NCBI GenBank assembly: GCA_903859155.1
Contig: CAIOLO010000049.1
Span: 4,609-68,608, forward strand
Reading direction: 5' to 3'
DNA length: 64,000 nt
From: an uncultured beta proteobacterium
Lineage (GTDB): Bacteria > Pseudomonadota > Gammaproteobacteria > Burkholderiales > SG8-39
In this document: positions 1 to 64,000 of the stretch, in pieces
How the letters are laid out: every line of letters starts with the position of its first letter
Position numbering within the stretch: position 1 is the stretch's first letter
Translations under genes and position numbers: made by a program
The notes under the pieces: model-generated
What the model was told of the DNA's origin: nothing
Database searches by the model: none
What the model saw: the letters and a program-made list of their open reading frames with translations, nothing else

Positions 1-210
1 ACGCGAGACCCGGAAAAACCGTCAGCGCCCGGTCAGCCGAGCGCTATAGGGCGGAATCAGTGAACCCAGTCCTCACCGCCTTCCCGCGGTTGTTGGCGAT
101 GGGCGCAAAGCATTGCCTTTGTCGTACCATAGCTCGCGCACGATGCGGTTTGACGCGTCAGTGCGCACATTCCTCCTAGCGACGCGCACATGCCCAAGGA
201 ATCCCCCGCC

Positions 211-1353
211 ATGGCGGACATCCGCATCCCTTTCAACCGCCCCAGTTTCGTCGGCAGGGAACGTGCCTACATGGAGCAGTGCCTGGCCGCCGGGCAATTG
301 TCCGGGGGCGGCGGTTTCACGCGGCGCTGCTGCGAACTGCTCGAGGCGCGACTGGGCTGTGGCCGGGCGCTCCTGACCAGTTCGTGCACCGATGCGCTCG
401 AGATGTGCGGCCTGCTGCTGGACCTGGGGCCGCAGGACGAGTTCATCGTTCCCTCATTCACCTTCACCTCCAGCGCCAACGCGTTTGCCTTGCGCGGCGC
501 GCGTCCGGTGTTTGCGGACGTGCGTCCGGATACCCTGAATATCGATGAGCGGCAGCTGGAGGCGCTCATCACGCCGCGCACGCGCGCCATCATCGTCGTG
601 CATTACGCCGGCGTCGCCTGCGCGATGGACGAGATCTGCGCGGTGGCACGCAAACGCGGCGTAATGGTCATCGAAGACAATGCCCACGGCATTTTCGGCA
701 AGTACAAGGGACGTCTTTTGGGCACCATCGGCACGCTGGGGACGTTGAGCTTCCACGAAACCAAGAGTGTCAGCTGCGGGGAGGGCGGCGCTCTATTGGT
801 GAACGACAGCACGCTCGTGGAAAGGGCCGAAATCCTTCTTGACAAGGGAACCAATCGACAACAATTCTTCCGCCAGCAGGCGGACAAGTACACATGGGTC
901 GATCTTGGCTCGAGCTTCGTGCTCGCCGACCTGCTGGCGTCCATGCTGCTGGCGCAGCTCGAGGCCGAGGTCGAGATTTGCAGCAGAAGGGAGGAAATCT
1001 GGCGCGGCTACCAGCGCGGCCTGTCCGCCTGGGCATCGGCAAACGGTGTGCTGCAACCGACGATTCCGCCGGATTGCGACTCTTCATACCACCTGTACCA
1101 TCTGATATTGCCCAATGGCGGCGTCCGGGACCGCCTGCTGGCACACCTGAGGACACTGGGCATTCTCGGTGTATTCCACTACCAGGCGCTGAATGCTTCC
1201 CCCATGGGGCTGCGACTCGGCGGTCGCATCGGCCAGTGCCCGGTTGCGGAAGACGTGAGCATGCGGCTGGTCCGTCTGCCGATGTTCTTTTCGCTGACCG
1301 GCGCCGAGCAGGACCAGGTCACCGACGCGGTCACCCGCTTCGATTCATTCTGA
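211..1353 (+). CDS. DegT/DnrJ/EryC1/StrS-family sugar aminotransferase (WecE-like, PLP-dependent)
   Basis: N-terminus MADIRIPFNRPSFVGRERAYMEQCL..SCTDALEM..FIVPSFTFTSSANAF..YHLYHL is typical of dTDP-4-amino-4,6-dideoxy-sugar transaminases. The ORF opens at 190, but ATG 211 has an AAGGA about 10 nt upstream and gives the canonical N-terminus. Confidence 0.85.
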   Translation: MADIRIPFNRPSFVGRERAYMEQCLAAGQLSGGGGFTRRCCELLEARLGCGRALLTSSCTDALEMCGLLLDLGPQDEFIVPSFTFTSSANAFALRGARPVFADVRPDTLNIDERQLEALITPRTRAIIVVHYAGVACAMDEICAVARKRGVMVIEDNAHGIFGKYKGRLLGTIGTLGTLSFHETKSVSCGEGGALLVNDSTLVERAEILLDKGTNRQQFFRQQADKYTWVDLGSSFVLADLLASMLLAQLEAEVEICSRREEIWRGYQRGLSAWASANGVLQPTIPPDCDSSYHLYHLILPNGGVRDRLLAHLRTLGILGVFHYQALNASPMGLRLGGRIGQCPVAEDVSMRLVRLPMFFSLTGAEQDQVTDAVTRFDSF

Positions 1354-2346
1354 GCGCTGGCCGGCGTTCTGTTCGGGTTTGACGGCCAGGAAAGAGTTCC
1401 AAAGACCGCCTGCAAGACCCAGCACAGTGGTGGCAAGCAGCGTGATCATCGACAGCAGCAGCACGCTTTCGGCCGTGGTCGCGTACAAAGTATTCAACAC
1501 GTAGATCAGGGTGAGTTCCCGCACCCCGAGACCGCCAAAGGACAGCGGCAGCATGTGCACCACGATCATCAACGGCCACACCCAGAGGAACGCCTGAAAC
1601 GGCACGTTGGCCTGCGCTGCCTCGGCCGCGAGCCACAGGCCCACCGCGCCCAGCAGATGCTGCGCCAGCGCGAGTGCAAAGACCGCGCAGGTGGCGCGCG
1701 TCGATGCCGAGGCACAGGTGGCGATGCACTCGCGCACGGTGGCGAGCGCAGTCTGAATGCCGGGCGCCCTTCCGCCAAAACACGTCGACACGGCCGCAAT
1801 CAGCTTGCCCGCCACGCGTGCCGCCGGACGGAACACCAGCGGCAGCGTCGCCACGACCGTGGCTGCCGACGCGATCGCCAGCGCGGCGAGCAGTGAGGCC
1901 GAGTGCATCCGGGTCTCCAGGACAAGGCCGAGTATCACGAACGGAATCGCCAGCGCCAGGAATACCAGCCGCAGGTACACCAGGACCATGGCGATAATCG
2001 CCCCGGCCCGGCGGGCGCGTTTCAACAGGTACCAGGTGACGCCGCCGCCCACCAGGTCGCCGGGGACGAACATGGTGTAAAACGTGGCAACCAGCTGCGC
2101 GCGAAAAACCTCGACTGCGCCAACTTCCACGCCGGTTGAAGACAGGGCAATGCGTGTCTGCAGCGCCTGCAGCCAGCGGGCGGCGAGAAGGCAGGTGAAA
2201 TAGGCGATCACTGCGGGAAAGGCAGTCTTCTCCACCAACGCCACAAACGCTTCGGGCTCGACATATGCGAGGACGAAATAGGCCAGGAGCGCGATCGGCA
2301 GAACCAGTTTGAGCAACCGCATCGAAATCCTAAGCATCAATTTCAC
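1345..2346 (-). CDS. Polytopic membrane protein, flippase-like / lysylphosphatidylglycerol-synthase-TM-region (UPF0104) type
   Basis: 333 aa, hydrophobic throughout with multiple predicted TM helices (LVLPIALLAYFVLAYV, FVPGDLVGGGVTWYLL). Lies in a glycan cluster. Its 3' end overlaps the convergent aminotransferase by 9 nt. Confidence 0.5.
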   Translation of the reverse strand: MKLMLRISMRLLKLVLPIALLAYFVLAYVEPEAFVALVEKTAFPAVIAYFTCLLAARWLQALQTRIALSSTGVEVGAVEVFRAQLVATFYTMFVPGDLVGGGVTWYLLKRARRAGAIIAMVLVYLRLVFLALAIPFVILGLVLETRMHSASLLAALAIASAATVVATLPLVFRPAARVAGKLIAAVSTCFGGRAPGIQTALATVRECIATCASASTRATCAVFALALAQHLLGAVGLWLAAEAAQANVPFQAFLWVWPLMIVVHMLPLSFGGLGVRELTLIYVLNTLYATTAESVLLLSMITLLATTVLGLAGGLWNSFLAVKPEQNAGQRSE

Positions 2347-2379
2347 TCATGCCCGCGTTCAGCCATTTGCAGGCCATTT

Positions 2380-3198
2380 TCATGGCTGCCGGACAAACAC
2401 GTACTCATTGCAACCGGTGGGGACATTGGCCGGAGCCGAGGCGAGCAGTGCAAAATTGCGTTGTTCGAGATGGCGGGCGACTTCCGCAGGGGAGGCATAC
2501 TCGTAGGGATAGCCACCGACCCAGTCGACGACGTTATAGTAGAAATCCATGCCGCGATCCATGGACATGGGGTTGCGCCGCGTCACCGCCCATTTTGCCG
2601 CCAGGATCACCGGGTAACAGACGCCAACGATCATTCTTTGCAGCCAGACCGGCCCCCTGACGTAGCAATATTTTATTGCTGCCCAGAGCGGCGACGTCCA
2701 GTGCCGGTTGTAGAGCGCGAGAAAAAGCGCACCCCCGGGACGCACCAGCGAGGCGGCGTTGTCGATGCTCTGCCACATGCTCCCGGTGTGATGCAGAACG
2801 CCCCAGGAATGCACGATGTCATAGCCATGCTCCCCGGGCGCGAGCTTTTTCAAGGCGTCCAGCGTCACCGGGTCGAGGATCGAACCGACAACCACCGGTA
2901 AGGCGCGTCCGGCCACCTCCGGGAAATGCTGGCGGTTGCGCTCCAGCACCTGAGTGCATTTCGGGTTGATGTCGCAGCCGACAACATGCGCGCCCAGGGA
3001 GGCGGCGCCAAGCAGGCTCAGTCCCTGCCCGAAACCGACATCGAGGAAATGCTTTCCCAAAACGTCAAGGCCGCCGCGGGCCATGAACCCGGCGAAATCC
3101 GCCCGTGCCTGCCGAACCCTGTCGGGTGTCAGCGCATGGTCGGAAAAATCGCTCCAGTTCTCCCCGAAATCGAATTGCCGCATCAGGTGATTTTCCAA
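2380..3198 (-). CDS. Class I SAM-dependent methyltransferase
   Basis: Motif I region LDVGFGQGLSLLGAASLGAHVVGCDINP, followed by an acidic loop and YDIVHSWGVLHH. Confidence 0.75.
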   Translation of the reverse strand: MENHLMRQFDFGENWSDFSDHALTPDRVRQARADFAGFMARGGLDVLGKHFLDVGFGQGLSLLGAASLGAHVVGCDINPKCTQVLERNRQHFPEVAGRALPVVVGSILDPVTLDALKKLAPGEHGYDIVHSWGVLHHTGSMWQSIDNAASLVRPGGALFLALYNRHWTSPLWAAIKYCYVRGPVWLQRMIVGVCYPVILAAKWAVTRRNPMSMDRGMDFYYNVVDWVGGYPYEYASPAEVARHLEQRNFALLASAPANVPTGCNEYVFVRQP

Positions 3199-3228
3199 AT
3201 CGGCGCGCGGCTGCGATGCACCGGCCGG

Positions 3229-4152
3229 CTAGCCCAGAGTAAGCGACAGGCGGTCCAGCACCAGGTCCCCCGGCTTGATTTCATCGCCCTCAAGTTCGAG
3301 CTCTGTCAGAAGCAGTGCGCCATTGCCGCACAGTACCACCGCCCCTTCGCCTTTGCGGATCTCGACTACGCGGCCTGGAATGCGCCCGATGTAGCGTCGT
3401 TCCGCGGCGGGTTTTGCTCCCCAGACTCTCAACTGCCTGGGCCCCAACAGCGTAAACGCACCCGCGTATGGCCGCGACAGTGCGCGAATTAAATTGAATA
3501 TCTCGGACCAAGGCCTGGTCCAGTCGATGCGGTTGTCCGCCGCGACGCGCTTGCAGGTATAGGTCGCGAGCGATTCGTTTTGCGGATGACGCTCCGCTGT
3601 GCCCAGCAGCAATGCCGGCAGGTGGGTTTCTATCAGGCTCAGGTACGCCCCGGTCACTTTCTCCATTACCGGCGCAATGGGTTCCTCAGGTCCGATCAAG
3701 ACCTCCTGTTGCCCGATGATCCCTCCTGAATCGACGCTGTCGCCCAACTCAAACAGCGTTGCCCCGGTCTTGGTCTCGCCATTGATGAGGGCCCACACGG
3801 TCGGGGAGAAGCCGCGGTAGGCCGGCAGCAGCGCGTCGTGAAACGCATACGCGCCGAGTCTGGCGTGACGGAAAACTTCGGAAGGAATCAGATAGCGCCA
3901 GTGCACCGCCAGCATCAGGTCGGCGCCGGCAGTCTTCCAATAGGCCATCAACTCGGGCCCGTCGACCCGTCTGGCTTCGAAAAATTCGGCGCCGGCATCT
4001 GCAGCAAGCATCCTGATATCGTCAAAAAACAGCGGTTCGCCGGCCGCCTCGCGAAAACTGAATACGACAAACGAGGCGCCGCGGGCCAGATCGAGCACTC
4101 TTCCAAGAACGCGCAGGCCGCGCCGCGTCGCGCAAAACACAGCGATTTTCAT
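3229..4152 (-). CDS. Formyltransferase (Fmt/ArnA-N-terminal-like, N10-formyl-THF dependent)
   Basis: MKIAVFCATRRG..LMLAVHWRYLIP..YAFHDALLPAYRGFSPTVWALINGE matches the formyl_transferase HxSLLPxxRG-type core, and a C-terminal Fmt-like beta-barrel region follows. Start taken at MKIAVF (ATG 4152-4150), which forms an ATGA overlap with the upstream GT stop. The ORF extends to 4197. Confidence 0.75.
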   Translation of the reverse strand: MKIAVFCATRRGLRVLGRVLDLARGASFVVFSFREAAGEPLFFDDIRMLAADAGAEFFEARRVDGPELMAYWKTAGADLMLAVHWRYLIPSEVFRHARLGAYAFHDALLPAYRGFSPTVWALINGETKTGATLFELGDSVDSGGIIGQQEVLIGPEEPIAPVMEKVTGAYLSLIETHLPALLLGTAERHPQNESLATYTCKRVAADNRIDWTRPWSEIFNLIRALSRPYAGAFTLLGPRQLRVWGAKPAAERRYIGRIPGRVVEIRKGEGAVVLCGNGALLLTELELEGDEIKPGDLVLDRLSLTLG

Positions 4153-5327
4153 CTTTCCCCCTTTGCTGGCGGCACGAACGGATTGCGCACCGGCCACATC
4201 TCATTCTTCATCGATGGCAGCATCGTGCGCGGTTGCCTCGCAACCACATTTGCGTACATTCTTTCGTGAAAATCAATCACCCGCGCCGGATCGAAATACG
4301 ACCTCATCGCCTCATGCGCCGTGCGCCCCAGTCGTGAACGCTTTTGCGGCGACTCGAGCAAGTGCACGATTGCGTTTCCCAATTCGCGGCAGTCGGCGGG
4401 AACCACCCATCCGGTGTAGTCGTGCGTCACGTAGTCCTTCGGTGCCCTGTTCGCGGACGCGATGATCGGCAGGCCGGAAGCCATCGCGAGAAAGGTGACC
4501 AGATTGGTGCCTTCGTTCAGCGACGTTTTCAGGAACAAATCGGCGCCGGCAAGCAGTTCTTCAAGGTCGCTGCGGAAACCGATCAGGTCGACGCTTTGAC
4601 CCATCCCCAACGCGTCAATCAGTGCCAGCAATCGCACCTCGTCGGGGCCGGTTCCGGCGATCAACAGCCTTGCCCCGGGATAGCGTTCCACAACGGTTGG
4701 CCATGCCCTGATCGCCAGGTCGTGCCCTTTTTCCGGGTGAAGCCTTCCCGCAGAGACCGCAACGAAATCCTGGTCCCGACCCGCCCGCGCGATCCGGGCA
4801 GCGTATCCCGCATAGGCCGGCTCGAGGTCGAGCAGCACCTCGCAAAGCTTTATCCTGGCTGTCGAAACAGCCAGTGCGGCGAGTTCTTTTTCCTCAAGCG
4901 CGAGAAATACCGTGACGAACTTCTCGTAAAGTTTCAGCAACGGGTAATACCAGCCGGGCGGCTGTCGCCGCACCGACAATACGCTGTGGATTACCGGCAG
5001 GCGTTTTGCCCAAGCGATGGGTGCGGCAAGCAGAAATGCACCCGAGAGAAAGATGTGAACAAGGTCGAAGCGGCGTTTGTCGATGATTCGTCCAAGATGG
5101 AAAACCGCCGCCGCAATCCGCGCCGCTCCGGTTTTTTCCCGCAGCACTTCGACCCGGATCCCCAGTGATTCAATTCGGCTCTTGTAGATGCCTTGCCCGT
5201 GGATGGAAAGCACGGTGATGTCCAGCGTCCTCCGGTTCAGGCGCTCGCATAGTTGATACAGGATCTCCTGCGCGCCCCCGCCGTCGAGGTTGTCTATCAA
5301 AATAAGTAGCCGTGTTTTTTCTTTCAT
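4149..5327 (-). CDS. Glycosyltransferase family 4 (GT-B, GT1 superfamily)
   Basis: N-terminal LILIDNLDGGGAQE and a C-terminal EGTNLVTFLAMASGLPIIAS..G (EX7E-type region). Confidence 0.85.
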   Translation of the reverse strand: MKEKTRLLILIDNLDGGGAQEILYQLCERLNRRTLDITVLSIHGQGIYKSRIESLGIRVEVLREKTGAARIAAAVFHLGRIIDKRRFDLVHIFLSGAFLLAAPIAWAKRLPVIHSVLSVRRQPPGWYYPLLKLYEKFVTVFLALEEKELAALAVSTARIKLCEVLLDLEPAYAGYAARIARAGRDQDFVAVSAGRLHPEKGHDLAIRAWPTVVERYPGARLLIAGTGPDEVRLLALIDALGMGQSVDLIGFRSDLEELLAGADLFLKTSLNEGTNLVTFLAMASGLPIIASANRAPKDYVTHDYTGWVVPADCRELGNAIVHLLESPQKRSRLGRTAHEAMRSYFDPARVIDFHERMYANVVARQPRTMLPSMKNEMWPVRNPFVPPAKGER

Positions 5328-5687
5328 TCGCTACCCGTTGTTGTCCCCGGCCCTGTCGGGCCGGGGCCTCGCGGTGATCTCCAGAGGCCGCACGAACCAC
5401 GCGGATTTTCTCACGTAATAACTGCACACCATTTGCTTTTGAATGGTCGTCTGCGGTTCGCGGGCGATTCCAGTGCGACCAGGCCCCGGCGGCGCGCGGC
5501 AGCAGGTACGCGGACCATCGGGGGCTTGCGGCATCGCCATCGCGCAGACGGCGGTGCCTCCGTTAAACTGTGCGTGCCATGACTGAGCAAATCAAGCCCG
5601 CAGCGCGTCCCCGACCTCATGCACCTGGCATGAGATGGCGACGCTGGGCACAACCGATCGGCTAACCATTCAGGCCAGAGGCGCGCG

Positions 5688-6857
5688 GTGAACCTCCTTT
5701 TGATCAATTACGAGTACCCGCCGATCGGCGGCGGTGCGGGCAATGCGACCCTGTTCCTGGCGCGCGCCCTGCACCGGCTGGGCCATCGCGTAACCGTGCT
5801 GACCTCGGCTTACGCGGAGCATTCGGGCCTTCTGGAGGACGCTGGCGTGGCGGTACACCGGTTGAATGTGGGACGCCGCGCCGCGGACCGGGCCAGCGAG
5901 CGGGAAATGTTTTCCTTTCTGCTTGCGGCGATGCGCGCGGCGCCGTCGATTGCGGCGAGCGCCTCTATCGACGCGGTTATCGTCTTTTTCACCTTGCCTT
6001 GCGGACCGGTGGCACTGAGGTTAAGCCGGGCCATGGGGCTGCCCTACGTCGTTTCCCTGCGCGGCGGCGACGTTCCGGGTTTCGTCCCTGAAATTGCCTG
6101 GCAGCATCGTTTGCTGACCCTGCTGAGGCGGCGCGTGCTGCGCCATGCCCTGGCAATCGTCGCCAACGATGCCGGGCTCGCCCGTCTTTCGGCGCTCGCC
6201 GACCCGTACGCCGTCAAGGTGATTCCCAACGGGGTCGATAGCCGGTTTTTTGTCCCGCGCAGTGTTCCCGAGGCCCCGGGCGGGCCGACCAGGGTGCTGT
6301 TCGTCGGCCGCTTCCACCGGCAGAAGAACCTGCCATTTTTTCTGCAGCAGATGGCAGGCCTGCACGCCGCCGGTCCGGATGACTGGCGCCTGGCGCTGGT
6401 GGGCGATGGCGAGGAGCGCCGCGCCCTCGAGCGCGACGTGCGTAGCCTCGGCCTCACCGCCATCACCACCTGGCACGGCTGGCAAAGGGACAAGGCCGAG
6501 CTGCTCGGTTTGTACCAGCAGGCCGACGTGGTGGTGAACCCTTCGCTCTACGAAGGCATGCCCAACGTCGTGCTCGAGGCCATGGCCTGCGGCCTGCCGG
6601 TCGTGGCGAGCGCCGTGCCGGGCAACGATTCCCTGGTGCGGCCGGGTGAAACCGGGTTCCTTTTTCCGGCGGGCGATGGCGGCGCCCTGCGCGCCGCATT
6701 GCGGGAAATCCGCGAAAAGCCCGCCCAGGCGCGCATCCTGGGCCAGAATGGGAGGCGCCGCGTGGAGCAAGAGTTTTCCTGGGAGCAGGTGGCGCGCGGC
6801 TATCTCGACCTTTTCAATCCTGCAAGCCGATCCGAATCACGCCATGAAATTTCCTGA
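5688..6857 (+). CDS. Glycosyltransferase family 4
   Basis: MNLLLINYEYPPIGGGAGNA.. and YEGMPNVVLEAMACGLPVVASAVPGNDSLVRPGETGFLF are the classic GT4 N- and C-terminal signatures. Confidence 0.85.
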   Translation: MNLLLINYEYPPIGGGAGNATLFLARALHRLGHRVTVLTSAYAEHSGLLEDAGVAVHRLNVGRRAADRASEREMFSFLLAAMRAAPSIAASASIDAVIVFFTLPCGPVALRLSRAMGLPYVVSLRGGDVPGFVPEIAWQHRLLTLLRRRVLRHALAIVANDAGLARLSALADPYAVKVIPNGVDSRFFVPRSVPEAPGGPTRVLFVGRFHRQKNLPFFLQQMAGLHAAGPDDWRLALVGDGEERRALERDVRSLGLTAITTWHGWQRDKAELLGLYQQADVVVNPSLYEGMPNVVLEAMACGLPVVASAVPGNDSLVRPGETGFLFPAGDGGALRAALREIREKPAQARILGQNGRRRVEQEFSWEQVARGYLDLFNPASRSESRHEIS

Positions 6858-7443
6858 ATCACCGCTGGCGCATCAACTGCTTGACGGCCTCAAGGGGCTG
6901 GAGATCGGGGGCGCGGCACACAATGCCTTTGGCCTGGATACCCTGAATGTCGACCGGATCGAACAGAGTCACCCCGATTTTGTCCCGTACGCCACCGAAC
7001 AGCGCGGTATCTGCGGGGAAGTAATGCCTGTCGATGTGGTGGCGCCGGGGGACCAACTGCCTTTTCCGGACAAGTCATTCGATTTCATCATTTCATCGCA
7101 TGTCATAGAGCATTTCTGGGATCCGATAGGCGCGATCAAGGAGTGGGCGCGAGTCGCAAGGAAATACATTTACATCATCTGCCCGCATCGCGACGCGCTG
7201 CCCTCAGACCGGGATAAGCCGCTGACGACCCTGGAAGAACTGTGGCGGCGCCACCATGGGGAGCTGCGGGTGCGGGGCGGGGACGAGCACTTCAGCCGGT
7301 GGCTGCCGGACACCTTTGCGGCCATGTGCGAAAGCGCCGGGTTCGTGATTTGCAAGCGGCAGAGCGTTGACGACAAGGTGGGCAATGGTTTTACAGTGGT
7401 CATCCGCCCGGATGCCAAGGTGCCGATGCCTGCGGCGGACTGA
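6844..7443 (+). CDS. SAM-dependent methyltransferase (Methyltransf_11-like)
   Basis: MKFPESPLAHQLLDGLKGLEIGGAAHNAFG..FPDKSFDFIISSHVIEHFWDP. The ORF opens at 6646 but that part overlaps the GT4 gene, so ATG 6844 was chosen (14 nt overlap with the GT4 stop). Confidence 0.7.
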   Translation: MKFPESPLAHQLLDGLKGLEIGGAAHNAFGLDTLNVDRIEQSHPDFVPYATEQRGICGEVMPVDVVAPGDQLPFPDKSFDFIISSHVIEHFWDPIGAIKEWARVARKYIYIICPHRDALPSDRDKPLTTLEELWRRHHGELRVRGGDEHFSRWLPDTFAAMCESAGFVICKRQSVDDKVGNGFTVVIRPDAKVPMPAAD

Positions 7444-7495
7444 AACGGTGATGCTGCCGCAACCGGATCACTGACTCCCCGCCCGCCGCCAACCC

Positions 7496-8686
7496 ATGCA
7501 CATCCTGCTTCCTTTCTGCCGCGCCGCCGCGACCCTGCTGCCGTTTTACCGGCACTTTCACGACGGAATTGCTAATGCGGCGCTGGCCCTCGGCCATGCG
7601 GTATCGCGCTTTGAATTCGACACCGTCGGCCAGGTTTCGCCCGCGGAGAAGGACGCCTTGTACCGCCTTCTGGTCGCGCAGGAACCCGAACTGGTGCTCG
7701 ACCTGTGCTGCTGGGGGCATGCGTTATCGCAATTGAATATCTGGGACGGCAGCGAAAAGGGCCAGGCGATGTTCGATGCGGTCGATGCCTGCTACGTTGG
7801 CTGGCTGTTCGATCAGGCTTACCTGCAACCGCTGTCGCGGTTGCAATCGGCCAGACTCTACGCCGCGGTTCCGGATCAGTTCCATGCCGGGCAGATCGCG
7901 CTCGTCTATCCGGAGGTCAGCTTGCGCGGCCTGGCGCTGGCGCCGCCGGCGGTATGCGCCGCGGACGATCGCTCCAGCCAGCCCTGGCCGGCGCGGGACA
8001 TCGATGTGCTGTATGTCGGCAACCTGCATCCCGAGGCGCTCGAGCGGCTGTGGAGTGCCGATGCCGATGCGGCATTGTTCGACGCGGCTGCCGACCGCGC
8101 GCTTGCCCACCCGGACCAGGCGCTGCATGTGAGCCTGCAGCAGGCGGCGGCGGCGCTGGACACGGAGCTGACACCCGCGCGGGCGCTGGGAATTCTGCGA
8201 CCGGTGGAATATTTTCAACGCGCCCGCCATCGTCTGGATCTGGTGCAGGCCGCCGCCCGTGCGGGGGCGCGCCTGTGTGTTGTCGGGCAGGGCTGGAAAG
8301 ACGTGAACCTGCCGGACACGGTCACCCTGATGGAGCCGACGGACTATGACGGATTTTTCCGTCTCATGGGACGCGCGAAAATCTGCCTGGATGTTTCGAC
8401 CTACGTCGGCGGCGCGAACGACAGGGTGTTCAGCATCAGCGTCAACGGCGCGATCTGCGTGACGAATGCCGAGCGTTACCTGGGGCAGTGGTACGGCGCG
8501 GACAGCGCCATGGTCTACTACTCCACCCAGCGATTGCAGGAAGTGCCGGACCTGCTGCGCTCGCTGCTGGGGCAGGGCGCCCGGGCGGAGGAACGTATCC
8601 GGCGCTCCCGTGACATCACGCTCAAGCACCACACCTGGACCAACCGCCTGGAGGAAATTCTGGCGGCAACCTCTGCCCGGGATTAG
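7496..8686 (+). CDS. CgeB-family / Glyco_trans_1_2-like glycosyltransferase (putative)
   Basis: The C-terminal half (VGQGW..YDGFFRLMGRAKICLDVS..GANDRVFSISVNGAICVTN..HHTWTNRLEEIL) resembles the CgeB/DUF3880 spore-maturation-type glycosyltransferase C-terminus. Confidence 0.45.
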   Translation: MHILLPFCRAAATLLPFYRHFHDGIANAALALGHAVSRFEFDTVGQVSPAEKDALYRLLVAQEPELVLDLCCWGHALSQLNIWDGSEKGQAMFDAVDACYVGWLFDQAYLQPLSRLQSARLYAAVPDQFHAGQIALVYPEVSLRGLALAPPAVCAADDRSSQPWPARDIDVLYVGNLHPEALERLWSADADAALFDAAADRALAHPDQALHVSLQQAAAALDTELTPARALGILRPVEYFQRARHRLDLVQAAARAGARLCVVGQGWKDVNLPDTVTLMEPTDYDGFFRLMGRAKICLDVSTYVGGANDRVFSISVNGAICVTNAERYLGQWYGADSAMVYYSTQRLQEVPDLLRSLLGQGARAEERIRRSRDITLKHHTWTNRLEEILAATSARD

Positions 8687-11652
8687 CCTGAGTCCCCGAT
8701 CAGGGAAAACGGCGCCCAGAACATCGGGTGCGCGTAGCTGAAGCGCACCCGGCCGGCGGCGTCTTTCGCTTCTCCGCGGTCGATCAGGTTCAACAGCGTC
8801 TGGCGCAGCGCCTGGCCGCGGGTCAGCGAGGGGTCTTCGCTTTGCCTGCGGAAAAGATCCGTGGTGATGAGCCGCGCACTCACCGTCTCGACCGGCCAGT
8901 GGGAAACCAGCAGTGCGCGCGCGCCGGCGTAGAAGAACCCGCGTCCGAGACCTGAGACGGCTTCGCTGCCGGCGCCATTGCCGGCTGCGGTATTGCATGC
9001 CGAGAGCACCACCCAGTCGGCGGCCAGTTTCAGACCGAGCACCTCATCGAGCGTCAGCAGGCCGTCGGCGTCACGCTCACCGGTGAGCGCGGGGTTGGAC
9101 AGGGCCAGCGCCGGCTGCGCGAGGCCCTCGAGGTCGCCGGGCGCAAGTCCGTGTGTGGCAAACATGAGCACGCGATACTGGTCGAGCCTGCGCGCCTTGA
9201 CGTTGGTTTCTGAGGCGTCGGTGCCGAGCAGCACGTCGTTGCTGGCTGCTTTGAGGATGGCGGCAATCTCGCGCACCTCCAGCGCTGTGTCCGGAAGCTG
9301 CGGCAGCCGGCCAACGCCGTAACCGGGCGCAGCGCCGGCTGGTTCGCCGGGTTTGACGACCTGCGGATCATGCCGCAGGTTTCTCACCTGCAGATCGCGG
9401 TGCGTCGCCGGGGCCGAAGATGAAGCTGCGCGAAACCGGGGGTCGCCGAATCCGGCGAATGCAAGGGTCGCCACGCTCGACGCAGCCGTCCCTGGGCGCA
9501 ATGCCGCCAGCGCACTCACCGAAGGCAGTTGGGATATGGCGAGCCTGCGTATCAGCCAGGGCACCTTGCGGTAGGCATCGAAACCCGCGTTGTTCACGAT
9601 GGCCGCAGGTGCGGTCGGCAGCAGCGCAAACGGCAGCTGCCCGAGCGAGCCGTGCGGGACCACGATCAGGCTGTCGGCGTTGCCCCAGGCCTGCTCAAGC
9701 GGCTGCAGCAGTTGCCGGTAAAGCGCGTAGGCAGTCGCGGTATCAAAGGCAGGGAAGGCTGCAAGAGGCACGTCACCGACATCCAGCGCCGAGCGCAGGG
9801 TCTTTACTTTGGAGGCGAGCTCGGCCAAGCCCAGCGCCGACCTTGTAAAACGGACAGGGCCTGATTTTGGAATGGCCCAGGCATAGGTGCGATCATGGGC
9901 GCTATAGGTTGCCACAATCACCTCGCCTGGCTTGAGCAGTTTCAATGACTCCGCCATGCTCAGCGGCCTTGGCTCGATCAGCTGCGAATATTTTGGAAAG
10001 CGCAAGGCAATCTCCCTGCGCAGGTTGTCGCGCTCCCGCGTCGCGGCCTGGATGTCGCGATTCAGGTTGGCGATTGCCTTGTGCTGCGCCTGTCCGCGCT
10101 GGCGCACCAGCAACTCCTCGAGTATCCGGCCGCGCGCCGCCAGGACGTTGCCCAGGTCCTGTTCGCGTCGTGCGATTGCCGCCAGTTCGGGGTCATCGAA
10201 TCTGGCGCGGGCACTGGCCAGCGAAAGTGCGCGCTGCACCGTGGATCCGCGCGCAACATCGGCAAGGCGGAACATTTCGGCGATTGCCCTGGAATCACCC
10301 GATTCCGCCCTGGGCGAGAGGGCTTCGAAATACCCCTCGATGATCCAGTTGGAGATGGTCTCGAGCAGCATGTCGGCCCGGTCCGTGGCGCGGCGGCCCT
10401 GTCTTGCATTGACAAGTCCCGGCAGTGCGGCGGCGAACAGCGGCATCGCCTCGTCTGCGCGACCTGCGCGCAGCAGCGCATAGGCGTACATTCCGGCCCG
10501 CTCGCGGGTGGCATAGAGCGTGGCGGAACGGCGCATGGCCGTTTCATAACTCGCGCGCAACATCGGCAGGGCTGCCGCCGCGCGGCCGGAGCGGATCATT
10601 GCGTAGCCCCATACGACAGAATTGCCGGCGGCACCCAGGGTTTGTGCGCGCCGCTCGAATGCGGCCATGCCGCGATCGAAGCGTCCGGCCATCACCTCGG
10701 ACCAGCCTATCAGCAGCAGGGCGTTGGCCATGACACGCGCGGATTGCCCGCCCTGGCGCTGTCCCAGCGCGGCCAGTGCCGCGGCGGCCTCGCCCAGTGC
10801 GTCTTCGTAGCGCCCCTGCCGCAACTGGGCGCCGGCAAGTTCCAGCGCGAACCGCGCAGTTGCAAGCGAACCCGCGCCCGATTCGCGGCGCGAGCGCGCC
10901 AGGGTGCCGCGGTAGATCCACTCGCTCTCTGCGGTTCTGCCCTGGCGATCCACACTGCTTGCAAGCTGTGCGTCGATCAGGTTCTGCCAATAGCGCAGGT
11001 TTGCGCTGGTCCTGCCGCCCATGCCGGCCCCCAACTGGCGCAGGGCCGATGCCGCAAGGCGGCCCTCGGCTTCGCCTTCGCGGTATTTACCCGCCGCAAG
11101 CAGCAGCGCACCTCGCGCCCAGTGAAGGCGGGTCTGCGCCAGCAGTACGTTGTCGTCCCCGCCGAGTTGGCGCGCCAGGGACTCGGCGCTTGCCAGCCAG
11201 CGGCCGGCCGTGTCGATGTCGGCAATATCGGCGGCATAGACCGCCAGCGCGGTGGCGTGCGCCAGCTTTTCGGAAGGATGAAGGCCGGTGGCCAGAATGT
11301 CCTCCCTGAGTCGCTGCGCGCCGTCCCGGTCGCCCGCTTGCAGCAACGCGCCGGCAAGCAGATTGACGATGCCCGAATCCCTGCCCTCGGCAATGGCGTG
11401 CGCGCTGCGCAACTGCGCAATCTGCGCCACGAGATTGCCCCGGCGGCGGGCCGCTTCGGCGCGGGCCAGGTGGTCCCTGATCTGCGCCGACTTGCCCGCC
11501 TGCGCGGAAGATGTGGAGTGCGGGGATTGCAGCACATCATCAGGTTCTGTTTCCGGGGCTTCGGATACGAAATCGGCCTGAGGGTAGGCATGCAGGGCGA
11601 ATGCGGCAAGCGCAAGCGCGATAAACAGACGGCGAATTTCCGGAATTGCCAT
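8683..11652 (-). CDS. Secreted TPR-repeat / CHAT-domain protein (caspase-fold peptidase family)
   Basis: Signal-peptide-like MAIPEIRRLFIALALAAFALHAYPQA, then about 600 aa of Ala/Leu/Arg-rich helical repeats. The C-terminal CHAT core carries a His (LMFATHGL) and a Cys (VVLSACNTAAG) dyad plus GLGRGFFYAGARALLVSHWPV. Confidence 0.85.
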   Translation of the reverse strand: MAIPEIRRLFIALALAAFALHAYPQADFVSEAPETEPDDVLQSPHSTSSAQAGKSAQIRDHLARAEAARRRGNLVAQIAQLRSAHAIAEGRDSGIVNLLAGALLQAGDRDGAQRLREDILATGLHPSEKLAHATALAVYAADIADIDTAGRWLASAESLARQLGGDDNVLLAQTRLHWARGALLLAAGKYREGEAEGRLAASALRQLGAGMGGRTSANLRYWQNLIDAQLASSVDRQGRTAESEWIYRGTLARSRRESGAGSLATARFALELAGAQLRQGRYEDALGEAAAALAALGQRQGGQSARVMANALLLIGWSEVMAGRFDRGMAAFERRAQTLGAAGNSVVWGYAMIRSGRAAAALPMLRASYETAMRRSATLYATRERAGMYAYALLRAGRADEAMPLFAAALPGLVNARQGRRATDRADMLLETISNWIIEGYFEALSPRAESGDSRAIAEMFRLADVARGSTVQRALSLASARARFDDPELAAIARREQDLGNVLAARGRILEELLVRQRGQAQHKAIANLNRDIQAATRERDNLRREIALRFPKYSQLIEPRPLSMAESLKLLKPGEVIVATYSAHDRTYAWAIPKSGPVRFTRSALGLAELASKVKTLRSALDVGDVPLAAFPAFDTATAYALYRQLLQPLEQAWGNADSLIVVPHGSLGQLPFALLPTAPAAIVNNAGFDAYRKVPWLIRRLAISQLPSVSALAALRPGTAASSVATLAFAGFGDPRFRAASSSAPATHRDLQVRNLRHDPQVVKPGEPAGAAPGYGVGRLPQLPDTALEVREIAAILKAASNDVLLGTDASETNVKARRLDQYRVLMFATHGLAPGDLEGLAQPALALSNPALTGERDADGLLTLDEVLGLKLAADWVVLSACNTAAGNGAGSEAVSGLGRGFFYAGARALLVSHWPVETVSARLITTDLFRRQSEDPSLTRGQALRQTLLNLIDRGEAKDAAGRVRFSYAHPMFWAPFSLIGDSG

Positions 11653-11848
11653 TTGTCGGTAGGCGCGGAGGTTAAGAGTGCTGGTAGGTTGAAATTACAA
11701 ACATTTATTAAAATATACAATATCTGGCGTGTGTTAAATAAATAAATGAATTCAAAAATAGAATATCTATTCCGAGACTGTCCGCAACAAATGCTGGCCT
11801 CGGCTGGATTTGGAGTTCAAATCCGTGTGCCCGCGCCACTGAAGAAAA

Positions 11849-12091
11849 TCAGGCCCCACCGGAATAAACGCTCGCACCGTCGCCCATGTACGCCTCGTAC
11901 ACATGCTCAAAAAGCACGTTGCATTTCGTTCTGAACAATTCGTCCGAGTACGCCTTGGGCAGGTCTTCGAGCCTGCCGCCGGCGCCGAACACTTCTTCCA
12001 TGGCCGAGACCGTGGTCCAGCCCAACTCCGCAAACAATGCGATGTCGGGCTGCTCGACGAGTTGGTCTTCGGTGCAGGCGTGGCAGGTCAT
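11849..12091 (-). pseudogene. hsdR: Collapsed remnant of type I restriction endonuclease subunit R (HsdR): N-terminal about 30 aa joined to the C-terminal about 40 aa
   Basis: The 80-aa reading frame MTCHACTEDQLVEQPDIALFAELGWTTVSAMEEVFG.. looks like an HsdR N-terminus. It runs directly into ..LPKAYSDELFRTKCNVLFEHVYEAYMGDGASVY, which looks like the extreme HsdR C-terminus (DUF3387 region). The roughly 900 aa helicase/nuclease body is absent. Confidence 0.45.
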
Positions 12092-12092
12092 C

Positions 12093-12458
12093 TCATCGAA
12101 TCGGCAATCGGCGAATCCTGTAGCGCGTGTCTTCCACCAGAATGAGCGCGCCAGACGCAAGCGCTTCCGCCTGTTCGGCAATGACTTGTTGTAGCCGCTG
12201 ATTGACCGAGTTGGTGCGCTCATCTGACAAGCGAAATATCACTACGCTGGGCGATGCCACGACACCGAGAGCAAGAATTTCGCCGAAGTCGAGATCGAAG
12301 GTGAGCACAACCCGATCTTCGTCCCGTGCCTTATCGACCAACTGGCGGTCTGGAGCCCGTTGCATTGCCACTTCGCGAACATGTATTGCGTCGTGGCCGT
12401 TCCGACGCAGGAATTCGGCGGTTTTGGGCGAGATCCCCGCGTCGGCGAGGAAGCGCAT
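12093..12458 (-). CDS. DUF5615-family PIN-like (Mut7-C-type) putative toxin
   Basis: MRFLADAGISPKTAEFLRRNGHDAIHVRE..DEDRVVLTFDLDFGEIL matches the DUF5615 consensus. A 1-nt overlap with the upstream DUF433 gene gives classic TA pair geometry. Confidence 0.75.
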   Translation of the reverse strand: MRFLADAGISPKTAEFLRRNGHDAIHVREVAMQRAPDRQLVDKARDEDRVVLTFDLDFGEILALGVVASPSVVIFRLSDERTNSVNQRLQQVIAEQAEALASGALILVEDTRYRIRRLPIR

Positions 12459-12685
12459 TACATGCCAGCGGGAATGGGGTGGACCTGATCCTCAGCAATC
12501 GCCGCTGCGTAGCTTAGCGCCTGGCGGACATCATCTTCCACAAGATCAGGATGTTCTGCGACGATTTGCGCCGACGTCATGCCGTTGGCGACAAGATTCA
12601 CTACATGGGCGACCGAGATCCGCAGGCCGCGCAACGTCGCGCGCCCGGCGAGCACGTTGGGATCATGTGTGATGCGATCGAACAT
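12458..12685 (-). CDS. DUF433-domain putative antitoxin
   Basis: 75 aa. ITHDPNVLAGRATLRGLRISVAHVVNLVANGMTSAQIVAEHPDLVEDDVRQALSYA is the DUF433 signature (homeodomain-like HTH). Confidence 0.75.
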   Translation of the reverse strand: MFDRITHDPNVLAGRATLRGLRISVAHVVNLVANGMTSAQIVAEHPDLVEDDVRQALSYAAAIAEDQVHPIPAGM

Positions 12686-13006
12686 GTGCGGGCCTCCGGT
12701 TGGCAGTGAAGAAAGGATAGCATGTCAAGCTACCGAATAGCGCTCGCACCTGCGCACTGCAGTTCGTCTAACCCGCAGGGGTTGCACCCAAATCAGTCGT
12801 TTCAGCACATGCTGAAAATGACGATTTGACTGAAAAACCGGCCCCGCATGTCTTTTTCGCTTGGCAGGACCCAATGCATCAAATCCCTCGGCTTTCTGTC
12901 AGTCCCTCACTGGCACTGCTGGAGCCTGGGCGGTTGCGGCAAGCATAACCACTACCGATGCCTCTGTCGTGGCATACCAAATGGTCATAATTGTAAAATA
13001 CGTTAT

Positions 13007-13126
13007 AAGGAATGACGCGCATTACTGGTAAATGTAAATACCAATATCGTAATAAATGTCATTGAAATCCCGTGATGACAGTATAAAGCTCACCAGCTAC
13101 TGCCGCTCATTTCCGCGTCATTCCTT
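13007..13126. repeat. 13-bp perfect inverted repeat (AAGGAATGACGCG / CGCGTCATTCCTT) bracketing a 94-bp AT-rich core
   Basis: Read directly: 13007-13019 and 13114-13126 are exact reverse complements. The core is far more AT-rich than the flanks. It lies 70-190 bp upstream of the Bug gene at 13199. Confidence 0.6.
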
Positions 13127-13198
13127 CGGGTTTTATCAATATTTTCTGCAGGATGCCAGGGCACGTGAAATAATCCGCGCCGAAACCGGAGAGCACCA

Positions 13199-14200
13199 AT
13201 GATAGCGTCACTTCAATTGCGCCGGCCAGTGCGACCAAGTTTGCTGGCAGAGATTGTTGCGATCGCAGCCCTGGCTGCGGGAAGCGCGTTTGCGCAGGAC
13301 CTTGTCTATCCCACCCGCAACGTCCAGATCATCGTCCCCTACACCCCCGGCACCGGAGCCGACATCCTTTCCCGCGTCATGTCGCCGCGACTCTCCGATC
13401 GCTGGAAGGTGGGTGTGGTGACCGACAACCGCCCCGGGGCCACCGGCAACATCGGCGCCGATTTCGTCGCCAAGGCCGCACCTGACGGCCATGTGCTGCT
13501 GTTTACCGCGACAAGTTTCGGGACCAATCCTGCGCTGGTTCCCAAGATGCCGTTCGATCCGATCAAGAGTTTCACGCCGGTCGCGCTGGTGGCCACGGGC
13601 GCCATGGCGCTGGTGATCAATGCACAGGTTCCGGCTAAATCGATGCGCGAATTCATCGATCTGGTCAAGCGCCAACCGGGCAAGCTCAATTATTCCTCGC
13701 CCGGCAACGGCGGTCCGCAGCACCTGGCGATGGAACTGCTGAAGCTGGAACTGGGCATGGACATCGTGCACGTGCCCTACAAGGCCTCCGCGGGCGCGAT
13801 CACCGACCTGGTGGGCGGGCAGGTGCAGGCGACCGTCTCCTCGCTGCAGACCACCGCGCCCCACGTCACCGGCGGCAAGCTGCGCAATCTGGGCGTGATG
13901 AGTCCGGAGCGCGCCGCCGCTTTCCCCGACGTGCCCACGATGCGCGAGCAGGGCCTGTCGAATCTGGAGGTCGACACCTGGTACGGCGTGTTCGCGCCGG
14001 CCGGAACGCCCGCCGCGATTGTTGCCAAGATCAATGCCGAACTCAACGCGCTGTTGAAAATCCCCGAAGTGCGCGAAGTGCTTGCCAAGCAGGGGCTGGA
14101 TGCGGCGGGCGGCCCGCCGGAGCGCTTTGCCGAGCGTGTGCGCCTGGAAATCCCGCGCTGGACCAAGGTGGTCAACGCCGCAGGCATCAAACCTGATTGA
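13199..14200 (+). CDS. Bug-family (TctC-like) tripartite tricarboxylate transporter substrate-binding protein
   Basis: Signal peptide, then YPTRNVQIIVPYTPGTGADILSRV..NRPGATGNIGADFVAKAAPDGHVLL..NYSSPGNGGPQHL..VHVPYKASAGAITDLVGGQV..W.KV. All are canonical Bug motifs. Confidence 0.9.
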   Translation: MIASLQLRRPVRPSLLAEIVAIAALAAGSAFAQDLVYPTRNVQIIVPYTPGTGADILSRVMSPRLSDRWKVGVVTDNRPGATGNIGADFVAKAAPDGHVLLFTATSFGTNPALVPKMPFDPIKSFTPVALVATGAMALVINAQVPAKSMREFIDLVKRQPGKLNYSSPGNGGPQHLAMELLKLELGMDIVHVPYKASAGAITDLVGGQVQATVSSLQTTAPHVTGGKLRNLGVMSPERAAAFPDVPTMREQGLSNLEVDTWYGVFAPAGTPAAIVAKINAELNALLKIPEVREVLAKQGLDAAGGPPERFAERVRLEIPRWTKVVNAAGIKPD

Positions 14201-14214
14201 CGCAAAGGAAAACC

Positions 14215-14931
14215 ATGAGCCAGATTGAAGACATCGTCGCCGCAAACCGGATCCTCGCCGAGCATGGCGTCATCGATGCGTACGGGCACGTCAGCATGCG
14301 CTCCGAGAAGGATCCCAACCGGTACTTTCTGTCGCAGGCAATCGCACCCGAGCGGGTGCATGAGACGGACATCATCGAGTACGACCTGGAGAGCAATCCG
14401 ATCGACCCGGCCGGGCGCGAGTCGGTGCGCGAGCGCTTCATCCACGGCGAGATCTACAAGGCGCGCCCGGAAATCGTGGCGGTGGTGCACAACCATTCGC
14501 CCTCGGTGGTGCCCTTCAGCCTGACCAATGTGCCGATGCGCGCGGTGTTTCACATGGCGGCGTTCGTTGGCGACGGCCTGCCCAACTTCGAGATCCGCGA
14601 CGCGCAGAAGGGCACCGATCTGCTGGTCAAGACGCCCTACCTCGGGCAGGCGCTGGCCAAGGTGCTGGGCAAGCAGCCTGCCGCGCTGATGCGCGGCCAC
14701 GGCTCGGTGACGGTGGGCGAATCGCTGCCGCGCGCGGTGGGACGCAGCATCTACCTGGAGATGAGCGCGCGCATGCAGATGCAGGCGATGATGATCGCAG
14801 GCCCCGGCGGCAAGCTCGTTTTCATCGATGAGGCCGAGCAGAACGCGTCGGTGCCGGCCCAGGAATACAACCGCGCGTGGCCGCTGTGGCGCGAGCGCGC
14901 GCTGGCGCAGATTCGGGCCGAGAAAAAGTAG
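14215..14931 (+). CDS. Class II aldolase/adducin-domain protein
   Basis: AANRILAEHGVIDAYGHVSMRS..RFIHGEIYKARPEIVAVVHNHSP..LMRGHGSVTVG (metal-binding His cluster). ATG 14215 chosen; the ORF opens at 14197. Confidence 0.8.
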   Translation: MSQIEDIVAANRILAEHGVIDAYGHVSMRSEKDPNRYFLSQAIAPERVHETDIIEYDLESNPIDPAGRESVRERFIHGEIYKARPEIVAVVHNHSPSVVPFSLTNVPMRAVFHMAAFVGDGLPNFEIRDAQKGTDLLVKTPYLGQALAKVLGKQPAALMRGHGSVTVGESLPRAVGRSIYLEMSARMQMQAMMIAGPGGKLVFIDEAEQNASVPAQEYNRAWPLWRERALAQIRAEKK

Positions 14932-14968
14932 CCCCCGGCAAACCGCCAACCAACGAGGAAGCATTGCA

Positions 14969-15733
14969 ATGGATCTGCCGCACAACGACTTCAAGCACGC
15001 ACTGGCTGCCGGCAAGGCGCAGATCGGACTGTGGTCGAGCCTGTCGAACAGCTATTGCGTCGAGGTGATCGCGGGTGCGGGCTATGACTGGATCCTGATC
15101 GACACCGAGCACTCTCCGGCGGACCTGGAGAACGTGCTGCGCCAGTTGCAGGCGGCGGCGCCCTATCCCACCGAGGCGGTGGTGCGCGTGGCCTGGAACG
15201 ACATGGTCACCATCAAGCGCACCCTGGATATCGGCGCCCGCTCGCTTTTGATTCCCTACGTGCAGACCGAGGAGGAGGCGCGCAACGCGGTCGCCTACAC
15301 CCGCTATCCGCCGCACGGCATGCGCGGGGTGGCCGGCACCACGCGCGCCACGCGCTTCGGACGCATCGAGAACTATCCGAAGCGTGCGCACCAGGAACTG
15401 TGCGTGCTGGTGCAGATTGAAACCGAATTGGGCCTGAAGAATCTCGAAGCCATCGCGGCGGTGGAGGGGGTCGACGGTGTTTTCATCGGCCCCTCGGATC
15501 TGCACGCTTCGCTCGGTTACACCGGGGAGACCGCCAATCCCAAGGTGATGCCGATCATCGACGAAGCGCTTCGCCGCATCCGCAAGTCCGGAAAGGCGCC
15601 GGGGATTCTGACCGGCGTCGAAGCGCATGCCAAACACTGGCTCGAAGTGGGCGCGCTGTTCGTGGCGGTCGGCGCCGATGTCGGTATCCTGGCGCGCGAA
15701 AGCGAAAAGCTGCTGGCGAAATTCAGGTCCTAG
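14969..15733 (+). CDS. HpcH/HpaI-family aldolase (2-keto-3-deoxy-acid / 2,4-dihydroxyhept-2-enedioate aldolase type)
   Basis: MDLPHNDFKHALAAGKAQIGLWSSLSNSYCVEVIAGAGYDWILIDTEHSP..VRVAWND..IKRTLDIGARSLLIPYVQT.EEA..FIGPSDL. The ORF opens at 14828 but overlaps the preceding gene. Confidence 0.85.
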   Translation: MDLPHNDFKHALAAGKAQIGLWSSLSNSYCVEVIAGAGYDWILIDTEHSPADLENVLRQLQAAAPYPTEAVVRVAWNDMVTIKRTLDIGARSLLIPYVQTEEEARNAVAYTRYPPHGMRGVAGTTRATRFGRIENYPKRAHQELCVLVQIETELGLKNLEAIAAVEGVDGVFIGPSDLHASLGYTGETANPKVMPIIDEALRRIRKSGKAPGILTGVEAHAKHWLEVGALFVAVGADVGILARESEKLLAKFRS

Positions 15734-15819
15734 GGGCCGGGCCGCTCATCGCGGCAGCCGGCCCGGGAACTTGCGCGGTTTCGGCAGGATTTCCCTGCGG
15801 CAAGCGCAGGCTGCCGACG

Positions 15820-16809
15820 CTACTGCCTCTCGATCTTCGCCACCTCGACCACGCGCTTCCATTTGGCGATCTCGGCGGCGACGTAGCTGCGCATTTCCAC
15901 CGGCGTGCTCGAGCGCGCATCGGCGCCCAGGCTGGCAAGCCGTTCACGCGCATCCGGTGATGCGATGGCGCGCACCAGTTCCTGGTTGAGCCGGTCGAGA
16001 ATTGCGCCGGGAAGCCTGGCCGGGGCGGCGATGCCGACCCAGGATGTCACCTCGTAGGTGGGCAGGGTGTCCATTACCGGCGCAACCTCCGGCAGGCTCG
16101 CCGAGCGGGTCTTCGAGGTGACCCCGAGCGCGTGCAGTTTCCCGGCCTTGATCTGCGGCAGCGTCGGGGTCAGGGTGTCGAACAGCATGCTGACGCGTCC
16201 GGTCATGACATCGTTGACCGGCGCGGCGCCGCCGCGATAGGGAATGTGGGTGATGTCGATGGCCGCGACCGATTTGAACAACTCGCCGGCCAGGTGCTGC
16301 GTCGAGCCCACACCGACGGAACTGAAGGAGAGCGTCCCCGGCGCTTTTTTCGCCGTGGCGATAATGTCGGCGACGCTCTTCAGGGGCGAATCCGAAGCGG
16401 TGGCGACCACGAAAGCGAATGTCGCCACCAGCGAGGTCATTGAAAAATCCTCGACCGGATCGAAGGGCAATTGCCGGTACATCGCCGCCGATACGGCGTG
16501 GCCGCCGGTCAGCAGAATGATGGTGTAGCCGTCGGCCGGGGACTTGGCGACATAATCCGAGGCGACATTGCCGCCGGCGCCGGTGCGACCCTCGACGATC
16601 ACCTGCTGGCCGAGCGGCTCGGATATCTTCTGCGCCATCAGGCGCGCGATGATGTCGCCGTTGCCCGCCGGAGCGAAGCCCTGCACCAGTTTGATCGGCT
16701 TGGCGGGCCACGTCTGCGCGGCAGCCGGCGATGCGCATAGCGTGAGCGCGGCAAGCACCGCAGCGGTTGCACCGGACCAGGCGGCCGGATGTCGGGTGGT
16801 GAATGGCAT
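15820..16809 (-). CDS. Bug-family (TctC-like) substrate-binding protein
   Basis: Signal peptide plus WPAKPIKLVQGFAPAGNGDIIARL..GRTGAGGNVASDYVAKSPADGYTI..THIPYRGGAPAVNDVMTGRV. Confidence 0.9.
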   Translation of the reverse strand: MPFTTRHPAAWSGATAAVLAALTLCASPAAAQTWPAKPIKLVQGFAPAGNGDIIARLMAQKISEPLGQQVIVEGRTGAGGNVASDYVAKSPADGYTIILLTGGHAVSAAMYRQLPFDPVEDFSMTSLVATFAFVVATASDSPLKSVADIIATAKKAPGTLSFSSVGVGSTQHLAGELFKSVAAIDITHIPYRGGAAPVNDVMTGRVSMLFDTLTPTLPQIKAGKLHALGVTSKTRSASLPEVAPVMDTLPTYEVTSWVGIAAPARLPGAILDRLNQELVRAIASPDARERLASLGADARSSTPVEMRSYVAAEIAKWKRVVEVAKIERQ

Positions 16810-16881
16810 TGTTTAGCTCCTTGTAGGCGGTTGCAGGTTTAACAGGGACACGGGCAGCGTCAGCCCCGTGTTGCGGAATTC

Positions 16882-17904
16882 TCAGTCCGGTTTAACCCCG
16901 GTTGTCTTGATGATCGAAGGCCATTTGTTCACCTGATCGATCATGAACGTCGCCGCATCTTGCGGCGATCCAGGTTTTGGCTCGAATCCGAACTTTGCGA
17001 ATGTGGTTTTCATCTCGGGGGAGCCCAGTCCGGACACCAGGGCCGCGTTGAGACGGTTGACGATCGCGACCGGCGTGCCCGCGGGGGCGAACATCGCTTC
17101 ACAGACATCGGGGTTGAATCCGACATCCGGAAAGCCGCTTTCGGCGGTTGTCGGCACCTCGGGAAGGTCGGTGCTGCGCGTTCGTCCGGTAAAGGCCAGC
17201 GCCTTGACCTTCCCCTGCTTGATCAGCGGCAGCAGCGTGGCAACCGTGCCGAAATTCAGATCGATGCGGCCGCCGAGCATTTCCGAAACCGCCTGCGCCC
17301 CGCCCTTGAATGGCACTCCCGTGATGTCTGCCCTGGTGCTGAGCCTGAGGGTTTCGGCAAGTATGTTCGGCACGGTGGCCAGGCCGTAGCCCAGCGTGAT
17401 TTTTCCCGGCTGCGCCTTGGCCAGATCGACCAGTTCACGCAGGTTCTTTGCGGGCAGTTGCGGTGTTGCGATGAGCACGTGAGACCAGATCACCAGCGTG
17501 GCGATCGGCGCAAAGCTCTTGAGGGTGTCGTAACCGACGTCGGGATACAGGTGCGGCGTATAGGCCAGATTGGCCGTGCCGATGAGCAGCAGGCTGTAGC
17601 CGTCCGGCGCGGCCGTGGCCACGTACTTGCTGCCGATGGTGGTGCCGGCGCCGGGGCGATTGTCCACGATCACGCTCTGGGCGAGCTGCGTCGACAGGTT
17701 CTGCGCCAGCACCCGCCCCAGTACATCGACCGGAGACCCCGAGGTATAGGGAACGATGATTCTGATCGGTTTGGCGGGATAAGAAGACGTCGCGCCGTCC
17801 AAAGAGCCCTTTGCGGGGTTCTGCTGTCCAATCGCATTGGTTGCGACGCCCAGTCCCAGCAGGACGGCGGCGGTGGTCAGTGTCCGAGCGCAAATTCGAT
17901 TCAT
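16882..17904 (-). CDS. Bug-family (TctC-like) substrate-binding protein
   Basis: MNRICARTLTTAAVLLGLG signal peptide; YPAKPIRIIVPYTSGSPVDVLGRV..NRPGAGTTIGSKYVATAAPDGYSL..GVPFKGGAQAVSEMLGGRI. ATG 17904 chosen; the ORF opens at 17994. Confidence 0.9.
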   Translation of the reverse strand: MNRICARTLTTAAVLLGLGVATNAIGQQNPAKGSLDGATSSYPAKPIRIIVPYTSGSPVDVLGRVLAQNLSTQLAQSVIVDNRPGAGTTIGSKYVATAAPDGYSLLLIGTANLAYTPHLYPDVGYDTLKSFAPIATLVIWSHVLIATPQLPAKNLRELVDLAKAQPGKITLGYGLATVPNILAETLRLSTRADITGVPFKGGAQAVSEMLGGRIDLNFGTVATLLPLIKQGKVKALAFTGRTRSTDLPEVPTTAESGFPDVGFNPDVCEAMFAPAGTPVAIVNRLNAALVSGLGSPEMKTTFAKFGFEPKPGSPQDAATFMIDQVNKWPSIIKTTGVKPD

Positions 17905-17990
17905 GTTGCAGGTCCTCCAGGGGATGGATCGGTTCGAAGCCAACGCCGCGCGCGTCGATGGCGGTCTTCGCGGGCGCCGGGCATTCGCGT

Positions 17991-18968
17991 TCATTGCTTC
18001 TCGATGTTATAGCGCTTGAACAGCTGACCGACCTTCTCGCGGGTGTCGCCGATGATGGCCTCAAACTGCTCCGGTGTTCCGGCGTTGCCCTCGGTGACCT
18101 GCGAGGCGAGGAATTCCAAAAAAGCGGGTTCGCGGTACAGGCGGACTATTTCGGTGTTGAGGCGGCGCACGATGGCATCGGACACTGCCGACTGTGTCAC
18201 CACGCCCCACCAGGCGCGCGCGCTGGGCAGGTCGTTGGCGCCGATCTCGAGCAGAGTCGGCGCATCCGGAAATTGCGGCAGGCGCTTGGTGCCGCTTACC
18301 GCCAGCACCTTTACCTTGTTCGCCTTGGCCAGACCCAGAGCGACATAGACGCCCTGGTAGGTCATGTCGATTTCCCCGGCCGCGAGCGCGGCGAGTATCG
18401 GAGGGCCGCCCTTGTAAGGGATGCTCGCCAGGCTGGTCTTCCAGTGGTCCGCCAGCCATTGGCGCGACAGGTCGTTGATGGTGTTAGGCCCGAGCGTGCC
18501 GACGTTCAGCGAGCCGGGTTTGGCAACCGCAAGCGCCTGCAGTTCCCGGATATTGTTCACCGGCAACGAGCCTCGCGCCAGAATGCCGCCCAGTATGGTG
18601 AACAGGCTGGAGATCGGCCTGAAGTCCTTCACCGGGTCGTAGGGCAGTTTGGCGAACAAAAAAGAATTGATGGCAAGCGCATCGACATTGAGCGCGCACA
18701 GGGTGTGGCCGTCGGGCGCGGCCTTGGCGCACGCATCCGCGCCCGGCACCGAATTGCCGCCAGCGCGGTTCTCCACCAGCAAGGGTTGGCCAAGGCGCGG
18801 CATGAGGTCGTCTGACATGCGGCGCACCACAAGGTCGATGCCGGCACCGGGGGCCTGCGGCAACACCACGCGTATCGGCCTCGCGGGATACGCCTGTTGC
18901 GCGGCGGCGTGATAAGGCAAACCAAGCGCCAGCAGCAAAAGCGGCGCGAAGCGAATCCTGCGAACCAT
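17991..18968 (-). CDS. Bug-family (TctC-like) substrate-binding protein
   Basis: Signal peptide; YPARPIRVVLPQAPGAGIDLVVR..NRAGGNSVPGADACAKAAPDGHTL..SIPYKGGPPILAALAAGEI. Confidence 0.9.
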   Translation of the reverse strand: MVRRIRFAPLLLLALGLPYHAAAQQAYPARPIRVVLPQAPGAGIDLVVRRMSDDLMPRLGQPLLVENRAGGNSVPGADACAKAAPDGHTLCALNVDALAINSFLFAKLPYDPVKDFRPISSLFTILGGILARGSLPVNNIRELQALAVAKPGSLNVGTLGPNTINDLSRQWLADHWKTSLASIPYKGGPPILAALAAGEIDMTYQGVYVALGLAKANKVKVLAVSGTKRLPQFPDAPTLLEIGANDLPSARAWWGVVTQSAVSDAIVRRLNTEIVRLYREPAFLEFLASQVTEGNAGTPEQFEAIIGDTREKVGQLFKRYNIEKQ

Positions 18969-19254
18969 TGTTTTTCTCTCCGATCGGTTAGACAGGAAAT
19001 TCTATTCCTTTCGCCATCCCAACTCTTTTTTTATTGCCCTGATGAGGGCGGAGGATATCCGACCAAGCCCATCCGGCTGATATTGCCCGGTGCGCCCGGC
19101 GGCAATGCCGACCTGTTTTCGCGTTTAGGCCACACTCCCAGTTCAAACCCGCAATACCACTCCGGCGTAGACTGACAGCGCCGCTGGAAGCCCAGACGGA
19201 GAAAATGCTTCGGTTAAATCCAAGCTGCCACAGCAACGTAACGGGGAGAGCAAA

Positions 19255-20235
19255 GTGCAAACAAGAATCCGGTGTCTGTCGTTGATGGTCTCGGCCTTAA
19301 TGCTTCTGGGCATTGCGAATATCGCCGCGGGGCAGAACTGGCCGACCAAACCTGTCCGCTTCGTCGTTCCGTTTCCACCCGGCGGATCGGTGGACCCCCT
19401 GGCACGACTGCTCGCCGTGCGAGTCACCGGTCCGCTCGGCCAACCGGTGGTGGTGGAGAATCATGCCGGCGCCTCTGGTTCAATCGGCGCCGCGCTGGTG
19501 GCAAAAGCGCCGCCTGATGGCTATACATTCCTGTTCGTTTTTGACTCACACGCGGTCAATCCCTTCCTGATTCCCAACTTGCCGTTCGATACAGCCAAGG
19601 ATCTAGCCCCGGTGATGTTAATTGGGACGGCCCCCATGGCAATTGCCACACATCCCTCCAAGCCGTATCGCAATTTCGACGACGTCATCAAGGCCGCGAA
19701 GGCCAAGCCTGACTCGATTAGCTACGGTTCCATCGGCAGCGGAAGCCTTGGGCATCTCACCATGACATTGCTGCAGGAAACAGGGAGCTTCAAGGTAATC
19801 CATATTCCCTACAAAGGCGGTGGGCCACTCAGCCAGGATTTGCTGGGCAACCAGGTAGACCTCGGAATTGCATCAGTTGCCGTGATTGCCCCGCACGCAA
19901 AGGCCGGCAAGATGCGTGCAATAGCAGTGACCGGTGACAAGCGTTCGGCAACGCTGCCCGATGTGCCGGCGCTGTCCGAAGCGGGGTTCCCCGGATTTTC
20001 GGCGCTGGCTTGGTGGGGGGTGTTCGCTCCGGCCGGCACTCCTAGGCCCATCGTCGATCGTCTTAACAGCGAATTCGCCAAGGCGCTAAAACAACCAGAC
20101 CTGAACCGCCAACTTACCGATCAACTGGGTTTGGATATCGTGAGCAGCAGTCCCGATGCCCTGCAAAAATTCCTGCTGGAACAAATGGCGCGCTGGGCCA
20201 AGGTGGTGAAGCAGTACAGCATCAAAGGCGACTGA
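19255..20235 (+). CDS. Bug-family (TctC-like) substrate-binding protein
   Basis: GTG start; signal peptide; WPTKPVRFVVPFPPGGSVDPLARL..NHAGASGSIGAALVAKAPPDGYTF..HIPYKGGGPLSQDLLGNQV. Confidence 0.9.
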   Translation: MQTRIRCLSLMVSALMLLGIANIAAGQNWPTKPVRFVVPFPPGGSVDPLARLLAVRVTGPLGQPVVVENHAGASGSIGAALVAKAPPDGYTFLFVFDSHAVNPFLIPNLPFDTAKDLAPVMLIGTAPMAIATHPSKPYRNFDDVIKAAKAKPDSISYGSIGSGSLGHLTMTLLQETGSFKVIHIPYKGGGPLSQDLLGNQVDLGIASVAVIAPHAKAGKMRAIAVTGDKRSATLPDVPALSEAGFPGFSALAWWGVFAPAGTPRPIVDRLNSEFAKALKQPDLNRQLTDQLGLDIVSSSPDALQKFLLEQMARWAKVVKQYSIKGD

Positions 20236-20251
20236 CCCGGGAAGTTGGCGA

Positions 20252-20281
20252 GCGACGGGCAATTGTTGGTGAGCCCGTCGC
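20252..20281 (+). terminator. Terminator-like hairpin after the Bug gene (9-bp GC-rich stem, 12-nt loop, no clear U-tract)
   Basis: GCGACGGGC (20252-20260) and GCCCGTCGC (20273-20281) are exact reverse complements, 17 nt after the stop at 20235. Confidence 0.3.
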
Positions 20282-20625
20282 CTGAGCGCAGCAGAATCCT
20301 GCCGCGCGCCGGCCGGGGAATTGAACAGGTTCCGGCAGCCCGGCAGATTGCGCCAACGGACAAATTCAGATGTGATCGCCAGTGGTTGCGCGCGAGGAGT
20401 CGTTTGGTCTGAGCTGAAGGCCGCGCTCGCAGCGCTATATTCCCGGTTCTTGATATGCGTCAATTCACCGTCAATAAGACAGCGTCACCATGACGGACGG
20501 GGTTGTGCGCGCTGCGGCGGCCTGGAGTTTGTCGTGGCCTCGCCCGACTTCCGGCCAAGCGGTGAGTCTGATGATCCGCTGCTGCCGCGCAATTGACTTG
20601 AAATCCACATGGAAAGGTCGCTCAG

Positions 20626-21633
20626 ATGATCGAAGGGAATTTTGTCGTAGACATGCAGCATCACTACATTCCCGCGGAATCCCTTCAGTTCGTCGGCAAG
20701 ACCAGTGAATACGACTATGCGACCACGCTCAAACGCTACCCCGGCGCCTACGGCATCATAACGAACATCGACGCGAACCTCGCTTACATGGACGCGGCGG
20801 GCATCGATGCCGCAATCCTGAGCACGGCCGCTTTCGTGCCGAACGGGTTTGATTTCTGCCATTCCTGCAATAACGGATATTCCAGTGTCATCAGGCGCTA
20901 TCCGGACAGGTTCAAGGGCATGATCCATGTGAACCCCCAGGACGATGCGCGGCGCAACAGCGACGAAATCAAGCGCTGCGTCGAGGAACTGGGCTTGTTC
21001 GGCATCGCGCTGGTGTCCTCCTACGGCACCACCACGCTCGATTCGCCAGTGTTGGATCCGATTTATGAGAGCGCGGTCCGCTACGATATGCCCGTCTTCG
21101 TGCACCCGACCATACGCACCAATCTCTGGGGGGGCGATCGCTACGACATGTATACGACGGTGTCGCGCGAGTACGACGTGGTGAAATCGTTCGTGGAAAT
21201 CCTGTTCGGGGTGCTGCCCCGGTTTCCCGATCTCAAGGTCATCATGGCGCATCTGGGGGGGGGGCTGCCGTCACTGAAGGGCAGGTTGCTGGCATGGCAT
21301 CAGCCTGAGAACATTCCCATTCCGCCCGAGAGCCGGCGCCACGGGCTCTCGATCGACGAGACCAAGGAACTCGGGCTGTTTCAGGATTTCGAATCCCGGC
21401 TCAAGAATGTGCTGTTTGATTCCGCGGGCTACGGCGGCTGGACGCCGGTCATCCGCGCCGCACTGGAAACCCTGGGGGCCGACCACACCTGCTTCGGCAG
21501 CGACTACCCTTACGAGCTTGAAAAGCCCGCCTATGCGAGGCAGGCGCTGATGAAAATCAACCAACTCGATGTACCCGCGGCAGACAGGCAGAAATATTTC
21601 GGCGGTAATCTGAAAAAGGAATTCCACTTCTGA
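20626..21633 (+). CDS. Amidohydrolase_2-family metal-dependent hydrolase/decarboxylase (ACMSD-like fold)
   Basis: VVDMQHHYIP (metal-binding His pair), ..VFVHP.., IMAHLGGGLP, FGSDYPYE (terminal Asp). This spacing is typical of PF04909-type enzymes. Confidence 0.8.
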   Translation: MIEGNFVVDMQHHYIPAESLQFVGKTSEYDYATTLKRYPGAYGIITNIDANLAYMDAAGIDAAILSTAAFVPNGFDFCHSCNNGYSSVIRRYPDRFKGMIHVNPQDDARRNSDEIKRCVEELGLFGIALVSSYGTTTLDSPVLDPIYESAVRYDMPVFVHPTIRTNLWGGDRYDMYTTVSREYDVVKSFVEILFGVLPRFPDLKVIMAHLGGGLPSLKGRLLAWHQPENIPIPPESRRHGLSIDETKELGLFQDFESRLKNVLFDSAGYGGWTPVIRAALETLGADHTCFGSDYPYELEKPAYARQALMKINQLDVPAADRQKYFGGNLKKEFHF

Positions 21634-21712
21634 TTGCGGCCGGCTGTTGCGGCAAGGTGTTTCGGTATCGGCGGTTATTGCAGGCAGAACAATTGATGCA
21701 TAAGGAGCGAGC

Positions 21713-22684
21713 ATGAAAACATCGGCATTAGTCGCGGGATTCACCGTCCTGCTTTTTTCGGTTGTCGGCATCGGGTTCTCCCATGCGCAGACATTTCCCA
21801 ACCAGAATATCCAGATAGTGATCACCCTGAGCCCGGGCGACACCGGCGATCTGAGTGCGCGCGCGGTGGGTTCCGAAATGTCGAAGATTCTCAAGGTACC
21901 GGTATTGCCGATAAACAGGACCGGCGCCTCGGGCATAGTCGGCGCCGAGTCCGTGGTGAAAGCCAAGAAGGACGGCTACACCCTGCTCTATGTCAACTCG
22001 AACCTGACCTACGCCTACGCGGCCAATCCGCAGGAGATTCCCTACAACCCCTTTACCGATCTCGATCTGCTGTGCACCGCCGTCTCGGTGCCCTTGTACA
22101 TTGCGGTTCAGTCGGAGTCGCGCTGGAAGACGATGCAGGAACTGATTGCTTACGGCAGACAAAACCCGGGCAAGTTGCGCGGAAGCTCGACCGGGGTCGG
22201 CTCGGTGGGTCATTTCGGTTACGAGGTCATCGGCGTCGAGACCGGTGCGCAGATCGACATGATTCCTTTCAAGGGGGCGGCACCCGGAATGGCGGCGCTG
22301 CTTGGCGGGCATGTCGAGGTCGCAATCCCCTCGCCCACTCTGGTCATGCCGCAAATGAAGGCCGGCAAGCTGCGGTTGCTGCTGGTATCGAAGAAAACGG
22401 CGGATTTTCCCAATGTGCCCACCCTGACCGAACTCGGTTACAAGCGTGATATCTCCTCGGTGTGGTTCGGCTTCTTTCTGCCGGTGGGCGTTCCAGAAGC
22501 GGTCAAGCAGGTACTGGCATCGGCCCTGGAGCGGGCGATCAAGGCGCCCGAACTCGGTCCCGTTTTCCAGGGATTGGGAACCGTGGCCGATTACCACAGC
22601 GCGGCGGAGTTCAGACCTGTCATGAACGATGAATATGCAATGGTCAGGAAAATTCTCGCTGCCGCGGCTGGCAACCAGAAATAG
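21713..22684 (+). CDS. Bug-family (TctC-like) substrate-binding protein
   Basis: Signal peptide; FPNQNIQIVITLSPGDTGDLSARA..NRTGASGIVGAESVVKAKKDGYTL..IPFKGAAPGMAALLGGHV. Confidence 0.85.
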   Translation: MKTSALVAGFTVLLFSVVGIGFSHAQTFPNQNIQIVITLSPGDTGDLSARAVGSEMSKILKVPVLPINRTGASGIVGAESVVKAKKDGYTLLYVNSNLTYAYAANPQEIPYNPFTDLDLLCTAVSVPLYIAVQSESRWKTMQELIAYGRQNPGKLRGSSTGVGSVGHFGYEVIGVETGAQIDMIPFKGAAPGMAALLGGHVEVAIPSPTLVMPQMKAGKLRLLLVSKKTADFPNVPTLTELGYKRDISSVWFGFFLPVGVPEAVKQVLASALERAIKAPELGPVFQGLGTVADYHSAAEFRPVMNDEYAMVRKILAAAAGNQK

Positions 22685-22946
22685 CCATCCACGCCACGCG
22701 CCCGCCGATCTCCTCGCGCCGGCGCTGGGGTGCTGACAGGTCGAAGCCGGGCGCGGCGCTACCGGCATCTGCCGGACGATGCCGCGTATGGCGGGAAAGG
22801 CCTCCAGCCCGTCACCGGAGGCCGGCGCGCCGGTGTGCCGGTGTGCGAAAATCCCGGGCTGGGCGGTGAAGATGCCTCTCTTTGCATCTATTGCATGCAA
22901 ATTTTGGATATTCCTCATTTTTTAGCTAATCCTTGAAAGCGTCATC

Positions 22947-25739
22947 GTGAACACCAAGAAATACATCTATGCATTCGAAGAGGGCGACGGCAAGAACAAG
23001 ATTTTGCTGGGTGGCAAGGGTGCGGGTCTTTGCGAGATGACGCAGATAGGCCTCAACGTGCCCCCGGGATTCACCGTGACCACGGAAGCCTGCCTTGCCT
23101 ATCTCGAATCCAACCATCTGCCGGCGGGCCTGATGGACGATATCAAGGCCCGGATGACGGCGCTGGAGAAGAAGACCGGCAAGGGCTTCGGCAGTGCCTC
23201 CAATCCGCTGTTGATCTCGGTGCGCTCCGGTTCGGCGATGTCGATGCCGGGGATGATGGACACGATACTCAACCTTGGCCTTAACGAAACTTCCCTGCAG
23301 GGACTGATCAAGCAAACCGCCAATCCGCGCTTTGCCTACGACGCCTACCGCCGCTTCATCCAGTTGTTCGGCAAGATCGCGCTGGGCATCGATGAGGAGC
23401 ATTTCGACACCCGGATGAACGCGCTCAAACGCAAGCACGACGCGCGCCTCGATCTGGACCTGTCCGCGGACCAGCTGAAAGAGCTCGTCGGCGAGTTCCT
23501 GGATATCGTCAAGCGTCATACCGGCAAGCCGTTTCCCCAGGATCCCTACGAGCAGCTTGAAATTTCAGTGGGCGCGGTGTTTCGTTCCTGGATGGGCAAG
23601 CGGGCGGTCGATTATCGCAAGCAGTTCCGGATCACCAAGGGCATGGCCAACGGCACCGCGGTCAGCGTCTGCACCATGGTATTCGGCAACATGGGCAGCG
23701 ATTCGGGCACCGGCGTGGGTTTCACCCGCAATCCGGGCACTGGCGAGAACGTGATTTACGGCGAATACCTGGTCAATGCCCAGGGCGAGGACGTGGTGGC
23801 GGGCATACGCACGCCCAAGCCGATCGCGGCGATGGAACAGGAGATGCCAGAGATCTACCGCCAGCTGGTGGAGTTGCATCACCGCCTGGAGTCGCATTAC
23901 CACGAAGTGCAGGATTTTGAATTCACCATCGAGCGCGGCACGCTCTACTGCCTGCAGACCCGCAACGGCAAGATGAACGCCAGGGGCATGGTGCGAAGCT
24001 CGGTGGAGATGTTCCACGAAGGCCTGATTTCCAAGGAGCGCGCCTTGCTGCGCATCGAGCCACCGATGCTGGAGCAACTGCTGGTGCCGCAATTGTCACC
24101 GAATTTCCACGGCAAATCGCTGGCGCAGGGCCTGCCGGCTTCGCCCGGCGCGGCATCCGGAAAAATCGTGTTCGACGCCAATACCGCCGAGGCGCGCGGC
24201 AATGCAGGCGAAAAGGTGATCCTGGTGCGCGAGGAGACCAAGCCCGAGGACATCCATGGCTTTTTCCGCGCGCAGGGCATCTTGACCAGCAGGGGCGGCA
24301 AGACCTCGCATGCCGCGGTGGTGGCGCGCGGCATGGGCAAGCCCTGCGTTTCCGGCTGCGAGCAGATAGTGATCAACGACAAGGAGCGTAGCGCCATCAT
24401 TGGCGAGACCACCCTGCACGAGGGCGACGTCATTACCATTGATGGCGGCACCGGGCATGTGTACGCGGGCGAAGTGCCCACCGTGGAAGCCGAGTTCTCC
24501 GAGGAAATGGGCACTTTGCTCGCCTGGGCGGACGAGGTGGCGCGGCTGCGTGTGATGGCAAACGCCGACACGCCCGAGGATGCGATGCGCGCGCGCGAAT
24601 TCGGCGCCAAGGGGATCGGCCTGGTGCGCACCGAGCGCATGTTCAACAGCACCGATCGCCTGCCCATCATGCAGGAAATGATCCTGGCCGATAGCGTGGA
24701 TGATCGCCAGGCTGCGCTGGACCGGCTGCTGCCGATCCAGCGTTCCGATTTCAAGGCGATCTTCAAGGCAATGAAAGGTCTGCCGGTAACGGTTCGGTTG
24801 CTGGATCCGCCGATGCATGAGTTTCTTCCCACGGCGGCACAGCTGGAGCTTGAAATCGCGCACCTGCATCACCTGCGCGACACCATCAAGGGTCTGGAGG
24901 AATTGCCCGACACGCTCAAGCTGCTCAACCCCAAGCTGTACCAGCAATACGCCGACGGGCTGACCAAGCTCATGGGAGGACTGAGCGCATTCAAGGAGTC
25001 GCACCTGGAAGAGGATGTGATTCTGAAAAAGGAGGTGACGCTGAAGAAAGTGCGCGCCCTGGCCGAGGTCAACCCAATGCTGGGACACCGCGGCGTGCGA
25101 TTGGGCATCACCTACCCGGAAATCTACACCATGCAGATTCACGCCATTCTCGAAGCGGCAGCCCTGTGCGCCAGGGAAGGGATAGAAATCTATCCCGAGA
25201 TCATGGTGCCGCAGGTCGCCACGGTGGAGGAGTTGCTGCGCATCCACAGCAAAGTGCAGCGAGTCCATAAAGTGGTGGAGCTCACACACGGCATCAGCGT
25301 CAAGTTCAAATTCGGCTCGATGCTGGAAGTGGTGCGCGGCTGCCTGCGCGCAGGGCGCATGGCCCAGGACGCGGAGTTCTTTTCGTTCGGCACCAACGAC
25401 CTGACCCAGGCGACCTTCTCATTCAGCCGCGAGGATGCGGAAAACAAGTTCCTGCCCGCGTATAACGAGACCGGCATTCTCAAGGACAACCCCTTCGAGG
25501 TGCTTGACATCAAGGGCGTGGGGCAGTTGATGAAGATGGCGGTGGAAAGCGGCCGCAAGACCCGCCCTGAACTGAAGGTCGGCATCTGCGGAGAACACGG
25601 CGGCGATCCGGCTTCAATCCACTTTTGCCATCAGATCGGCATTGATTATGTGTCCTGTTCCGGCCCGCGCGTGCCTATTGCGCGCCTCGCCGCGGCTCAG
25701 GCAAAGCTGCTGGAGGCGCAATATACCGACCCCAGCTGA
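22947..25739 (+). CDS. ppdK: Pyruvate, phosphate dikinase
   Basis: 930 aa. N-terminal YAFEEGDGKNKILLGGKGAGLCEMTQIGLNVPPGFTVTTEAC, phospho-His region GILTSRGGKTSHAAVVARGMGKPCV, C-terminal PEP-utilizer FFSFGTNDLTQ..GICGEHGGDP..YVSCSP. GTG start. Confidence 0.95.
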   Translation: MNTKKYIYAFEEGDGKNKILLGGKGAGLCEMTQIGLNVPPGFTVTTEACLAYLESNHLPAGLMDDIKARMTALEKKTGKGFGSASNPLLISVRSGSAMSMPGMMDTILNLGLNETSLQGLIKQTANPRFAYDAYRRFIQLFGKIALGIDEEHFDTRMNALKRKHDARLDLDLSADQLKELVGEFLDIVKRHTGKPFPQDPYEQLEISVGAVFRSWMGKRAVDYRKQFRITKGMANGTAVSVCTMVFGNMGSDSGTGVGFTRNPGTGENVIYGEYLVNAQGEDVVAGIRTPKPIAAMEQEMPEIYRQLVELHHRLESHYHEVQDFEFTIERGTLYCLQTRNGKMNARGMVRSSVEMFHEGLISKERALLRIEPPMLEQLLVPQLSPNFHGKSLAQGLPASPGAASGKIVFDANTAEARGNAGEKVILVREETKPEDIHGFFRAQGILTSRGGKTSHAAVVARGMGKPCVSGCEQIVINDKERSAIIGETTLHEGDVITIDGGTGHVYAGEVPTVEAEFSEEMGTLLAWADEVARLRVMANADTPEDAMRAREFGAKGIGLVRTERMFNSTDRLPIMQEMILADSVDDRQAALDRLLPIQRSDFKAIFKAMKGLPVTVRLLDPPMHEFLPTAAQLELEIAHLHHLRDTIKGLEELPDTLKLLNPKLYQQYADGLTKLMGGLSAFKESHLEEDVILKKEVTLKKVRALAEVNPMLGHRGVRLGITYPEIYTMQIHAILEAAALCAREGIEIYPEIMVPQVATVEELLRIHSKVQRVHKVVELTHGISVKFKFGSMLEVVRGCLRAGRMAQDAEFFSFGTNDLTQATFSFSREDAENKFLPAYNETGILKDNPFEVLDIKGVGQLMKMAVESGRKTRPELKVGICGEHGGDPASIHFCHQIGIDYVSCSGPRVPIARLAAAQAKLLEAQYTDPS

Positions 25740-25784
25740 CGCGGGGGTTCAATCCGCACGGAGTTGCTGGAGAGCCCCGCCAAG

Positions 25785-26978
25785 CTAGTTCGCGTTGCGC
25801 GCGCCGCGCAGCCCCAGGGCCAGCGCCGCGGCAATACCCGAGGCCACCAGCATGATGACGAAGGCAATGTCATAGCGGCTGGTGGCATCGAAGATGCGGG
25901 CGCCGATATAGGCACCGATGCCGCCGCAGACGTGATGCACCATGGTAATCAGGCCGGTAAGCGCGCCCAGATTCCTGGTGCCGAAACTGTCGCGCACGAA
26001 TACGGCGGTCAGCGGCGCGGTGATCAGGAAGGTCAGTCCGAACACCAGCGCGAAGATGGTCACCGACAGCGGCGACTGATCGACCATGACCAGTGCAAAC
26101 ACCACGGCGCGCGCGAGGAAACACAGCGCGGCAGGCCATACCGGGCCTGCGCGGTCGCTCCAATAGCCGGCCGCTATCACGCCGAGCAGTCCGGTCAGGC
26201 CCATCAACGCCAGCAGATTGCCGGCCAGCAGCGCGTTGATGCCCCTGTCCTGCGCGAATGCGACGACATGGGTCGATACGAAAAAATCGCCGAAGCCGCA
26301 CACGGCATAGACCAGCAGGAGCAGCCAGAAGCGCCGCGTATGCGCTGCCTCGGCAACCGACAGGCCGGTGCGCGCGGGCGTGGCCGCCCGGGTTTTTGCG
26401 TCGGGTTCTCCGGGGATCGCCGCCAATACCAGGGGCAAAAGGAGCATATGGGCGGCGCCAAGCCAGATGAACACCGAGCGCCAGCCGATGGTGACAAGGA
26501 CCGCGGCAAGCGCCGCTATCATCACCAGTTGTCCAACGCCCATGCCGGAGAAGACCACGGCATTGGCAAATCCGGTCTTTTCGGGAAACGCGCGCGTCAC
26601 CATGACACCCACCGGCGTCAGTGACGCCGCGCCATTGCCGATCGCGAAAAATACCCCGTAGAGCGCGACCGCGTGCCAGGGTTCGGCAACGAAGTTCATC
26701 AGTCCGATCGCGATACCGCTCGCCACCAGACCGCCGCCCAGAACCAGGCGCAGGCTGAAGCGGTCGGCCAGGGTGCCTGCCACATACAAGGTGGCGGCGG
26801 AGACGATCTGGAATACCGCCACCGCCATGCCGAGCTGGCTGCGGTCCCATCCGAACTCATCGACCATCGGCTTGAGCGTCAAGCCGATGGCAAAGCGCGC
26901 CCCGCCTCCCACGAAAAGCACGAGAAAGCCGGCGGTGAGCACGATAATGGCGCTCTTGGGAATGGGTAATTTTGTCAA
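25785..26978 (-). CDS. MFS transporter (oxalate/formate-antiporter-like subfamily by appearance)
   Basis: 397 aa with about 12 hydrophobic segments. The N-terminus IIVLTAGFLVLFVGGGARFAIGLTLKPMVDEFGW and GTLADRFSLRLVL are typical MFS loop 2-3 features. Confidence 0.8.
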   Translation of the reverse strand: MTKLPIPKSAIIVLTAGFLVLFVGGGARFAIGLTLKPMVDEFGWDRSQLGMAVAVFQIVSAATLYVAGTLADRFSLRLVLGGGLVASGIAIGLMNFVAEPWHAVALYGVFFAIGNGAASLTPVGVMVTRAFPEKTGFANAVVFSGMGVGQLVMIAALAAVLVTIGWRSVFIWLGAAHMLLLPLVLAAIPGEPDAKTRAATPARTGLSVAEAAHTRRFWLLLLVYAVCGFGDFFVSTHVVAFAQDRGINALLAGNLLALMGLTGLLGVIAAGYWSDRAGPVWPAALCFLARAVVFALVMVDQSPLSVTIFALVFGLTFLITAPLTAVFVRDSFGTRNLGALTGLITMVHHVCGGIGAYIGARIFDATSRYDIAFVIMLVASGIAAALALGLRGARNAN

Positions 26979-27082
26979 GGTGTACCTGCGATCCTAGAAC
27001 CGGCGATCCGGTGTGAGTGACGCGAAAATCAACGGATAAGAAAATGTTTCGAAAAAAGGCGGGATGTCTCCCCCCGGCATGC

Positions 27083-28609
27083 TCAGTCCTGCAGCATCAC
27101 ACGATAACGCGCAATATCGAAGTCCTCGCCGGATTCCACGACCGCAACCGGAACCAGCAGGTAATTATTGCCCTCAAAATCCAGTAGCGGGCCAATGCGC
27201 TTGTCGAAGCCGCCTTCGCGCGTGCAGATCAGCACCTCCTCCCGCAGGGTGCGATCATCGTTGAGCAGTATCGCATCCTGGGGCGCGATGCCGCCCAGGG
27301 TGACCGGAAATGCCGCCTTGGCGAGGGTGCGTATGCCGACGCCGGATTGCAGCTTCGGCCGTCGGCCCCAGCGCCGCACCACGCCCACCGAGCAGGCACC
27401 GCTGCCACCGGCGACACTCAGTCCCACCAGCTTGCCGATACCCAGCCAATCGCCCTGCACATTGCTCACCAGCGCACCAACGCCGCCGGCGCTTATGTTT
27501 TCGGTCACCCAGGTTTCGGGGCCTGCCACTTCCTTTTTACCTTGCAGACGCGCAAGAATGCCTGCCATGCCGTTGGCCACGCTGAGGCTATGCCTGACTT
27601 CATAGCGATCGTTCTTGCGCACCGGGGGCGGGCTCGACCAGGCGGCTTTCAGCTGCAGGCACACGCCGAGCACCTGAGCGCTTTCATAGGCGCCGCCCAG
27701 ATTCAGATCCGATGGGATCGCACCACTCTGGAGCACGCGGATCACGCCGTTGAGCTGGTCCGCTGCGGCGCCGGCGGCGAAATAACGCAGATCCGGCGAC
27801 GCTGGAGGCGCCTGCACCAGACGCTTGGGCGGCATGCCCTCGCCAAGGTCCACACCGTTGTAGGTTGATTGCGCCTGATGCGCTGCGCTCAGGACAAAAG
27901 ACGCACTCATATGCGCCACGATCGACTCTGCCAGTTCGATGTCGCGTCGCGGCAGGCAATCGGGCGAGGATGCCGACAGCATCAGCAGTTTGACGAACTC
28001 ACGCTCTGCGCACGAATTCTGCGGAACGTTGGGGTAGAGCCGAATGGTTTCGCCCTGAATATTTCTTTGTTCCGCGAAGCGATACACACGGCCTAGCGCC
28101 CTCCAGGTCTCGGCATCCTGCGGCTCGTAGTGCATGTACTGCCACTTGAGTTGAGCGGCGAGGGCACGCACCGCGCGCGTGCAAAGCAGCGGCAGGCGCG
28201 CTTTGAGCCGGCCGGCTATTGCCGAGTCTGCCGCGCACTGGTCGATGAGCGACGAGTACGCGCCGGCCAGATCCTTCCAGAGGCCGGATAGCGCCTTCCA
28301 GATGCGCGCCTCCTGTGTCCTTGGCAGGGTTGCAGTGGAGGCATAGTCGCGGCTGAGCTTGCGCTGGAATGGCTGTGCGGTTTCATCGAGCAGGAGGTAG
28401 AGTTCCGCGCGCCGCTCGGGTTTGAACTCTTCGATGGCCGCCACCGATACGATCCAGTCATGCAGGCCCTCGATTGCCTTCTCCGCGTCGTTCCTGGGCA
28501 AGGCTGCAAGCGCCTCCCTGGCGCCTTTTTCCTCTGCCAGAGGATGATCCGGCTTGCGTCCGCCGAACAGATTCAAAGCCATGTATTCATGCCTCCGAGC
28601 GACATTCAC
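27083..28609 (-). CDS. PilZ-domain (c-di-GMP-binding) protein with a large uncharacterised N-terminal domain
   Basis: The C-terminal third carries both PilZ signatures at the right spacing: RKNDRYEVR (RxxxR) and TENISAGGVGALV (D/NxSxxG). The N-terminal roughly 340 aa has no motif I recognise. The start could also be the internal MALNLFGG at 28582. Confidence 0.65.
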   Translation of the reverse strand: MNVARRHEYMALNLFGGRKPDHPLAEEKGAREALAALPRNDAEKAIEGLHDWIVSVAAIEEFKPERRAELYLLLDETAQPFQRKLSRDYASTATLPRTQEARIWKALSGLWKDLAGAYSSLIDQCAADSAIAGRLKARLPLLCTRAVRALAAQLKWQYMHYEPQDAETWRALGRVYRFAEQRNIQGETIRLYPNVPQNSCAEREFVKLLMLSASSPDCLPRRDIELAESIVAHMSASFVLSAAHQAQSTYNGVDLGEGMPPKRLVQAPPASPDLRYFAAGAAADQLNGVIRVLQSGAIPSDLNLGGAYESAQVLGVCLQLKAAWSSPPPVRKNDRYEVRHSLSVANGMAGILARLQGKKEVAGPETWVTENISAGGVGALVSNVQGDWLGIGKLVGLSVAGGSGACSVGVVRRWGRRPKLQSGVGIRTLAKAAFPVTLGGIAPQDAILLNDDRTLREEVLICTREGGFDKRIGPLLDFEGNNYLLVPVAVVESGEDFDIARYRVMLQD

Positions 28610-28812
28610 GTCCCGGGCGCTGCTCGATAACGAGCGACCAGTCCGAGATCCTGCGCAGAACGAAGAGCCACAGGGGTGGAACGCGCCAAAACGGGTTCAT
28701 ATCAAACTGGTCCGCAGAAAGCGGATGGAAAGTGCGATTATCGCAGGGAGTCGTCTGGTCGTGCGCATCCGAGGCAGCTGATCCTCAGTCCACCGGGGCG
28801 GGATTTGCCATA

Positions 28813-30528
28813 ATGCCGGTTGTTTGCGTTTCCGCAGGATTGAAAACCGTGCCGATGACTCCCGTCCTGGCTCTGCGCCGCCTCGAGGCGATGCACTTTG
28901 AATTCGGTCCCGGGCGCGCCACGGCCAAGCTTGTTCTGCTGCGACATCTCGCACGCGCTCGCCTGGGCTCCGCGCGCGCCGTGCTGCGCCTGCACGAGCA
29001 ACTGTGTTTCATGCGCGCCTATCCGGATGACCGCGCCGTTCTCGCGCAGGTCGAGGAAATGCTCGGCGCCTTCCCGCGGCGCGGCGACCTGCGCCGGCAT
29101 CGGAGGGCTCTTGACGACAGCGGCGTTGCCGGCACCCGCATCCGTTACCGGTTCTTCTGGCCAACGGCTCGCCGGCTTGCCGCACGCTGGCCGGCGCGGT
29201 TGCAGATCGACTGGGATCTGCTGGACGAACCCGGGCGGCTGCTTGCCGCTCTGCCGTTGCTCACCACGCCGATCGAAGCGGCGTGGCTGCGCGAGCGCAA
29301 ACCGTCAGCGCAGACGGCGCTGGGGCGCTTGAATGGCGGCGCAGTCGGCGAGGGAACATTCCTGGTCCGGCGCATCGAAGCAATGCCCGGGGACGACTTT
29401 ACCCGCGAAGTATTCGCCGACGCACTCGACACGCCGATGCTCATTGATCCGGCGCCGGGCACGCCCTCGCGAACCCTGGCGTGGTATTCGCCATCTCCGC
29501 TGACTTTCGTCAGCGGCCCCTTGCGACGCGCGCGACCGGATCTGCGCGCCGAATTGGGGGTGCCGCCGCGATCGATTCGCGCGGTTTCGGCCGCTGAAGG
29601 CGAGCGCCTGATCGATCTTGCCCATGCTGCGCTGGTCACGCGCTCGCGCGACATCGACGGCATCACCTATGGAAATCCGCGCGACGTCTGGATGGTCGAC
29701 GACAGCCACGGTCTGCAGTGGGTGTTCATCGGCGTCGTTCCGGAAAGGCGCCAGCTGCTGCGGGCAACCTATGGATTCGTCACCTTGCGCAACGGGGTGC
29801 CCATCGGTTACGGCCAGATGGATACGCTGTTTCGCTGCGCGGATGTTTCGTTCAATTCCTTTGACACCTTTCGCGGCGCCGAGACGGCGTGGATTTTCGT
29901 GCGGCTGCTGGCCGCCACCCACGCGCTGCTGGGCGCCTGTGCGTTCACGCTGGATGGTTACCAGCTCGGGCACCACAATGACGAGGCCATCGTTTCGGGC
30001 GCCTGGTGGTTCTATTTCAAGCTGGGTTTTCGCCCGCGCGACCCGGCAATCAGGAAGTTCGCCGACGCCGAATTCGCGCGCATGCAGGGCAACCCCGGCC
30101 ATCGCTCCAGTGCTGCCACGCTGCGGCGACTGGCCGCGCAGACGATGGTATTCGAGTCGGAGGGCGCACGCGCGCCGCACTGGCCGCGCCTGGCGGATCT
30201 GGGCGGGCTTGCTGCCATCCGGTTTGCCACGGCATGCAGCACCGATCGCCAAGCCGCGGTAAGCGAGTATGCGCGGGCGGCCATGCGGAATCTTGGCTTG
30301 AAATCCCTGGCCGGACTTGCCGGCAGGCGCGCCGACATACAGCAGGCCTGGGATCGCTGGGCGCCTCTGGTCGACCTGCTGCCGCTGTCGCGCTGGCGCA
30401 TGCCGCAGCGGCGGGCTCTGGCCGGCATCATTTCCGCCAAAGGGGCAGACTCCGAAAGGGAATACCTGCGGCAGTTCGACGCCCATCCCGAATTGGCCGC
30501 TTCGCTGCGTGCGCTGACGCGCGCCTAG
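28813..30528 (+). CDS. Conserved-looking hypothetical protein (about 570 aa); first gene of the Pfa/Ole string, with a possible GNAT-like C-terminal core
   Basis: Long ORF with coding-like composition. Start set at ATG 28813 (alternative 28855) because the region upstream overlaps the PilZ gene. Only a weak resemblance: GVPIGYGQMD..ETAWIFVRLL..AIVSGAWWFYFKLGFRP recalls the beta4-alpha3..alpha4 end of GNAT acyltransferases. Confidence 0.5.
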   Translation: MPVVCVSAGLKTVPMTPVLALRRLEAMHFEFGPGRATAKLVLLRHLARARLGSARAVLRLHEQLCFMRAYPDDRAVLAQVEEMLGAFPRRGDLRRHRRALDDSGVAGTRIRYRFFWPTARRLAARWPARLQIDWDLLDEPGRLLAALPLLTTPIEAAWLRERKPSAQTALGRLNGGAVGEGTFLVRRIEAMPGDDFTREVFADALDTPMLIDPAPGTPSRTLAWYSPSPLTFVSGPLRRARPDLRAELGVPPRSIRAVSAAEGERLIDLAHAALVTRSRDIDGITYGNPRDVWMVDDSHGLQWVFIGVVPERRQLLRATYGFVTLRNGVPIGYGQMDTLFRCADVSFNSFDTFRGAETAWIFVRLLAATHALLGACAFTLDGYQLGHHNDEAIVSGAWWFYFKLGFRPRDPAIRKFADAEFARMQGNPGHRSSAATLRRLAAQTMVFESEGARAPHWPRLADLGGLAAIRFATACSTDRQAAVSEYARAAMRNLGLKSLAGLAGRRADIQQAWDRWAPLVDLLPLSRWRMPQRRALAGIISAKGADSEREYLRQFDAHPELAASLRALTRA

Positions 30529-30575
30529 AGCGAATTCCGCTTGTTTATCGTTTATTTTTCGCGAAAAGGTCTGCA

Positions 30576-32255
30576 TTGAACATACTGACTTCAACCGAGC
30601 CCCACGGCAGCAGCTGGTGGAGTCCGAATGGTTCATTGCCGATCGCCGATGAACCGGGTTTGAATCGTGCCATTGCCACATTGCACCAGCCGGTGCTTCT
30701 GGTCCGGAAAAAGGGCATTTTGGCGGTGGCCCGCGGCGGCAACCTCGAATTCGGCCCCCAGGCCGGCGTGGAGGGAGGATATCCGGTTGCCGCTTTTGCG
30801 CCGGCATTGCGAGTGGAGCATCTGGGAGACAGCAGTTTCTGCGCGGATCACGGCCTTCGTTATGCCTATGTGGCCGGTGCGATGGCCAATGGCATTGCCT
30901 CGACGCAACTGGTCGAGGCAATGGGCCGAGCGGGCATGCTCGGTTTTTTCGGCGCGGCCGGCCTCAGTCTTGAGCGAGTCGAGGCGGCGATCGAGAAAAT
31001 TTCCCTGTCGATACCGGAGTTGCCCTATGGATTCAACCTGATCCACAGCCCCAATGAACCGGAACTGGAAGCGGGCCTGGTGGATCTCTATTTGCGGCGT
31101 GGCATCCGCCTGGTGGAGGCCTCGGCCTATCTGCGGCTCACGCTGCCGCTGGTGCGCTATCGGGTCAGCGGCATCGGACGCGATGCGCACGGGCGGGTGA
31201 TTGCGCCAAACCGTGTCATTGCCAAAGTTTCCCGTGTCGAAGTGGCCTCGCAATTTTTTTCCCCGCCACCGGCAAAGTTTCTGGCCGAACTGGTGCGCAG
31301 CGGCGATATCACCGAGGAACAGGCGGCGCTTGCGGCGGAAATTCCGATGGCTCAGGACCTCACCGGGGAGGCCGATTCCGGTGGCCATACCGACAACCGC
31401 CCTCTGGTCACGTTGCTGCCCACAATGCTGGCTTTGCGCGACCGGATGCAGAGCAAACACGGTTATGCGCAGCCGTTGCGGGTGGGGGCGGCCGGAGGAT
31501 TGTCCACTCCGGCGGCGCTTGCGGCCGCCTTTTCGATGGGGGCGGCCTACGTCCTCACCGGTTCGGTGAACCAGGCCTGTGTCGAATCGGGAAGCTGCGA
31601 CGCGGTGCGGGTGATGTTGGCGCAGGCGGAGCAGGCGGACATCGCCATGGCGCCGGCGGCGGACATGTTCGAGATGGGGGTGCGCGTACAGGTGCTCAAG
31701 CGCGGCACCATGTTCCCCATGCGGGCGGCCAAGCTGTATGATCTTTACCGGACGCACGGGGGGCTGGAAAATCTGCCAGAAGCGGACAAAACTTTCGTCG
31801 AAAAGCAGCTCTTGCGTGCCACAATCGAGGAAGCATGGCGCAGCACCAGGGAATTTTTCATGCAGCGCGATCCCCGACAGGTCGAACGCGCCGAACGTGA
31901 GCCGAAACACCGGATGGCGCTGGTTTTTCGCAGCTACCTGGGGTTGAGTTCGCGCTGGGCCAATGGTGGTGATGCATCGCGGGCGATGGATTACCAGATC
32001 TGGTGCGGGCCTGCGATGGGTGCGTTTAACGAATGGACGCGCGGGACCTTCCTGGAAAAGCCGGAAAACCGGCGCGTGGTGCTGGTCGGGCAGAATCTTC
32101 TTTATGGCGCGGCAATGCAGTTGCGCCGGCAGTGTTTGCGCGTACAAGGGATACAATTGCCGGCGCACGTCCCGGAGGGGGGGGTAACGGAGGGCGGTCC
32201 TCTGGAATCGCAGGCATTGCGTGAAGTATTGAACCCAGAAGTTTTGAATTCATAA
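30576..32255 (+). CDS. pfaD: PfaD-family enoyl reductase (FMN, nitronate-monooxygenase-like) of a PUFA-synthase-type system
   Basis: LGDSSFCADHGLRYAYVAGAMANGIASTQLVEAMGRAGMLGFFGAAGL..YGFNLIHSPNEPELE..EADSGGHTDNRPL..AAGGLSTPAALAAAFSMGAAYVLTGSVNQ..APAADMFEMGVRVQVLKRGTMF is a near-diagnostic PfaD signature. There is no in-frame ATG, so TTG 30576 is proposed, with AAGG 7-10 nt upstream. The ORF frame is open from 30006. Confidence 0.85.
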   Translation: MNILTSTEPHGSSWWSPNGSLPIADEPGLNRAIATLHQPVLLVRKKGILAVARGGNLEFGPQAGVEGGYPVAAFAPALRVEHLGDSSFCADHGLRYAYVAGAMANGIASTQLVEAMGRAGMLGFFGAAGLSLERVEAAIEKISLSIPELPYGFNLIHSPNEPELEAGLVDLYLRRGIRLVEASAYLRLTLPLVRYRVSGIGRDAHGRVIAPNRVIAKVSRVEVASQFFSPPPAKFLAELVRSGDITEEQAALAAEIPMAQDLTGEADSGGHTDNRPLVTLLPTMLALRDRMQSKHGYAQPLRVGAAGGLSTPAALAAAFSMGAAYVLTGSVNQACVESGSCDAVRVMLAQAEQADIAMAPAADMFEMGVRVQVLKRGTMFPMRAAKLYDLYRTHGGLENLPEADKTFVEKQLLRATIEEAWRSTREFFMQRDPRQVERAEREPKHRMALVFRSYLGLSSRWANGGDASRAMDYQIWCGPAMGAFNEWTRGTFLEKPENRRVVLVGQNLLYGAAMQLRRQCLRVQGIQLPAHVPEGGVTEGGPLESQALREVLNPEVLNS

Positions 32256-32265
32256 TCAACGAGCC

Positions 32266-35200
32266 ATGAGCAATCAGTCCTGTCCCCTGGCCATTGTCGG
32301 CATGAGTTGTCTGTTTCCCAAAGCAGACGACCTGCAGGCCTATTGGGCGAATATCAAGAACGGCGTGGATGCGATCACGCCGATACCGCTTGGTTCGCAC
32401 TGGAACGCCGCCGATTACTTCGACGCGGACCCGAAAACCCCAGACCATACCTACGCGCAACGCGGTGGTTTTCTCGCGCCGGTGACCTTCAACCCGATGG
32501 AATTCGGCATGGCGCCCAAGGACATCGAGGCAACCGACACCACGCAGCTTCTGAGCCTTATCGCGGCGCAGCGGGCTTTGGTGGATGCCGGATATGCCGC
32601 CGGCAGCAGCCCCGGGCGCGAGTTCGACCGTGACCGCACCAGTGTCATTCTCGGTGTCACCGGGGCCCTGGAGCTGGTGATACCACTGGGCGCGCGCCTG
32701 GGTCATCCGCACTGGCGCAAAGCGCTGAAGGATGCCGGCGTCGACAGCGAGGTCGCCAAGGACGTGGTGCAGCGTATTTCGGATTCCTATGTCGGCTGGC
32801 AGGAGAATTCCTTTCCAGGCCTGCTTGGCAACGTCGCAGCCGGCCGCATTGCCAGCCGTCTTGACCTGGGGGGAACCAACTGCGTCGTCGATGCGGCCTG
32901 CGCGAGTTCGCTGGCGGCGATTCACCTCGCGGGCCTGGAACTGTCGGCGGGCCTTTCGGACATGGTCATCACCGGCGGCGTGGATACCTTCAACGATATC
33001 TTCATGTACATGTGCTTCAGCAAGACGCCGGCGCTCTCGCCGAGCGGCGACGCGAAGCCATTCGACCGCGATTGCGACGGTACCGTTCTGGGCGAAGGGC
33101 TGGGTGTACTGGTGCTCAAGCGCCTTGCCGACGCCGAGCGCGACGGCGACCGCATTTATGCCGTGCTCAAGGGCATGGGGTCCTCCAGCGATGGGCGCAG
33201 CAGTGCAATTTATGCGCCGCGCGCCGCCGGCCAGAAGCTTGCCCTGCAGCGCGCTTACGTGGCCGCCGGCGTGACCCCGGAGACGATCGGACTGCTCGAA
33301 GGCCATGGCACCGGCACCAAAGTCGGCGATGCGACCGAACTGTCCTCCCTGACGGAGGTTTTCCAGGCGACCCAGAAACAGGGCACCTGGTGTGCGCTTG
33401 GGTCGGTCAAGTCGCAGATCGGGCACACCAAGGCGGCGGCGGGCGTGGCCGGCATTATCAAGGCTGCGATGGCGTTGCATCAAAAGGTCCTCCCCCCGAC
33501 CATCAAGGTCAAACAACCGCTGGATGGGGCTGCGCCGGGGCTGTCGCCTTTCTACGTCAACACCCGCAAGCGCCCCTGGTTGCCAAGTCCGACGCACCCG
33601 CGGCGCGCCGGCATCAGCGCGCTGGGTTTTGGTGGAACCAATTTCCATTGTGTGCTGGAGGAGCACGGCGCGGCGAAGCCTTGCGTGGACTGGGACGGCG
33701 ATGTCGAGATCCTCGCTTTGGGCAGCGAGAACATCGGCGAACTGCAGGCGCAATTGACCGCGCACCGCACGGACTGCTCCTGGACGGCGTTCCGGCGCGT
33801 GGCGCATGAGTCACGCCGCCAGTTCCGGCACAGCGCCGGCTGCCGCCTGTTGATAGTGGCGACCGAGCAGTCCGACCGTGCGGGTCTCAGGGATGCCGCG
33901 CTGAAAATGCTGGAGAAAAACCCCGGTAAGAGTTCATGGGTATCGCCCCTGGGTATTGCCTTCGGCTCCGGGCAAACGCATGGCAAACTCGGCGCGCTGT
34001 TTCCCGGTCAAGGTTCGCAGTACGTGGGCATGTTGCGTGATCTTGCCTGCCAGTTCCCCGACATGATGGATGAACTGGTCCGGGCTGACGCCGTTTTCGC
34101 GGGGGAACCTTTCCGCCTGGGCGCGCGGCGCCTGAGCGACTACATCTATCCCCAGCCGGCTTTTTCCGAGGAGGCGCTTCTGCACCAGGAAGAGGCATTG
34201 AAGTCAACCGATGTCGCCCAACCGGCCATGGGTGCGGTATGCCTGGGTGCGTTCAATGTTCTGGGCCATTTCGGCGTGTTCGTGGACGCCGCCTGCGGAC
34301 ACAGTTACGGCGAACTGCTCGCGCTTTGTGCGGCAGAGCGCTTAACACCGGAAGTCCTGCATCAGTTGTCCAGCGTGCGCGGCCGGTTGATGGCCAGCGG
34401 CGATGGCGACCGTGGCGGGATGCTGGCCGTCCAGGCGGATGAGAAAACGGTGCAGGCATTCCTGCGCGAGGAAAATGGCGATCTGGTCATTGCGAACCGC
34501 AACTCGCCCGAGCAAACCGTATTGGCGGGCCCCGCGGATCAGATAAAGCGCGCGGCCGGCGAACTGACCAGGCGTTCCCTGCGCTCCCGCGTGCTGCAGG
34601 TGTCGGCCGCATTCCACAGCGCCCTGGTTGCCGACGCGCGCGCTCCGTTCGCCGCGGCGCTCGGGGCGGTTGCGTTTGCCAAGGGCAGCATGCCCGTTTA
34701 TGCGAATTCCACCGGCGGCTTGTATCCGGAGTCGGCTACCGAAGCGCGCGACCTGCTGGCCAATCAGATTGTGAGGCCGGTCAATTTCATGCAGCAGATC
34801 CAGGCAATGCATGCTGCCGGCGTGCGCACTTTTGTCGAAATCGGACCCGGCCACGTGCTCGGTGATCTGGTGCAGTCCATTCTGCCCGGCGGCGATGTAC
34901 AGACCGTCGCGCTCGATGCCTCGAAAGGCGCCCGTTCCGGCATTTTCGATCTCGCGCTGTCACTTGGCAGGCTTGCGTCGCTGGGACATGAAGTGGATCT
35001 GTCGAAATGGGAGAAAGCACCGGTTCCGGCCGAGGCGCTCTCCAGCAAGCCGGCGTTTACCGTCGCCCTTTCCGGCGCGAACTATCGCGCGCCGCAGGCA
35101 CCCCGTGCGCCGGCGGCGCCCAGGCGCGCACCGGTCATGGCCACCGAAACCGCTGCCCGAGCGGCGGCGCCATTTAACTTTCAGTCGCAAGGCGCTGCCG

Positions 35201-38200
35201 CACCGATGACACACGCCCCCGTCCCTGCCTTCGCGTTCAAAGCGGATGATCTGTCCGCCACCGACGTCCCCGCGGCATTGCAGGCTGCGCAGGAGGGCAT
35301 ACTCGCGCTGCAGCGCCTCCAGGAACAGACCGCGCAGCTTCACAAGCAGTTTCTCGAAGGGCAGGAATCCGCGCGACGCGCCATACAGTCGCTGCTCAGC
35401 CTGCGTAGCGGCGCACCGGTCCAACAATCTGTTGGCGCACCGGTTGCGAATCCGGCGGCAGTGCCAGTGGCACCCGTCACGGTGGCGACGGGTCGCGCTG
35501 CGGCCGCCGCTAACCTGTCCCCTGGGCGTCAGGCCGCAAGTCAGGCGCCCGCGACGCAGGCTGTTCCTGTCCCCGATCGTGCGCTGCACGAACGCACCGT
35601 GCTCGAAGTGGTGGCGGAAAAAACCGGCTATCCGGTCGAGATGCTGAACCTCGGCATGGGCATGGATGCGGATCTCGGCATTGATTCCATCAAGCGCGTT
35701 GAAATCATGGCGGCGCTGCGCACTCGCCTGCCTGCCGCACCCGAAATAAAACCGGAGCATCTGGGGACATTGCAGACGCTCGAGCAGGTGGTTGCTTTTC
35801 TGGCGGCGGGGGCAGCCGCATCCGGTGCTGTCGTCATTGCCGGCGTTGCGGCCGCTCCGCTGTCCGGCGCGGCGCCTCAGGGCGGCGGCCACATCACCGC
35901 AGTATTGCTCGAAGTGGTGGCGGAAAAAACCGGCTATCCGGTCGAGATGCTGGATCTGGGCATGGGCATGGATGCGGACCTGGGCATCGACTCCATCAAG
36001 CGCGTCGAGATCATGGCGGCATTGCGGGCCAGACTTCCCGGCTCGCCGGAAATCAGGCCTGAGCACCTGGGCACGCTGCAGACCTTGCAGCAGATAGTGG
36101 ATTTTCTGGGGGGCGGCGCGGAAATCCCGACGGCATCGGTAAATGCGAAAGCAGACGCGGGTGCGGCGGATCCGGCCCGCATCAGCGAAGTCCTGCTCGC
36201 CGTGGTTGCCGACAAGACCGGTTATCCGGTCGAGATGCTGAACCTGGACATGGGGCTGGATGCGGACCTGGGCATTGACTCCATCAAGCGCGTCGAGATC
36301 ATGGCTGCACTGCGCGCGCAACTCCCTGGTTCGCCTGAAATCAGGCCGGAACATCTGGGTACCCTGCAAACGCTGCGACAGATCGTCGAGTTTCTCGGGA
36401 CGCAAGGCGGCCCGGTGGCGGCGATTGACACCGGCGCACCGGAATCCATGGCGGTCGTCGATGTGGAGACGGCAACGCAAATACCGCGGCTGGATGCGAT
36501 GCGGCAGGGGGTTCGCCCGGCAGAAATCAAGAATGGCGAGCAGCGGGCGACGCTTGCGCTTGCGCCTGGTGCGCACGTCTGGCTGGTTGGCGACGACTCG
36601 GATCTCGCGCGGCATATCGAGGAGCGACTCCAGGCGAGTCGCCTGCATGTTCATCGCGGCGACCTCAATACGAAGTTCGTTGCCAAAGGTTCGGCTTCGC
36701 CCGCCGCGCTCATCCTGCTGACACCCGAGGTCGTCGAGGACAACTTTCTCAAGCGTGCTTTCCGCCTGATCCAGCTGGCGGGACCGTCTCTGCGCAAAGC
36801 GGGCGGGGCCGACACGGCAATACTCCTTACGGTGTCACGGCTCGACGGTGCCTTTGGATTCGGCGGCGCGGGGCCCATCGGCAACCCGGTCAGCGGCGGC
36901 CTGGCCGGCTTGTTGAAGACCGCGCGTCGCGAATGGCCCGAGGTTCACTGCAAGGCGCTTGATCTGAATACGGGATCGTTGCCCGCCGATGAAACCGCGG
37001 CGCAGATTGTCGAGGAAATGTTCCGTGTGGGTCCTGTCGAGGTGGGGCTGTCAGGACGCTCACGCGTGACGCTTGCAGTTGATTTTGCGCCGCTGGCGCC
37101 GGATGCGGGCAAGGGTTTGCCCCTGCCTTTGGGCGAGAACGATGTGATCGTCGTCTCCGGCGGAGCGCGCGGGGTCACCGGCGACGCGGCGTTGGCGTTT
37201 GCGCAGACATTCCGTTCCACGCTGGTGCTGCTGGGTCGCAGCCAGCTGGCCGAAAGCGAGCCCGGCTGGTTGCAGGGCATGAATAGCGAAGCAGAAATCA
37301 AGAAAGCGCTGTTCTCCAGGCTGCCGGCGGGGAGTCCGCCGAGCACCGTCGAGGCCAACTATCGCCAGTTGATCGCGCAGCGCGAAATCCGCGCACAACT
37401 TGCGCGCCTTGGCGCCGCCGGCGCGCGCGCCGTCTATTGTTGTGTGGATGTGCGAGACGGCGCCGCGGTGACGCGGGCGCTCGATGACGTTCGCCAGCGA
37501 TATGGCGCGATTGGCGGCCTGGTGCACGGTGCTGGCGTGCTTGCCGACCGCCGTATCGAGGACAAGACCGAGGATCAATTCGATGCCGTCTACGGCACGA
37601 AAGTGACCGGACTGCAGAATCTGCTTGGTGCGCTGGCAAGCGAGAAACTCAAAGTCATTGCCTTGTTTTCCTCCTATACCGGTCGTTTTGGCCGTATCGG
37701 GCAGGTGGATTACGCGGCGGCCAACGAGGTGCTCAACAAGATCGCCCAGCAGGAATCGCGCCGCCGTCCGGACTGCCGTGTCGTTTCGGTCAACTGGGGG
37801 CCGTGGAACGGCGGCATGGTGACGCCGGGACTGCGCAGGATATTCGAACAGGAAGGCGTGGGACTGATCGAGCCCGCTGACGGCGCAGCTTTTCTGATGC
37901 GCGAAATCTGCGCCGCCGCCAAGGGCGACGTCGAGGTGCTGGCGCTGGCGCCGGCGGCGCAAAAGGCGCACGCCCCGGAGAAAATTGCCATTGCCAGTGC
38001 GGCAACCAGCATCGCCTTCGAGCGCGAGGTCAGCGTCAAGGCCTTGCCGTGTCTGGAATCCCATGTATTCAACGGCCGTGCGGTATTGCCGGCGGCGCTG
38101 ATGGTCGAGTGGCTCGCGCAAGCCGCCCTGCACGGCAATCCGGGCATGCGCTTTCACGGCCTGGACGATTTCAAGGTGCTCAAGGGGGTGGTGCTCGATG

Positions 38201-38856
38201 CGGACCAGTCGGTGACGGTCAGCCTGCTCACCGGCGAGGGAACGACCCGCGACAACCTGCATGTCCTGCCGGTGCGCATGATCAGCCACTCTGGCGGTCG
38301 CGAGATCATGCACGCGCAAACCGACGTTCTGCTCACCGAGGAAAAGCTTCCCGAGGCGCCCGCCGCAGAGCTGGTCGACATTTCGGGAGGGGCAATCGCC
38401 GATGCCTATTCGCTGGGGGTGTTGTTTCACGGCGCGGCGCTGCACGGCATTGAGTGTGTCGAGGTATGCGCCGAGCGGGGTGTGGCAGCGCTGGTCAAAG
38501 CGGCTTCCGCGCCGATAAAGTGGATGCGCTATCCGCTGCGCGGCAGCTGGATCGCCGATCCGCTCGCGCTGGACAGCGCGTTCCAGATGATGATTCTCTG
38601 GAGTGCGGCGCATCGCGGCGGGCCCTCCTTGCCCAGCGCCCTGGCGCGCTACCGACAATTCGTCGGCGCGTTTCCGAAAGGCGGTTGTCGCGCGGTGATC
38701 GCGGTGGCCATCGGCATCAGCGCCATTGCCGTGGCAACCATCCAGTTTCTGGACCGGCAGGGAAATCTGCTCGCGTCAGCGGAGGGATGCGAGTTTGTAG
38801 TCGACGCAGCCCTGCGCGACGCCTTTCGCTTGAACCGGCTGAAGCTTGAAACGTGA
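32266..38856 (+). CDS. pfaA: PfaA-like multidomain synthase: KS - malonyl/acyl transferase - 3x ACP - KR - PKS-type DH
   Basis: KS: [19 protein letters not shown] (Cys codon 32899), HGTGT, [27 protein letters not shown] (Ser codon 34303). Three ACPs with [15 protein letters not shown] (Ser codons 35686, 35992, 36280). KR: [33 protein letters not shown] (HxxxGxxxxP, His codon 38062). Confidence 0.92.
   Translation: [2196 protein letters not shown]
35590..36396 (+). repeat. Three tandem, highly similar ACP-encoding DNA repeats (periods 306 and 288 nt) inside the PfaA-like gene
   Basis: GGCTATCCGGTCGAGATGCTG..GATTCCATCAAGCGCGT(T/C)GA(A/G)ATCATGGC recurs three times. The protein repeats are [38 protein letters not shown].., separated by Ala/Gly/Pro linkers. 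Confidence 0.9.
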
Positions 38857-41800
38857 TTCGAAACCGACCTCCCGAAATGGCGATGCCGGTTTTTCCGAGC
38901 CGATTGCCATTGTCGGCATGGGAGGGGTGTTCCCCGGATCGCCGTCGCTCGCCGATTTCTGGCGGCTGGTAGAGCAGGGACGCGACACCTGCGGTCCGGT
39001 TCCGGCGGGCCGGTGGCTTCTTGATCCTGAACTGATCCGCAACGCCGCGCCCGGTGCGGCCGACGCGGTCTTCAGTGACCGGGGCTGTTTCGTCGAGGGA
39101 TTCACGCCGGATTTCGACGCGCTGGGCGTGCCGCGCGAAGTCGCCCAGTCGCTCGATCCGGCGATTCATCTTCTGGTTCGTGCCGGTCAGGAGGCCTTTG
39201 CGCAGGCACGCAGCGGCGCGCTCGATCGCAGCACTGCCGGGGTGATCATCGGCAGCATCGCCCTGCCCAGCACCGGTGCGTCCGCCTTGTGCGATGAAAT
39301 TCTGATGCCGCTGTTCGAGCGGAAGATTTTTGGCGGCGGCCGCCCGGCGTCGGAACCGAAGCTGCCTCGGCGGATGCTGGGTCAGGCTTTGAACCGGTAT
39401 GTGACAGGGCTTCCGGCCGGCGTGCTCGCCGGTTCTCTCGGGCTGGGCGGTGCCTGCTACGGGCTGGACGCGGCATGCGCATCTTCGTTGTATGCGGTCA
39501 AGCTCGCGTGCGATGAACTGCACGCGCGACGCGCCGGCGCGATGCTCGCGGGCGGCTTGTCGCGTCCTGATTCCCTGTACACGCAGATGGGATTTTCGCA
39601 ACTGCGCGCGCTCTCTCCCAGTGGACGCTGTTCGCCTTTCGACCGCAAGGGCGACGGGCTCATCGTCGGCGAGGGTGCGGGTATCGTGATGCTGAAGCGC
39701 CTGTCCGATGCGCGGCGCGACGGTGATCGCATCCTGGCGTTGATACGCGGCGTCGGCCTGGCCAACGACATCGAGGGCAATTTGCTATCGCCAAGCACCG
39801 AAGGCCAGATGCGCGCGCTGCGGGCCGCCTACGCGCAGGCGGGCTGGTCACCGGACATGGTGGACCTGATCGAGTGCCATGCGACCGGAACGCCGGTCGG
39901 GGACGCGGTGGAATTCGACAGCCTGATGCGGCTCTGGCAGGGCGCCAAGTGGCGCAACGGTCAATGTGTTTTGAGCGCGGTGAAATCAAACATCGGCCAT
40001 CTGCTCACCGCCGCGGGTAGCGCAGGACTGATCAAAACACTGCTGGCGATGCAAAGCGGCACGCTGCCGCCGGTGGCCAATTTCGAATCCCCCTCGGACA
40101 AGGTGCGGCTAGCCGACAGTCCGTTCACCGTTCTCAGACAAAGCCGTCCGTGGGAGCGCCGTGCCGTCAATATCCCGCGGCGCGCGGCGATCAATGGTTT
40201 TGGTTTCGGTGGTATCAATGCCCACCTGCTGATCGAGGAATGGCTGGAGGCCCCCTTGCCGCATGCGCGTGCGCCGGCGGGAAAACGGGCGGCGGGATCC
40301 GTGCTGGCTGCCGAACCTCCTTCCTGCGAACCGATTGCGATCGTGGGAATGGGCGTGCGGGTGGGCAGCTGGCCGGACCTGGAGTCCTTCCGGCAGCGCG
40401 TATTCAACCCGGTTTGCGACGCGGATTGCGCAGATCGCCCGGCCGAACGCGGGCAATGGCGCGGATTGGGCAATGAGGAGACAGGCGCGCTATGCGCCCT
40501 CGGGGGGCCTGCAGGGGCGCCGCTGTTTGCGGGCCATTATCTGAAGGACATCGCGGTTCCTGTCGATCGCTATCGCATCCCGCCGCGTGAGCTGGCGGAA
40601 ATGCTGCCGCAGCAGTTGCTCATGCTGGAGGTCGCAAAGTCGGCACTCGAGGACGCGGGAAATCCGCTGCTCGAATCGTCGCGCAGCGGCGTATTCATCG
40701 GCCTGGGCCTTGATCTGCGCACCACCGATTTTCATTTCCGCTGGTCGGTCAAGCAGCGGGCCGCCGCTTGGGCGCGCCAGGCGGGCCTGGATGCCGGCAG
40801 CGCGCAACAATGGGCGGAGCAACTGTGCGAGGGCGCGGGCCCGCCGTTGACCGCCGACCGCACCATGGGCGCACTGGGCGGGCTGGTCGCAAGCCGCGTC
40901 GCGCGCGAGTTTCACATCGGCGGGCCGAGCCACGCGATTTGCAGCGAAGACACCTCGGGCCTGCGCGCCCTGGAGGTCGCCGTTGGTGCGCTGCGCCAGG
41001 GTGAGCTGGATGTGGCATTGGCGGGTGCCGTGGACCTGGCCGGGGATCTGCGCAGCCTGTTCTGCACCGATGCCGTGCTCCCGTATTCGCGTGAGGGTTG
41101 CTCCCGGCCTTTTGATGCCGGAGCCGATGGCGCTATCCCGGGCGAAGGCGCCGCCTGCGTCGTGCTCAAGCGCCTTGCCGATGCGCAACGGGACGGCGAC
41201 CGGATCTATGCATTGGTTCGAAGCGTGGGTACGGCGCAGGGGAATCCCCTCGATTCGGGGGCGCAGGCCGGCAAGACCTATGCGCAGGCGCTGGCGCGTG
41301 CTTACGCGGAAGCCGGCGTCGCGCCGTCCACGGTGCGGCTGGTCGAAGCCCATGGCAGTGGTTCGCCGCGCGAAGACGCGGCAGAGGCGGGCGCGCTGGC
41401 CGCATTCTTCGGCGATCGCAAAGGATCCGCCGCCTGCAGTATCAGCAGCGCCAAGGCCGACGTCGGCCACACCGGCGTGGCTTGCGGACTGGTTTCGCTG
41501 ATCAAGGCGAGCTTGTGCCTGTATAACGAGGTGATCCCGGGCCTGCGCAATATTCGCAAGCCGCGTGAGGAACTGGCCGGGTCGCGGGCCATTGTGATGC
41601 CGCGCGCCGCGCAGCCCTGGGTGCGCGATCGCAGCGACGGTCCGCGCCGCGCGGGCGTCAGTGCGATGGGTGCGGAGGGCGGCTGCGTGCATGCCGTACT
41701 CGAAGCCAGCGAGACCGTAACTTTCCCGGCAAATGTGCCTGCACGGCGAGGCCGCCGCCCGGCCGCGAATCCAATCCCGTGTCCGGAGGCTTTGTTTGCA

Positions 41801-44800
41801 CTGTCCGCAGCGAATCCCGGCGCGCTTCTCGAGGCGTTGGACCGGCTCGACCGATTCACCCGAGCGGCCGGCAATGCGCCGGTGCAGCAGATTGCGCGCC
41901 AATGGTGGCGAGCGCATCAAGGCGAGCAACCCGGTCCGTACCGGCTGGCGCTGCTCGCGCGCGACACCTCGCAACTGGCGCGATTGACGCAGCGGGCTGC
42001 CGCGGGCGCTGCGCCAGAAGCCAATCGCAATGGCGACGACCGCGAGCGGATCTTCGTCGGCACGCAACCGGCGGCCGGGCATACGGGCCGGATCGCTTTT
42101 GTCTTTCCCGGGTCTGGCAATCAGTTCGAGGACATGGGCCTGGGCCTGGCCATGCAATGGCCGCAGATCCTGCGCGCACAGGATCTGGAAAACGGGCGAC
42201 TGGCCAGCCAGATGCATATAGACCATTTCTGGAATGGTCCGCTGGCGAAGGATGTGCTCGCGGATCACCGCGCCTTGATATGCGGCCAGGTGGCGTTCGG
42301 CACCATGGTGGCCGATCTGGCGGTGTGTTTCGGCCTCAAGCCGGCCGCTGCTATCGGCTACAGCCTGGGCGAGTCGACCGCACTGTTCGCCATGCGGGCC
42401 TGGCGGCAGCGCGATGCAATGCTCGAGCGGTTGAGCGCTTCATCGCTGTTCGCGCAGGATCTGTCGGGTCAGCCGGAGGTGTTGCGGGGCATCTGGAAGG
42501 TTCAGGAGGGGCAGCCGGTCGAATGGGTGGCCGGGGTGGCGGGCAGTTCCGTCGAATCCGTGCGCGCGGTCATCGCCGGGAAAAAACGCGTGTACGTGCT
42601 CATCGTAAACAGCCCGGACGAATGTGTTATAGGCGGCGATCGCGCGGTGGTCGAGGAGACCATCGCGGCATTGGGCTGCCACTGGTTTGCGTTGCAGGGC
42701 GTGAGCACGGTGCATTGCGAACTGGCGCACCCGGTGCGCAAGGCCTACCGGGAGTTGCACCGCTTCGACACCACGCCGCCCGCCGAGGTGGAGTTTTACA
42801 GTTGCGGCTGGGGCCGTGCCTACACCCCCGACCGCGAAACGGCCGCCGAAGCGATCGAGGCCCAGGCCATGGGCACGATCGATTTTCCGCGGGTGATTCG
42901 CGCGGCCTATGCTGCCGGGGTACAGACGTTCGTGGAAATCGGACCGGGCAACTCCTGCAGTCGCATGATTGGCAAGATCCTCAACGGTCGCCCGTATATT
43001 GCGCGATCGCTGGCGCATGCCGGGCAGGAACCGGTGACGCATTTTCTGCGCACCATCGGCCAGCTTTATGCCGAAAATGTTCCGGTAAGCCTGGAATTTC
43101 TCTACGCTGGCGCGGACGCTACCGAGCAGCACGCAGGACCCGAAGCCGCGGCGGCGGGTAAGCGCGTGACGGTGTCGATCAGCGGCGCGCCATTCTCGGC
43201 GCCCGATCTGCCGCGCGCCGGATCCGCTGCAGCCGCCGCGTTTGCGGCGCCTGCGGCACCGGGACGCGTGGACACTTCAGTCACAGCAAGTGCCATCCAT
43301 CCCCGGAGCCTGCCTGAGGATCTGCCGGCGGCGGATTTTTACGATGCGGTGCTCAGGACCTCCGTAGAAGCGGAACAGGCGACGCTCGAGGCACACCAGG
43401 CTTATCTCAGATTTTCGCAGGGTATCGCCGAGACCTTGGGGCAGGCCGTCGCGGCCCGGGTCGGCCTGCTCAACGCGGCGGCCCGTTCCGGCCTGCTGAT
43501 TGCCGAATCAAATACCGCGTCGCCCGGGGAGGCGTTTCGCGATTCCGCAATTGCGGCGATCCGGCCGCCAGCGCCCCTGCAGGAGCCCTCCGCAGACGGC
43601 ATTCCGCGCGCGCTCGATCGCGCCGCCTGCCTGGAGTTCGGACGGGGTCTTGTCGGTCGCGTGCTCGGCCCCCGTTTTGCGGAGGCGGACGCCTACCCGA
43701 CGCGCGTGCGCCTGCCGGATGAACCCTTGATGCTGGTGGACCGGATTCTGCAGATCGAGGGCGAAGCGCTGTCCCTCTCGCACGGCCGCGTGGTCACCGA
43801 GCACGACATACACCGGGGCGCGTGGTATCTCGACTGCGGACGCATTCCCACCTGCATCGCCGTCGAGGCAGGCCAGGCGGATTTGTTCCTGTCAGGATAC
43901 CTCGGCATCGATTTTCAGACCCGCGGCCGCTCGATGTACCGGCTGCTCGACGCGAAGGTCTGTTTCCACCGCGGCTTGCCGGGAGCCGACGAGGTCATCC
44001 GTTACGACATCCGCATCGAACGCTTTTTCCGCCAGGGCGACACCTGGCTGTTCAAGTTTGCATTCGAAGCCACGGTCAACGGCGAACCCTTGCTCACCAT
44101 GACCGAAGGCTGCGCGGGTTTTTTCTCGCAGCAGGAACTGGCGGGGGGCAAGGGTATCGTACGCACGGCGCTGGATCTGAAACCGGTGGCGGGAAAGCGC
44201 GCCCCGGACTGGGAGCCGCTGGTCGCCATCGGTGTCGAAAGCTATACGCAGGAGCAACTCGATGCCTTGCGCGCAGGCGATCTTGCGGCCTGTTTCGGCC
44301 AGGCCTTCGCGGGGCTGCCGCTGACCGATCCGGTCACGCTGCCCGGCGGGCGCATGAAGCTCGTGCACCGCATCGCCCATCTCGATCCGCAGGGCGGGCG
44401 CTTTGGACTGGGCCTGGTGCGCGGCGAAGCGGACATCCACGCCGATGACTGGTTCCTCACCTGCCACTTCGTGGACGACCGCGTCATGCCGGGCACCCTG
44501 ATGTTCGAGTGCTGCCTGCATACTCTGCGCGTGTACCTGTTGCGGCTGGGCTGGATTGCCGCGCAGGGCAGTGTCGTTCTCGAACCGGTGCCCGGCGTCG
44601 CCAGTCAGTTGAAATGCCGCGGCCAGGTGCTCGACACCACGAAACTGGTGACCTATGAAATTTCGATCAAGGAAATCGGCTATCGGCCGGAACCTTATGT
44701 GATCGCCGACGCATTGATGTTTGCCGATGGCAAGCCGATTGTCGAAATTGGCAACATGAGCCTGCGCTATGCCGGTGTGACACGGGAGGCGATTCGTTCG

Positions 44801-45928
44801 ATCTGGGCGTCTGCCGCAGCGCCTGCGGCGCCTGCGCCGGCGAAGCCCGTGATTTTCAGCTGCGAAAAAATTCTCGCTTTCGCGATCGGCAAACCGTCGG
44901 AAGCTTTCGGCGAGCCCTACAGGATATTTGACGAGGGCCGCATCATTGCGCGCCTGCCGGGGCCGCCTTTCCAGTTCATGGATCGTGTCACCGGGATTCA
45001 GGCCGAGCCGTGGAAGATCCTGCCGGGGGGCGCCATCGAGGCCCAGTACGATGTGCCGCCCGAGGCCTGGTATTTCGCCGATAACCGCCAGGGCGACATG
45101 CCGTTTGCAGTGCTGCTTGAGATCGCGCTGCAACCCTGTGGCTGGCTCGCGGCCTACATGGGATCGGCCTTGACCAGTGACGTGGATGTGTCGTTTCGCA
45201 ACCTGGGCGGTGGCGCCATGCAGCTCGCGCCGGTGTTCCCCGGCAGCGGCACGCTCACCATACGCGTCAAGCTCACGCGCGCGTCCAGTTCGGCGGGCAT
45301 GATCATCCAGTTCTTCGACTATGAGGTGCACGCGGGACGCACGCTGGTCTACCGGGGAGACACCTATTTCGGCTTCTTCCCGAAAATCGCATTGGCAAAG
45401 CAGGAGGGTCTGAAAGATGCCAGGCGGCATCAGCCGTCCGCGCAGGAACTATCGCGCAGTCGCCGCCTGGATTTTCCTGACACAGCGCCGTTTCCCCATG
45501 GCCGCCTTCGGATGCTCGATCGCATCGAATGCTGGGTTGCGGACGGCGGTCCGCATGCAATGGGATACATCCGTGCAACACGGCGCGTGGTGCCCGACGA
45601 ATGGTTTTTCAAGGCGCATTTTTTTCAGGATCCGGTGGTGCCCGGATCGCTGGGCCTGGAGTCGTTCCTGCAATTGCTGAAATTCATGTCGGTGGAACGC
45701 TGGGGGCATGCAGACGGCGTGCGCCACGAGACCGTGGCCATGGACGAGCGCCACGAATGGACCTACCGCGGGCAGGTCATACCGGGCGATGGTTTGGTCA
45801 CCGTCGAGGCCGTGGTGACCGGAATCGACGAGGCCCGCCGCCTGCTGCGCGCCGACGGTTATCTCTCGGTTGATGGCCGGGTGATATATGCGATGAAGGA
45901 TTTCACCGTGCGGCAGGTCAGTTCATGA
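38846..45928 (+). CDS. pfaC: PfaC-like synthase with an embedded acyltransferase: KS - CLF (KS-beta) - AT - 2x (pseudo-DH + FabA-type DH)
   Basis: KS: [23 protein letters not shown] (Cys codon 39476), HATGT. The second KS-like module lacks the Cys ([11 protein letters not shown]), so it is a CLF. [22 protein letters not shown] (Ser codon 42362). FabA-like motifs: [21 protein letters not shown] (His codon 44465) and [21 protein letters not shown] (His codon 45617). TTG start overlaps the pfaA stop by 11 nt. Confidence 0.9.
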   Translation: [2360 protein letters not shown]

Positions 45929-45948
45929 TTGCCGGGCGCTGAGTTTCC

Positions 45949-47034
45949 ATGGCACCGAAATACAGCCGTGTCTACCTGAGCGCACTGGGCTACGAGCTCG
46001 GGCCGCAGATCGTGACCACGGCCGAACTGGAGGCGCGTCTGGCGCCGCTGTACCGGCAGTTGAATCTGCAGCCGGGCCAGTTGGAGGCATGGACCGGGAT
46101 TGTCGAGCGTCGCTGGTGGGAGCAGGACGCCCGGCTGTCGGCCGGCGCGACTGCCGCGGCGCGCAAGGCGCTGGCGAAGACCTCCGTGCGGGCCGCCGAC
46201 CTCGGTGTGGTGATTTACGCCGGGGTCTGCCGCGAGAATTTTGAGCCGGCCACTGCCTGTGCCGTCGCCGACGCGCTTGGCGTGCGCGGCGGCGTGTCCG
46301 TCTATGACCTGAGCAATGCCTGCCTTGGCGTGCTCAACGGCATGCTCGATATCGCCAATCGCATCGAACTCGGACAAATCCGCGCGGGTCTGGTCGTGTC
46401 GTGTGAATCGGCGCGCGAAATCAATGAAATCGTCATGGCGCGCCTGCTCGATGAGCTGCGCAACGAAAAGCCGGCCGGCACCGGCATGGAAAGTTTTGCC
46501 GAGGCGCTGGCGACCTTTACCGGCGGTTCGGGTGCGGTGGCGATGTTGTTGACCGACGGATCCTTTGAAGGCAGCAGAGGCCATCGCCTTTGCGGCGCGG
46601 TATCGCAGGTTGCACCGGAGCACCATCGCCTGTGCCGCTGGGGCCTGGAGCCGGCCGGCGAACCGGTCGGCGCACAGCGGCAGGTGCAGTACATGGCAAC
46701 GGATTCGGTCGCGGTGCTCAAGCACGGGGTGCAACTGGGCCAGCAGACCTGGCAGATATTTCAGACGGCCATGGGCTGGACGCCGGCACAGATCGACCGC
46801 GTCATCTGCCATCAGGTCGGCAGCGGACACCAGGATGCGATATTGAAATCGTTGCAGATACCCAGGGACAAGGACTATACGAGCTATCGCTTCCTGGGCA
46901 ATATGGGTACGGCGGCACTGCCGGTTACTGCCGCCATCGCGGAAGAAAGAGGCGTTCTCAAGGCCGGTCAGAAGATCGGGTTTCTCGGCATAGGCAGCGG
47001 CCTCACCTGCCTGATGATGGGGCTCGAATGGTGA
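45949..47034 (+). CDS. oleA: OleA-type thiolase (head-to-head Claisen condensing enzyme; FabH-like fold)
   Basis: Aligns by eye along its length with Xanthomonas OleA as I remember it: GIVERRWW, NFEPATA (the OleA-specific Glu position), LSNACLGVLNGM (Cys codon 46321), VICHQVGSGH, LGNMGTAALPV, IGFLGIGSGLTCLMMGLEW. Genomic context with oleBCD supports the call. Confidence 0.8.
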   Translation: MAPKYSRVYLSALGYELGPQIVTTAELEARLAPLYRQLNLQPGQLEAWTGIVERRWWEQDARLSAGATAAARKALAKTSVRAADLGVVIYAGVCRENFEPATACAVADALGVRGGVSVYDLSNACLGVLNGMLDIANRIELGQIRAGLVVSCESAREINEIVMARLLDELRNEKPAGTGMESFAEALATFTGGSGAVAMLLTDGSFEGSRGHRLCGAVSQVAPEHHRLCRWGLEPAGEPVGAQRQVQYMATDSVAVLKHGVQLGQQTWQIFQTAMGWTPAQIDRVICHQVGSGHQDAILKSLQIPRDKDYTSYRFLGNMGTAALPVTAAIAEERGVLKAGQKIGFLGIGSGLTCLMMGLEW

Positions 47035-47945
47035 GCAGTGTCGTCGGCCGCGCGCCGGATTTCGATCGCGAACTCTACCCTTTCACCGGGTCGTGGCAGG
47101 AGGTGAACGGCTTCAAGATGCACGTCCTTGACGAAGGGCAGGGAGAGACCGTGCTGATGCTTCACGGCAATCCCACCTGGTCGTTTTTTTTCCGCAACCT
47201 GGTGCTCGGGTTGCGCGGCACCCACCGCGTGATCGTGCCCGACCATATCGGCTGCGGGCTGTCGGACAAGCCCGACGAGGAATCCTACGACTACACTCTC
47301 AGCCGGCGTGTCGACGACCTTGCCGAGCTCATCGAAAAACTCCGGGTCCGCGGGCGCATCACATTGCTGCTGCACGACTGGGGCGGCATGATCGGCATGG
47401 CCTATGCCGCCCGCTACCCGGAAAAAATCAACCGGCTGATTCTGCTGAATACAGCGGCGTTCCACCTGCCCAAACCGAAGCGCCTGCCTTTGTCGTTATG
47501 GCTGTGCCGCAAGACGCCGCTGGGTGAATTGATCATCCGCGACACCGGCCTGTTCATCAGTGTGCTGGCACGCTGGGCCGTCTGCCGCCCGATGGAGCAG
47601 CGCGTACGCGAAGCCTACCTTTGGCCCTACCGGCTGCCGGAAGATCGCACCGGTTTGCTGCATTTCGTGCTGGACATTCCCTTGAAACCCGGTGAACGCG
47701 GCTACCAGCTGGTGAGCGACGTGCAGGCGCAATTGCCGGACTTCAACGCGATTCCGGTCCTGATACTGTGGGGTGAAAAGGACTTTGTCTTCGATCACCA
47801 TTTCCTGCGCGAGTGGCAAAGATTGCTGCCTGCCGCCGAGGTGCACCGCTTTCCCAACGCGGGCCACTATGTTCTGGAGGATGCCGGCGAGCAGATCCTG
47901 CCGCTGATTCAAGGCTTCCTGGAACGCTCTCCGGACCATGCCTGA
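47028..47945 (+). CDS. oleB: OleB-type alpha/beta hydrolase (beta-lactone decarboxylase; haloalkane-dehalogenase-like)
   Basis: FKMHVLDEGQGETVLMLHGNPTWSFFFR, nucleophile-elbow LLLHDWGGMIG (Asp codon 47376), C-terminal NAGHYVLED. ATG 47028 overlaps the oleA stop by 7 nt. The ORF frame is open from 46590. Confidence 0.8.
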   Translation: MVSSVVGRAPDFDRELYPFTGSWQEVNGFKMHVLDEGQGETVLMLHGNPTWSFFFRNLVLGLRGTHRVIVPDHIGCGLSDKPDEESYDYTLSRRVDDLAELIEKLRVRGRITLLLHDWGGMIGMAYAARYPEKINRLILLNTAAFHLPKPKRLPLSLWLCRKTPLGELIIRDTGLFISVLARWAVCRPMEQRVREAYLWPYRLPEDRTGLLHFVLDIPLKPGERGYQLVSDVQAQLPDFNAIPVLILWGEKDFVFDHHFLREWQRLLPAAEVHRFPNAGHYVLEDAGEQILPLIQGFLERSPDHA

Positions 47946-49635
47946 CACGCCAGGCAAAGTCCGGAACATCGCCGTGCATCTGGCGGAGATGGCGAAACTC
48001 CAGCCCTCGCGTCCGGCAGTCATCTGCGCGTGCGGCCGGGAATCGCAGGGCGCGGTGGCCTATGAGCACCTGAGCTTCAGCGAACTGGAGGAGCAGAGCA
48101 ACGCACTCGCTGCCACCCTCGAGCACATTGGAATCCGGCGCGGCGTGCGAACCGCGTTGATGGTGCCGCCCGGCCTGGATTTTTTCACGCTGACCTTTGC
48201 CTTGTTCAAGATCGGTGCGGTGCCGGTGCTGATCGATCCGGGCATCGGCCTTGCCAACCTTCGCGGCTGTCTGGAGCACGCGCAGCCCGAGGCATTCATC
48301 GGGATTTCCAAGGCGCATGCGGCGCGCGTTCTGTTTGGCTGGGCGCGTTCGACTGTGCGCATCAAGGTCACGGTGGGGACGAAATGGTTCTGGGGCGGGG
48401 ACACGTTAGCTGGCATGCGCGAGCGCCTGGCAGGCGACCTGTCCGCCGTCCAGGGATTCAGCGCGATCCAGCCCGAGAGCGGTGAGACCGCGGCCATCCT
48501 GTTTACCAGCGGCAGCACCGGCGCGCCGAAAGGGGCTGTCTATACGCACGAAATGTTCGGCGCCCAGGTGGAGCATATCCGCCGGCTGTATGGCATCAAG
48601 CCGGGTGAGACGGATCTGGCGACCTTTCCGCTGTTCGCGCTGTTCGGTCCGGCGCTGGGCATGACCGCGGTGGTTCCGGAGATGGACGCTTCGCGGCCGG
48701 CGAGCGTGGATCCGGAGAACATCGTCGGCGCGATCCGCAAATTCGGCATCACCAACATGTTCGGTTCTCCGGCGCTCATCAACCGCGTCGGGCGCCATGG
48801 CGAGAAGCACGGGATCCGGCTGCCGACGCTGCAGCGTGTCATCAGCGCGGGCGCGCCGGTGCCGGCCAGGGTGCTGGCGCGCTTTGCCGCAATGCTGTCC
48901 CCCGGCGTGCAGATATTCACCCCTTACGGGGCGACCGAGTGCCTGCCGGTGGCCTCCATCGGCAGCAATGTGATTCTCGGTGAGACCCGCCATCGCACCG
49001 ATGAAGGCGCAGGGGTTTGCGTCGGTTATCCGGTGCCGGGGCTGGTGGTCAAGGTCATGCAGATCAGCGACGCGCCGGTGGCAGGCTGGAGCGAGTCGCT
49101 GGAACTGCCGGCCGGGGAAATCGGTGAAATCGCGGTGAAGGCGGCGCACGCCTCGCGGAGCTATTTCGATCTTCCCGCGGCGACGGCACTGGCCAAGATC
49201 GAGGATGCGGCCGGCGGCGGTTTCTACCACCGCATGGGCGACGTCGGTTATTTCGATCCGCGTGGCCGCTTGTGGTTTTGCGGGCGCAAGGCGCATCGCG
49301 TCGTCACGCCGCAGAAGACGCTTTTTTCGATTCCCTGCGAGGGGGTGTTCAACGCGCATCCGGAGGTCTATCGCACCGCCCTGGTCGGTGTCGGAATAAA
49401 CGGCGTCATCGAACCGGTGTTGTGCGTGGAACTGGATCCCGCTTCGGGGGGCGATACGGAAGCGGTTCGCGAAGCATTGCGCCGGCGCGGCGCGGCGCAT
49501 GCGCACACCAGGGATATTGCGATATTTCTTTTCCATCCCGGGTTTCCGGTGGATGTGCGGCATAACGCGAAGATCTTCCGCGAAAAGCTCGCGGTATGGG
49601 CAGCGGCCAAACTGGCGGCAAGGAAACTGCCTTGA
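47938..49635 (+). CDS. oleC: OleC-type AMP-dependent synthetase (beta-lactone synthetase)
   Basis: ILFTSGSTGAPKGAVYTH (AMP-binding P-loop), TFPLFALFGPALGMTAVVPEMDASRPASVDP and FGSPALINRV..RVISAGAPVP match the OleC-specific stretch around the acyl pocket; YHRMGDVGYFD..LWFCGRK. Overlaps the oleB stop by 8 nt. Confidence 0.8.
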   Translation: MPDTPGKVRNIAVHLAEMAKLQPSRPAVICACGRESQGAVAYEHLSFSELEEQSNALAATLEHIGIRRGVRTALMVPPGLDFFTLTFALFKIGAVPVLIDPGIGLANLRGCLEHAQPEAFIGISKAHAARVLFGWARSTVRIKVTVGTKWFWGGDTLAGMRERLAGDLSAVQGFSAIQPESGETAAILFTSGSTGAPKGAVYTHEMFGAQVEHIRRLYGIKPGETDLATFPLFALFGPALGMTAVVPEMDASRPASVDPENIVGAIRKFGITNMFGSPALINRVGRHGEKHGIRLPTLQRVISAGAPVPARVLARFAAMLSPGVQIFTPYGATECLPVASIGSNVILGETRHRTDEGAGVCVGYPVPGLVVKVMQISDAPVAGWSESLELPAGEIGEIAVKAAHASRSYFDLPAATALAKIEDAAGGGFYHRMGDVGYFDPRGRLWFCGRKAHRVVTPQKTLFSIPCEGVFNAHPEVYRTALVGVGINGVIEPVLCVELDPASGGDTEAVREALRRRGAAHAHTRDIAIFLFHPGFPVDVRHNAKIFREKLAVWAAAKLAARKLP

Positions 49636-50639
49636 AGGCGCTGGTCACCGGCGGCGGCGGGTTTCTCGGCCAGGCGATCGTGCGCGGACTGTTGGGCGCC
49701 GGCGCCCAGGTGCGCAGCTTCTCGCGCAGCGGACACGCGGCCCTGCAGGCGCTCGGCGTCGAGCAGGTGCAGGGCGACCTTGCCGATGCCGGCGCGATTG
49801 CCGCGGCGGTGCGTGGCAGCGATACGGTTTTTCACGTCGCCGCCATGCCGGGCATCTGGGGCGACTATGCGGACTACCACCGGGCCAATGTCACCGGAAC
49901 CCGGAATGTCATTGCTGCGTGCCGCCAGCATGCGGTGCAGCGCCTGGTCTACACCAGTTCACCCAGCGTGGTCTTCGACGGGCGCGACATGCAGGGCGTC
50001 GACGAGTCGCTGCCCTATCCGCGGCACTATGAAGCCCATTACCCGCGCACCAAGGCGCTGGCCGAGCAGGCGGTGCTGGCGGCGAACGACGCGCAACTGG
50101 CCACGGTGAGCCTGCGCCCGCACCTGATCTGGGGGGCGGGGGATAACCACCTGCTTCCCCGCCTGGTCGCGCGCGCCAGGGCGGGCCAGTTGCGCCGCAT
50201 CGGGGCGCGGCAGAATCTCATCGACACCATTCATGTGGAGAATGCGGCCGATGCGCACCTGCTCGCGGCCGAGCGTCTTTCACCGGGATCGGTGGTCGCC
50301 GGCAGGGTCTATTTCATCTCGCAGGGCGAGCCGGTGCCGTTGTGGGACATGGTCAACCGGCTGCTGCACGCGGCAGGCGCGCCGCCGGTCACCCGGTCGA
50401 TACCCTTGTGGCTGGCCCTGGGGCTGGCGAGCGGGTTTGAAGCGGCGCACCGCCTCTCCCGCAATCCCCGCGAGCCGCGCCTGACGCGCTTTGTGGTGCG
50501 CGAGCTGTCCACTGCGCACTGGTTCGACATTGCGGCCGCGCGCCGCGACCTGGGCTATGCGCCGCGCATCTCCATCGCCGCAGGGCTGGAGCAACTGCGG
50601 ATTGCCCTGCAAACCGCGAATGCCGGCGGCCGCGCATGA
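49596..50639 (+). CDS. oleD: OleD-type NAD(P)H-dependent reductase (3-beta-HSD / extended SDR family)
   Basis: ALVTGGGGFLGQAIVRGL Rossmann motif, VFHVAA, YTSSPSVVF, YPRTKALAE (YxxxK). The start is either ATG 49596 (40-nt overlap with oleC) or TTG 49632 (TTGA overlap with the oleC stop). Confidence 0.8.
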   Translation: MGSGQTGGKETALKALVTGGGGFLGQAIVRGLLGAGAQVRSFSRSGHAALQALGVEQVQGDLADAGAIAAAVRGSDTVFHVAAMPGIWGDYADYHRANVTGTRNVIAACRQHAVQRLVYTSSPSVVFDGRDMQGVDESLPYPRHYEAHYPRTKALAEQAVLAANDAQLATVSLRPHLIWGAGDNHLLPRLVARARAGQLRRIGARQNLIDTIHVENAADAHLLAAERLSPGSVVAGRVYFISQGEPVPLWDMVNRLLHAAGAPPVTRSIPLWLALGLASGFEAAHRLSRNPREPRLTRFVVRELSTAHWFDIAAARRDLGYAPRISIAAGLEQLRIALQTANAGGRA

Positions 50640-51358
50640 ACCTGCAGGCACTCACCCTTCGGCTCGGCGATGAAGAGCGGCGCGCATTTTTTGCGGTGGT
50701 CGATGCCGTCGAGTTGCAGGCGAACGCGACGCGACCCGAAGCGTTTCTGAGCGATTTCGAACTGGCGCGCCTGGGCGCGTTGCAATTGCCGCCCAAGCGC
50801 CAGAGCTTTCTGCTGGGCCGTTTTGCGGCGAAGCAGGCGCTGGGCGCACTGCTTGCCGAACCCGATTTGCGCCGTATCGAAATCGGCACCGGCGCATTCG
50901 GACAGCCGCTGGTGAAGCATCCGCGCGCCGGGAATATCGAAGTGACGCTGAGTCATTCACACGGGCTGGCGGTTGCGCTCGCCTATCCGCGCGAGTGGCC
51001 GATGGGGGTGGACCTGGAAACCGTCTCGGTCGACGCGGCGGGCACGGTACTGGGAGAGTTGCAAATTTCAACCGCGGAAAAGGCATGGCTGGCGGCCGCA
51101 ACGGTTGGCCAAGCCAGCGCCTGCGGTGTTCTTTGGAGTGCCCGCGAGGCGCTCGGAAAATCGATGAAGATCGGCTTGAACTGCCCGTTGGGAATCCTCG
51201 CGCTCTCCCATCTCGAATCCGCAGGCACGGCATACTGGGAATGTCGCTACGCGAATTTTCCGCAGTCGCAGTGTCTGTCTCGGGCGACCGACGGTCGCAT
51301 CCTGTCGCTGGCAATGCCCATCGGGATCCGGCTGAGCGACTGGCCGCAATTGCGATAG
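50636..51358 (+). CDS. pfaE: Sfp-type 4'-phosphopantetheinyl transferase (PfaE-like)
   Basis: GQPLV..VTLSHSHGLAVAL, PMGVDLE, and LWSAREALGKSMK (W/FxxKE(A/S)xxK) are the three PPTase motifs. ATGA overlap with the oleD stop. Confidence 0.8.
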   Translation: MNLQALTLRLGDEERRAFFAVVDAVELQANATRPEAFLSDFELARLGALQLPPKRQSFLLGRFAAKQALGALLAEPDLRRIEIGTGAFGQPLVKHPRAGNIEVTLSHSHGLAVALAYPREWPMGVDLETVSVDAAGTVLGELQISTAEKAWLAAATVGQASACGVLWSAREALGKSMKIGLNCPLGILALSHLESAGTAYWECRYANFPQSQCLSRATDGRILSLAMPIGIRLSDWPQLR

Positions 51359-51952
51359 CGACGGAGGCTCGACTGGGAATTTTGGCCGCTGGCAAGCCGG
51401 CGATTCACCAGCAAGACGGCGGGAACGCCCAAACAGCTCAAAAAGCCACTCCGCAAGAACTCGGGTCCGCAGCCTCGTCTTGGGGAATTGAATCGGATTG
51501 ACGACAGTCAGTCGTCGGGGAGCCTCGCAGCGGACCAAAGATGGAAAAAAGTTAGAAGACGGTTGACTATGGTCAACAGTCGAAAACCAATCCATGTGTA
51601 GTTTGCCAGGATAAGCATCATCTCAAGAAAGTCGGAAAGCCAACTATGGCGACCGAGGCCGTTTTGGCGGCACCTAGTGTCTGCGTGGTTCTCGCAACCT
51701 TCAGCAGCAAGGCAATGACTGCTGCAATTCTCGGCAACTTAAGCTTGAGGCCAGCGGAAGAAATTGCTCCGAACAACGACTCCGGGAACAAGGCCTCCGA
51801 TCAGATTGCTGCCATTTCAATGTCTCAATGTCAGGGAATAATATCAGTGCATTGGCCGAGTGTCGAGGCTGGGCGCAGGATGACGTAATTGTCCTTGTGC
51901 GCGCAGTCGCGCCAGTCGGTTTGAGCCCATAGTCCAGTCCAGAGGATTAGCC

Positions 51953-53914
51953 ATGAGTAGCCGACAGAATGTCTTGCCTTCCACGCTGGTGGTGTTGATT
52001 GCGCCGTTCGCTTTGTCCATGGCCATCCAGGCGAGCGCAGCGGAAGTCGATGATCTCTCGCTCGACGATCTGCTCAATACCAGGATCAGCACCGCATCCA
52101 AGTTCAGCCAGCGCGTCTCGGAATCTCCATCCAGCGCCACGGTGATCAGCAGCGATGAAATCCGCAGTCATGGCTGGCGCAACCTCGGCGAAGCCCTGGT
52201 GAGCGCGCGTGGTTTCGAGATCAGCGCAGCCACCGATTATCATTATCTGGGCGTGCGTGGATTCAGCCAGCCTGGGGACTACAACAGCCGCATTCTCCTG
52301 CTCATTGACGGGATTCCAGCCAACGATGGCGTCTATGACCAGGCGATGATAGGTCCTGAGTTTCCGCTCGACATGAACCTGGTCGAGCGCATCGAAGTGG
52401 TCCCCGGTCCTGGCTCGGCGCTCTATGGGGGGAACGCCTACCTTGCGGTTGTCAATGTGATTACTCGCCCGAGCGACAGTGTCGGCCGCTCCGTGACACT
52501 AAGTGCTGGCAGCGGCGGTTTCGCGGGCGGCCAGGCAAGCGCCGGTGCCAAGGACGAGACCGGCCGTCACTGGCTGATCTCGGCGTCCACCGAGCGCTCG
52601 GCCGGGGAACCGAGATATTTCCCGCAATGGAATGGCATAGGTGGCAGCGATGGCCAGGCGCGCGGTATGGACGGGGCACGCATGCGCCGGCTGTTCCTGC
52701 GTTACGGTGGCGAAGACTGGAGTGTGCAATTGCTGCATGGGCGGCACCAGAAAGATGCGGCCGGTGCCATGTTTGGTACGGATTTTGACAGCCCGACCAT
52801 TAACGTCGATACGACGACACAGATGGGCCTGCGCTTCAAGCACCCGCTTAACACAATCTGGACCCTCGAAACGCAAGCCTATGCGGGGGAATTCAATTGG
52901 GAGGGGCGCTCCCGCATCAGTGGCGCGTGGGAATCCGATAGGGCTGGTTCGGGCTGGGCGGGTGCGAGCGTACAACTGACCGGCAGACCGTGGGAGAACC
53001 AGACCTGGGTGCTGGGTGCCAGTACTCGTGATGATTTCAAACGCGACCAGCAAAACATCGGCGGCTCTATCGATGGCAGCCGCCGAACTGTAAGCCTGTA
53101 CGCGCAGGACGACGTCCGCTTCAACGATGTCTTTTCGCTCAATCTCGGCGGGCGTTACGACCACGACACGCTTGGCAGCAGCCAAGTCAGCCCGCGCGGA
53201 GCGCTGGTGGTCAAGTTGCCGGCAGCAACCGTATTGAAGCTGATTGCGGGCCAGGCGTTCCGCCCGCCCAATGCCTATGAGACCAGTTACAGCTATCCAG
53301 GCGACCAACTGGCCGGCGGCACACTGAAGCCTGAACGCATAATCACGACGGAAATTGCAGTGGAACAGGCCATCGGCGCACGCGGGCGCTGGACCGGCTC
53401 GATGTATCGCAATCGATTCAAGGATTTGCTTGGTATCGTCACCGATTTCACCACCGGTTTGCAGCAGATTCAAACCGTGGGTGATGCCCGCACCGACGGG
53501 CTGGAACTGGGTGCGCGCTATCGATTCGAGGGCGACGTAGACGTACGCGGCAGCCTGGCCTGGCAACGCAGTGAAGTTGCGAATGGCGCATTGTTGCCCA
53601 ACAGCCCTGAGCGACTCGCCAAATTCCTTGCCGTTGTTCCGCTGGGCGCCTACGAACTGGGTTGGGAGACTTACTACACCGGGGTCCGCCGCGATGTTTT
53701 CGGGGCCAAAGTCGGCGGCCAGACAGTCAATCATGCAGTGCTTTCGGGACGCTTTACCCGTAACCTTCGCTGGCAGGTGCGAGCCAGAAATCTGTTCGAC
53801 CGCCGGTTCGCAACAGTCGCGGGGCCGGAATACTCCCTCGGGGCAGCCGGAAACGTGCCGACCATTGTGGACTATGGCCGCCAGTTGCAAGTCCACCTGA
53901 CGGTGGATTTCTGA
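51953..53914 (+). CDS. TonB-dependent outer-membrane receptor (short, 653 aa)
   Basis: Signal peptide. Plug domain: SATVISSDEIRSHGWRNLGEALVSARGF..GVRGF..ILLLIDGIPAND..ERIEVVPGPGSALYGGNAYLAVVNVITR. Beta-barrel ends in ..QLQVHLTVDF (terminal Phe). Confidence 0.85.
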   Translation: MSSRQNVLPSTLVVLIAPFALSMAIQASAAEVDDLSLDDLLNTRISTASKFSQRVSESPSSATVISSDEIRSHGWRNLGEALVSARGFEISAATDYHYLGVRGFSQPGDYNSRILLLIDGIPANDGVYDQAMIGPEFPLDMNLVERIEVVPGPGSALYGGNAYLAVVNVITRPSDSVGRSVTLSAGSGGFAGGQASAGAKDETGRHWLISASTERSAGEPRYFPQWNGIGGSDGQARGMDGARMRRLFLRYGGEDWSVQLLHGRHQKDAAGAMFGTDFDSPTINVDTTTQMGLRFKHPLNTIWTLETQAYAGEFNWEGRSRISGAWESDRAGSGWAGASVQLTGRPWENQTWVLGASTRDDFKRDQQNIGGSIDGSRRTVSLYAQDDVRFNDVFSLNLGGRYDHDTLGSSQVSPRGALVVKLPAATVLKLIAGQAFRPPNAYETSYSYPGDQLAGGTLKPERIITTEIAVEQAIGARGRWTGSMYRNRFKDLLGIVTDFTTGLQQIQTVGDARTDGLELGARYRFEGDVDVRGSLAWQRSEVANGALLPNSPERLAKFLAVVPLGAYELGWETYYTGVRRDVFGAKVGGQTVNHAVLSGRFTRNLRWQVRARNLFDRRFATVAGPEYSLGAAGNVPTIVDYGRQLQVHLTVDF

Positions 53915-53915
53915 A

Positions 53916-54431
53916 GTGAAGCGTATCCTGTTTTTCGGCGGACTCCTCGCGCTGTGCTTGAGCGTTGCGGCCAAAGACTTGTTCGCTGCCGACGAGGAGA
54001 CGGTAAAGACCGCCTACCTGTACAACTTTGCCAAGTTCGTTCAATGGCCGGATGAGCAGCGCCCTACGCTGCGGCTATGCGTCGTGGGCGATAACGTGCT
54101 GGGCAAGGCGCTCGACAGCTTGATTGGCAAGCCAGTGCGCAACATGCAGATCGACGTTCGTCATGCGATTGTGCTGCAGGATATTCCACAATGCGATCTG
54201 GTTTTCTTGCCGGCGGGCCAGGCACGCTCGCTGGAGCGGGTGCGTCAGATAGTGAATGGCTATCCCATCCTGATCGTGGCCGAAAGCACTGATGCCCTGC
54301 CCAAGGGCGCCATCGTGGCCATGATCCAGAGGGATAACCGCATCGTCTTCGAAGTCGATCTGACCACAGCCCGCCACCTCGGCTTGCAGGTCAGCGCCAA
54401 GTTGCTGCAACTGGCCCGAAAGGTGTACTGA
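53916..54431 (+). CDS. YfiR-family (DUF4154) periplasmic protein
   Basis: Signal peptide, then VKTAYLYNFAKFVQWPD..LRLCVVGDN..GYPILIVAES..IVFEVDLTTARHLGLQVSAKLLQLARKV matches the DUF4154/YfiR consensus. GTG start 1 nt after the receptor stop. Confidence 0.8.
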   Translation: MKRILFFGGLLALCLSVAAKDLFAADEETVKTAYLYNFAKFVQWPDEQRPTLRLCVVGDNVLGKALDSLIGKPVRNMQIDVRHAIVLQDIPQCDLVFLPAGQARSLERVRQIVNGYPILIVAESTDALPKGAIVAMIQRDNRIVFEVDLTTARHLGLQVSAKLLQLARKVY

Positions 54432-54432
54432 C

Positions 54433-57126
54433 ATGCGCACGATCGCCGACAAACTCAACCGCATCTTTCTGGTCGTCGCCGTTGCGGTGCTCTTCACCAT
54501 CATCCTGATCTCGCAGGCGTATCTGTACCTGCACGGCCGCGCGATTGAACACGAAAACCTCAGCTCGCAGGCGGTCTCCCTGGCGGGAAATCTCGAATCC
54601 GCCGTAGCCTTCGGTGATGCCTACTTTGCCCAACAGACCTTGAACGCTCTGCAGCATCAACCAGAGGTGTTCTTGGCGGCAGTGATCCTGCCAGACGGCA
54701 AGCCCCTTGCCACCTACGCGGCGAATCGCCGCGTGAACGAGGACGATGCCATCGAAAAATATCTGGTACGGGGTGACTTCGTTGCGGTCGAGAAACACGG
54801 CGTTATCCAATCGATTGCTCAGCAGGGAGGCAGCCCTGCCCGCCTGGTGATCGTCGCCAGCCTGGAAGACCTCAATCGGGAAGCGCTGTTGATCCTCGTC
54901 GCAGGCACAGGAATGTGCGCCTTGATCCTGTATGCAGCCCATATAGTGTTCCGGCGCATGAGCGGTGCGGTGGTCAGCCCTGTCGAAGACCTCGCTTCGA
55001 TAATGCGTACGATAGAACGCGAGGGCGGTCGAGGTCAGCGTGCCCTGGTCGTCAGCAATGATGAATTCGGCGAACTGGCGACGGGCTTCAATGCCATGCT
55101 TTCTTCGCTGGAAGCCAATAGCCTCCGTCTGAACGTGGAACTCGAAGAGCGAAAGCGGGTCGAGGCTGAAACTGCCGCTGCGAAAAATCAGCTTCAAGCC
55201 ACACTCGATGCCATTCCCGACCTGATGTTTGAAGTGGGACTGGATGGACGCTACTTTGACTACCACTCTCCCAACACTGAGCTGCTGGCAGCGCCTATCG
55301 AGACTTTGATGCGCAGCAAGGTGTCCGATGTGTTGCCAGCCGAATCTGCCGACGTATGCATGTGCGCGTTGCAGGAAGCAAATGACAATGGCCAGTCTCG
55401 AGGAAGGCAATTCGCGCTGCCGCTATCTCAGGGAACTCGGTGGTTCGAGCTCTCCGTAGCGTGCAAGGCTGTCGCAACAGGCGACGAGCCGCGCTTTGTG
55501 GTGCTCTCGCGCGACATTACGGAGCGCAAACGTCTTGGGGATGATGTCGCCGAATGGAGAGCCCGCTACGAAGCGGTCATCAAAGCCAGCGGACTGATAA
55601 TGTATGACTGGAACCCGGTCACCGATGCCGTTGCCTATGGGGGGGACATCGAACGAATTCTCGGTTACTCCGCAGCCGAAATGGCGGGTGGACTGGTGCA
55701 CTGGGTGGGCTTGATCGATCCAAGAGATCGCGACGCTTTTAACCGGGAAATCAAGCGAGTCTTTGGCAGCAAGGAGCGTTTTCACCAGGAATATCGCGTT
55801 CGTCGCAAGGATGGCTCGCACGTGAGCGTGCTCGATGAAGGGTATTTTGTGTTGGACGCGTCAGGCAATATTGTGCGAATGGTTGGATTCGTCCATGACA
55901 TCACCGAGCGCAAGCAGGCGGAGGCCGATCGTGCCCGGTTCGAGGCGCAACTGCGCGAATCGCAGAAGATGGAGGCGCTGGGGACCATGGCCGGGGGGGT
56001 GGCGCACGACTTCAACAACGTGCTGGCGATGATCACCGGTAACGTCGAACTGGCGCGGCAGGACGTGGGGCCGGGCCATCCGGCGCTGGTGAGCCTGGAG
56101 GAAATCGGCAAGGCGAGCCGCAGGGCAAAGGATCTGGTGCAGCAGATCCTCGCCTTCAGCCGGCGCCAGAAGCTGGAGCGCAAGGCAACCTCGCTCGCGC
56201 TGGTGGTGGTGGAGTCGGCGCGACTGATACGCGCGACGCTGCCCATGGGCGTGAGGCTGAATGTGGAGTGCAAGACCGACACGCCCGCGGTGCTTGCCGA
56301 TGCAACGCAGATCAAGCAGATACTTCTCAATCTGTGCGGGAATGCCGCGCAGGCGCTACAGGATCAGGGGCGGCCCGGTACCATCGATGTCAGTCTGTCA
56401 GCTTCTGATCACACCGGCGGGGAGGCGCACGGCAAATTGCCTTCAGGCCGCTACGCCTGCCTCACTGTGCGGGACGACGGGCCGGGCATGGACGAAGCAA
56501 CGCGTTTGCGCATTTTCGAGCCGTTCTATACAACCAAGCCGGTGGGCAAAGGCACGGGGCTGGGTCTTGCGGTCGTGCACGGCATCGTGCACGCGCACGA
56601 TGCAAGCATACAGGTGGAGAGCGCTCCGGGGAAAGGGAGCGAGTTCCGCATCTATTTTCCGGCGATAGAAGCCCCGGTGGCTGAGGTTGCGGCTCCCTCG
56701 CCGGGGGTCGCGCCGGTTCAAGGGGCCGGGAAGCGAGTGCTCTATGTGGACGACGAAGAGGCGATCATCTTCCTGATGACGCGCCTGCTCGAGCGCCGGG
56801 GCTTTCGCGTGAGCGGCTTCACTGATGCGCGAGACGCACTTGCGGCAGTGCAGGCCAATCCCGGTGAATTCGATCTCGCCGTGACAGACTTCAATATGCC
56901 GGGCATGTCCGGGCTGGATGTGGCAAACGCGTTGCGCGAAATCCGGCCAGACCTGCCGGTAGTGCTGGCCTCAGGGTATATCACCGAGGATTTGCGGCAA
57001 AAGGCGCCTGCCGCTGGCGTGCGCGAGCTGATCTACAAGCCCAATACAGTCGATGATTTGTGCGAGGCAGTGGCGCGTTACGCCAATACGCAGGAGGGGA
57101 CCAGGCGGTCTGGCTCATCCAATTGA
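54433..57126 (+). CDS. Hybrid sensor histidine kinase / response regulator (TM-sensor-TM, HAMP, 2x PAS, HisKA, HATPase_c, REC)
   Basis: Two TM segments flank a sensor region of about 130 aa. HAMP: NDEFGELATGFNAM. PAS regions: RDITERKR, HDITERKQAE. H-box: GGVAHDFNNVLAMI. N/G boxes: NLCGNAAQA, DDGPGMD, GKGTGLGL. REC: VLYVDDEE..LAVTDFNMPGMSG..KP. ATG 1 nt after the yfiR-like stop. Confidence 0.9.
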   Translation: MRTIADKLNRIFLVVAVAVLFTIILISQAYLYLHGRAIEHENLSSQAVSLAGNLESAVAFGDAYFAQQTLNALQHQPEVFLAAVILPDGKPLATYAANRRVNEDDAIEKYLVRGDFVAVEKHGVIQSIAQQGGSPARLVIVASLEDLNREALLILVAGTGMCALILYAAHIVFRRMSGAVVSPVEDLASIMRTIEREGGRGQRALVVSNDEFGELATGFNAMLSSLEANSLRLNVELEERKRVEAETAAAKNQLQATLDAIPDLMFEVGLDGRYFDYHSPNTELLAAPIETLMRSKVSDVLPAESADVCMCALQEANDNGQSRGRQFALPLSQGTRWFELSVACKAVATGDEPRFVVLSRDITERKRLGDDVAEWRARYEAVIKASGLIMYDWNPVTDAVAYGGDIERILGYSAAEMAGGLVHWVGLIDPRDRDAFNREIKRVFGSKERFHQEYRVRRKDGSHVSVLDEGYFVLDASGNIVRMVGFVHDITERKQAEADRARFEAQLRESQKMEALGTMAGGVAHDFNNVLAMITGNVELARQDVGPGHPALVSLEEIGKASRRAKDLVQQILAFSRRQKLERKATSLALVVVESARLIRATLPMGVRLNVECKTDTPAVLADATQIKQILLNLCGNAAQALQDQGRPGTIDVSLSASDHTGGEAHGKLPSGRYACLTVRDDGPGMDEATRLRIFEPFYTTKPVGKGTGLGLAVVHGIVHAHDASIQVESAPGKGSEFRIYFPAIEAPVAEVAAPSPGVAPVQGAGKRVLYVDDEEAIIFLMTRLLERRGFRVSGFTDARDALAAVQANPGEFDLAVTDFNMPGMSGLDVANALREIRPDLPVVLASGYITEDLRQKAPAAGVRELIYKPNTVDDLCEAVARYANTQEGTRRSGSSN

Positions 57127-57153
57127 TTTCTGGCCGGTGTTTCCTGCATCAGC

Positions 57154-57447
57154 CTAGATTTCGATGTCGCCCACGGTCGCGGCCTTAAGGTAGGGTTTCA
57201 GCATGCCCTGCACTTCGACGTGTATGGGATGCGGTCGGTAGTTAGCCAGGGTTTCCTTGTCCTTCATGGTCATGATCGAAGCATGAGTGATATGCGGTGA
57301 GCGGGTGGTAAAGTTTCTGCCCGATTTGACCTCGATGACGCCGGGAATCTGCTTCAGCATGGCATCGGTTTTCGCGAACAGTTCGGCCGCCAGGTCGGCG
57401 GTCAGCTCGGGTTTCATTTCCAACAACACCACGTGAAGTACCGTCAT
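57154..57447 (-). CDS. Dabb-family (stress-responsive alpha/beta barrel) protein
   Basis: 97 aa. VLHVVLLEMKPE..IPGVIEVKSGRNF..THASIMTMKDKETLANYRPHPIHVEV is the Dabb signature. Confidence 0.8.
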   Translation of the reverse strand: MTVLHVVLLEMKPELTADLAAELFAKTDAMLKQIPGVIEVKSGRNFTTRSPHITHASIMTMKDKETLANYRPHPIHVEVQGMLKPYLKAATVGDIEI

Positions 57448-57486
57448 CGCATGATTCCTTTTCAGGTGGAGTCCGGCGGCCTGGCG

Positions 57487-59592
57487 TTACGCCCAGTCGA
57501 CGGTATAGGCGAGCGCAAATTGGCTCATTGTTTTGTTGATCTGCGTAGTGATCGCACTTTTCATTTCACTTTGCTCGTCGCTTTTCGGGCAGTTTAATGT
57601 GATATGAACCATGGTTCCATGAATCGAATGGGGCCGAACGCTGACCGAGAGATTGCCATCTGTATCGCCAGGCGAAAAACCTGTCGCATGGGAAAGCAGC
57701 GACGAAAACTCCCTCTCCGCGGCGTCTTTGCGCAGCACGTCTTTCATGGGCTTGCCGACATCTGTGAGGGGCATGCGGTCCAGAATATGAATTTCCTTGG
57801 GCATGGCGGCGCGCTCCGTGACACGGCCAGCAAGATATGCGAGCAACAAATCGCTGGTTGCCGTGGAACCGGGCGTCAGTTGCACATACGCTATTGGCAG
57901 CTCCCCGGCATGGGCATCCGGTTTTCCCACGGCGGCTGCGAGCAGCACATCGGGGGACTGCAGCAACGGCTCCTCGATGAGCGAAGGATCAATGTTGTGC
58001 CCCCCACGGATAATGACGTCTTTCACACGGCCGGTGACAAATACGTAACCCTCGGCATCGATACGTCCGAGATCGCCGGTTATCTGCCACCCATCCCCTG
58101 TGCGCGCAGCCCGGGCGTGCTCGGGGTTCAGGTACCCGGCAGCCAGACCGGCACCACTGACTTGAAACATGCCGATTTCGTCTGCGCCGCAAACACGCAC
58201 CGTTCCGCCCTGCGCGTCCCGCTTTCCGTCCACCCCGACGACACGGATTCCCGTGTACGGAAGGCGTATGCCCGAACTGCCCTCCTTGGCATTGCCGTCG
58301 CGCGGGTCAATGGCGATGCTGGCCGTGTTCTCCGTCATGCCGTAGGAATTGAGAACGCGCACGCCGGAGATGCGCTCGAACTCTTCACGCACCGGAATCG
58401 GCAGCGCGGTGGACCCGGTCACAAAATTGGGCTCCAGAGAGGAAAGGTCCTCGCCCTGCGGCGGAGACTTGATGAGCACAGCCAGAGTGGTTGGCACGGC
58501 GGAGAGCCGCGTAACGCGATATTTTTCGACAAATTGCCAATAATTGGCGATATAGCGCTTGTCGCGCGCGCCCATCACGCTGGGTATCAGGATGCTGGCG
58601 CCGCTGGCGAGGGGGGGTAGATTGCGCCCGATCAAACCGCCGACATGAAACATCGGTGTGTCGTGAAGTATCCGCTCGCCCGGCAGCAGGCGCTGCGTCA
58701 ATTGCAGCGTCCAATGCCGAAAAGAAAAATTGCGATGCGAGAGCTTGACGATCTTGGGTAATCCGGTGGTGCCACCAGAATGAACATAAGCGGCTATGTC
58801 CCCTGCCGAGCGCAATGCCATGGGGGTGCCGGCGTCACCCGGGTGGCGCGCGCTGTTCATGTCGAGATCTGACTCGGGCAGCCGCGTGCCGCCAGGCCCG
58901 AGTACCGACCAGATCCGGGTGTCCGGCGCAAGTTCATCTGCAATCGCCGCTAGCGATTCCCAGATGGCGAACCCCGGAGTCGGGCCAAGCGCAATGATCG
59001 ACCGCACCTTCGCCTGCTTGAGAAGGCTCAGAAAATGCGACGGTTCGATCATCCAGTTGAGCGGAAACACGATGCCTGCAGACATGGCGCCGAGAATTGC
59101 CCAATACACAGATGGCACCGAGGGAAGCAGGACCGCCGTCACGTCAGACGGACCGCTTCCATACGAGCGCAGTAACGCGGCGGTGCGACCGATATTGGCG
59201 CGTAGTTGTTGAAACGAAACTTCTTCGGCAACGCTGCTTACTTCGCCATCGGGAACATAGAATATGGCGGTGTCTTGTGAAGCTCTTGCGGCCAGCGCGA
59301 GGTCTACCCGCTGGCAAAAATCGACGATCTTCAGACGCTCTGCCAACGGCGTTTTCTCAATTGCCTCTATGTCCTTGAGCGAGCGCAGTGGCCGATCGAG
59401 CAAGGCTTGGTCGGCAGTCTCAAGTAGCGCACAGCCACGTTCTTGTAGAATTGAGGCGACAGATCGCACGATCACGCCGATGGTATCAATGCATTGGTCG
59501 GGGTTTTGTGCGCATGCAAGATTGTTCTCCCTATTCGATCCTGGCGAGGTCACGGAAGTTATGTGCCATCGTCCGATGCATTGGCAATGCAA
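57487..59592 (-). CDS. AMP-binding acyl-CoA synthetase with a C-terminal extension of about 90 aa
   Basis: LLDRPLRSLKDIEAIEKTPLAERL N-terminal region, AYVHSGGTTGLPKIVKLSH (AMP P-loop), YGMTE, GDLGRIDAEGYVFVTGRVKDVIIRGG. The true start is probably an internal non-ATG codon near 59450-59490. The ORF ATG at 59592 would add a Cys/His-rich leader. Confidence 0.75.
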   Translation of the reverse strand: MHCQCIGRWHITSVTSPGSNRENNLACAQNPDQCIDTIGVIVRSVASILQERGCALLETADQALLDRPLRSLKDIEAIEKTPLAERLKIVDFCQRVDLALAARASQDTAIFYVPDGEVSSVAEEVSFQQLRANIGRTAALLRSYGSGPSDVTAVLLPSVPSVYWAILGAMSAGIVFPLNWMIEPSHFLSLLKQAKVRSIIALGPTPGFAIWESLAAIADELAPDTRIWSVLGPGGTRLPESDLDMNSARHPGDAGTPMALRSAGDIAAYVHSGGTTGLPKIVKLSHRNFSFRHWTLQLTQRLLPGERILHDTPMFHVGGLIGRNLPPLASGASILIPSVMGARDKRYIANYWQFVEKYRVTRLSAVPTTLAVLIKSPPQGEDLSSLEPNFVTGSTALPIPVREEFERISGVRVLNSYGMTENTASIAIDPRDGNAKEGSSGIRLPYTGIRVVGVDGKRDAQGGTVRVCGADEIGMFQVSGAGLAAGYLNPEHARAARTGDGWQITGDLGRIDAEGYVFVTGRVKDVIIRGGHNIDPSLIEEPLLQSPDVLLAAAVGKPDAHAGELPIAYVQLTPGSTATSDLLLAYLAGRVTERAAMPKEIHILDRMPLTDVGKPMKDVLRKDAAEREFSSLLSHATGFSPGDTDGNLSVSVRPHSIHGTMVHITLNCPKSDEQSEMKSAITTQINKTMSQFALAYTVDWA

Positions 59593-59633
59593 ATGACAAA
59601 CTCACCCGATTGTACTGATCTTCGGAGCAGAAA

Positions 59634-60221
59634 ATGAGAAGTGGCGTCAGACGCGTAGTTACGGGACACGACGCAAACGGGAAGGCAGTCATAGTGTCCG
59701 ATGGGGCTGCTCCGTTTGTATATGAGAATCCGGCAATTCCGGACATGGTTTCAACGGATATCTGGCGAACCGCCGAGATGCCGGCGGCAATTGTGAAGAG
59801 CGCTTCGGAAACCACGCTCGGACCGCGGCGGCAGTTGCCGGCAAAAAACGGCACGGTCATCAGGATTAACAGCTTTCCTCCGGATCCACAGGGCATTGCC
59901 GGCATGACCCCGGCCGAGGCGAGGCAAGCGTTTGCCGCGCTGGGGAATGAATCCGCGGCGACCTTCGGCAAAGGAGGGCGTCATCCCATGATGCACCGGA
60001 CCGAGACCATCGACTATGCGATCGTACTTTCCGGCGAGATCGACATGGTCCTGGATGAAACCGACGTTCACCTGACCGAGGGGGACGTCGTTGTCCAATG
60101 CGGAACCAATCACGCCTGGGTTAATCGATCGTCGAAACCGTGTCGCATTGCATTCATTCTGATTGATGGTAAGTTCGATTCGGAGGTGCTGGAGTTGATT
60201 CAGGATTCTGGTTTGAAGTAG
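59634..60221 (+). CDS. Cupin-domain protein
   Basis: RRVVTGHDANGKAV.. and MHRTETIDYAIVLSGEIDMVLDETDVHLTEGDVVVQCGTNHAWVNRS (cupin motifs 1 and 2). Confidence 0.75.
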   Translation: MRSGVRRVVTGHDANGKAVIVSDGAAPFVYENPAIPDMVSTDIWRTAEMPAAIVKSASETTLGPRRQLPAKNGTVIRINSFPPDPQGIAGMTPAEARQAFAALGNESAATFGKGGRHPMMHRTETIDYAIVLSGEIDMVLDETDVHLTEGDVVVQCGTNHAWVNRSSKPCRIAFILIDGKFDSEVLELIQDSGLK

Positions 60222-60278
60222 AGGGAGAATTTGCCGCGGTGGGCTGATCAAGACGCTTGGCGTAAGGTTCGATCAATA

Positions 60279-61262
60279 ATGAAAAAGGGAGTTCCCATGG
60301 CCGTAACAGGTCGTGTATTTGCGTGTATTGCCGTGTTTGCATTTGTGAGCAGTTGTTACGCCCAGTCCTGGCCCGTGCGTCCGGTGCGCATTGTGGTGCC
60401 TGCGGCGCCTGGCGGCCCCGCCGACGTAATGGCGCGGATCCTCGCGCAGAAGCTGTCAGAGTCCTTGGAGCGACAGTTCGTCGTCGAGAACAGGCCTGGG
60501 GCCGCTGGAAATATTGCCATGGCGCAGGTCGCAAAGACCGCGCCGGACGGCTACACGGTTCTCGTGACGACCAGCGCCTACATGGTCAATCCTGTCCTGT
60601 ACGCGAACGCCGGCTACGATCCATTCAAGGACTTCGCACCGGTAACCGTGGCCGCAGCAACACCCAATGTATTGGTAGTCCACCCGGCAGTTGCGGCGAA
60701 GACCGTGCAGGAATTGCTTGCACTGGTGAATGCGAATCGGGGAAAATTCAGCTACGCACACCCGGGTACTGGAACGACGCCACATCTGTCCGGTGAGCTG
60801 TTTCGGCTCAGCTTCAATCTCGACATCATCAACGTGCCGTTCAACGGTGCCGGTCCTGCGCTCGCTTCGGTGGTCGGCAATCAGACCCCTGTCGCATTTG
60901 TCGCATTGGCTGGAGCAACGCCACACCTGAAAAGCGGCGCCATACGCGCTCTTGCCGTAACGGGCGCCAGGCGCGCAGCGACGCTACCCGATGTGCAGAC
61001 CATGGCCGAAGCGGGGGCAAAAAACCAGGAATCCGAGACCATGCTGGGCGTGCTGCTTCCAGCCGGTACCCCGCGCGAGATCGTTGGGCGGCTGCATCGC
61101 GAGATCGTCCGGGTAGTCGCTCAGGCGGATGTGAAGGAGCGGCTTGGAGCGCTTGGTTTCGAGCCGGTCGCGAATACCCCGGAAGAGTTCGCCGCCTACA
61201 TCCAGGCAGAAGTCAACAAATGGTCGAAGGTAATCCGTGACGCCAATATCAAAGTCGAGTGA
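60279..61262 (+). CDS. Bug-family (TctC-like) substrate-binding protein
   Basis: Signal peptide; WPVRPVRIVVPAAPGGPADVMARI..NRPGAAGNIAMAQVAKTAPDGYTV..NVPFNGAGPALASVVGNQT. ATG 60279 chosen; the ORF opens at 60231. Confidence 0.9.
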   Translation: MKKGVPMAVTGRVFACIAVFAFVSSCYAQSWPVRPVRIVVPAAPGGPADVMARILAQKLSESLERQFVVENRPGAAGNIAMAQVAKTAPDGYTVLVTTSAYMVNPVLYANAGYDPFKDFAPVTVAAATPNVLVVHPAVAAKTVQELLALVNANRGKFSYAHPGTGTTPHLSGELFRLSFNLDIINVPFNGAGPALASVVGNQTPVAFVALAGATPHLKSGAIRALAVTGARRAATLPDVQTMAEAGAKNQESETMLGVLLPAGTPREIVGRLHREIVRVVAQADVKERLGALGFEPVANTPEEFAAYIQAEVNKWSKVIRDANIKVE

Positions 61263-61313
61263 TTGCCGAATGGCCGTAGACCAAAGAACGCGGCGACAAG
61301 ATGGAGGAGCCAG

Positions 61314-61787
61314 GTGCTTGAGATACGGCGCGTAGTCACCGGACACGATGCAAACGGCCTCGCGGTCGTCAAATTCGATGAGCTCACGAATAACGCCGTC
61401 ATCAACCGCCCGGGCGCTGTCGGCGCCGTTATCTGGTCCACCGAGGGGTTCCCGGTGGACAACACGGATGATCAGGATGGAGCCACGCGCGAGCTGGGTA
61501 CCAGTGAGTCGGGCGGAACGATCTTTCGTGTCGTCAGCTACGAGCCGGGTGTCGCCCCGCGCATGCATCGCACGGAAAGTATGGATTACGCGGTGGTTGT
61601 GTCCGGCGCAATCGATATGCAGTTGGATGACATGGAAGTGCACTTGAAAGCAGGGGATATGCTGGTGCAGCGGGGAACGATACACGGCTGGGTGAACCGT
61701 GGCGCCGTGCCATGCGTTGTGGCATTTGTCTTGATAGGCGCCAAGCCGGTCCGCACTGGCGGGCAGATCCTCGGGGAGAGGGGATAG
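61314..61787 (+). CDS. Cupin-domain protein (paralog of 59634-60221)
   Basis: IRRVVTGHDANGLAV.. and MHRTESMDYAVVVSGAIDMQLDDMEVHLKAGDMLVQRGTIHGWVNRG. GTG 61314 is preceded by GGAGGAG 7 nt upstream. The ORF opens at 61263. Confidence 0.75.
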   Translation: MLEIRRVVTGHDANGLAVVKFDELTNNAVINRPGAVGAVIWSTEGFPVDNTDDQDGATRELGTSESGGTIFRVVSYEPGVAPRMHRTESMDYAVVVSGAIDMQLDDMEVHLKAGDMLVQRGTIHGWVNRGAVPCVVAFVLIGAKPVRTGGQILGERG

Positions 61788-61899
61788 CACAGACCGCTTT
61801 GACGATGGCAAGTGGTCGCTGTCGATCTTTCGCTGGCAATGCGTCGGCGGTTATTGGCAGGTGCTAATATTCTGTGGTCGAAAAACCTGAAGGAACACC

Positions 61900-62874
61900 G
61901 TGAAATCATTCACCAGGATACTGGCGGCGCTGTTGGCTGCAATCTATTTGGCCGCGTCGCCCGTGGCATATGCACAGGCCTATCCCACGAAGCCCATCCG
62001 CATGATCGTACCTTACCCGCCAGGCGGAATCGATCCGTACGCGCGCGTGATGATGCCAGCCATGAACGAGTTTCTCGGCCAGCCCATCGTGCTGGAGAAC
62101 CGTCCTGGGGCGAACGGCATCATCGGCTCGGAGATCGTGGCGCGCTCGGCGCCGGACGGTTATACGATCCTTTTCGGCACCTCGAGCACACTGGTCGGTG
62201 GCATTTTCCTGATCAAGGACGTGCCCTTCGATCCGGTGAAGGACCTCACCCCGATTTCGAACATGTTCGAGCCCTTGCAGGTGCTGGCGGCACCCGCATC
62301 CTTCGCGCCAAACACGGTCAAGGAACTGCTCGACTACGCCAAGCGCAACCCGGGCAAGATCTCTTACGGCAGTTCGGGCATTGGGTCGGTGTTCCACCTG
62401 AACGGCGAGTTGCTGAAAATCGTGGCGGAGATCGACATGGTGCATATTCCCTACAAGGGCACCGGGCCGCTTGCCACGGAGTTGCTCGCCGGCCGCGTGG
62501 ATGTGGCTTTTCCGGCGCTGAGCAACGTGCGGGGCTTTCTCGCTTCTGGCAAGGTGAAGTTGCTGGCCGTTCCGGAAAGCAAGCGGCTTACGCAACTGCC
62601 TGATGTCCCCACGGTGGCTGAAACACTGCCAGCGTTCCAAAAAGTGCCGTCATGGATTGCGATGTTCGGACCCGCGGGCCTGTCCAGGCCGGTGGTGAAT
62701 CGACTACACGACGCGATCGTGCGCGGACTCAGCAGCCCCGAATCGCGCAAGTATCACGACGACAATGGCTCGCAGATCATGGCCACCGGCCCCGAGCAGT
62801 TGGCCGCTGCGCTCAAAGGCGACCTCGAAAGAGTGGGAAGGCTCATCAAGCGCCTGGACATCAAGCCCGAGTAG
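61900..62874 (+). CDS. Bug-family (TctC-like) substrate-binding protein
   Basis: GTG start; signal peptide; YPTKPIRMIVPYPPGGIDPYARV..NRPGANGIIGSEIVARSAPDGYTI..HIPYKGTGPLATELLAGRV. Confidence 0.9.
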   Translation: MKSFTRILAALLAAIYLAASPVAYAQAYPTKPIRMIVPYPPGGIDPYARVMMPAMNEFLGQPIVLENRPGANGIIGSEIVARSAPDGYTILFGTSSTLVGGIFLIKDVPFDPVKDLTPISNMFEPLQVLAAPASFAPNTVKELLDYAKRNPGKISYGSSGIGSVFHLNGELLKIVAEIDMVHIPYKGTGPLATELLAGRVDVAFPALSNVRGFLASGKVKLLAVPESKRLTQLPDVPTVAETLPAFQKVPSWIAMFGPAGLSRPVVNRLHDAIVRGLSSPESRKYHDDNGSQIMATGPEQLAAALKGDLERVGRLIKRLDIKPE

Positions 62875-62889
62875 CAGGCTGGGATGTGC

Positions 62890-62912
62890 GACCGGCACGC
62901 GCCGTGCCGGTC
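62890..62912 (+). terminator. Terminator-like GC-rich hairpin after the last Bug gene
   Basis: GACCGGCAC (62890-62898) and GTGCCGGTC (62904-62912) are exact reverse complements with a 5-nt loop, 16 nt after the stop. No strong U-tract follows. Confidence 0.35.
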
Positions 62913-62950
62913 ACTGGTCGAAAATCGAGTCCTCGAGTGATCAAAAAAAT

Positions 62951-63109
62951 CGGGGGCGAGAAAAGTCTTTAGCAGGTCGCTCCCCGGGTGGCACGCTGCG
63001 ACCGAGATCCGCCGACGCAACATCATGCGCAAGCGCGTTCTGCGCAACATCGCCGAACTGACCAAATATGCGATCCGCGAGGGGCCGACCTCTGCCTGAG
63101 CGCTGCATC
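62951..63109 (+). pseudogene. Remnant of the C-terminal HTH of a LuxR/FixJ-family regulator
   Basis: The frame open from 62951 reads ..HAATEIRRRNIMRKRVLRNIAELTKYAIREGPTSA*. This resembles the recognition-helix end of LuxR-type HTH domains (..VExHRxNIMRKLxxxNxAELTxYAIxxGL). No receiver or N-terminal part precedes it, and a stop lies immediately upstream at 62948. Confidence 0.4.
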
Positions 63110-63217
63110 GCATCGGCTGTGTTTTCGCCACACCCCCTCGGGCTCCTTATGTCTGGAGCGATCGGTGTAATCCGACTACCTGTATCCCGGTACTGCTAAT
63201 TACCGGGTACTGGGGAT

Positions 63218-63245
63218 TTGTTTTTCGCAAACCCATGGCTATATT
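63218..63245 (+). promoter_or_regulatory. Candidate sigma70-type promoter upstream of glgC
   Basis: TTGTTT (63218-63223), a 16-nt spacer, then TATATT (63240-63245), about 135 nt upstream of the glgC ATG. A 7-bp inverted repeat CCCGGTA-N8-TACCGGG sits just upstream (63186-63207). Confidence 0.25.
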
Positions 63246-63379
63246 ACTGCCGGGGGGTGGTGACGAGTTCTGTGAGAGAAATCGCAGATACAACCCCGCT
63301 GCTTTCGGTGAACCCCATGGATAGGAGCATGCCTGGGAGGGCGAATCCGGAATAAACGCAAGTCGAAAAGAAAGCAATA

Positions 63380-64000
63380 ATGGAAAAAGAAATTCTTGCA
63401 TTTGTACTCGCCGGGGGCGAAGGGACGCGGCTTTATCCGCTAACTGCTGAACACTCCAAACCGGCATTGCCTTTCTTGAATGGCTTCAGGCTTATCGATT
63501 TCGTGCTGAGCAATCTCACGCTCTCGCAAATCATGCCGATCTACGTGCTGGCGCAGTACAAACCGGACTCGCTGATCGAACATGTACACGACGCCTGGGG
63601 CGCCTGGTCGAAGGGTGGGGATGCACAAATTTCAGTGGTACTTTCGCAGGCTGCTCACAACAACGGATCGTTCAAGGGCACCGCCGACGCCGTGTATCAG
63701 AGTCTCGATCTCGTGAAGCGGCACCGGCCAGACCTCGTTGCGGTATTTGCCGCCGACCACGTGTACCGCATGGATGTCCGGCAGATGGTCCGCTTCCATG
63801 AGCAGTGTGACGCGGACTTCACGGTGGCGGCGGTCCGGGTTCCGCGCGAGCAAGCGTCCTCCTTCGGGGTCCTGGAGGCCAGTCCTACGGGCGAGTTGCT
63901 CAGATTCCAGGAAAAGCCGGAGTACGTCCCCCCGTTATCCGGGGATCCGGCGCAAACGTACGCCTCAATGGGGAATTACCTCTTCAGGCCCGATACGCTG
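63380..64000 (+). CDS. glgC: Glucose-1-phosphate adenylyltransferase, 5' partial (runs off the window end)
   Basis: Frame open to the end of the window: MEKEILAFVLAGGEGTRLYPLTAEHSKPALPFLNGFRLIDFVLSNL..YVLAQYKP.SL..H..GTADAV..FAADHVYRMD..F.EKP..ASMGNYLF. These are the canonical GlgC N-terminal motifs. It is absent from the ORF track because no stop falls within the window. Confidence 0.85.
   Translation, partial: MEKEILAFVLAGGEGTRLYPLTAEHSKPALPFLNGFRLIDFVLSNLTLSQIMPIYVLAQYKPDSLIEHVHDAWGAWSKGGDAQISVVLSQAAHNNGSFKGTADAVYQSLDLVKRHRPDLVAVFAADHVYRMDVRQMVRFHEQCDADFTVAAVRVPREQASSFGVLEASPTGELLRFQEKPEYVPPLSGDPAQTYASMGNYLFRPDTL

Follow-up and report, generated by a model that had tools for sequence, protein, structure and literature searches.

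Gene content and organization of the cluster

Within the analyzed window, the whole stretch of 64 kb of DNA, positions 30576-51358 harbor eight co-directional genes, all on the plus strand and all with coding-type GC3. From 5' to 3' these are pfaD, pfaA, pfaBC, oleA, oleB, oleC, oleD and a gene for a phosphopantetheinyl transferase (PPTase), and include the contiguous order oleA-B-C-D (Table 1). The whole unit measures 20.8 kb. Open reading frames and recomputed junctions agree with the first-pass annotation, which had described eight co-directional genes with junctions of -40 to +20 nt; its gene annotations and domain orders are likewise borne out by the profile searches run on each open reading frame, the matches being full-length throughout. 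The seven junctions span -40 to +20 nt and each is formed by a stop/start overlap or by a gap of at most 20 nt, which supports the earlier view of one tightly coupled translational unit. An ordered set of eight genes of these families with these overlaps cannot have arisen by chance.

Terminator-like sites within the cluster do not exceed the number expected from shuffled sequence, and internal promoters and terminators taken together are at or below this expectation, with none of either located at a junction. This lends weak support to a single transcript, on which all eight genes are presumably carried. Catalytic motifs are intact in the KS, AT, ACP, KR and FabA-type DH domains as well as in OleA and OleB. 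Judged by its sequence, the locus is an intact eight-gene operon in which the OleABCD olefin pathway would be linked to a PUFA-synthase-like enzyme.

Table 1. Genes of the cluster, with positions in the window and the junction of each gene to the following one.
Gene	Product	Position	Strand	Length and start	Junction to next gene
pfaD	PfaD-family enoyl reductase (ER)	30576..32255	+	559 aa, TTG start	+10 nt
pfaA	KS-AT-ACPx3-KR-DH	32266..38856	+	2196 aa	-11 nt (TTG 38846)
pfaBC	fusion, KS-CLF-AT-(FabA-type DH)x2	38846..45928	+	2360 aa, TTG start, 11-nt overlap with pfaA stop	+20 nt
oleA	head-to-head Claisen condensing thiolase	45949..47034	+	361 aa	-7 nt (ATG 47028) or -4 nt (GTG 47031)
oleB	haloalkane-dehalogenase-like alpha/beta hydrolase, beta-lactone decarboxylase type	47028..47945	+	305 aa	-8 nt
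oleC	AMP-dependent beta-lactone synthetase type (ANL superfamily)	47938..49635	+	565 aa	-40 nt (ATG 49596) or -4 nt (TTG 49632)
oleD	extended-SDR 2-alkyl-3-oxoalkanoate reductase	49596..50639	+	347 aa from ATG 49596; 335 aa from TTG 49632	-4 nt (ATGA)
pfaE-like	Sfp-type 4'-phosphopantetheinyl transferase	50636..51358	+	240 aa, ATGA overlap with oleD	

The Pfa-like synthase and its PPTase

PfaD matches TIGR02814 with 651 bits (cut-off 449) and additionally the Pfam families NMO and FabD_helical_ins; in the relative L086 a PfaD homologue of 554 aa is likewise found 10 nt upstream of pfaA. PfaA scores 1598 bits against TIGR02813 (cut-off 1010) and contains KS, AT, three PP-binding, KR and PKS_DH_N domains, the last comprising residues 1913-1990. 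Its KS carries DAACAS at 209, HGTG at 347 and GHTKAAAG at 386, its AT the motif GHSYG at 678 and its KR the motif YAAAN at 1816, while the three ACP attachment sites are LGIDSI motifs at 1137, 1239 and 1335. No tandem DNA repeats were detected in the ACP region; at the nucleotide level the three ACPs have diverged from one another.

In PfaBC, Pfam identifies two ketoacyl-synt domains, an Acyl_transf_1 domain at 1085-1367 and FabA in four stretches; residues 1080-1420 are also matched by the PfaB family model. The catalytic cysteine of the first KS lies within DAACAS at 208. In the second KS-like domain this position is occupied by an aspartate, and the domain is therefore assigned as CLF. The AT motif is GYSLG at 1171, the FabA active-site histidine motifs are located at 1874 and 2258, and the DH region matches FabA/DH structures of the PDB.

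The PPTase is recognized by Pfam ACPS with 35.7 bits (cut-off 25), whereas 4PPT_N stays under its cut-off at 22.7 bits and the matches to the HetI, EntD and AcpT models are weak. The motifs GVDLE and WSAREALGK are present. A PPTase gene follows oleD also in related betaproteobacterial loci (47-64% identity) and in the metagenome contig L003.

The OleABCD proteins

By its sequence, the product of 45949-47034 can be placed in OleA rather than FabH: it scores 458 bits against NF006720/PRK09258 (cut-off 285) compared to only 82 bits against the FabH model TIGR00747, and its best PDB matches are structures of Xanthomonas campestris OleA (3ROW, 3S21, 4KU5 and others; E 1e-50), FabH structures following at 1e-17 or weaker. 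Cys125 (NACL), Glu99 (FEP), the histidine of HQV and the asparagine of GNMG align with the catalytic residues of the X. campestris enzyme, which confirms the OleA-type Glu and Cys noted in the first-pass annotation.

OleB matches Abhydrolase_1 with 106 bits and, among the NCBIfam models, best those of the haloalkane dehalogenase type. It contains the HDWGG nucleophile motif with its aspartate and the histidine of a C-terminal GHY; by homology only, it would act as a beta-lactone decarboxylase. In nearly all related loci with enough flanking sequence oleB is found directly 3' of oleA.

OleC scores 750 bits against the broader model NF006754 (cut-off 478) and 672 and 663 bits against the olefin beta-lactone synthetase models NF045785 and NF045786, the genus-level cut-offs of which are 850 and 900. 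Similarly, OleD reaches 429 bits with NF042422 and 394 bits with NF042423 (cut-off 580 for both), the next family, HpnA, scoring 163 bits. As both proteins lie under genus-level NCBIfam equivalog cut-offs, they have diverged from the Shewanella and Xanthomonas enzymes. Of the two possible oleD starts TTG 49632 is more likely, since it is preceded by an AAGGAA ribosome-binding site better than the site for ATG 49596 and agrees with the start of the OleD model alignment, which begins at residue 14 of the longer version.

Neighboring genes

As in the first-pass annotation, neither a thioesterase domain nor an AGPAT domain is visible; a search that also covered pfaT-type hot-dog thioesterases and acyl-ACP-releasing enzymes found none of these in the cluster or in the scanned open reading frames (at least 97 aa) of the 64 kb window. 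An acyl-CoA synthetase is encoded at 57487-59592 on the opposite strand, 6 kb from the cluster, and is not conserved beside the cluster in the related loci examined. The upstream open reading frame 28813-30528 is a genuine gene: it is conserved, has more than 2000 homologues and matches no Pfam family. It was considered as a cluster member and rejected, its homologues occurring in unrelated contexts; in L086, the one close relative with such a homologue near pfaD, three unrelated small genes lie between the two. The expression construct proposed earlier, starting at 28813, would thus add an unrelated neighboring gene. Scans for tRNA genes and Rfam families as island boundaries gave no match.

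Distribution and host

The gene-order search called for in the first-pass annotation was run on related genomes. In 66 of the 77 evaluable closest species-level genomes pfaBC is located directly upstream of oleABCD, within the colinear order pfaA-pfaBC-oleABCD, and the median distance between pfaBC and oleA is about 25 nt. The genome labels in this set comprise Betaproteobacteria, Verrucomicrobiota, Planctomycetota, Elusimicrobia and Desulfobacterales, a spread over at least five phyla as read from the record titles. An identical gene order is carried by the metagenome contigs L001-L003, while the homologues vary in length from 2038 to 2196 aa for PfaA and from 2030 to 2360 aa for PfaBC. Adjacency of pfa and ole genes is the rule in this OleA clade and the standard form across many phyla of uncultured bacteria. 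The physical fusion of both pathways, regarded as unusual in the first-pass annotation, is accordingly common, and the identical order has been published for Geobacter bemidjiensis (PMC4882568). Linkage of ole genes to pfa-like clusters had been pointed out already in 2011 (PMC3098273).

The host belongs to an uncultured betaproteobacterial (Burkholderiales-like) clade, in line with the earlier proposal. In a neighbor-joining tree its OleA nests among verrucomicrobial sequences, which suggests a transfer from Verrucomicrobiota to Betaproteobacteria; the closest OleA proteins of Desulfuromonadales/Desulfobacterales are 59-61% identical. We tentatively consider it possible, if rather doubtful, that this abundant metagenome clade received the entire pfa-ole-PPTase cassette by lateral transfer from Verrucomicrobiota-like donors and uses it to make a polyunsaturated hydrocarbon, perhaps one other than C31:9. 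If true, such hydrocarbons would extend to a new, environmentally widespread group and to a lineage absent from published ole surveys. Among Proteobacteria, one such survey names only Gamma- and Deltaproteobacteria (PMC7158056), and a literature search of limited scope found no earlier description of a betaproteobacterial pfa-ole cluster.

Proposed pathway and alternative readings

The sequence evidence makes it quite probable that the operon is dedicated to, and by itself sufficient for, the synthesis of a very-long-chain polyunsaturated olefin of the hentriacontanonaene (C31:9) type; the product class predicted earlier is well supported by homology and synteny. From gene content, gene order, overlaps, catalytic motifs, family membership and conserved synteny we infer which reaction each enzyme catalyzes, what the product is, and that acyl chains pass directly from one enzyme system to the other. 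The PPTase would activate the three ACP domains of PfaA to the holo form, upon which the iterative synthase, consisting of PfaA, PfaBC and the PfaD ER, would build a medium-chain polyunsaturated acyl-ACP from malonyl units; in known systems the chain supplied is 16:4n-3. Two of these chains would pass straight from the Pfa ACPs to OleA, which would join them head-to-head to a 2-alkyl-3-ketoacid, the keto group of which would be reduced by OleD. OleC would then close the beta-lactone with ATP, and OleB would decarboxylate it to the cis-olefin. The direct transfer from ACP to OleA, raised as a possibility in the first-pass annotation, is consistent with published experiments on Shewanella-derived systems: in E. 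coli deficient in fadD, OleA converts Pfa products to the 31:8 ketone; it draws on Pfa ACPs without need of an acyl-CoA synthetase, and PfaT has no more than an accessory role as thioesterase (Allemann 2019, PMC6463001).

The sequence itself does not specify chain length or unsaturation. The pathway may operate as described and yet give a polyolefin that differs from C31:9 in chain length or unsaturation, the intermediate passed to OleA by this Pfa-like synthase, with its three ACPs and fused AT, being another one. The proteins encoded here are only distantly related to those of the studied systems (for OleA, the match to the X. campestris structure reaches only the E value given above), OleC and OleD lie under the Shewanella/Xanthomonas equivalog cut-offs, and the lengths of PfaA and PfaBC vary among homologues. 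We nevertheless regard this as unlikely, though to be reckoned with, as Shewanella and Geobacter, distant from each other and each with one of the two pfa-ole arrangements, make the same C31:9 (PMC3098273, PMC4882568). It is improbable that the main product of the synthase is a polyunsaturated fatty acid destined for membrane lipids, the ole genes only skimming off an intermediate as in EPA-producing Shewanella. Such is the case in marine Gammaproteobacteria (PMC6463001), and Shulse & Allen leave a stand-alone product of pfa homologues possible (PMC3098273); however, an AGPAT domain, a thioesterase domain and a pfaT-like gene were found neither in the cluster nor in the window's scanned open reading frames, and translational coupling together with the conserved pfaBC-oleA adjacency argues for one pathway.

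The OleA of other lineages uses FAS II-derived acyl-CoA (PMC6463001), so that OleABCD could condense such ordinary substrates here as in Xanthomonas and Micrococcus, the pfa adjacency being functionally meaningless. This is extremely unlikely, given that pfa and ole genes remain adjacent, about 25 nt apart, in genomes whose record titles name at least five phyla, that the PPTase, needed by the Pfa ACPs alone, sits 3' of the ole genes, and that in S. oneidensis the Pfa-derived chain is the exclusive substrate of OleA (PMC6463001). A beta-lactone or ketone instead of the olefin as end product would agree with the ketones formed by OleA when expressed alone and with the assignment of OleB by homology only. 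The full oleBCD set, conserved in almost all related loci, and the intact HDWGG aspartate and histidine render it very unlikely.

The same gene order being published and common in environmental genomes, the cluster represents a new host lineage and not a new system, and the host lineage is only a modestly new point. The mechanistic significance is little, cluster type, gene order and probable product being already in the literature. For distribution and ecology the value is modest, the compact cassette occurring in a betaproteobacterial clade unlisted by surveys of cultured genomes. Self-sufficient and equipped with a PPTase, the cassette would also be convenient to try where polyunsaturated hydrocarbons are to be produced in a heterologous host.

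Comparison with known systems

Shulse & Allen (2011) define a "Type I" cluster with a pfaBC fusion, report frequent linkage of ole genes to clusters of this kind and propose these clusters as the source of olefin precursors (PMC3098273). The Type I traits present here are a PfaA homologue, the pfaB/pfaC fusion, a PfaD-family ER and an Sfp-type PPTase. The closest counterpart is that of Geobacter bemidjiensis Bem, a known C31:9 producer with Type I and linked ole genes, in which pfaD, A, B, C, oleA, B, C, D and pfaE are arranged in tandem (Yoshida et al. 2016, PMC4882568). By published description the order is identical, with the ER first, the PPTase last and a pfaBC fusion. The link between that cluster and its product is correlative, the review stating "no direct evidence" (PMC4882568). 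In contrast to G. bemidjiensis, an anaerobic deltaproteobacterium, the host here is an uncultured betaproteobacterial (Burkholderiales-like) lineage.

With Shewanella oneidensis and S. pealeana, whose C31:9 pathway has been dissected by experiment, the present cluster shares the two enzyme systems and their logic, OleA intercepting Pfa-ACP-bound chains there (PMC6463001). However, pfaEABCD and oleABCD are unlinked in Shewanella, PfaB and PfaC are separate, the order is pfaA-D, and an accessory thioesterase PfaT and EPA as co-product are found, whereas here the genes form one coupled unit and no pfaT was found in it or in the scanned reading frames of the window. In Photobacterium profundum SS9 pfa and ole genes are physically adjacent as well, but there they belong to separate operons on either side of pfaT, and PUHC was not detected in SS9 (PMC6463001), in contrast to the overlapping genes without a thioesterase described here. 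Xanthomonas campestris OleABCD resembles the present proteins in the aligned catalytic residues of OleA and in the matches of OleC and OleD to the Xanthomonas models at 663 and 429 bits; the Xanthomonas pathway is fed by FAS II-derived acyl-CoAs and lacks pfa genes, whereas pfa genes precede oleABCD in the cluster described here.

Organization of the gene cluster

Eight consecutive ORFs, whose GC by codon position is of the coding type (GC3 0.71–0.84, GC2 0.39–0.52), occupy the forward strand from 30576 to 51358, and profile searches assigned them to the families listed in the table. In gene order the junctions measure +10, −11, +20, −7 (or −4), −8, −40 (or −4) and −4 nt. The TTG codon at 49632 follows an AAGGAA ribosome-binding site, and the OleD model begins at the same point; the true oleC/oleD overlap is therefore probably 4 nt rather than 40 nt. 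Terminator-like and promoter-like sites within the cluster do not exceed the shuffled expectation, and none was found at a junction across the scanned cluster. The first-pass annotation had described a coupled unit of a Pfa-type synthase, oleABCD and a PPTase, a description found accurate by both the family assignments and the junction measurements.

Genes of the pfa-ole cluster with their profile matches
Product	Position	Strand	Family evidence and domains
PfaD-family enoyl reductase	30576-32255	+	TIGR02814 651 bits (cut-off 449)
PfaA	32266-38856	+	TIGR02813 1598 bits; KS, AT, 3x PP-binding, KR, N-terminal PKS-DH domain
pfaBC product	38846-45928	+	two KS-type domains, acyltransferase also matching PfaB family model, FabA-type dehydratases
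OleA-type thiolase	45949-47034	+	NF006720 458 bits; FabH model only 82 bits
OleB, haloalkane-dehalogenase-like alpha/beta hydrolase	47028-47945	+	profile searches
OleC	47938-49635	+	two olefin beta-lactone synthetase models as best specific matches (672 and 663 bits)
OleD	49596/49632-50639	+	2-alkyl-3-oxoalkanoate reductase OleD 429 bits; next family 163 bits
PPTase, ACPS superfamily	50636-51358	+	profile searches

Catalytic residues

The ketosynthase of PfaA retains its Cys/His/His residues (DAACAS, HGTG and GHTKAAAG), and GHSYG of the AT, the ACP serines in three LGIDSI motifs and YAAAN of the KR are likewise present. The pfaBC product harbors DAACAS in its KS, GYSLG in its AT and two FabA active-site His motifs, and its dehydratase regions match solved FabA and DH structures. 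In the second KS-like domain an Asp replaces the catalytic Cys, thus identifying this domain as a chain-length factor. OleA aligns end to end with the crystal structures of X. campestris OleA (E 1e-50), FabH structures matching no better than 1e-17, and Cys125, Glu99, the His and the Asn of the active site are kept; together with the profile scores this upholds the earlier reading of the protein as OleA. OleB contains the HDWGG nucleophile motif as well as the C-terminal His. Profile searches gave no match to a thioesterase or AGPAT domain in any cluster protein.

Distribution and phylogeny

A one-genome-per-species scan yielded 80 loci with OleA relatives (51–83% identity), all from MAGs labelled, among others, Betaproteobacteria/Burkholderiales, Verrucomicrobiota (Limisphaerales, Pedosphaera), Planctomycetota, Elusimicrobia, Desulfobacterales, Desulfuromonadales, Acidobacteriota, Gemmatimonadota and Gammaproteobacteria. 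The labels Klebsiella, Akkermansia muciniphila and Bordetella parapertussis are implausible and untrustworthy. These and Enterobacteriaceae are attached to L010, L014, L020, L024, L026, L030, L035, L037, L041, L050, L061, L068 and L079, where they look wrong because the OleA sequences group with those of environmental Verrucomicrobiota, Betaproteobacteria or Planctomycetota.

The search for the gene order and its taxonomic spread, proposed in the first-pass annotation, found pfaA-pfaBC-oleA-oleB-oleC-oleD colinear in nearly all loci with enough flank (tblastn with the window proteins), under labels spanning several phyla. Of 77 evaluable loci, 66 have the pfaBC C-terminus immediately before oleA, the median gap being about 25 nt, and because of this conserved synteny the fused pfa-ole operon is regarded as the usual form in this OleA clade. 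Exceptions are mainly Desulfuromonadales-labelled loci, in which oleABCD is present but the 9–10 kb upstream contain no pfaBC. Counting L051, L054 and L056, which bear this label, together with L053, L058 and L067, pfaBC is missing from the 6–10 kb upstream; oleA and oleB are found in every one of these loci, and oleC and oleD in most, so that ole occurs unlinked from pfa within this clade as well. A PPTase gene follows oleD in most betaproteobacterial loci (47–64% identity) and in several verrucomicrobial ones. Three independent metagenome contigs (L001–L003) show the same order by gene calls and Pfam domains, and in the contig of a close relative (L086) the spacer from pfaD to the downstream pfaA is 10 nt, as it is in the window. 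The gene content of the cluster, its motifs, its coupling and its synteny are direct observations.

L001, L002 and L007 yielded no PPTase. On L001, a RIFCSPLOWO2_02_FULL_63_19-type contig, an IS element (HTH_Tnp_1 and rve transposase genes, 15018–16162) follows oleD at the position of the window's PPTase.

In a midpoint-rooted neighbour-joining tree of OleA from L004–L083 and the window, calculated without support values, the window protein falls within a monophyletic betaproteobacterial clade nested among Verrucomicrobiota-labelled clades. This nesting, with OleA of the two groups 65–75% identical, points tentatively to the cassette having moved laterally between phyla.

Host and flanking genes

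The host looks betaproteobacterial, as had been proposed from the sequence alone, since the window contains eight genes for TctC/Bug-family periplasmic receptors (13199–22684 and 60231–62874), and the nearest OleA relatives (75–86% identity) and nearest whole clusters (64–83%) lie on contigs of Betaproteobacteria- or Burkholderiales-labelled MAGs. Expansion of this receptor family is typical of Burkholderiales; aldolase and amidohydrolase genes are interspersed among the receptor genes. Neither tRNA genes nor Rfam matches were found in the window.

Upstream of pfaD, separated by only 47 nt, an ORF at 28813–30528 (+), here termed orfU, encodes a 571-aa hypothetical protein that is real and widely conserved (555–570 aa); at E≤1e-5 its homologues number more than 2000, and it belongs to no Pfam or NCBIfam family. 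Its homologues are found in unrelated neighbourhoods and near pfa/ole solely in close relatives. Only in L086 does one lie near pfaD, with three small unrelated genes in between (MazE-like, DUF6036 and DUF4926, toxin-antitoxin-like; 7076–8617). As a ninth cluster gene orfU was therefore rejected in favour of a mere neighbour, and its synteny offers no grounds for assigning it to the pfa-ole pathway. A confident AlphaFold model based on 27 homologues (mean pLDDT 90.4, pTM 0.90) depicts a central alpha/beta core flanked by helical N- and C-terminal regions. Foldseek matches of the core are nearly all GNAT acyltransferases; singly they are weak, the best at E 9e-3 and with target-normalised TM near 0.45–0.5, but they agree with one another. 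By this model, orfU may represent an uncharacterised family of acyl-CoA-dependent acyltransferases.

For a 508-aa ORF divergent from orfU and with coding-type GC3 (27083–28609, −), neither Pfam nor NCBIfam gave a match, even at E≤10. In L086 the interval from PPDK to the orfU homologue contains neither this ORF nor the MFS transporter gene (window 25785–26978). Further upstream are a glycan-biosynthesis group (190–8686: DegT-type aminotransferase, LPG_synthase_TM-like membrane protein, methyltransferase, formyltransferase and three GT4-type glycosyltransferases) and a 989-aa protein (8683–11652, −) that ends in a CHAT (caspase-like) domain and whose N-terminal part, about 640 residues, lacks a family match. 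Directly after the PPTase gene, roughly 600 nt of lower-GC non-coding DNA precede genes for a TonB-dependent receptor, a YfiR/HmsC-like DUF4154 protein and a CHASE8-HAMP-PAS hybrid histidine kinase (51359–57126), which look like a separate signalling unit.

Proposed pathway and comparison with known systems

By analogy with the named families and with precedents from Shewanella and Geobacter, the cluster would be read as a single transcript whose PPTase activates the three ACPs, whose iterative Pfa-like synthase generates a medium-chain polyunsaturated acyl-ACP, and whose OleA joins two chains head-to-head; OleD would reduce the condensation product, OleC convert it to a beta-lactone and OleB decarboxylate the latter to the olefin. 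A dedicated polyunsaturated olefin pathway is quite probable, and C31:9 itself is a narrowly favoured product.

The transfer from Pfa ACP to OleA, called unexplained in the first-pass annotation, already has an experimentally supported answer: pfaA-E together with oleA in E. coli yield a 31:8 ketone even without FadD, from which it was concluded that OleA substrates come from the Pfa ACP domains, PfaT being merely an accessory thioesterase (Allemann et al. 2019, PMC6463001). The same study reports adjacent pfa and ole genes in P. profundum SS9. Pfa-like clusters in which pfaB and pfaC are fused have been defined as "Type I" in Geobacter, Pelobacter, Desulfuromonas and Gemmata, with ole genes often linked to them; since C31:9 is made by G. 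bemidjiensis, Type I was proposed to provide the precursors of olefins (Shulse & Allen 2011, PMC3098273). Among Proteobacteria, ole genes have been assigned to Gamma- and Deltaproteobacteria only (Surger et al. 2020, PMC7158056), and no description of a betaproteobacterial pfa-ole cluster was found in the literature searched. The gene order published for G. bemidjiensis by Yoshida et al. (PMC4882568) is exactly that of the window cluster, and by the standard that the first-pass annotation itself had set, an identical cluster in the literature, novelty of the fused arrangement is refuted; this kind of cluster is already known, and only the host lineage and the hinted lateral transfer are new here.
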